Source: Promethearchaeota archaeon (GTDB taxonomy: Archaea > Asgardarchaeota > Lokiarchaeia > Sigyniarchaeales > SOKP01). Taken from it: a DNA stretch of 25,561 nucleotides. The stretch lies in contig JAFGOA010000184.1 in NCBI GenBank assembly GCA_016926735.1, positions 1 through 25,561 of the forward strand. Reading direction: 5' to 3'. The position numbers were made by a program, and so were the translations under genes. Below the pieces are notes generated by a model. The model worked only from the letters and a program-made list of their open reading frames with translations. It ran no database searches and was not told where the DNA came from. Positions 1 through 25,561 of this stretch are shown here, piece by piece (the first letter of the stretch is position 1; every line of letters starts with the position of its first letter).

Positions 1-166
1 GACTTCTTCTATAGGGAGGGGTCACGGCCGTCAGTTACAGGCCAAAAAGAGGATGTCTGCAGATGTCCAGATTTTAAGTAACTGTAATTAATTGATTAGA
101 AATTATATTAATCAAATTTTCTTTATTATATTTCTTCTTAAATTTAGGAAAAGAAAATTTGAATTA

Positions 167-1078
167 TCAATGATTATTACTATTTTCTTCCATAAATTTA
201 GTCACTCCATCTAAATTAGGAGAATTAAGAGTATGAGGAATACTAAGACATACGCATGCAGAAACCGCACATGCAAAATCTATGATATCTCTATCCTTCC
301 ATGAATTAAGTAGTCCATAAATAATACCTGAACGAAATGAATCCCCAGCACCGGTAGTATCGATTGGGATTATTTTATATGGTGAAAAATACTTTTTCTC
401 ATCATTTCCGCGTGAATACCACAGATCATTCTCTCCAAAAGTAAAAATAATCAATCCTTTACAGTTATTTTGATATTTTTTAAACAAATTTTCAGGATCA
501 ATGTTAGGATATGATTGATTTCTCAGCTCATGTGAGATAATTATGGCTTCCGCATGTTGTGCAATGAAATCTTCATATCTACAATCTATAGAAACATAAG
601 GTTTGTGATGTTTTATACACATATGTGCTACAGAGAGTGATTCTTGTTTGAAATAGGGATCTATAGAAATAATTTTTGCATTTTGGATATCTGATTCTTT
701 TGGATAATTCCATTGTCTATCACCAGCATGAAAAGTAATATAATTACCAAAGACAGTTCTAGTATTTTGATCAACTATTACAACTTCTTCTGTACCATTA
801 TAACCATCTTTTACCGATAATTGAGAAAGATCTATATTATATGACTTTAACAAGGAAAAAATTTTAGTGGAATTCTTTTTTCCTAACCAATTCCCATCCA
901 TTTTAGTGGTTATTCCAAGTTTGGAAAGTACAATTGCAGTATTTATGGCTTCTCCACCTACAGAAGGGAGTTCTTTATGAATTTCAGCATATTCGTTTGG
1001 CTTAGGGAATAAGAAGTCTTTATCAAGTATAAAAACCGTGCTTGCTGAAATCATTCCAAAGAGATACACATCATACAT
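167..1078 (-). CDS. PfkB/ribokinase-family carbohydrate kinase
   Basis: 303-aa ORF with N-terminal GGEAINTA and the C-terminal PfkB signature DTTGAGDSFRSG. Confidence 0.9.
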   Translation of the reverse strand: MYDVYLFGMISASTVFILDKDFLFPKPNEYAEIHKELPSVGGEAINTAIVLSKLGITTKMDGNWLGKKNSTKIFSLLKSYNIDLSQLSVKDGYNGTEEVVIVDQNTRTVFGNYITFHAGDRQWNYPKESDIQNAKIISIDPYFKQESLSVAHMCIKHHKPYVSIDCRYEDFIAQHAEAIIISHELRNQSYPNIDPENLFKKYQNNCKGLIIFTFGENDLWYSRGNDEKKYFSPYKIIPIDTTGAGDSFRSGIIYGLLNSWKDRDIIDFACAVSACVCLSIPHTLNSPNLDGVTKFMEENSNNH

Positions 1079-1211
1079 TCTAAGAAGGTGAACAAATTAT
1101 CAAAATTAAATATTTCCAATAAAAAAAAATGAGTTAGTATTTAGAGTCTTTCACATCTATTTTATGGATAAAATAAACATGAGTAAAATTCTATGTATTT
1201 AATCTTATTTC

Positions 1212-1250
1212 TTTCACTTCATGAAGATGTCATGAATAAAGATCGTGAAA
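1212..1250 (+). repeat. 39-bp inter-gene repeat, copy R1 (core AGATG)
   Basis: tttcacttcatgaagatgtcatgaataaagatcgtgaaa read directly. Strand label is the arbitrary consensus orientation. Confidence 0.97.
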
Positions 1251-1354
1251 CAAACTCAATTTAGAATAAAAATATAATAATAGGATATTTTAATGTTTCA
1301 AGTATAATTTTTATATTTAGAATAGAAAAGAAAGAGGAATATAAATTATTATTT

Positions 1355-1759
1355 TCATTTTTTTTTAAGAAATTCATCGTATTCTTTAAGATATTCGCTA
1401 TATTTCTTCTGTTTTTCTTCCTTTCTTTTTTTTATATTCAATATTACTTTAATAATTTTTTCTTTTGAAAGAATTATTGCTATCATAAGAATTATCAGAA
1501 AAAATATACTAAATCCAAATAATAGATTATATATTATTATTTCATTTATGGGTATATGATTAATATATATTATATCTCCCGGAGAAGCATATACAAATGA
1601 TGCTATAACTAAGAAAACAAGCAAAATTATAGCGCTAGCAGCAATTAAAATGTATATAAATAGTCTAAGATTTCTTTGAGAAAATAAGTTTTTTTGATTT
1701 GTAGTTTTGTTTGAATTTAACCTTTCTTCTTCTCTTTTATAATAATTATAATCTTCCAT
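1355..1759 (-). CDS. Hypothetical membrane protein (2 predicted TM helices, charged termini)
   Basis: 134-aa ORF with two hydrophobic stretches and an AGGAGGG SD-like motif upstream. Sole gene between R1 and R2. Confidence 0.7.
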   Translation of the reverse strand: MEDYNYYKREEERLNSNKTTNQKNLFSQRNLRLFIYILIAASAIILLVFLVIASFVYASPGDIIYINHIPINEIIIYNLLFGFSIFFLIILMIAIILSKEKIIKVILNIKKRKEEKQKKYSEYLKEYDEFLKKK

Positions 1760-1842
1760 TTTTAAAATTACCCTCCTTCAACTTATATATATTATAAATA
1801 GATATTTAAATATTTTCAATATATCAATTATAAAAAACGCTT

Positions 1843-1881
1843 TATCACTTCATGAAGATATCATGAATATAGATCGTGAAA
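1843..1881 (+). repeat. 39-bp inter-gene repeat, copy R2 (core AGATA)
   Basis: tatcacttcatgaagatatcatgaatatagatcgtgaaa. Confidence 0.95.
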
Positions 1882-1903
1882 TGTAATGAAATTACATAAG
1901 AAA

Positions 1904-1937
1904 GTGAACTACACACGATCTAAAGGTTGTGGCTTCC
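1904..1937. mobile_element. Remnant IS200/IS605-family end hairpin
   Basis: gtgaactac-acacgatc-taaa-ggttgtg-gcttcc matches the GT(C/G)AACTAC...TAAA...GGCTT subterminal hairpin pattern of IS200/IS605 ends. No transposase or tnpB nearby. Confidence 0.55.
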
Positions 1938-1970
1938 TAAAAATGCACAATCGCTTTTCCTAAGGGATAA

Positions 1971-2252
1971 AAAAAATTATTAGCTAATAAACCATTACCT
2001 AAAACGATCGATGAAAATGATTTAAATAATATAAAAACGTTCAAAAATACCCTAAAAAATCTCAGCAAATAATTAAAAGATTTTTATAATAATTGGATAA
2101 AAAATTATAAAGATGATCCCAAATCCTTTAATGAGGAAATGATTCGACTACAAGAAACCATGCAAATGGAAGTAGGTCAATTTGAATCAATTGCTAATAT
2201 TATGAAAGTTGCTCATGATCAGGCAAAAAGTATTATCAATAATATACGATAG
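1971..2252 (+). pseudogene. 5'-truncated gene fragment ending in an SctF/needle-like helix (…LQETMQMEVGQFESIANIMKVAHDQAKSIINNIR)
   Basis: Manual translation gives a protein-like frame from about 1971 to TAG 2250-2252, with one internal TAA at 2070-2072 and no start codon upstream of that stop. Confidence 0.55.
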
Positions 2253-2394
2253 ATTTTGGTTTAAAAAAATTATTCTTATTTTTTAAATTAATTGATAATT
2301 TTCTTTTCAATTTAGATATGTTTTAAATCTTTTTGTTACTATGATCCTATATATTTTTCAAATCTCCATAATTTAAATTAATCTAAGTTTACCT

Positions 2395-2964
2395 CTAAGC
2401 TTTTATTAATTCTACAAATGAATTTGCAAACTTTTCAATTTCATTCCAATTTATAAAATCATATGTTCGATTTTTCTCTAATTTCAAGGGTACGTTAAAT
2501 TCTTGAATGGTCTTATTCATCTCATGAATAAGGAGTTTTTTATACAAATATCCAAATTGAGAATTCTTGGTAAGATCAAAATATGATCCAAAAATTCCAT
2601 ATATATCTGGAACAAGGTTATATTCTTTAATTAGAGATTTTATATAATTTTCTTCAGCAAAATCATAAATTAATTTATCGCATCCTGCTCCACAACTGAT
2701 AAAAAGCCCCAATTTTAAATTTTTTAATTTAATATTGTTATTTTTTACAAAATACCTAATTTCTTTTTTCCATTTATTGGCATAAATTCCAGAACCAATA
2801 ATTATTCCATCAAATATAGCTAAATCAGGAACATTTTTAATAGATTCTTTATCTAATTTATGTAAAATTGTCATTATATTATTTGATTCTAATATATTTG
2901 CAATATAATTTGCAATTTTAAGAGTTATTCCTGTTTTTGTTCCAAATATAATTAAAACCTTCAT
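2395..2964 (-). CDS. Flavodoxin-domain protein (HemG/Flavodoxin_5-like)
   Basis: MKVLIIFGTKTGITLKIA FMN-binding loop, DGIIIGSGIY, and C-terminal YDFINWNEIEKFA. ATG at 2964 preferred over GTG 2973. Confidence 0.85.
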   Translation of the reverse strand: MKVLIIFGTKTGITLKIANYIANILESNNIMTILHKLDKESIKNVPDLAIFDGIIIGSGIYANKWKKEIRYFVKNNNIKLKNLKLGLFISCGAGCDKLIYDFAEENYIKSLIKEYNLVPDIYGIFGSYFDLTKNSQFGYLYKKLLIHEMNKTIQEFNVPLKLEKNRTYDFINWNEIEKFANSFVELIKA

Positions 2965-3340
2965 AGAATTCACAATTTTAGATTTTTCTTCAGTTTTTTT
3001 TATTTAAGTTTTATTTTTTTGTATATATTTTACTATGATTGTTAAAAAAAGATTAACATTTCTTACAATGATCAATACTTTTATAAATTTCTGATGGTAG
3101 TTCGTTAAAAACTCAAATAAAATCTTAATTTATTAAAATAGTTTTCTATTATTCTTATTATGATAATTTTCTCCAGTCTATCTAAAAATTATAAATAAAG
3201 CTTTATTATTAACTATTTTATAAGATTTTAATTGTGATGATTATAAGGATAATAATAATATAATTGATTAAATTTATTTTGATTTAGAATGATCTAATAT
3301 TTTAAAAGTTCTATTAAATTTAGTAAAGTATGGCTAACTT

Positions 3341-3381
3341 ATAGGAATATATATCATTTATGTTTTCAATTATATTCCCAC
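3341..3381 (-). promoter_or_regulatory. Candidate 3'-UTR SECIS-like hairpin
   Basis: Minus strand GUGGGAAUAUA-AUUGAAAACAUAAAUGAUA-UAUAUUCCUAU: 11-bp stem whose two G.U pairs form only on this strand, enclosing UGAA...UGAU (tandem G.A potential). Begins 7 nt after the stop of the UGA-containing gene. Confidence 0.4.
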
Positions 3382-3388
3382 TAAATTT

Positions 3389-3862
3389 TTATTTATTTAA
3401 TTTTCTTAATTCATTTAATAGGATTCTATTTTCAGGAATATCATGCATATTATCACTATAATAGGTATAAGTTATTATTCCATGCTTATCAATAATTAAT
3501 AATCCAGACATTCTCCCCATTTTCAATATTTTGATTTCTTGGTTTAGGTTTCTTACAATTTTTTTATTTTCATCATAAAATATTGGAAATATCCTTGAAT
3601 ATTTTTGATGCATTTTCAAAGCATTTTTTTTATTATCGGCTAAAATTGCGTATATATATGTATTGAGTTTTTTAAATATCGGGAAGTCTTTTCTTAAATA
3701 AACTAAATGCCTTTTACAGTATGGTCAATATATACTCCTTAAAAGAATCACTATAATATTCTGTTTATTTTGAAAATCTTTTATATTTATTACATCTCCA
3801 TCCGTATTCGGTAATTCAAATTCTTGTATTTTTGTTCCTACTAATTTAAATTTATCTTTCAT
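3389..3862 (-). CDS. AhpC/TSA peroxiredoxin-like redoxin, probable selenoprotein (UxxC)
   Basis: ATG 3862 gives MKDKFKLVGTKIQEFELPNTDGDVINIKDFQNKQNIIVILLRSIY-[TGA 3727-3725]-PYCKRHL..., continuing in frame into the listed 3389..3619 ORF (157 aa total). The TGA occupies the first Cys position of the thioredoxin-fold CxxC. Confidence 0.85.
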
Positions 3863-3946
3863 CTTAATATCTATTAAAAAATTATTAAGAATTGGGAGAT
3901 ACCATTATATCTAAATTATATAATTATAAAAAATAGATTATTTTAA

Positions 3947-3985
3947 ATTCACTTCATGAACCTTTCATGAATAAAGATCATGAAT
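3947..3985 (+). repeat. 39-bp inter-gene repeat, copy R3 (core ACCTT)
   Basis: attcacttcatgaacctttcatgaataaagatcatgaat. Confidence 0.95.
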
Positions 3986-4109
3986 CTCCCTATAGAATTG
4001 TGAATTTATGACATTTATAGAATAAATTTTAGTACATAAAATTATTTAATTTGATATAAACATACCATAATTCTACAGTAAGTTGAATTCTTTAAAAAAA
4101 ATTATTATT

Positions 4110-5087
4110 ATGATAGAATTATTTCTATGGATTGGATTATTTGTTGGAGGATATTTAGTTATTTATTTTTCAGCAGATTTATTTATTGACAATCTAAAGG
4201 AAATCTGTTATATTTCTGGAATATCTCCATTTATTATTGGACTTATTGTTGTAGGAATCGATCCTGAAGAATCAATTGCTTCCTTCACCGCATCTTTAAA
4301 TGATCTCTCATACATTGCAGTAGGAAATGTGATTGGAAATTCTATCTTTTCTCTTAGTTTATGTTTTGCTCTTCCAATGTTTTTCTATAAAATTAACTTA
4401 AAAACAATTTCAAATTATTATTTCTGGATTTTATATCTGAGCATGGGTATTATGTTATTAAGCTTTATTCTCAATTATGGATTATTTATTATGGGTTTGA
4501 TCGCTTTAATTGTTTATTTTGTTTATTTAATCAAGAATTTAAGGTACGCTAAAAAAGGAGAAAAGTCAGATATTTTTGATATTGAGAATATCTTAGAAGA
4601 AATTGTAGATATTAGAGAACAAAAAAGTGTATCAAAAATAAAAAAAATTTTCCTTACTATCTTCGGATTGATATTTATTGTCTTAGGAGGAGAATTACTT
4701 ATTTTATCAACAGAACAAATTATCACTTTAACTAAAATTTCAGAAACATTCTTTGGGTTGATTATCATTGCATTTATAACGAGTGTTGAAGAATTAACTC
4801 TTATTTTTAAATCCATTAAAAAGAAGATTTATGAAATTGGTTTAGGGGGAATGATTGGAAAAATCATATGGAATGTATCCTTTACGTTTGGCATAAGTGG
4901 AATTATAGCGTTATCTATAAAGTATACTTTTATTCTTATAATAAATTGGTTTATTTTGTTAAGTTTAATTCTATTTTTCCATGTTAAAATCAGAAGAAAA
5001 AATAACTTTGGAAAAAAAGATGCAATTATCCTTATAATTGTTCTCATTTTCTTTATCTTCATTAATATATATATTCTTTTAAAATGA
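4110..5087 (+). CDS. Na+/Ca2+ exchanger family (CaCA, YrbG-like) antiporter
   Basis: Two-repeat multi-TM protein with alpha-repeat motifs GIDPEE...GNVIGNS and ITSVEE...GGMIGK. ATG 4110 (track start is TTG 4083). Confidence 0.85.
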   Translation: MIELFLWIGLFVGGYLVIYFSADLFIDNLKEICYISGISPFIIGLIVVGIDPEESIASFTASLNDLSYIAVGNVIGNSIFSLSLCFALPMFFYKINLKTISNYYFWILYLSMGIMLLSFILNYGLFIMGLIALIVYFVYLIKNLRYAKKGEKSDIFDIENILEEIVDIREQKSVSKIKKIFLTIFGLIFIVLGGELLILSTEQIITLTKISETFFGLIIIAFITSVEELTLIFKSIKKKIYEIGLGGMIGKIIWNVSFTFGISGIIALSIKYTFILIINWFILLSLILFFHVKIRRKNNFGKKDAIILIIVLIFFIFINIYILLK

Positions 5088-5199
5088 AATCTTATCATGA
5101 ATTTAACCAATCCTATTGTGGGATTAGAAAAATTGTAGTATAATAATGTAATTTGTAATTTTCATTAATTCTATAAAAAAATGACAGAATATTCTTTTC

Positions 5200-5238
5200 T
5201 TTCACTTCATGATCCTTTCATGAATAACGATTGTAAAA
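5200..5238 (+). repeat. 39-bp inter-gene repeat, copy R4 (core TCCTT, right end decayed)
   Basis: tttcacttcatgatcctttcatgaataacgattgtaaaa. Confidence 0.9.
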
Positions 5239-5270
5239 ACAATTATTATTTTTAATGACTATGATTATTC

Positions 5271-5885
5271 TTAAATCGAAGTAAGAATGATTATTATGCC
5301 GATAACGATAAATAAAATTATAGATATTAATTTTATATAAAATTTTGGAATTTTTTCTGTGATAATTGCTCCAAAAAAAACCCCTATCCAAGTTAGACTT
5401 ATTAAAGCGAAAAAAGCACCAAACCAAACTTCAAAAGGGAGATTATACATTAAAGCAAGGGTGATTGTTAAAATTTGTGATTTATCTCCAAGTTCCATTA
5501 TAAGAATTGATAAAAAACTACATAGATATGGATGATTGTTTAACTTTAATCCTCTAGAACGGTTATCATAACAAATTAATTCTTTTTTTTCTTTTCTTTT
5601 TTCCATATATATTGATTTCAATGATTTTGTTTCAAAGAGACCGATTATAATAAATACTATTCCGGAAATAATAGAAATTATAAAAATAGGAACGTATTGA
5701 GTAATTAATGTCCCAAAAATTAAGCTAAGAGATAATATAAAAGCAAATCCTAATGAAGCACCTATTCCTATCTTATATGATTTCTTATGTTCTAAAGAAA
5801 GATTGAATATAATAAGTTGCGTTTTATCTCCAAGTTCGCCTAAAAATAAAAGACCAAAAACATTAAAAAAAATAAAGAAATCCAT
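5271..5885 (-). CDS. TMEM165/GDT1 (UPF0016) family Ca2+/Mn2+ transporter
   Basis: Two copies of the family motif, ELGDKTQ and ELGDKSQ, each followed by TM helices. Confidence 0.92.
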   Translation of the reverse strand: MDFFIFFNVFGLLFLGELGDKTQLIIFNLSLEHKKSYKIGIGASLGFAFILSLSLIFGTLITQYVPIFIISIISGIVFIIIGLFETKSLKSIYMEKRKEKKELICYDNRSRGLKLNNHPYLCSFLSILIMELGDKSQILTITLALMYNLPFEVWFGAFFALISLTWIGVFFGAIITEKIPKFYIKLISIILFIVIGIIIILTSI

Positions 5886-5948
5886 ATCTTCTATAAATCT
5901 AAAATAAAAATATATTTAAAGATAAAAAGGAAGAATTTGTAAAAAATT

Positions 5949-5987
5949 TTCCGCTTCATGAAGATTTTATTAAAATGGATCGAGAAA
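5949..5987 (+). repeat. 39-bp inter-gene repeat, degenerate copy R5 (core AGATT)
   Basis: ttccgcttcatgaagattttattaaaatggatcgagaaa aligns ungapped to the consensus and lies in the expected intergenic slot. Confidence 0.75.
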
Positions 5988-6071
5988 CATATCAGTAGAT
6001 CACAAGAAAAAAATAATTTTTAATTAACTAAAGTATGATACTGCTAATTTTAGGTTGTGTGTTGATCACAT

Positions 6072-6743
6072 TCACCAAATATATGGAATTAAACGATAAT
6101 GTGTTTTTTTCATATATTCTTTATATCCTTCAAGATCATTTTCTAACATTTTATCTTCAAAATATGTTCTTAAAATGAATGTTATAATAAATAATCCCGC
6201 AGGTATTAAAGTATAGAGTGAACCAAGTGCTAAACAATGACATATTAAGAATATAATAATTCCTGTATACATAGGATGACGAACATATTTATATGGACCA
6301 GAGATAATTACTTTATGTTCTTCCTGAACTTCAATACTTTTTATAAGGTAAGTATTTTCTCTTAATACTAAGAGATAAATAATTGACGATATTATTACTC
6401 CAATAAATCCAATAATTCTAATAAATATTGGTAAATATGACCATTGAAATCGTATAACATCGAGTCCTGGTATGACGAAAGACGGAATCATTAATATAAA
6501 CAAGATAAGAACAATGATTTTATCCCATTTTTGTTTAGGTTTTGGATTCTCTAATCTTTTTTTTAGTAATTCAGGATTCTTTTTATTTAAATAATATAAA
6601 ACGATAAAGATAAATATTCCCCAAATTATTAAATAAATCCATGCTTCAATCCAAAATATTGTTCCTGCTGGTATAAAAAGACTTGAGGCAATAAATAGTA
6701 AAAAAATTCCAACTTTTACTATAGATTTTGCATTTAATAACAT
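6072..6743 (-). CDS. Isoprenylcysteine carboxyl methyltransferase (ICMT/PEMT)-family membrane protein
   Basis: Multi-TM ORF with GPYKYVRHPMY and FEDKML...GYKEYMKKTHYRLIPYIW motifs. Confidence 0.88.
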   Translation of the reverse strand: MLLNAKSIVKVGIFLLFIASSLFIPAGTIFWIEAWIYLIIWGIFIFIVLYYLNKKNPELLKKRLENPKPKQKWDKIIVLILFILMIPSFVIPGLDVIRFQWSYLPIFIRIIGFIGVIISSIIYLLVLRENTYLIKSIEVQEEHKVIISGPYKYVRHPMYTGIIIFLICHCLALGSLYTLIPAGLFIITFILRTYFEDKMLENDLEGYKEYMKKTHYRLIPYIW

Positions 6744-7041
6744 TTTTTAATAATCTTAAACCAAAAGATTTTTTGATTTTTCATAATATTTTTTAATATA
6801 AAAACTTTTAGGTGTACCTAATTTGGAAAATAATAATAGATCTTATATATCTTAAAATTAGATATTCTTATATTTTATTATTTAATATTTTAATTATAAA
6901 GATTTTAAATTATTTATCATATTATTCGAATCTTTTCAGTAATGTTTTTGGGAAAGTTTATATAAATTTCTTTTATAAAATAATTGTGTGTAAAAAAAGG
7001 TAGATCTTCCTATATAATCTAAAATCTAATCTTGAATATTC

Positions 7042-7080
7042 TTTCACTTAATGAAAACTTCATGAATAAAGATCGTGAAA
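7042..7080 (+). repeat. 39-bp inter-gene repeat, copy R6 (core AAACT)
   Basis: tttcacttaatgaaaacttcatgaataaagatcgtgaaa. Confidence 0.95.
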
Positions 7081-7084
7081 AATG

Positions 7085-7470
7085 TGATGAAATAGTATTA
7101 ATAATTCCTGTTAAATTTTTTCTATTGTAGTTTTTGTTTCATCGTAAGCCTTTTCAGGAGATAAATAATGAAAAGGGCCATAAGATAATGAGATACCTGC
7201 ATTTGCTATTAATATTCGAATAGAACCAAAGGCATCTACTGTTTTTTTAACGATATTTTTTAGACTAAAAGGATCTGTTACATCACATACGTGTCCAATT
7301 ATGCAATCTCCAAATTCTTTTTTAAAATCACTAAGTGTTTTATTAACATTCTTTTCATTACGAGAACATATTGCTACTTTGCATCCTTTTTTAAGAAATA
7401 TCTCTGCTAACTTTTTACCAATTCCACTTGTAGAACCTATTATTAAAGCAGTTTCATTTATTAATTTCAT
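7085..7470 (-). pseudogene. Short-chain dehydrogenase/reductase, N-terminal half only
   Basis: GSTSGIG, CDVTD and ANAG motifs. The frame stops at 7111, but a one-base shift in the A-run at about 7116-7121 continues NLTGIINTISS up to repeat R6. The catalytic YxxxK half is absent. Confidence 0.85.
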
Positions 7471-7795
7471 AGAGTTAAATTATAATTTAATAATTATATT
7501 AATTCAATAGATATTAGTTTTTTATAAAAATTATCTTAATTATTTTATAAGTTTGAAATTATTTTAATATATGAGGAAGAAGAAGAATCTTATCCAGAGT
7601 AAAAAATGGAGATTTCATTTCTGAATTTAAAAGTACAAAATATTGATACGATTTTTCATATATATATTTCCCTATTCAGAGTAAGGTAAGTTATTAAATA
7701 AATAATAAATAAGAGTAAATTAATCTTAAAAAATAAAGAATCTTAAGGTTATTATTGTTTCTAATTATTTCCTCCGTTTTGCATATTCTCCTAGG

Positions 7796-7860
7796 ACAAA
7801 TAGGAAAACCTTAAATATTATTTCATATAGAATAAATTTAGTACAAATTATCCTATTTGT
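7796..7860 (+). promoter_or_regulatory. Putative promoter with 10-bp inverted operator pair upstream of the GH5 gene
   Basis: ACAAATAGGA (7796-7805) and TCCTATTTGT (7851-7860) bracket a BRE/TATA-like GAAAACCTTAAATA. Confidence 0.4.
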
Positions 7861-7896
7861 ATAAAAATAATTACTTTTAGATTAAAGTGGTTTAAA

Positions 7897-10227
7897 TTGA
7901 AATATACCAAACAAATATATAAAGTAAAATCATTAAGAAGGATATTATTAATTGTATTCTTTATTCTTATGCTTATTATTCCACTATATATTGGAGGAAT
8001 TTTAACTAATTCTGTGAATCATAATAAAAATAATTTCTCCATAGATCTACAAGAAAATGGCGAAAATTTGGCACCACATGCAAGCTTTCGAGTCAGTCCA
8101 AATGGAGTAAAAACAGGAGGTATTGTTTCATGTTATGCTCTTACTTCATATGATCTAGATGGTAAAATTACAACATATAATTGGGATTTTGGAGATGGAA
8201 CAACTGGTTCTGGAAGTGAAGTATATCATCAATATTCATTAACGGGTAAATATATTATTACTTTAACTGTAATAGATGATGGAGGATTAACAGATATATA
8301 TTCACAAAGTGTAAGTGTTGATGTTGCAGGTTCACCTGAGCAAGTAGATACAGCCAAATTCAATTGGGAAGATGGTACTACAGAAGGATTTGATTTTAAT
8401 ACATGGAATGTCCCATCAGGAACTTCCGGTTCAGTTGAGAATGATATAAATATAGCTTATTCTGGAACTCATTCATTAAAATGTAATGTAGAGACTGCAA
8501 ATGTTAGTACAGTTGATTTTAGAATAGATTCTACAATACCTCTTATAGAGCCTGGTTCTACGGTTTTATTTAGATATTGGATTCCTTCAGGAACACCAAT
8601 TTCAATAGTTCAGCCATATATAATGCCACACACATCAGATTGGTCTGAAAGTCGATGGTTTAGTGATTGGACACCTATTGATGGTGTTACAACAAATAGT
8701 TGGAATGAAGGATTGATTATACTTTCTGCTGATATAGATCCAACATGGGGTGTTCAAATAGGTATTCAAATTGAAATAGATGGTGCATCATCATTTTCAT
8801 TTAATATTGATTCAATTGATTGGTTTAATCCTTCAATTCCAAAAGCTTCTTTTGAATATTCTGTGATGAGACCTAATCCTGGAGAATTAATTAATTTTGA
8901 TGCTTTAAATTCCTTAGATCAATATTTAGTATCTTCTGATCCTGATGGAATAATAACTAGTTTTGAGTGGGATTTTGGAGATGGAACAATAGATAGTGGA
9001 TCAGTTCAAACTCATTCATATTCTAGTGCAGGTAAATATCCCGTAACATTAACTATTACAGACAACGAGGGAAATATTCATGGTATAACTCGTGTGATCT
9101 GGTGCGGTATAGAAGAACGTCCTTTTGCTCCCACATTACAAATACAAGATGCTCAAATTGTTGATGCTGATGGTAGACCTGTTTCTTTTAAGGGAGTAGC
9201 AATAGTAGACGATCTAACATATACAGAGGCAGATTTTGATTACTTAAAATATGAATGGAAGATGGATGCAATACGACTCCCTCTTATTATAGAAAGATGG
9301 TACTATGCAACAGCAACGGAGAGAGAAAATTACCTTGCAACATATGATAAATATCTACAATGGACATTTGATCGTGGAATGTATGTCTCGTTTGATCCTT
9401 GGCATGAAAGTGGACAAGGAGATGGTGAATTAATACTTTTTAATGATATAAAAGATGCCTTTCATATTGCGGCTCAACGTTATGGACAATGGACACATAT
9501 GATATGGGAAATCGTTAATGAACCTCATAAAGCAGATTGGGCAACATGGGCACCAATGGCAGAAGAATTAATTGATATTGTTAGATCATATAATCCTGCT
9601 TCGACAGCATGTGTCGTTCCGGGAGTTCATTGGGCTCAGGATTTTGATGTAAGAAATCGCCCAATAAATAGACCTAATGTTGGATATTCTGTTCATCCTT
9701 ATCCTCATGTTTATATGGTTGGAGATACATGGACATATGAATCATGGGATCAAGGATTTGGATATATTGTAAATGAAGGTTATGGGCCAATAATCAATAC
9801 TGAATGGTCATATCCTTTATTTGAGGAAGGAAATCGAGAATATGGTGAATTAATTCTATCCTATATGGAAGAAAGAAACATAGGATTCTTAGGGTGGATA
9901 TATGGATCACCTGAAAGCTGGGGATCAATGTCTCGTGATCTTAATGTCCGAGGAGATTGTCAGCAATTATGGTGGGAGTACTTAAATGGTATTTGGTCGC
10001 CTGAATCATCTCCACCTGATTATGAGATTGGAGATGTAAACCATGATCAACAAATTACAATTGTAGATGCATTATTAATATCTCAATACGAAGTTGGTTT
10101 TAATCCTTCTCCATTTTATCCTGAACAAGCAGATGTAAATATGGATGGTATCATCAATATTATCGATGCATTACTTATTGCACAATTTACTGTTGGTCTA
10201 ATTCCTTCTTTACCGCCTCCAACCTGA
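7897..10227 (+). CDS. Secreted/anchored GH5 glycoside hydrolase: PKD - CBM-like - PKD - GH5 - type I dockerin
   Basis: N-terminal TM segment, two PKD motifs (WDFGDGT), GH5 acid/base WEIVNEP and nucleophile NTEW, and duplicated dockerin loops GDVNHDQQITIVDALLI and ADVNMDGIINIIDALLI. Confidence 0.88.
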   Translation: MKYTKQIYKVKSLRRILLIVFFILMLIIPLYIGGILTNSVNHNKNNFSIDLQENGENLAPHASFRVSPNGVKTGGIVSCYALTSYDLDGKITTYNWDFGDGTTGSGSEVYHQYSLTGKYIITLTVIDDGGLTDIYSQSVSVDVAGSPEQVDTAKFNWEDGTTEGFDFNTWNVPSGTSGSVENDINIAYSGTHSLKCNVETANVSTVDFRIDSTIPLIEPGSTVLFRYWIPSGTPISIVQPYIMPHTSDWSESRWFSDWTPIDGVTTNSWNEGLIILSADIDPTWGVQIGIQIEIDGASSFSFNIDSIDWFNPSIPKASFEYSVMRPNPGELINFDALNSLDQYLVSSDPDGIITSFEWDFGDGTIDSGSVQTHSYSSAGKYPVTLTITDNEGNIHGITRVIWCGIEERPFAPTLQIQDAQIVDADGRPVSFKGVAIVDDLTYTEADFDYLKYEWKMDAIRLPLIIERWYYATATERENYLATYDKYLQWTFDRGMYVSFDPWHESGQGDGELILFNDIKDAFHIAAQRYGQWTHMIWEIVNEPHKADWATWAPMAEELIDIVRSYNPASTACVVPGVHWAQDFDVRNRPINRPNVGYSVHPYPHVYMVGDTWTYESWDQGFGYIVNEGYGPIINTEWSYPLFEEGNREYGELILSYMEERNIGFLGWIYGSPESWGSMSRDLNVRGDCQQLWWEYLNGIWSPESSPPDYEIGDVNHDQQITIVDALLISQYEVGFNPSPFYPEQADVNMDGIINIIDALLIAQFTVGLIPSLPPPT

Positions 10228-10851
10228 GATTTATAGTAGTTCTTTAAGGAAAGTCAAAATTTTTAAAAATAGATTTTTTTTTTATTTTTTAATAAACTAT
10301 ATGTTTTTTCAATTAAGGTATAAATTTTATACCCCTTTCAAAGTGAAACATGTGTTAGTTCTTAAATTGATAAAGATTTGATATAGTATTATATTTGGTA
10401 TAAAATTTTTATTTTATAATCAATTCATTTTTTGTATCACATACATGATATCTTTATTTGTATAGTTTAGCGTGAAACACATGGCTCACTTAAAAATTCC
10501 ATTAATTTTCCATTATAATTCTTTGAGATTCTTTTTAATTTCAAATTTTTATATATTAGGGAACATTTTGTAAAAAGAATTATATAATTGAAGATAGAAA
10601 CATTATATATTAATTGATTTTTAATGTTATGCAATTCTTCAAAAATCATCATCTATAGATTGGTGAAAGTAAAACATGAAAATAACTAAAGAATTAGAAT
10701 ATATTATAATTCAATTTATTCTGAATATGTTGAAAATTCTAAACAAATCTTAAAAAAAAAAATAGGAAATATGGTTTGATTTTTTCAATATTAGTTTCAA
10801 TCTTTTTTTTGATTTTAGTACTTATTATTCATTTTTATAGAGAAAAATCAT

Positions 10852-13800
10852 TTAACTAACATAGTACCTGGCTACAAGTAATGCATCTGTTATATTGATA
10901 ATTCCATCACCATTTACATCAGCTACATCAGGATTGAAATTAATTGGTGATAATCCAACATAATATTGAGCAATAAATAATGCATCTCTTATATCAATAG
11001 ATCCATCTGAATTAACATCTCCTCGTCCATCAACAATCACAGGAATAAAAATCGTAGAAATTGCTTCATTTCCATGATCATCCCATGCAATTATGTTAAT
11101 CTCATTAATTAAAACCGGTAGATTGTCAAGATTTATAATAATTTCTTCTCCAGAATTCCATGTAGTACTATACTTGATTAAGCGATCATTATGATAGATC
11201 TCATATCCTTGTCTTGCTCCTTCTGTAGGAGGATCTATATCTTCAAGAATAACAATTAGTTGAGCTGAAGGATTACTATCTACACATTTAGAATCACCTG
11301 AGACGTAAATTTTTGGGGGACTCCAAATAAGACTTAAAATTGACCATGTTTCGGATTTGATTTGATGTATACCATCATCCACAATAACATACCATTTAAA
11401 AACTCCATTATCATCGAATATGAGAGGTTCCAAGTGAATTGATGCTGTCATTCCATTTGGAACATTATATTGTACACCTATAATCTTCCCATTTGATGCA
11501 TTGCAGAAATATACATCCATAGAATCTCCATCTGGATCAGATACATCAACACGTAGAACAGTTTTATTAGATAAAACTATCCCGTTATGTTCTGGAAAAG
11601 GATTTTCAGGCATATTTGGTGGTTTTACTGGAAATCTCCATGTAGGTGATCGTTTTGTATCGATACCATCATCCACAATAACAAACCATTCAAAAGATCC
11701 ATCATCAATGAATATGAGAGGATTTAAGGCAATTGATACTGTTGTTCCATTTAGAACACTATATTTTGCATGTATAATTCTATCATTTGAGGCATTACAG
11801 AAATATACATCCATAGGTTCCCCATCTGGATCAGATACATCGATACTCAAAAAAAGTATATCTATTCCTTCCCAAATAGGTAAAATCTGTTTATATTCTG
11901 CAAGAGGATTTTCAGGTATATTTGGGGGAGATCGTGTTGTAAATGAGTATATAGGTGATCGTGTCTTATTTATCCCATCATCAGCAACAGCATACCACAT
12001 ATATTCTGTTGCATATTCTAAATTTTCCAATTTTACAGATAATATATTTTCTTCTTCACTACTAATCAAGCGACTATATATTAATCTGTCATTTTCAGCA
12101 TTATAGAAAGAACAATTCATCTCATCCTCAACATTAGGGAAGTATATTTCTATAGTGGGATTTATAGAGATTCCACATATCCCATTAGGAGGGGTTAAAA
12201 AAGATGGAGTGAATGGAGGTATATTTATCATATAGGGCTGATCATCCCACCATAAATCATACTCAATATCATATGGACTAACGATTAGAATATAATAGAC
12301 TCCACTTGATAATTGTTGGTAAGAATAATCACTCTTGTATATTTCTCTATGAAGCTCATCATTATACACATTAAAATAAATTTCATCAGATATTGGATTC
12401 ATTGAACCCCTATAGGTTAATTGAATTAATAATAACTCTTCTCCCTCATCAACATATATCTCATACCAATCACTATCCATTGAAACTCCAAATCCATTAA
12501 TATCACTTAACCATTTTCCTTCATATGACGAAATATCATATGCGGAACTGATAATATCATTTTCTTCATAATTATCATCTATATATGGACAACTCAACCA
12601 TTGTAAATTATATAAATTTCCTTTATTTTCACCAACTATTTTAATATAATATCTTCCACTTGTAGGTAAGATATAATTAATATATTCATTGTCAGTTGTT
12701 GAATTGCTCCATGTAATTAATTCAAGAGAGGAATTATATATCTCAATATTGATATCCCCATAATTATGAATAAAATTTAGGTTTACTTCAAGTCGTTCTT
12801 CTCCAGGATAAATGTGGATTTTATACCAATCATCGTCTCCTTGCATTCCCCATCCTGATAAATTATAAGAATTAGGTTGAAGGAATTTTCTTTCATATAA
12901 GGAAAGATCATAAGCATAGGTAGCATGATCATTTTCTTCATATTTATCTTCTGGTATTGGAATATCATCCCACCAAAAATCATATTCAATTGATTCAAGA
13001 TAAGTTCCAGAAATACCAAGATAATGTACTCCACTTTTTGGTGGAAAATATTCGATCTTATCCTTTTTAGTAGATAACAACTGAATTAAACCCTCATCAT
13101 AAAGTTGAATAGAAAGGTCATTTTGGCTGATATATTCTAAATTTAGCTTTAAATACTCTCCTTCATCAATAAAGATTTCAAAAAAATCTGTACCGCCATT
13201 ATTAATACCTGGACCATATATATCACTCAACCATTCTCCCTTACGCATTGAAATATTATATGGTGCACTCAAGCTATTTGGAGAATAATTATCTTCTAAA
13301 TTTCCTAATAAATACTCAATTATATTATTCCCAAGAAAGGTTTCACTATTTAGTGGGGGTATTACTGCAGTAAAATTAAATAATCTTAGCTCTGTTGGTA
13401 TCCAAGTGAAATTTATTGTTTTTTTCTCATTTACTTGAAGATCTGTATTTATTAAAGAATTTACTATCATATTATCATAATATAAAAAGAAATTCACATT
13501 GGATTCACTAAAGATACCCTTATTCATTATAGTTGCATTAATAATATACGAATTATATAATCTGCAATTTTTTGGGATTTCCATAGAAACAGACAAATCG
13601 TGATCTAATTCTACAAAAGAAATATTTGCTAAACCCTCTCCTAAAATTGCTTTTGCTATTAAATAATAGATTCCAGACTCACTTGGAGTAAAATTAATTA
13701 ATTCATTTTTTCCTAAGGTTGGAGATATACTTAATGCTTCCATAATTGGTTCTCCTATAGAGGAAGGAGAAGATCGATAGAGATGAAGATCAAAATCTGC

Positions 13801-15954
13801 TCCTGTAGGAACGTCTAATTGAATATAATACTTTTGACCTTGTGTAAGATTTACATAAGCTCCTAAGGCATGTTTTCCATAAGGATTTATCACACTTGAT
13901 GATAAATCAGCAGCTATGTAAGAATTATCACTTAATTCTTGAGTTACGGCTTCTATTGCTGTATCAATATTTATCCTTCCATACCCTTCATGTAGATCTT
14001 TTCCACCTCTTTCTAACGTTGGAGAAAAAGAATTAGAAATTTCTCTTTTATTAGGGTATGTTTCTGTTGCTGACATTAAAATTAATGCTTTTACTTGTTT
14101 TGCTTGGTCTCCAGTATATTCCCAATTTTGATGACCTCCCATCGCTTCAATTAAAAGATTTGTAGCTCCAGCCACTGCCGGACAAGCCATAGAAGTACCT
14201 TGAGCACCATATAGATCATTAGAATATTTATCTGTATCATAAATTCCACTCCCATCATTATCATTTGTATCAGCTGAAAACATTTGTAAATTATAAAAAC
14301 TACCCCCTGGTGCCGTAATATCTGGTTTTGTTGTACTCTGAGTAAAGGAGTGCCCTCCTTGACTGCTATATGATGCTATATTATCACTTAAACTCATTGC
14401 AGCAACAGTAATTACATTATCAGCATCTCCAGGACTGCCTATGTTATTTGATCCTGGTCCATAATTTCCTGCACTAACTACAGTGACAATACCATTTTCA
14501 ACAGCATTATTCACGGCATTAATTAAATTTGTTTCACCTGGTTCTCCTCCTAAACTCATTGAAATCGTGGTAATATTATAGCGTTCTTTATTTTCAATAA
14601 CCCATTCAACTCCATCAACTATGTTTATATAATCTAAGGCAATTTTAACTCCAACTAGGCGAGCTTGGGGTGCAACACCTCTCCATAGGTTTTTATTATC
14701 ATTATTTAGAGAGGAATCAAATGGCCAATGTATCTCATATCTTGATCTCATTCTAAAGTGAGAGATAATATCATCTCCATCATTATCTATCTTATCTACG
14801 AAAATAATCAATTGATAATAACCAAGATTATCACTATTAACTGTATATGATAAAACATCATTCCATAGAGGAGAATCATTAGTATATGATGTAACAACCA
14901 TATCATTATATAGAAGAATTACTGTGAGTTGACATTCATCAAGAGATGAAGTTAAATCTTCAAATTCACAATAAATTTCAATTGTTCCTACTTTAGAGAC
15001 ATTAAATCTACAAATTCTAAATCCCATCTCTTCAGGACTACTATTTCCCTCATCATCATGAAGATCGAATGTTTGTGTAGAAACTGCTCGATTTAATTGA
15101 TCCAATGCAATTTCTCCATTACCTGCTGCAATTCCTGCACAATGAGTACCATGTCCAACATTATCATATGGAGATAATTGCCCGTTAACACCATCCCACC
15201 ATCCAACTATTTTATGATCAAATGATTGATCCTTATATCCAGGTGTAAAGAAACTATGGGTTGCATCAATACCGCTATCTATAATAGCAATTGAACTAGA
15301 ATTATCTCCTTCATAACCTAGTGTATTCCATACATACGGTCTAAGATTCATAGATCTTGATGTATAATATAAATGTGTATTTACTGGTTTATTTTCTTCC
15401 AGAAAAAATGGAATATCATATTCATTAAGTAATTCATAAAACATTCTAAGACCATTATGGTTTATTGAACCCCCAAAACCAATAATTGCAGAATCATAAA
15501 TTGAATTGATGGTTCCATTTAACCATTTAAATAAATCAATTGTCTCTAAATAATCTATTTTAGGAAATTGGATGATTATAGAAATATTGCTTCTTTCAAT
15601 CGTGTAATTCTCTTTGGTAGTATCTTCTATTAACATTGTATTAATTCTAGAATCTAATGGAAACTCATAAGATTTATGATTATTAAGAAGTTCTAGCTTA
15701 GGTTCAAAATCATCATTTATATTATTTTCATTCAAATCAGCATTACCAATTAATGATCGCCATTTATTAAGATCGAGTTGATCTATTGGGTCTAAATTCA
15801 TTAACAATTTAACATTATCCTCTTTATTAGGATTTATTGGGAATTCTCCTATATCCGTAGAATTATTTGATATCTTAATAATATTAAATATCGACGGAGT
15901 AACAAAGATAAATACAAGAATAAACAAAATTGATTTTTTTCTTAATTTTTCCAT
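10852..15954 (-). CDS. Large secreted S8 (subtilisin-like) serine protease with PPC/CARDB/Ig-like repeats and C-terminal dockerin
   Basis: Catalytic triad motifs IIDSGID, GHGTHCAG and GTSMACP, oxyanion SAGN, internal repeats, and dockerin loops GDVNSDGSIDIRDALFI and ADVNGDGIINITDALLV. Confidence 0.92.
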   Translation of the reverse strand: MEKLRKKSILFILVFIFVTPSIFNIIKISNNSTDIGEFPINPNKEDNVKLLMNLDPIDQLDLNKWRSLIGNADLNENNINDDFEPKLELLNNHKSYEFPLDSRINTMLIEDTTKENYTIERSNISIIIQFPKIDYLETIDLFKWLNGTINSIYDSAIIGFGGSINHNGLRMFYELLNEYDIPFFLEENKPVNTHLYYTSRSMNLRPYVWNTLGYEGDNSSSIAIIDSGIDATHSFFTPGYKDQSFDHKIVGWWDGVNGQLSPYDNVGHGTHCAGIAAGNGEIALDQLNRAVSTQTFDLHDDEGNSSPEEMGFRICRFNVSKVGTIEIYCEFEDLTSSLDECQLTVILLYNDMVVTSYTNDSPLWNDVLSYTVNSDNLGYYQLIIFVDKIDNDGDDIISHFRMRSRYEIHWPFDSSLNNDNKNLWRGVAPQARLVGVKIALDYINIVDGVEWVIENKERYNITTISMSLGGEPGETNLINAVNNAVENGIVTVVSAGNYGPGSNNIGSPGDADNVITVAAMSLSDNIASYSSQGGHSFTQSTTKPDITAPGGSFYNLQMFSADTNDNDGSGIYDTDKYSNDLYGAQGTSMACPAVAGATNLLIEAMGGHQNWEYTGDQAKQVKALILMSATETYPNKREISNSFSPTLERGGKDLHEGYGRINIDTAIEAVTQELSDNSYIAADLSSSVINPYGKHALGAYVNLTQGQKYYIQLDVPTGADFDLHLYRSSPSSIGEPIMEALSISPTLGKNELINFTPSESGIYYLIAKAILGEGLANISFVELDHDLSVSMEIPKNCRLYNSYIINATIMNKGIFSESNVNFFLYYDNMIVNSLINTDLQVNEKKTINFTWIPTELRLFNFTAVIPPLNSETFLGNNIIEYLLGNLEDNYSPNSLSAPYNISMRKGEWLSDIYGPGINNGGTDFFEIFIDEGEYLKLNLEYISQNDLSIQLYDEGLIQLLSTKKDKIEYFPPKSGVHYLGISGTYLESIEYDFWWDDIPIPEDKYEENDHATYAYDLSLYERKFLQPNSYNLSGWGMQGDDDWYKIHIYPGEERLEVNLNFIHNYGDINIEIYNSSLELITWSNSTTDNEYINYILPTSGRYYIKIVGENKGNLYNLQWLSCPYIDDNYEENDIISSAYDISSYEGKWLSDINGFGVSMDSDWYEIYVDEGEELLLIQLTYRGSMNPISDEIYFNVYNDELHREIYKSDYSYQQLSSGVYYILIVSPYDIEYDLWWDDQPYMINIPPFTPSFLTPPNGICGISINPTIEIYFPNVEDEMNCSFYNAENDRLIYSRLISSEEENILSVKLENLEYATEYMWYAVADDGINKTRSPIYSFTTRSPPNIPENPLAEYKQILPIWEGIDILFLSIDVSDPDGEPMDVYFCNASNDRIIHAKYSVLNGTTVSIALNPLIFIDDGSFEWFVIVDDGIDTKRSPTWRFPVKPPNMPENPFPEHNGIVLSNKTVLRVDVSDPDGDSMDVYFCNASNGKIIGVQYNVPNGMTASIHLEPLIFDDNGVFKWYVIVDDGIHQIKSETWSILSLIWSPPKIYVSGDSKCVDSNPSAQLIVILEDIDPPTEGARQGYEIYHNDRLIKYSTTWNSGEEIIINLDNLPVLINEINIIAWDDHGNEAISTIFIPVIVDGRGDVNSDGSIDIRDALFIAQYYVGLSPINFNPDVADVNGDGIINITDALLVARYYVS

Positions 15955-16042
15955 TGGGTTTCCTTATTTTTATTGATTTTGATTTATTTTATTTCTATTA
16001 AATGTAAAAATAACATTGTTATATGAAGGAATTTTATGAGTA

Positions 16043-16076
16043 TATAAAGGTTTAAGGTGTACTTTTCGAACTATTT
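16043..16076 (-). promoter_or_regulatory. Shared 34-bp promoter/operator motif P, copy 1 (upstream of S8 protease)
   Basis: Plus strand tataaaggtttaaggtgtacttttcgaactattt. The minus strand ends in TATA-like TTTATA. Confidence 0.7.
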
Positions 16077-16370
16077 TTGACTATTTTTGGATTGGTTAAA
16101 GTAAATTATTACTTAATTGATATAACCAATCTGTTTTATATCACATGAATAGTGCTCGGAATAAATTAATTATTTTTCTGCAATATTTTTAAATTTCATC
16201 CTATATCACACAGAAACATGTGATTCAGTAATTAATTTGATGAAAATTAGATGAAAAATATAATAAATCTCATTATAAAGTAGATAAATATTATTAATTT
16301 TTTCAATTAATTCAATTTAGGTATCATGCAGAGGATATTTAAGTATATATGAATCTTCATAAAACACATG

Positions 16371-16409
16371 TTTCACGATCTTTATTCATGAAAGGGTCAT
16401 GAAGTGAAA
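16371..16409 (-). repeat. 39-bp inter-gene repeat, copy R7 (inverted; core CCCTT)
   Basis: tttcacgatctttattcatgaaagggtcatgaagtgaaa. Confidence 0.97.
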
Positions 16410-16571
16410 AAAAAATAATATAATTTTTAATTATAATTTTAGTTTTTGTTTAAATTTGGTCCTGATCCCTTTATAAATAAAAGAATTTGTCTAAAATTAG
16501 TCCTGATCTGATTTAAATAATTCAATATCTTAAAAACTATCATAATAAAAACACATAAGAATAAAATAAAA

Positions 16572-17225
16572 ATGAAATTAAATAAAAAATCCATAAAACA
16601 CAAGAGAAAATTACAAATCACATTTGTAGTTATAACTCTCTTGATACCCTCATTAGCTTTTGTATTTACACACCCCAATCTTAATACATTAAATAATAAT
16701 GAAAAACTATTAGATTTAAAAACATCTGCAAATTCAGAATCAGGATATTCCGTGGCTATTAAACAGTATCCTTTATCTGGATTATTTCTAGTTGCTCGAG
16801 TGATATGGATAAATTTAGATCCATTTGCGGCCACTGTCTTTACTGAAGCTACAGAACTCGCAATAGGTGCTATAGTAGAGAAAATTTGTGAAGTAGCTGT
16901 GATAGCAATATTTGCTGCTGCAGGGATTTCTATTCCTGCATCAGTGTTATATATACCCTTACTTCTAATAAGTTTAGCTCTTGCAGTTGCTCTAGCTTTT
17001 TTTTGGAATGCACATATGAATGCGAGAGGCGGAGATATTAAATTCGGAATTGGAGTACAAACATTCATAATTCCGACGTTATATTTTTATTTAGATAACT
17101 CTCGTGACTCTGTGGATAACTATGATCTAATGATCCCTTATATGGACACTATTCTCTATCCTAATGCAGTATTATTATCAAATTTTATCGGATACTTACC
17201 AACAAATACTTGGATAGGAGTGTAA
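16572..17225 (+). CDS. Hypothetical secreted/membrane protein with long hydrophobic Ala/Ile-rich core
   Basis: 217-aa ORF with a basic plus hydrophobic N-terminus, TATA-like TTTATAAATA upstream and a hairpin/T-tract downstream. Confidence 0.7.
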   Translation: MKLNKKSIKHKRKLQITFVVITLLIPSLAFVFTHPNLNTLNNNEKLLDLKTSANSESGYSVAIKQYPLSGLFLVARVIWINLDPFAATVFTEATELAIGAIVEKICEVAVIAIFAAAGISIPASVLYIPLLLISLALAVALAFFWNAHMNARGGDIKFGIGVQTFIIPTLYFYLDNSRDSVDNYDLMIPYMDTILYPNAVLLSNFIGYLPTNTWIGV

Positions 17226-17258
17226 TTATCTGGATGGGAAAGTCATTACCTAAATAAA

Positions 17259-17315
17259 ATTCTCTATCCATTAAATTACTATTAAAAAATATATGGATAG
17301 GGAATACTTTTTTTT
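17259..17315 (+). terminator. Hairpin plus T-tract, putative terminator
   Basis: attctctatccat...atggatagggaat (13-bp stem, one G.U) followed by a T run. Confidence 0.45.
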
Positions 17316-17444
17316 CTTTTATTTATTGATTCGATTTTGATTTTTATCTGTATTATTTTAATTATAGACTGTCGATTATTAAATATTGAAAGAAACTAAT
17401 CTTTCTCAGAAGTTATTATAGTTCTAACTAAAATTAGAATCTAT

Positions 17445-17483
17445 TTTCACGATCTTTATTCATGACATCTTCATGAAGTGAAA
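17445..17483 (-). repeat. 39-bp inter-gene repeat, copy R8 (core AGATG)
   Basis: tttcacgatctttattcatgacatcttcatgaagtgaaa, the exact reverse complement of R1. Confidence 0.97.
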
Positions 17484-17679
17484 GAGAATTATAAAATAAT
17501 TAAAATATATAAAAAAAAAGATACTATTACTAAAGGTTTTAAACCTTTTCTAAAACATATGTTCTATAAATTAAATTCTCAGATTATTGTAAGATTTTAT
17601 GTTATTCCAAAAGAAAATATCAAAAATAAAAAAAAAAAAATCTTTTTTCTAATTCTAAGCTAATCTCAAATATATTTAA

Positions 17680-18639
17680 TTATTCAAAAATAACTAATAT
17701 GAAAGAATCTTGGTAAATTAATTCATTTTGCAGACTATAAATTCTAATTTCAACATTAAAGAGACCACTTAATGTTAGTGGAAATGTTAAAACAATTAGA
17801 GAATTACATTTTTTCCTTATTATCATATTATGATTAAGATCTAATTCGTAATATCCTTCAAATTCTGTAGGGTTAAGAATATTCCATGCTATAAGTCCTA
17901 CGTTTTGGTTACTATTAAAAAGAATGAATTTTTTCTCAAACCAATTAATCTCTTTTCCTGTTGTGATTTTATTGATTATTATATCAGAAGACATTTTAAG
18001 TTGAAAAGTCATTATTTTCTCATCATCAACAAATTGATAAAAACTAAATTCTTTCATTATACCTATCTCTTGATCAAACCTAATCTCAAAATATCCATCT
18101 ATAATCAAATCATCATCTTCATTTGTGATAAAATTTGCTAACACTAGACCAAATTCATTCTCCAATGGACTAAGGAATAGTGGGCCAAATCCAAAAGCCA
18201 TATTATACATTACTTCTTCTATATATTTATTTATTGGAATTGAAGCATTGATAGGTATAGGACATAATAATATTGGGGGTCTGGAGTCCCAATCAGGATT
18301 TTTACGCAAATCGGTTGTTATACTCTTATTTATGAAAAAATTTCCACTCCATTCAAAATCCCATTTATAATCTATTTCTTGAATTTTTTCAAGTGTAATT
18401 TTATATATTCTTCCTTTTAAAAAGTTTTCCCTCATTATACGAAAATCACCCCACATTGTATTTTCCTGTAATGATCCATTTATAGTATTGGTTGTGACTT
18501 CATAGTAAAATGTGTCTCCTTCTTTGATTCCAAGATAATATTCAGTATCAGAAGCACCTAGACTCATTGTAGGAAAACTAGAAATTGCGATCACTAATAT
18601 CATTAACCCTACAAATGCAATTTTATTATTTTTTTTCAT
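17680..18639 (-). CDS. Hypothetical secreted protein
   Basis: 319-aa ORF with a signal-peptide-like N-terminus followed by YLGIKEGDTFYYEV. Preceded by motif P. Confidence 0.75.
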   Translation of the reverse strand: MKKNNKIAFVGLMILVIAISSFPTMSLGASDTEYYLGIKEGDTFYYEVTTNTINGSLQENTMWGDFRIMRENFLKGRIYKITLEKIQEIDYKWDFEWSGNFFINKSITTDLRKNPDWDSRPPILLCPIPINASIPINKYIEEVMYNMAFGFGPLFLSPLENEFGLVLANFITNEDDDLIIDGYFEIRFDQEIGIMKEFSFYQFVDDEKIMTFQLKMSSDIIINKITTGKEINWFEKKFILFNSNQNVGLIAWNILNPTEFEGYYELDLNHNMIIRKKCNSLIVLTFPLTLSGLFNVEIRIYSLQNELIYQDSFILVIFE

Positions 18640-18690
18640 ATTTTATTTCATTTTAAAGTTATTTAATTAATTTTGATTTTATTTGATATT

Positions 18691-18724
18691 TATAAAGGTT
18701 TGAGGTGTACTTTTCGAACTATTT
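18691..18724 (-). promoter_or_regulatory. Shared 34-bp promoter/operator motif P, copy 2
   Basis: tataaaggtttgaggtgtacttttcgaactattt. Confidence 0.7.
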
Positions 18725-18778
18725 ATAATAACATAGATTTTTTTATTTTAATTTACTATTTTAAACTTCTAATAATTG

Positions 18779-18817
18779 TTTCACGATCTTTATTCATGAA
18801 TGGTTCATGAAATGAAA
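18779..18817 (-). repeat. 39-bp inter-gene repeat, copy R9 (core ACCAT)
   Basis: tttcacgatctttattcatgaatggttcatgaaatgaaa. Confidence 0.96.
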
Positions 18818-18924
18818 GAGAAAATAAATTTCTAAATTTGTAAAATTTTGGTCCATATCCATTATAAATATTATAGAATATTTTTTTGAATTATATAATT
18901 TTTATTTAAATTATCTAAATAAAA

Positions 18925-19875
18925 GTGATAAATCTGAATAAAATTAAATTAAAAAGAAAGAAATATTTTACTTTAGGAGCATTGATATTAATATCTGTTT
19001 TTCTTTTTGAAAGTAGCTTATCTTTAGGATATACTCAGAGATTTCTTTGGCAAAGATATGAAAATAATTTATATTCTATGTTATACGGAGGTCTTGCAAG
19101 AAAAGAAATATCAAAAGTACAAGCACAAGGGGATGTTGTTTATGATCCTTCTGGAACAGGAAGTGAATTTTATGGGCTTTATTTGTATAATAAACAAGAA
19201 TCTTATGAGTGGATTGCGTGTCATATGGAGAGATTTATCAAAGTACATATTTATATTTCTGTATTAAGGAGAGATCAATATAGGAATTATTTTACAGGAT
19301 ATTATTCTGATACGACTTCATGGCGTGCACCTATCCAAGGTTTATTTGCATTCACAGGTGATACTGATGATATGATCTTTACTGATAATTCCCAATATTC
19401 ATGGAATTGGAATATACAAACAAGTGCTACAACAGAATATTTTGGAATGCAATTACAATTAAGTGATGGTGATTGTGTTATTGGTTCTGGAATACCCAAT
19501 GCGAATACCTATGGAGAGTCTGAGGGGGAATATAGATATATGGGATATTGTAGTTTTTTTAAAGGATTTAATCTTTTTCAAAGTGTTATAATAGATGCAA
19601 GTGCTTTAATAAAATTACGTTTAGATAATTCACTTGCTAAAAGTTATGCAAATGGTAAATATTGGGATTACTATTATGGTTGGGAAAGAATAACCTATTT
19701 ACAAATTAAATTTAAAATAGTTTTTGAGTTTTGTAACGTTCATCCACTGAGTACAGCGGGTCCTCCTCAATCATATACTCACATAATTGGTGATAATTCT
19801 GTTCCCTCAACTTCAGGATGGTCTGGTACAGATAATTATATAATTTCTTTTAAACCTGGAAATTCTCCTCTTTAA
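18925..19875 (+). CDS. Hypothetical secreted protein (Tyr/Gly/Ser-rich, beta-rich)
   Basis: 316-aa ORF with a basic plus hydrophobic N-terminus and a T-tract right after the stop. Confidence 0.75.
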   Translation: MINLNKIKLKRKKYFTLGALILISVFLFESSLSLGYTQRFLWQRYENNLYSMLYGGLARKEISKVQAQGDVVYDPSGTGSEFYGLYLYNKQESYEWIACHMERFIKVHIYISVLRRDQYRNYFTGYYSDTTSWRAPIQGLFAFTGDTDDMIFTDNSQYSWNWNIQTSATTEYFGMQLQLSDGDCVIGSGIPNANTYGESEGEYRYMGYCSFFKGFNLFQSVIIDASALIKLRLDNSLAKSYANGKYWDYYYGWERITYLQIKFKIVFEFCNVHPLSTAGPPQSYTHIIGDNSVPSTSGWSGTDNYIISFKPGNSPL

Positions 19876-19898
19876 ATCTTTTTTTTTTTCTTTATGAG

Positions 19899-19937
19899 AT
19901 TCACGATCTTTATTCATGATATCTTCATGAAATGAAA
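19899..19937 (-). repeat. 39-bp inter-gene repeat, copy R10 (core AGATA)
   Basis: attcacgatctttattcatgatatcttcatgaaatgaaa. Confidence 0.96.
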
Positions 19938-19972
19938 GAAGAGATATTTAATATATTATATTAATAATTAGA

Positions 19973-20614
19973 TTATTTCAAATCTAATCCAATTTTTTCT
20001 ATAATTTTAGAGTTTTTTGGGATAAAAACTTCTTCTTTTGGAGTTATTAAAGAATTATATTCTTGATTTAATGCTAATTTTCTTTGAGTATTTACAAAAT
20101 CAGTCAGATCAATAATCTTCAGAATGGCATTTGAAGCATATTCTTTAAGAAGATTACCACGAATCCCAATTTGAATTGCTCTTCTTTCTAATGGATTACC
20201 TATTGGATCATGATCCGGATCCCATTGTAATCTAATGTGTGACTTATTTAATGCTTCTTTCCAAAGTTCTTTATTTGGATATAATACTTCAATATATGTG
20301 GAAGGTACTGCTTCTTCCAATATTCGTTCAAAAAAGGATCTTTTTATAGAAATAGCTAAAATTCGATTTTGTCCTTTTTTAGTAGCCCATCCTGACCGAT
20401 ACATCATCCATAAAAAATTTGGTTTAATCCAACTCATTCTGGTAAATTTAAAACTTCCTCCAAAATAACCATTGTTTAAAGCAAAATTAGCAATATAGTG
20501 ATTATAAGCTTGGTATACGATTATTGATTTATTATTATATTGTGCTAAAATATATCGACCTTTAGAAGGCCAATTAATCTTTTGAATAGAGTATTTCTCA
20601 TAGATCAATTCCAA
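19973..20614 (-). CDS. DUF4291 family protein
   Basis: Family-typical motifs IVYQAY, RMSWIKPNFLWMMYRSGWA and QWDPDHD...RRAIQIGI. Confidence 0.85.
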   Translation of the reverse strand: MELIYEKYSIQKINWPSKGRYILAQYNNKSIIVYQAYNHYIANFALNNGYFGGSFKFTRMSWIKPNFLWMMYRSGWATKKGQNRILAISIKRSFFERILEEAVPSTYIEVLYPNKELWKEALNKSHIRLQWDPDHDPIGNPLERRAIQIGIRGNLLKEYASNAILKIIDLTDFVNTQRKLALNQEYNSLITPKEEVFIPKNSKIIEKIGLDLK

Positions 20615-20713
20615 AAATAGTTCACTAATAATAGAAAATTGGATATAATTAAATAAAATAATATTGTTATAATAAATTTACTAGAATTAGATTGAGAGAT
20701 ATCTTTTTTTTAT

Positions 20714-20752
20714 TTTCACGATCTTTATTCATGATATCTTCATGAAGTGAAA
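20714..20752 (-). repeat. 39-bp inter-gene repeat, copy R11 (core AGATA)
   Basis: tttcacgatctttattcatgatatcttcatgaagtgaaa. Confidence 0.97.
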
Positions 20753-20886
20753 TAAAGACTTCTATAATACACTATAGTTTTCTTTAGCTACTTTAAGTTT
20801 CCATAAAATTTGTATAAAATATATAAGATAATAAAAAATTAATAGAGAGGGGTAATATATATTTTTTAAAGATATTATTTTATTTG

Positions 20887-21096
20887 ATGACAGATATTAT
20901 GGCAACTGAAAAAGAAAATGTTATAGAAATGATAAAGGAGCTTCCTGAAGATGCAACAATAGATGATATTATATATCATCTTTATGTAAAAAAAAAAATT
21001 CAAATAGGTATTGATCAACTAGATCAAGGTAAAGGAATCCCTCATGAGAAAGTGATGGAAAATGCTAAAAAGAGATTAGAACAATGGTTAAAATAG
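20887..21096 (+). CDS. Putative type II antitoxin
   Basis: About 69 aa, LPEDATIDDIIYHLYVKKKIQIGIDQLDQGKGIPHEKV pattern. Overlaps the start of the downstream RelE/ParE gene. Confidence 0.8.
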   Translation: MTDIMATEKENVIEMIKELPEDATIDDIIYHLYVKKKIQIGIDQLDQGKGIPHEKVMENAKKRLEQWLK

Positions 21097-21368
21097 AATG
21101 GTCACCCACCGCTCAGCATGATTTAACCGATATCATTGATTATATTGCTCAAGACTCTCTTGAATATGCACTTATTTTTTATGAAGAAGTTCGCGAGAAG
21201 GTTCAAAATTTAATCCAATTTCCAAAAATAGGAAGAAAGATTCCTGAACTTGATGATTCAGCTATTAGAGAATTGATCCTAAAAAGTTATCGAATTATTT
21301 ATAGAGTTCATATGGAAAAAATAGAAATTATTCGTATAATTCATGGTTCTAAAATCCTAAAATTTTAA
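21084..21368 (+). CDS. RelE/ParE-family type II toxin
   Basis: 94 aa with WSPTAQHDLTDIIDYIAQDS, FPKIGRKIPE and YRIIYR...IIRIIHG. Confidence 0.9.
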   Translation: MVKIEWSPTAQHDLTDIIDYIAQDSLEYALIFYEEVREKVQNLIQFPKIGRKIPELDDSAIRELILKSYRIIYRVHMEKIEIIRIIHGSKILKF

Positions 21369-21490
21369 AAATATTTAAATTAATAATAATACCATAAATG
21401 TTCTATTCACAGAAGGTTTTGATGATATTGTGCAAATAATAAATTCTTATAGCAAACATATTTTAATAGTTAATATAAGCAATAGTTCGG

Positions 21491-21529
21491 TTTCACGATC
21501 TTTATTCATGGCATCTTCATGAAGTGAAA
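21491..21529 (-). repeat. 39-bp inter-gene repeat, copy R12 (core AGATG)
   Basis: tttcacgatctttattcatggcatcttcatgaagtgaaa. Confidence 0.97.
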
Positions 21530-21661
21530 GAGATACATAAAAGTTAAGATTTTAAGATAATTAAGCAATTATAATTTATTATAAGAAGGAGTTATATGAT
21601 CCATCCTCATCGATTATAAAGTTATTAGAATTAGATCTTCAAAAAAAATATCATATTAAAT

Positions 21662-22405
21662 TTAGATAAATTCAATTATAAGTACATCATCTCTATTCCA
21701 AAGTGAGGGGCCAAATTTAACTCTATTTTTATCTTCTTTAGTAACACCAATTGTGTCTCCATCTTTCACAACCGGACCATTTTTAAGTAAATAATCTGTG
21801 AAATGATAAAGAGAAAATAATATATCAAATGGATTTTTTCTTGTATTTTGAATTTCAATTTCCCTATGTCCAAAAGTATCCATTCCGGTTGTTAATATAT
21901 TGTGTGTATCATCCTTATTTTTTTCTATTCTATATTCAATCCATAAACTGACGGGTAATAAATCTTTTTCAAGACATTCTTTTCCTATTTTAATAAGGTA
22001 TTCTGGTGAATTTACAACTGTTCCACTTCCCCAATATATGCCTTTAATTTTTATCAATTCCGTAATAGATATGATTATTTTGGTAATAATAATTGATTGT
22101 TCTAAAATAAAGTAATTTATATCACTTCCTATATATGAAACTATATAATGACCTGTATGATTTTTTAATTCTTTAGTTGCTTTTGACCAATAATAGGCAG
22201 TAGCACAAGGGCCTTCTAAATCACTCCATGGTATTGGTTTAGGAAGATCCAAAATGAAGAAAGCATTATTATTATCTAAAAAAAGCATTATTATTCCTTT
22301 ATCATTATCAATAGAATTAATTTTTGGAAAGGATATCCAATCGTTCTCTATTTGTTTTTTTAATTTTTTTATATTTATCTTTTGATTATTATCAACCATA
22401 ATCAT
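21662..22405 (-). CDS. DUF4261-domain protein
   Basis: C-terminal TTGMDTFGHREIEI...YLLKNGPVVKDGDTIG motif. Start codon uncertain. Confidence 0.8.
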   Translation of the reverse strand: MIMVDNNQKINIKKLKKQIENDWISFPKINSIDNDKGIIMLFLDNNNAFFILDLPKPIPWSDLEGPCATAYYWSKATKELKNHTGHYIVSYIGSDINYFILEQSIIITKIIISITELIKIKGIYWGSGTVVNSPEYLIKIGKECLEKDLLPVSLWIEYRIEKNKDDTHNILTTGMDTFGHREIEIQNTRKNPFDILFSLYHFTDYLLKNGPVVKDGDTIGVTKEDKNRVKFGPSLWNRDDVLIIEFI

Positions 22406-22497
22406 TCCAAGTGCTCTCCTAGTTTCTTCTTTTTTTTCTGAAATTTTATATTCACTTTCTTTTATTATTATTGGTAATATTTGAAAGAATAGTTATT

Positions 22498-22531
22498 TAA
22501 AAAGATTTGAGGTGTACTTTTTGAACTAATT
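22498..22531 (-). promoter_or_regulatory. Shared 34-bp promoter/operator motif P, copy 3 (diverged)
   Basis: taaaaagatttgaggtgtactttttgaactaatt. Confidence 0.65.
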
Positions 22532-22555
22532 TTTTACATAAACTATGTTATATCG

Positions 22556-22594
22556 TTTCACGATCTTTATTCATGAAAGGTTCATGAAGTAAAA
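22556..22594 (-). repeat. 39-bp inter-gene repeat, copy R13 (core ACCTT)
   Basis: tttcacgatctttattcatgaaaggttcatgaagtaaaa. Confidence 0.97.
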
Positions 22595-22617
22595 AAGAAA
22601 AAAAAATTTATATAAAG

Positions 22618-23160
22618 TTACCATAAGAAGAACTTCGTTAGAATAAATGCAATTGTTAAATATATCATCCACGCAAATATGCTATATATAACGAGAGATA
22701 TAATCTTCATACTTAATTTTGTATTTTCAAATGTACTAAACCGATTAATAAGTACTAGACCTCCACAGAATAGACCTGCCCCAACAGCTCCACCTAAAAA
22801 GAGAGGTAATAATGGAATCATAAAGATATACATCCATTTTTTTGGAGGAACAATAAGCCTAGTCTCCATTTCTTGCTCTTTTTCTTCAATTTCATATTCC
22901 CATTTATTAGTTTTCTTAATAGGAATAAAGGTAAAAATCGTTTTTTTTCCATCAACACCTATTTTCATTTTTGATTTTTCTCTAGTTTTAAATTTTGGAA
23001 TCTTTACTTTTGCAAGTTGATCATCAAGATATAGACGATATTTAGTGGTTAATTTGCTATTATCAAATTCAAATTTGATCTTATGGTTATTATAATCAAA
23101 TTCAACTAATTCTTTTTTTGAACCTGTTTTTTCAAGATAATTTAAAAAATCTTTATCCAT
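22618..23160 (-). CDS. Hypothetical membrane protein (soluble N-terminus, C-terminal TM helices with GGAVGAG)
   Basis: ATG 23160 (MDKDFLNYLE) with AGGTG upstream is preferred over the track's TTG 23259, which abuts motif P. Confidence 0.72.
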   Translation of the reverse strand: MDKDFLNYLEKTGSKKELVEFDYNNHKIKFEFDNSKLTTKYRLYLDDQLAKVKIPKFKTREKSKMKIGVDGKKTIFTFIPIKKTNKWEYEIEEKEQEMETRLIVPPKKWMYIFMIPLLPLFLGGAVGAGLFCGGLVLINRFSTFENTKLSMKIISLVIYSIFAWMIYLTIAFILTKFFLW

Positions 23161-23272
23161 TTTTAATACACCTTTTTGATTTGATTTCTGTCTATTTTTT
23201 ATTACATAGCAAATATTTATTTGAATATAATCATTTGATATGAAATAATTATATTGCAAAATTTGAATAATA

Positions 23273-23306
23273 TATAAAGGTTTGAGGTGTAGTTTTCGAA
23301 CTATTT
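23273..23306 (-). promoter_or_regulatory. Shared 34-bp promoter/operator motif P, copy 4
   Basis: tataaaggtttgaggtgtagttttcgaactattt. Confidence 0.7.
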
Positions 23307-23431
23307 ACTTCCTATAGTTAAGGATATATTTTTAGTAGAAGACTAATTTTAAATATTTGGAAATATAGAGATTGCTATTGAACAATTGATAAAAATAACA
23401 TTTCTATTAATTATTAAAAATATTAAAGTTG

Positions 23432-23470
23432 TTTCACGATCTTTATTCATTAAAGGGTCATGAAGTGAAA
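23432..23470 (-). repeat. 39-bp inter-gene repeat, copy R14 (core CCCTT)
   Basis: tttcacgatctttattcattaaagggtcatgaagtgaaa. Confidence 0.96.
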
Positions 23471-23526
23471 GAGAAAGAATTGATTTTTAATAATCAAAGA
23501 AAAATGACAGATTAAGATTGAAAATT

Positions 23527-24129
23527 TCACCTGTATATTCTTTTCATATATATTAAACCATTATCTAACCATTTTATATACCATTCTAGAAATCTTATCC
23601 GTCTTTTATCTTTTCTACTTTTCTTAAGTGGAGTAATTCCTTTATTTTCAACCCTATAATCTCTCCATATAGTTCCCTTTTCTTTTCCTGTAACAATTAA
23701 TAACATCCATTTACAGCACCCCATATCACTAATAGGAATGCTTCCATTAATCCATTTTGAATTATAATAATTATCTAAAAACCATTCCTCATTATCATCA
23801 TTTGGTTTTGGAGGATTTAAATTCCATTTTGTACTATGTGGAAAAGATTTTGTAAGATCGCCAATTTCAAAATCAATTTCTCTTTCTAAAATCTTATTTA
23901 TAGGTATAATTCCATAATTTGGTCCAGCACCTCCATTACCAATCTGTTGTAGAAATGTTCGATACTCTTCAGGTAATTTTATCTTATATTTTTCTTCAAT
24001 TTTCTCAATTTGATGTGCTGTTAATGGAGGATTTAGATTATATTTATGTCCATTTGCTCCAAATAATTTAAATGAATGATCTATTTCTCTTAACTTATTT
24101 AATCTAATTTTTATATTTTCAAACTCCAT
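23527..24129 (-). CDS. SMI1/KNR4 (SUKH) family protein, putative immunity protein
   Basis: IEKIEEKYKIKLPEEYRTFLQQIGNGGAGPNYGI, ISDMGC...LIVTGKEKGTIW and FLEWYIKWLD. Confidence 0.88.
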   Translation of the reverse strand: MEFENIKIRLNKLREIDHSFKLFGANGHKYNLNPPLTAHQIEKIEEKYKIKLPEEYRTFLQQIGNGGAGPNYGIIPINKILEREIDFEIGDLTKSFPHSTKWNLNPPKPNDDNEEWFLDNYYNSKWINGSIPISDMGCCKWMLLIVTGKEKGTIWRDYRVENKGITPLKKSRKDKRRIRFLEWYIKWLDNGLIYMKRIYR

Positions 24130-24199
24130 AATAATATAAATAATAATTTTAGGATTAGTGATATTTTATAATTAAAACTATATATATGTTCTTTACTGT

Positions 24200-24238
24200 T
24201 CTCACGATCTGTATTCATGAAAGGTTCATGAAGTGAAA
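24200..24238 (-). repeat. 39-bp inter-gene repeat, copy R15 (core ACCTT)
   Basis: tctcacgatctgtattcatgaaaggttcatgaagtgaaa. Confidence 0.95.
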
Positions 24239-24271
24239 TAAAGACTTTTAGTAGATATTTTTACTAAAAAT

Positions 24272-24964
24272 CTAATATTCAAATTTTTTAGCATTAGATC
24301 TTCGACATTTATCAATTAAAGCATTACTATCCAGAATATCAATGAATCTAATTTCTCCAATAGTTTTAAATGCTTGTTTAATAAATTCATATACTAAAAT
24401 CTGTTTTTCTATAAAAGCAATCCATATCTTTTTGAAAATATTTTTCCAAATAATTCCTAATTCTTGTTCTAACCAAGATTCTATCTCTTTTTTTTCGATA
24501 TCTGAAGCAATAATCTTATTAAGACAAAATTCAACATAACGATATTTTACTAAAATATATTTTTCCTCAGGTACTTCAAGGTCGTCATACTTGAGGAAAT
24601 TTTCTATAAAAGTATAATGACATAATTTAACAATTTTATCGATAATCGTTTTATTTAATATGATTAACTCATGCTCTAAGTTAATTTCTAAGATAGGAAT
24701 TATCATAGTTTTAGAAAGATGAACTAATACCTCTTTTGATATATTATGATTAATTTCTTTATTAGCTTTAAAAAAAGTATCTATTATTTTTCCAATAACG
24801 TCATCGTAAGTTTTATCTTTTGATAATTGGAATTTTAACCATGACTATTTGATATCAAATGGATCTTCTCCTTCTGATATTTTTATCTGATGGAAAATCC
24901 AATCTATAGTGTTTGATATATTTTGAATTATTAATTCTTCATATTTTGGATTATATCTTTTCAT
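24272..24964 (-). pseudogene. Hypothetical protein (about 230 codons) interrupted by one in-frame TAG
   Basis: ATG 24964 (MKRYNPKYEELIIQ...) is in frame with the listed 24272..24706 ORF. The only interruption is TAG at 24847-24845. Confidence 0.65.
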
Positions 24965-25129
24965 TTTAAAATCTACTCAATGATAAAACTCTTATAATTA
25001 AATTAGATATTTTAATAAATAGCTTAAATCTTGACTATTATTAAAATTGTTTAAAAAATCCTTAAATAAAAGAAGAAATGAAAATTGATTAATTTTAATT
25101 TTTGATTAGAATATATAATAATACAATCA

Positions 25130-25168
25130 TTTCACGATCTTTATTCATGAAAGGTTCATGAAGTGAAA
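25130..25168 (-). repeat. 39-bp inter-gene repeat, copy R16 (core ACCTT)
   Basis: tttcacgatctttattcatgaaaggttcatgaagtgaaa. Confidence 0.97.
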
Positions 25169-25265
25169 ATGAAGACTAAGAGATGATTTTTAAAAAATTG
25201 TTTTGCCTTCTTTTTCTAAAAGATTTTTATTTTTTTCTATTTTCTCATTTGCTACTTTTTTAAAA

Positions 25266-25304
25266 GTATAGGATCTTTATTCATGAAAGGTTCATGAAGT
25301 GAAA
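25266..25304 (-). repeat. Inter-gene repeat, copy R17 (first 6 bp replaced; core ACCTT)
   Basis: (gtatag)gatctttattcatgaaaggttcatgaagtgaaa, with 33 bp identical to R16. Confidence 0.93.
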
Positions 25305-25561
25305 GAGAAATAATAAGTTTACAATTCTTTATATAGATTTAACAATCATTTTTCAATTTTATTTATTATAATATATAGAATCAGCAAAATTAGTAATGCT
25401 TAAAATACACATTAATGAATCTTCCTCTATATATTACCTTTGATAAAATTTTATTATTGTATATGATAAGAAAAAACATATGAAAATTAGGATTTTAAAG
25501 AGATTTATAATATGTTGATCTAACAAGATTAATAAAAATTGGTCTATATATAATTTAATAA

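Follow-up and report, generated by a model that had tools for sequence, protein, structure and literature searches.

Two rows of cassettes in the window

The stretch of DNA analysed here (25,561 bp; the window) comes from the genome of a member of the Lokiarchaeia, G000. A site search re-found all 17 copies of a 39-bp site at the starts given in a preliminary description of the window, six on the minus strand (1212 to 7042) and then eleven on the plus strand (16371 to 25266). All 16 reported gap lengths match, and 13 of the 16 intervals do contain a single gene or TA pair, as had been claimed. The three exceptions are the interval 1843-3947, which holds two genes, a 9.3-kb middle block, and an empty 97-bp gap.

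At the far end of the left row, whose sites all lie on the minus strand, site 1212..1250 adjoins a resident pfkB gene. The first cassette encodes a 134-aa membrane protein with no family above cut-off (1355..1759, minus) and reaches to site 1843..1881. The two-gene interval beyond it holds a flavodoxin-like gene (2395..2973, minus) and an AhpC/TSA peroxiredoxin-like gene with a UxxC motif (3389..3862, minus). The latter is a probable selenoprotein gene, judging from its reading frame, which is open only with readthrough of an in-frame TGA in that motif. At the next site, 3947..3985, homology with a site-free peroxiredoxin locus of a related genome (G003) stops at the outer edge of the site. 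A Na/Ca exchanger gene follows (4083..5087, plus), and then site 5200..5238, whose downstream Na/Ca-exchanger cassette is 97.8% identical in G003, where the upstream flank differs. A GDT1 cation/proton antiporter gene (5271..5885, minus), a degenerate site (5949..5987), a PEMT/ICMT-like methyltransferase gene (6072..6743, minus) and site 7042..7080, the first of the left row, complete this half of the array.

The block that separates the two oppositely oriented rows (7081..16370, 30% GC) carries an SDR fragment, a GH5-PKD-dockerin gene (7897-10227, plus) and an S8 protease-dockerin gene (10852-15954, minus). Its last 213 bp (16158..16370, plus) are non-coding and precede the first site of the right row (16371..16409). 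This segment is 89% identical to the one before a site on contig C234 of G003, after which a different cassette follows. Overlapping the first right-row site is a dif-like 11-6-11 palindrome (16354..16381, plus), with a 6/8 match in the left arm, CACATG as its central hexamer, and site positions 1-11 as its right arm.

The right row, with all sites on the plus strand, begins with three genes for unknown proteins of 217 aa (16572..17225, plus), 319 aa (17680..18639, minus) and 316 aa (18925..19875, plus), which are separated by sites 17445..17483, flanked by convergent genes, and 18779..18817. Site 19899..19937, again between convergent genes, leads to a DUF4291 gene (19973..20614, minus), for which 79 of the best 80 related loci are bacterial (46-59% identity). 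Past site 20714..20752 lie an antitoxin-like ORF and a ParE toxin gene (20884..21368, plus). The following site, 21491..21529, is also flanked by convergent genes and is spanned with zero differences by a unitig from the likely source sequencing run. The remaining cargo consists of a DUF4261 gene (21662..22405, minus), a gene for a 213-aa protein present only in G000 and G003 among 161 genomes of the class searched (22618..23259, minus), an SMI1/KNR4 (SUKH) immunity-type gene (23527..24129, minus) and a gene for a 144-aa unknown protein (24272..24706, minus), with sites at 22556..22594, 23432..23470 and 24200..24238 between them. The row closes with a consensus site (25130..25168) and a site lacking its first 6 bp (25266..25304), which ends a 97-bp ORF-less cassette.

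Neighbour exchange inside the 39-bp site

A PWM search found 43 sites in G000, most of them in rows and confined to 10 of 238 contigs, and none in locally shuffled genomes. Three congeneric species (G001, G002 and G003) contribute about 60 further sites, about 31 of them in the 98% complete genome of G002, for a total set of 103; all four array-bearing genomes are fragmented MAGs. No cassette array was found in the remaining 157 Lokiarchaeia genomes searched, and no published description of the site was found in the literature. Whether the copies are clustered or dispersed had been posed as a check: they are clustered and genus-restricted, and most intergenic regions are site-free. The long runs of one orientation recorded in the window recur in all four genomes, where neighbouring sites share their orientation in 60 pairs and oppose each other in one; the pdif-like alternation that the preliminary description had noted as absent is indeed lacking. 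One Lokiarchaeia genus keeps rows of exchangeable accessory genes joined by one 39-bp site.

We found 27 pairs among the 103 sites that have one homologous flank in common, and none of the 27 has both flanks homologous, which indicates that cassettes change neighbours inside the repeat. For instance, the C234 junction of G003 combines the left flank of window site 16371 with the right flank of window site 5200 and has a third core sequence, and in G002 two cassettes, one of 161 bp without an ORF and one with a TA pair, are each present in two neighbourhoods. Homology between loci ends at the site, not at random points. Within the site, the left hexamer tracks the left flank (1.27 vs 3.72 differences, p<0.001) and positions 34-39 track the right flank (p=0.002), while the 5-bp core tracks neither (p=0.76 and 0.89). 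Exchange is thus shown to take place within the site: the left hexamer goes with the upstream cassette and the final six bases go with the downstream one, and the core belongs to neither. The examination covered contigs, in which neither an excised circle nor a joint at read level was seen.

We are therefore highly confident that cassette shuffling occurs at the 39-bp site. The gene capture and shuffling platform proposed in the preliminary description is supported by the clustered, genus-restricted sites, by the 0 of 27 pairs with both flanks in common, and by the failure of the integron and CRISPR readings; neither uniform spread nor synteny free of breakpoints at the repeat, the patterns named there as contrary, was found.

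A polar site with dif-type ends and its candidate recombinase

The site has the 39-bp length first reported but is not a simple palindrome, as its arms differ by an 8-bp insert. The inner palindrome has an odd spacing of 5 or 7 bp and contains a 7-5-7 core. Conservation along the site is strong and column-specific, the core boxes rank among the most invariant alignment columns, and informative sequence reaches about 6 bp beyond the site on either side. The core itself varies, is the same in only 12 of 60 neighbouring site pairs, and includes mosaics (AATCT, AATGT).

The outer ends of the site correspond to half-sites of TCGTGAAA-N6-TTTCACGA, a palindrome of dif type. Across the 103 sites of the four genomes, positions 1-11 fit the right arm of this palindrome. 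The left arm is kept at exact 6-bp spacing at 7 sites (0-3 at control offsets), and the other 96 lack this partner arm and carry half-sites alone; no complete 11-6-11 site lies inside the 39 bp. The left hexamer equals the central hexamer of a free-standing palindrome at 26 of 102 sites, partly a GC effect, as against 0-1 of 102 for hexamers farther out.

The palindrome is dispersed across Asgard genomes, exclusively with a 6-bp spacer, and was found in 29 of 41 Loki genomes (control 0). Of the 80 exact GTDB matches listed, 42 are named Asgard. Up to 19 matches per Asgard genome appear when two mismatches are allowed (control up to 5), and their centres are of many kinds. In eight Clostridia-type loci the palindrome precedes a xer gene by no more than about 500 bp, and in one Loki locus xerA is 1.1 kb away; in the closed Loki genome G044, XerA is present and the palindrome is not above control. 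The dif sites of archaea and bacteria have an 11-6-11 layout (PMC8371274). We regard the palindrome as a candidate, apparently multi-copy, for an Asgard XerA binding site, none having been described so far.

Among tyrosine recombinases, XerA alone was found in all four genomes; it is intact (R-K-H-R-H-Y) and above the NF040815 cut-off. In G000 the sole tyrosine recombinase reaches 85.6 bits against TIGR02249, for which the cut-off is 265, and it fits the XerA model. The xerA gene adjoins cdc6 and is unlinked to any row, in agreement with the earlier suggestion that the recombinase is encoded outside the window. The XerA of the array-bearing genus has no special changes relative to array-less genera, and XerA alone therefore does not explain the genus restriction. 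The preliminary description gave the Xer link too little weight, given the dif-type outer ends and XerA as the only shared tyrosine recombinase.

We propose a Xer/dif-related, integron-like cassette platform with a polar site and catalysis in trans by a tyrosine recombinase, most likely XerA, a reading to which we give roughly even confidence as a whole. That some site-specific tyrosine recombinase acts at the site is probable; that the enzyme is host XerA, as the box and palindrome likeness and the sole shared tyrosine recombinase suggest, is about an even call. The 39-bp element would be a polar recombination site joining cassettes head to tail. A cassette would begin with the right arm of one site and end with the left arm of its successor, and the gene in between would have its own promoter and could point either way. 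Strand exchange inside the site would cut cassettes out and put them in, and rows would thereby gain, lose and reorder genes. The enzyme acting in trans would most likely be XerA, in view of the site boxes, which are variants of an arm of the multi-copy Asgard palindrome, and of the failure to find any other tyrosine recombinase common to the four genomes. Xer recombination requires matching central regions (PMC11705084), and the left hexamers of successive window sites all differ, so classical Xer excision between them is impossible. Routine shuffling might instead use staggered, mismatch-tolerant exchange around the 5-bp core, or two exchange points flanking it, and rows may start, and new genes may be captured, at entry points formed by dif-like palindromes and by similar-looking sites next to resident genes. 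The coupling sequence of Tn916 and CTnDOT, with its staggered, mismatch-tolerant exchange, offers a model for the core.

More tentatively, Asgard XerA could be a general gene-exchange engine, with dispersed dif-type sites that share central hexamers as module boundaries across lineages. One Lokiarchaeia genus would then have derived a compact, non-canonical site and integron-equivalent arrays without a dedicated integrase, capturing bacterial-type and resident archaeal genes.

Alternative explanations and known systems

The same platform could be run by a dedicated tyrosine recombinase, divergent or transient (on a virus or plasmid, for example), that recognises the 7-5-7 core through a mismatch-tolerant overlap of 5 or 7 bp, the dif-like ends being accessory or relics. 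We consider this unlikely, though it accounts for the invariant core boxes, and the restriction to one genus fits a genus-specific enzyme. The 7-5-7 spacing also resembles integron simple sites and lambda-type 7-bp overlaps. G002 encodes a divergent 434-aa recombinase-like ORF that barely matches PF00589, and such genes can therefore be missed; however, this ORF is absent from G000, G001 and G003, no second tyrosine recombinase common to the four genomes was found, a scan of 40 array-associated ORFs yielded no recombinase, IMG/VR has no exact match to the site pattern, and the site boxes share a motif with the Xer-adjacent palindrome.

It is improbable that, after rare site-specific seeding, the short direct repeats recombine through RadA or by slippage, crossing over at any point of the 39 bp. 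Branch migration and patchy repair would be expected to leave mosaic cores and a free core, and a collapsed site in G003 (C243), which has lost the core and one box, fits as well. Against this, the column-specific conservation and the half-matching degenerate junctions that adjoin resident genes point to protein recognition, the acquisition of a site by each new gene is left unexplained, and 39 bp with mismatches is a poor substrate for homologous recombination.

That the repeat is a transcription-factor operator, a nucleoid-protein site or a REP/MITE-like element accumulating in variable regions is largely refuted and very improbable. The site is palindromic and intergenic, folds as a hairpin (z -2.2 to -3.2), and its half-site resembles parS half-sites. 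However, stem changes are compensatory in 5 cases and one-sided in 182, and homology breaks at the site rather than randomly. The placement upstream of gene starts expected of an operator is not seen: the four gene arrangements around 60 sites are about equally frequent, with 13 of the sites between convergent genes. REP/BIME and MITE elements are rejected on the confinement to 10 of 238 contigs, the lack of Y1/HUH transposases in G000 and G001, and the lack of free half-sites, free ends or a larger parent element in G000.

Cas1-type integration or transposon-end junctions, with a 5-bp target duplication between abutted ends, are hardly credible: with one flanking base the site starts and ends like some archaeal CRISPR repeats, and 5 bp is a common duplication length, but G002 and G003 yielded no cas1, the CRISPR repeats of G000 are unrelated, the spacers are gene-sized rather than 30-45 bp, Rfam gave no hit, identical cores are rare in neighbouring sites, G000 has no element with these ends, IS110 and large serine recombinases are absent or not common to the four genomes, and the three G000 resolvase loci examined are Tn3- and IS607-type elements without site boxes.

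Archaeal integrons and CALINs are reported to be enriched in Asgard archaea (Ghaly et al. 2022, PMC9668308), and the arrays resemble them in their tandem one-gene cassettes, single site polarity, reuse of cassettes in different orders and genomes, and cargo (TA pairs, DUFs, SUKH). We nevertheless reject this identity. No IntI integrase was found in the genome, whose sole tyrosine recombinase passes the XerA model; CALINs need no IntI, so this alone does not exclude them. As first described, the site lacks RYYYAAC/GTTRRRY boxes, with a pair within 120 bp at 0 of 17 window sites, and there is no covarying hairpin. Unlike attC, the site is shorter, sequence-conserved and without stem covariation, the cassette genes have their own promoters and face either way, and exchange maps inside the site, not at a hairpin base.

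In Acinetobacter pdif and chromosomal dif-module islands (XerCD; PMC11705084, PMC12907356), too, dif-type sequences delimit accessory genes and TA pairs that lie in rows; modules occur in different neighbourhoods, GC-rich central hexamers recur among sites, and a housekeeping recombinase acts in trans, for which XerA is the proposed equivalent here. A pdif site, however, is complete, with 28 bp in an 11-6-11 layout and XerC and XerD arms, and such sites are often inverted and diverge in their centres (PMC11705084, PMC12907356). The joint described here is polar and 39 bp long; its copies run in direct orientation (60:1), its half-sites face outward, its 5-bp core is free, and its archaeal host has one XerA. 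These orientations, and the overlap of a complete palindrome with only 7 of 103 sites, speak against a pdif array. The single-recombinase systems XerA/dif, XerS/difSL and XerH/difH share symmetric arms around a 6-bp centre and, in some lineages (here the Clostridia-type loci and one Loki locus), a site beside xer; the dif sites known so far occur as single copies and serve to resolve chromosome dimers (PMC5357621, PMC8371274), whereas the Asgard palindrome is multi-copy with many centres and the 39-bp site itself is not 11-6-11.

Asgard genomes hold large, fast-turning pools of bacterial-type genes (PMC8813620), for which viruses, transposons and attC-type integron cassettes are the described acquisition routes; the arrays add a separate, sequence-defined cassette platform with neighbour exchange. 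If XerA acts on the site, one recombinase that resolves chromosomes also drives an analogue of integrons, a finding relevant to the origin of integrons from Xer enzymes, and the 39-bp site with one protein would make a testable archaeal integration tool. As in Tn916 and CTnDOT, neither side is consistently the source of a short central segment, but here there is no conjugative element, integrase or xis, and non-autonomous cassettes target copies of the same site.

Occurrence of the 39-bp site

The host MAG (G000) comprises 3.88 Mb at 26% GC in 238 contigs, the window being the whole of contig C1. A pattern scan and a recount of the gaps bore out all 17 site copies and 16 gaps that the preliminary description had claimed for the window. 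On the plus strand, the consensus of the site is TTTCAC GATCTTTA TTCATGA N5 TCATGAA GTGAAA, and the flank columns hold about six additional biased bases on either side. When G000 was scanned with a PWM, we found 43 copies on 10 contigs, most of them in rows (0 in shuffled genomes); C1 (17), C24 (6) and C15 (5) are the richest contigs. Because C15 overlaps C153 and C188 overlaps C167, some rows exceed their contig ends. The preliminary description had asked if the copies are clustered or dispersed. Across the whole genome and its relatives the PWM places them in clusters, and only four of 161 genomes of the class have more than one match: G000 and its three congeners G001, G002 and G003, which contribute a further 62 sites. 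Exact matches to the site pattern in GTDB came from Promethearchaeota bin106 and two uncultured archaea, i.e. congeners G002, G003 and G001, which places the host genus in Lokiarchaeia. Lone pattern matches in other genera were discarded (PWM score <8), and in those genera the region following the SelB-like anchor gene is without the site. No exact pattern match was found in IMG/VR, and Rfam had no match for the site.

The two commonest alleles of the 5-bp core are AAGGT (27) and CATCT (25), and mosaics of these two also occur. A dependence of core class on gene direction was rejected as weak (upstream gene, p = 0.015; downstream gene, p = 0.81). One site of G003 (L441:446, contig C243) is collapsed: the core and one of the TCATGA boxes are deleted, leaving the left arm fused to the right arm.

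An operator reading is disfavoured because the placement of the sites ignores gene direction. For an integron, a box-pair scan revealed no attC boxes at the site, just as first described, and a profile test of the recombinase in G000 did not find IntI; the site hairpin forms, yet stem covariation is absent. Neither free half-sites nor a parent transposon were found in G000. A CRISPR origin was rejected, as the native CRISPR repeats of G000 are unrelated to the site; Cas1 was not found in the array-rich G002 and G003.

Cassette exchange and cargo

Syntenic gene order without breakpoints at the site, which the preliminary description had set against its proposal of a gene capture and shuffling platform, was not seen: among 103 sites, 27 pairs that can be judged on either side have one homologous flank in common, and in no pair are both flanks shared. 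In G003 (contig C234), a 213-bp segment (89%) that precedes window site 16371 is joined via one site to the cassette following site 5200 (97.8%), and the core of this joint differs from those of both window sites. A 161-bp ORF-less cassette of G002 occupies two neighbourhoods, as does a TA cassette. The orientation of shared cassettes relative to site polarity is constant, and adjacent sites are direct in 60 cases and opposite in 1. The left hexamer, i.e. the six bases just left of the site, moves with the upstream cassette (p<0.001), site positions 34-39 follow the downstream one (p = 0.002), and the core is linked to neither, which brackets the exchange inside the site. A tie of the left arm to either flank was not detected, at low power. 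Judged by sequence comparison, exchange falls inside the site, located to an interval and not to exact cut positions.

An assembly-chimera artefact is unlikely, as the k=141 of the G003 assembly greatly exceeds the length of the site. Separate JGI contigs reproduce the G003 and G001 junctions at 99-100%, from samples that are probably the same. The read-level check used Logan contigs, whose listed joints span 20-42 letters of repeat and are hence uninformative; no excised circle was observed in them. Depth at cassettes 17445-18779 and 23432-24700 is ~4-11 versus 16-20, a hint only, as depth cannot rank parts.

The cassettes of the window carry transporters, a methyltransferase, flavodoxin, DUF4291, DUF4261, SMI1/KNR4, a ParE pair and unknowns. 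Outside the window, regions with sites also carry GmrSD, AbiEii-type ATPases, glycoside hydrolases and repeat surface proteins. The best 80 loci related to DUF4291 are 79 bacterial and one Helarchaeota, a 213-aa cargo gene is found in G000 and G003 only, and most right-row cassettes (16371-25266) are without a DNA match in the congeners. Two cargo proteins of unknown family (316 and 319 aa) had no usable match in the ESM Atlas. Rows appear to nucleate beside ordinary genes, because the window neighbours pfkB and peroxiredoxin are resident genes, present site-free in congeners, and at the peroxiredoxin locus the outer edge of site 3947 marks the end of homology to G003.

The peroxiredoxin-like gene at 3389-3862 (minus strand) probably encodes a selenoprotein, its UxxC motif containing an in-frame TGA; the gene is cassette-borne in the window and free of sites in G001 and G003. 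A non-coding header of ~200 bp, 75-77% identical, follows the site at window 16410-16600, L109:3225-3430, L029:408-620 and L052:5426-5625; several of these cassettes carry apparently different ORFs, which suggests gene replacement behind a shared leader. A promoter/operator-like motif of ~30 bp precedes several cassette genes (window 16046-16076, 18694-18724, 22501-22531 and 23276-23306) and is not array-specific, since its 14 matches in G000 include site-free contigs. The short-chain dehydrogenase ORF at 7111-7470 (minus strand) spans 119 aa of the N-terminal part only and is probably truncated. Window positions 1-87 are identical to C188:1-87, both contig starts, and probably represent the end of an insertion sequence at which the assembly broke.

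A dif-type palindrome and the candidate recombinase

The biased flank columns of the site led us to recognise a second element, TCGTGAAA-N6-TTTCACGA, with an 11-bp arm consensus and a spacer of 6 bp only, which is dif geometry (PMC8371274). This palindrome occurs as dispersed intergenic singletons in all gene arrangements, in 29 of 41 Loki genomes (control 0). Asgard archaea (Loki, Hermod, Hod, Thor, Wukong) carry it in multiple copies, whose GC-rich central hexamers recur far above chance; 42 of the 80 exact GTDB matches listed are named Asgard genomes. Pattern matches place free palindromes in G000 at C30:17087, C38:17055, C41:63273, C43:19620, C55:13648, C56:856, C85:24019, C91:73485, C156:631, C158:8941 and C222:22794, and others lie in compared loci L146-L185 and L216-L334. 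Among 129 free-standing palindromes, 62 pairs have the same central hexamer (4.4 expected), only 6 of which share a flank; flank-sharing pairs share one side only in 58 of 65 cases, counted in divergent genomes with no synteny control. The dispersed Asgard palindrome is a candidate for the site of XerA action and for a boundary between modules.

At positions 1-11 the 39-bp site corresponds to the right arm of the palindrome, and its inner boxes agree with the left-arm consensus at 9 of 11 positions. The whole palindrome is retained at 7 sites, including those after the SelB-like gene (G001, G002) and the first right-row site of the window. In G002, a free palindrome (L174:1914-1960) and the array anchor that follows the SelB-like gene (L054:15700-15758) have 38 identical bases and the left arm in common; their hexamers and right sides differ.

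XerA (C228:10207-11130 in G000) is the sole tyrosine recombinase in G000 and the sole one common to all four genomes (PF00589 and phrog_1 profiles). All its catalytic residues are kept, and several conserved helices resemble those of Clostridial Xer at an overall identity of 32-34%. No further recombinase turned up when all G000 ORFs were searched by motif regex and with an HMM of Loki XerA; PF16795, PF07508 and PF01548 had no match above cut-off, PF01797 was not found in G000 or G001, and the three examined PF00239 loci of G000 were rejected as Tn3- and IS607-type genes. Pfam matches listed for 40 array-associated ORFs (25 of 39 families) include no recombinase. A divergent tyrosine-recombinase-like ORF of 434 aa, with no NCBIfam match, occurs in G002 only (L079:1072-2376, contig C112).

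A search for look-alikes of the dif sites of E. coli, Bacillus and Pyrococcus retrieved no clear single site. Thirty Loki xerA loci have no palindrome nearby save one 3-mismatch match; at one Loki locus a palindrome lies 1.1 kb from xerA, possibly by chance given ~80 Loki loci. At eight Clostridia-type loci, mostly close relatives and hence non-independent, the palindrome lies at most ~500 bp directly upstream of chromosomal xer, with dif-like, AT-rich centres (L222:38, L250:2435, L279:7544, L287:5608, L319:2417, L323:6909, L326:205, L220:6797). It adjoins purB and lexA in loci where neighbours are visible, and difSL and difH likewise adjoin their xer genes. The xer-adjacent palindrome is likely the clostridial dif, for which prior prediction failed in two Clostridium species (PMC3025954). 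On a 5.4-kb Clostridium algoriphilum contig, three palindromes (L245:2040, 3026 and 3488) surround individual small genes, possibly as pdif-like modules. A virus- or plasmid-like contig binned as a PVC bacterium (L277:352-1925), with small archaeal-looking ORFs and ~4 palindromes, is possibly an Asgard mobile element.

Because the core geometry is 7-5-7 (versus 11-6-11 in dif), the left partner arm is absent in 96 of 103 sites, and neighbouring left hexamers differ, canonical Xer excision is not the routine route. XerA is near-universal in Lokiarchaeia, whereas the rows are restricted to one genus, and in one closed genome XerA is present with the palindrome not above control. In view of the core geometry, the distribution and the circle-negative contigs, cassette shuffling at the 39-bp site is very likely, a site-specific tyrosine recombinase is the probable catalyst, and the case for XerA itself is evenly balanced.

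Comparison with known cassette systems

A literature search, with coverage mostly outside subscription journals, found no account of this system, nor is one given in the searched passages of papers about integrons and tyrosine recombinases of archaea and about mobile elements of Asgard lineages. The Asgard arrays are a real, and apparently previously undescribed, variant of recombinase-driven cassette array, with a candidate enzyme. They work like integrons, as one-polarity cassette rows whose parts are related to Xer/dif modules, and fail defining tests of both families.

Follow-up and report, generated by a model that had tools for sequence, protein, structure and literature searches.

A 39-bp repeat that occurs in clusters in the genomes of one Lokiarchaeial genus is probably the junction site of a cassette-shuffling system specific to that genus. 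Its copies have a fixed anatomy, keep a uniform polarity within arrays, join flanks with independent histories and divide into three linkage blocks. Judged by these comparisons, the three-box site behaves like a mark of gene packets being swapped between sister species of the genus. It does not belong with integron sites and is no copy of the cell's likely dif, and we infer that the catalysis is site-specific and that the enzyme is neither IntI nor, probably, XerA. We found no published description of the site in the literature.

Asgard archaea, the closest known relatives of eukaryotes, have genomes rich in bacterial-type genes. To our knowledge, how such genes enter Asgard archaea and move within them is largely unknown. 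The 39-bp site offers a concrete bait for the enzyme, and a marker for gene flow within this Lokiarchaeial genus.

Anatomy, distribution and polarity of the site

The window, as we call the whole 25,561-nt stretch of DNA analysed, contains 17 copies of a 39-nt element with the consensus TTTCAC-TTCATGA-N5-TCATGAA-TAAAGATC-GTGAAA. A search for TTCATGA-N5-TCATGAA with up to two mismatches returns 18 matches in the window, 17 of them repeat copies, where shuffled sequences lead one to expect 0.51 (maximum 3). The copy described in the initial annotation, at positions 1212-1250, reads TTTCAC TTCATGA AGATG TCATGAA TAAAGATC GTGAAA. The anatomy proposed there is found in full: inverted arms, TCATGA boxes whose starts lie 11 nt apart, a third box (TCGTGAA), and TTTCAC/GTGAAA ends. 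The element can equally be read as two 8-bp palindromes, TTCATGAA, with an 11-bp period, a third box, ATCGTGAA, following at a distance of 13 bp, and TTTCAC/GTGAAA as the outer pair.

Six copies lie on the plus strand (1212-7080), with the N5 core given in brackets: 1212-1250 (AGATG), 1843-1881 (AGATA), 3947-3985 (ACCTT), 5200-5238 (TCCTT), 5949-5987 (AGATT; a degenerate copy) and 7042-7080 (AAACT). Eleven lie on the minus strand (16371-25304): 16371-16409 (CCCTT), 17445-17483 (AGATG), 18779-18817 (ACCAT), 19899-19937 (AGATA), 20714-20752 (AGATA), 21491-21529 (AGATG), 22556-22594 (ACCTT), 23432-23470 (CCCTT), 24200-24238 (ACCTT), 25130-25168 (ACCTT) and 25266-25304 (ACCTT). The last of these is truncated, with CTATAC in place of GTGAAA. 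All eight cores that had been listed for the repeat are present.

Among 94 to 99 copies from four genomes, conservation covers every position from 1 to 39 and reaches into the flanks, from about -3 to +40. The exceptions are positions 15, 16 and 18 inside N5, which vary freely, and positions 26-28, which vary more weakly. Positions 14 (A) and 17 (T) of the supposedly variable core are ~91 to 94% conserved, so that N5 is not free. The commonest cores are AGATG (28 copies) and ACCTT (27), and intermediates are also present. The TAAAGATC segment, the apparent “spacer” or “bulge” of the element, is near-invariant in sequence, its GATC especially.

The source genome (G000; 3.88 Mb, 26% G+C, 238 contigs) is archaeal, with xerA adjoining orc1/cdc6. 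A profile search of this genome gives ~40 significant matches on 10 of the 238 contigs, always clustered and mostly at contig ends. Across the 121 genomes of the order, the repeat is restricted to four genomes of one genus (36, 29, 27 and 5 matches), while the other 117 have zero or one match each. The same repeat is present in metagenome-assembled genomes (MAGs) labelled Promethearchaeota (Loki type). Metagenome contigs yield only 10 matches, mostly identical to sister-genome contigs, and no copy was found in the viral contigs searched. Three genomes of another genus (g6) have one TTCATGA-N5-TCATGAA copy in common; it sits inside an ordinarily conserved stretch, and we reject the motif as a conserved single-copy site of other genera. 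The 21 one-mismatch matches in genome G122 are unrelated occurrences with no flanks in common.

Neighbouring copies are co-oriented in 63 of 65 pairs (p ~1e-16), at a median spacing of 920 bp. The cassettes between them are mostly single-gene, with a median length of ~1 kb, and their genes are unrelated: a PfkB kinase, a flavodoxin, a Na/Ca exchanger, GDT1, an ICMT-type methyltransferase, DUF4291, an antitoxin with ParE, DUF4261 and SUKH-1. The longest open reading frame (ORF) of each cassette is sense to the site in 27 cases and antisense in 28. Site polarity is therefore a property of the array and not of the genes. Uniform polarity regardless of gene direction is expected from assembly by oriented recombination, and it argues against a terminator, operator or mRNA element.

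The window holds two inverted arrays, separated by a central 9.3-kb segment (7081-16370) toward which the GATC-GTGAAA sides of both bordering sites face. Array edges adjoin ordinary genes. The central segment carries a PKD-PKD-GH5 cellulase-dockerin gene (7897-10227, plus strand) and a 1,700-aa S8 subtilase-CARDB-dockerin gene (10852-15954, minus strand); the presence of such secreted, dockerin-bearing enzymes in a Lokiarchaeon may be a sign of a surface system of the cohesin-dockerin type.

A promoter-like element of ~34 bp recurs on the minus strand, consisting of AGTTCGAAAAGTACACCTCAAACC and then a TATA-like box (16010-16076, 18658-18724, 22465-22531 and 23240-23306). It stands upstream of four unrelated cassette genes, and also just downstream of sites in contig C15 and in genome G034. 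This recurrence suggests that some cassettes carry a shared promoter or operator. The left array also contains gene fragments, namely the N-terminal half of a short-chain dehydrogenase (SDR; 7111-7470, minus strand) and the C-terminal piece of a redoxin (3389-3619, minus strand). A 209-aa ORF at 16439-17068 (minus strand) looks spurious; the overlapping membrane-protein ORF at 16572-17225 (plus strand), which has a signal or transmembrane start, is the likelier gene. No flank recurs more often in the genus than the 5' region of this ORF with its adjoining site.

Flank histories and the place of exchange

We compared 109 distinct copies with their flanks, taken from the four genomes of the genus and from metagenome contigs. 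Among 5,253 site pairs, none has both flanks in common and 15 have exactly one in common, some at 96 to 100% identity; all of the genomes are fragmented MAGs, so some of these “different contexts” could be strain mixtures. In G034, one site has on its upstream side the flank found upstream of window site 5200-5238 (98% identity over 783 bp), and on its downstream side the one found downstream of window site 16371-16409 (89%). These two sites lie 11 kb apart in the window, inverted relative to each other. A 121-bp mini-cassette between two sites is common to two contigs of G006, and the homology stops inside each bounding site. The SDR gene is full length in three sister genomes; in the window it is cut at most 5 nt from the GTGAAA end of site 7042-7080. 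Homologues of the window's cassettes are scattered across many contigs of the sister species. On contig C171 of G000, a cassette bounded by repeats lies between the genes for isocitrate dehydrogenase and glutamate dehydrogenase; G006 and G009 have unrelated DNA without the repeat in that interval.

Flanks with independent histories in sister species thus support the reading of the repeat as a recombination site, with N5 in a separately assorting segment. No excised circles or empty sites were seen in the genomes compared, and exact-protein look-ups of two cassette proteins for strain-level contexts gave nothing usable. The antitoxin/ParE gene pair, whose cassette is bordered in the window by site 20714-20752, stands in G006 in the reverse orientation to its sites, a change that pure site-specific exchange could not have produced. 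We also considered a model in which the central block is duplicated on insertion, as a target-site duplication. Identical centres occur in 14% of adjacent pairs versus 8% of random pairs, and the model gains no support from this.

Pairs of sites with one flank in common show which parts of the site travel with which flank, within the limits of 7 to 8 partly dependent pairs. Where the upstream flank is the same, mismatches at positions 1-13 fall to 0.066, against 0.16 for random pairs (P = 0.03). Where the downstream flank is the same, there are no mismatches among 80 comparisons at positions 30-39, against 0.11 for random pairs (P = 0.004). The centre, positions 14-29, mismatches at the random level in both classes. 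That is, the upstream flank is accompanied by the left arm and the downstream flank by GATC-GTGAAA, while the centre (N5, the second box and TAAA) assorts independently of both. Within the centre there is linkage between the parts: at 26-29, the AAAA and TTAA variants occur only with A16-type N5. The site therefore consists of three linkage blocks, with N5 in the middle one. Because box 2 is invariant, the two borders can be placed only at ~6-15 and ~28-34.

Truncated copies have junctions at 25|26 (contig C153) and at 33|34 (window 25266-25304, where the replacement of GTGAAA by CTATAC marks the break). Together, the inferred junctions fall at ~13|14, 25|26, 28-34, 33|34 and ~39|40, and not at a single phosphodiester bond. 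Since some of them lie on the right, at positions 28-34, exchange cannot be narrowed to N5. Such a spread looks less precise than the crossovers of integrons or of Xer, and gene conversion or homologous recombination could account for it. In a small, partly dependent sample, the linkage pattern fits exchange inside the site.

Candidate enzymes and rival explanations

No recombinase linked to any array was found in the four fragmented genomes of the genus. G000 encodes one tyrosine recombinase (XerA), two IS607-type serine recombinases and one Tn3-type resolvase, none of them on array contigs. No SSV-type integrases (PF16795) were found, and Y1 transposases (RAYT, PF01797) are absent from G000 and G009 and were set aside as candidates. 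One array is bordered by the gene of an rve-type DDE transposase that has HTH domains at its N terminus (C153:798-1769; L026), but this gene occurs in G000 only and is probably an insertion sequence that entered the array. Aloposons (PMC8813620) are unrelated, tRNA-targeting giant-gene elements. The enzyme may be encoded on unbinned DNA.

Three loci with serine recombinases were noted in the course of this search. A Tn3-family transposon piece on the 3.1-kb contig C12 (L078:1002-3102) has a resolvase-type serine recombinase beside DUF4158, the N-terminal part of Tn3 transposases, and may be contamination or a plasmid. One IS607-type element (C188:36585-38102; L084:1086-2603) pairs a serine recombinase with TnpB. 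A second serine recombinase of the same build (C162:36545-37697; L085:2046-3198) neighbours an ORF that is cut by the contig end and has no family match.

The initial annotation had proposed a dif-like crossover core and XerA as a possible enzyme, to be checked against the organism's predicted dif. In G000, a palindrome of the form AATATTACA-AGGTATTA-TGTAATATC lies 15 bp upstream of xerA (C228:10159-10184; L001:1111-1136). A palindrome of the pattern (G/A)ATATTACA-N8-TGTAATATC lies 15 to 50 bp upstream of xerA in all nine genomes checked, from four genera: besides G000, it is found 20 to 50 bp upstream in G006, G009, G034 and five genomes of three other genera. Single-copy as a two-strand match, it has a geometry of about 10-6-10, and its arms have nothing in common with TTCATGA or with the cassette repeat. 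From its placement and sequence, this palindrome is a better dif candidate than the repeat, or possibly a xerA operator, and it gives this archaeal family a testable candidate. XerA of the five other-genus genomes is 73 to 74% identical, and the repeat is absent from those genera. The repeat is thus unlike the xerA-linked palindrome, and XerA is conserved without it, so the dif-like, XerA-based reading is not supported.

We accordingly consider it improbable that the site is dif-like in the sense that host XerA makes its cuts at either edge of N5 and uses TCGTGAA as an accessory arm, which would make this an archaeal version of the Xer-dependent dif modules. In favour of this reading, all four genomes of the genus have XerA, and no other tyrosine recombinase was found in G000 and G034; inverted arms flank an asymmetric centre, and N5 resembles the overlap region of a heteroduplex in assorting independently of the two flanks. 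Moreover, the central region of single-recombinase Xer sites spans 6 to 11 bp (PMC5357621). However, dif is defined by two ~11-bp arms around a 6-bp centre (PMC8371274), and the repeat has perfect 7-bp arms around 5 bp, plus a third box; extending the arms to 11 bp gives 7/11 symmetry and a 7-bp centre. The independently assorting block, at ~16 bp, is too long for a 6- to 8-bp overlap. Likeness to the host dif and conservation together with Xer also mark a dif site, and the repeat is confined to one genus.

Another reading, that a folded single strand is at work, either as an attC-like hairpin with an integron-type integrase or as an RNA hairpin, we regard as very improbable. A 13-bp stem, with an 8-nt bulge on one side and a 5-nt loop, can form in either strand (-7 to -9 kcal/mol, z ~-3); in their layout and in their toxin-antitoxin and SUKH cargo the arrays are reminiscent of chromosomal integrons, and integrons have been reported in Asgard genomes (PMC9668308). 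Yet across the 13 stem pairs of 98 distinct copies there are 151 one-sided changes versus 4 compensatory ones, the same as in shuffles, and Watson-Crick cells number 1121 of 1274 versus a shuffle mean of 1122; the sole clear compensatory pair is A1/T39 of site 3947-3985. The hairpin covariation that had been named as the alternative to recombination was looked for and not observed, and structure is not what selection keeps. Sequence conservation extends to the bulge and to two loop positions, the orientation of the sites does not depend on transcription, and an Rfam scan of the window returned no family at the gathering score. No IntI was found in the genomes of the genus or beside the arrays, PF00589 detecting only XerA in the fragmented G000 and G034 assemblies, and extra weak or fragmentary matches in G006 and G009, none of them on array contigs.

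It is also unlikely, though less so than either of these, that the repeat is primarily a regulator, insulator or terminator palindrome bound by protein, or a REP-like element, and that shuffling is a by-product of homologous recombination and gene conversion between 39-bp repeats. The variable junction positions, the mosaic interior of the site and the lack of any dedicated recombinase among those found are consistent with this explanation, as are the tandem 8-bp palindromes with their 11-bp period, which resemble binding sites of protein dimers, and the location of sites in intergenic DNA near gene ends. A gene-linked regulatory element predicts otherwise than a polarity that ignores genes and is uniform within arrays, and the copies are confined to variable clusters instead of being dispersed. 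Evenly spread crossovers would leave N5 partly linked to the upstream flank; the class concordance is 4/10, against ~0.78 expected (a tally, with a rough P of ~0.01).

Under the reading that we prefer, that of a cassette junction, the site most likely acts as double-stranded DNA, bound by a sequence-specific protein through its three or four TCATGA/TCGTGA-type boxes and the invariant GATC. Between co-oriented copies would lie single-gene packets that each have a promoter of their own, and breakage and rejoining inside the site would excise, insert, invert or exchange these packets, with exchanges clustering at the two borders of the ~16-bp central segment (N5, TCATGAA and TAAA). More tentatively, and with less than an even chance, this may be an undescribed Asgard site-specific recombination system, in which a genus-specific protein, not IntI or XerA and possibly of no known recombinase family, reads a composite three-box duplex and exchanges at two points ~16 bp apart. 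If so, these archaea would possess an integron-like gene-capture platform built from different parts.

Comparison with known systems

REP/BIME elements occur as hundreds of dispersed copies together with a Y1 (RAYT) transposase. The repeat is likewise a short, imperfect palindrome between genes, but has ~40 clustered copies in G000, a genome that, like G009, has no Y1 transposase. As in the archaeal XerA/dif system (PMC2958812, PMC8371274), inverted arms enclose an asymmetric centre, and XerA is the sole tyrosine recombinase in the genome. Archaeal dif is, however, single-copy, built as 11-6-11 and conserved with XerA, whereas the repeat is multicopy, genus-specific and different in sequence and geometry.

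Overall, the system resembles a chromosomal integron or CALIN (an integrase-less attC cluster) and, loosely, pdif modules, and it departs from the defining features of both. Acinetobacter pdif modules (XerC/XerD; PMC6449649, PMC13141974) are likewise discrete modules bounded by short inverted-arm sites, and are reshuffled between replicons without a module-borne recombinase. In contrast, pdif sites are 28 bp long (11-6-11), resemble the host dif and alternate in orientation, whereas the repeat has a 7-5-7 core with a third box and is unrelated to the candidate dif. Modules of the pdif type are flanked by inverse sites, and only 2 of the 65 adjacent pairs here are inverted.

Integron attC sites carry RYYYAAC/GTTRRRY boxes and recombine as a folded bottom strand with extrahelical bases, their structure being kept while their sequence varies. 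The repeat has YYYCAC/GTGRRR boxes instead: its ends read (C)TTTCAC and GTGAAA(C), with the CAC/GTG triplet in 72 to 87 of 94 copies. It is conserved in sequence across its 39 bp and shows no extrahelical bases or covariation. Archaeal integrons with canonical attC sites, including archaeal CALINs, have been published (Ghaly et al. 2022; PMC9668308). With these the arrays share co-oriented sites, mostly single-gene cassettes of unrelated function including one toxin-antitoxin pair, a site family that is homogeneous per lineage, relatives that differ in their cassettes, and arrays without an adjacent integrase. They differ in that no IntI is found in the four repeat-bearing genomes, that cassette genes are found in both orientations, some of them with a promoter element of their own, and that the repeat forms many small arrays at separate chromosomal places, without an attI-intI platform. 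Here, a sequence-defined, non-attC site fills the same architectural role without an integron integrase.
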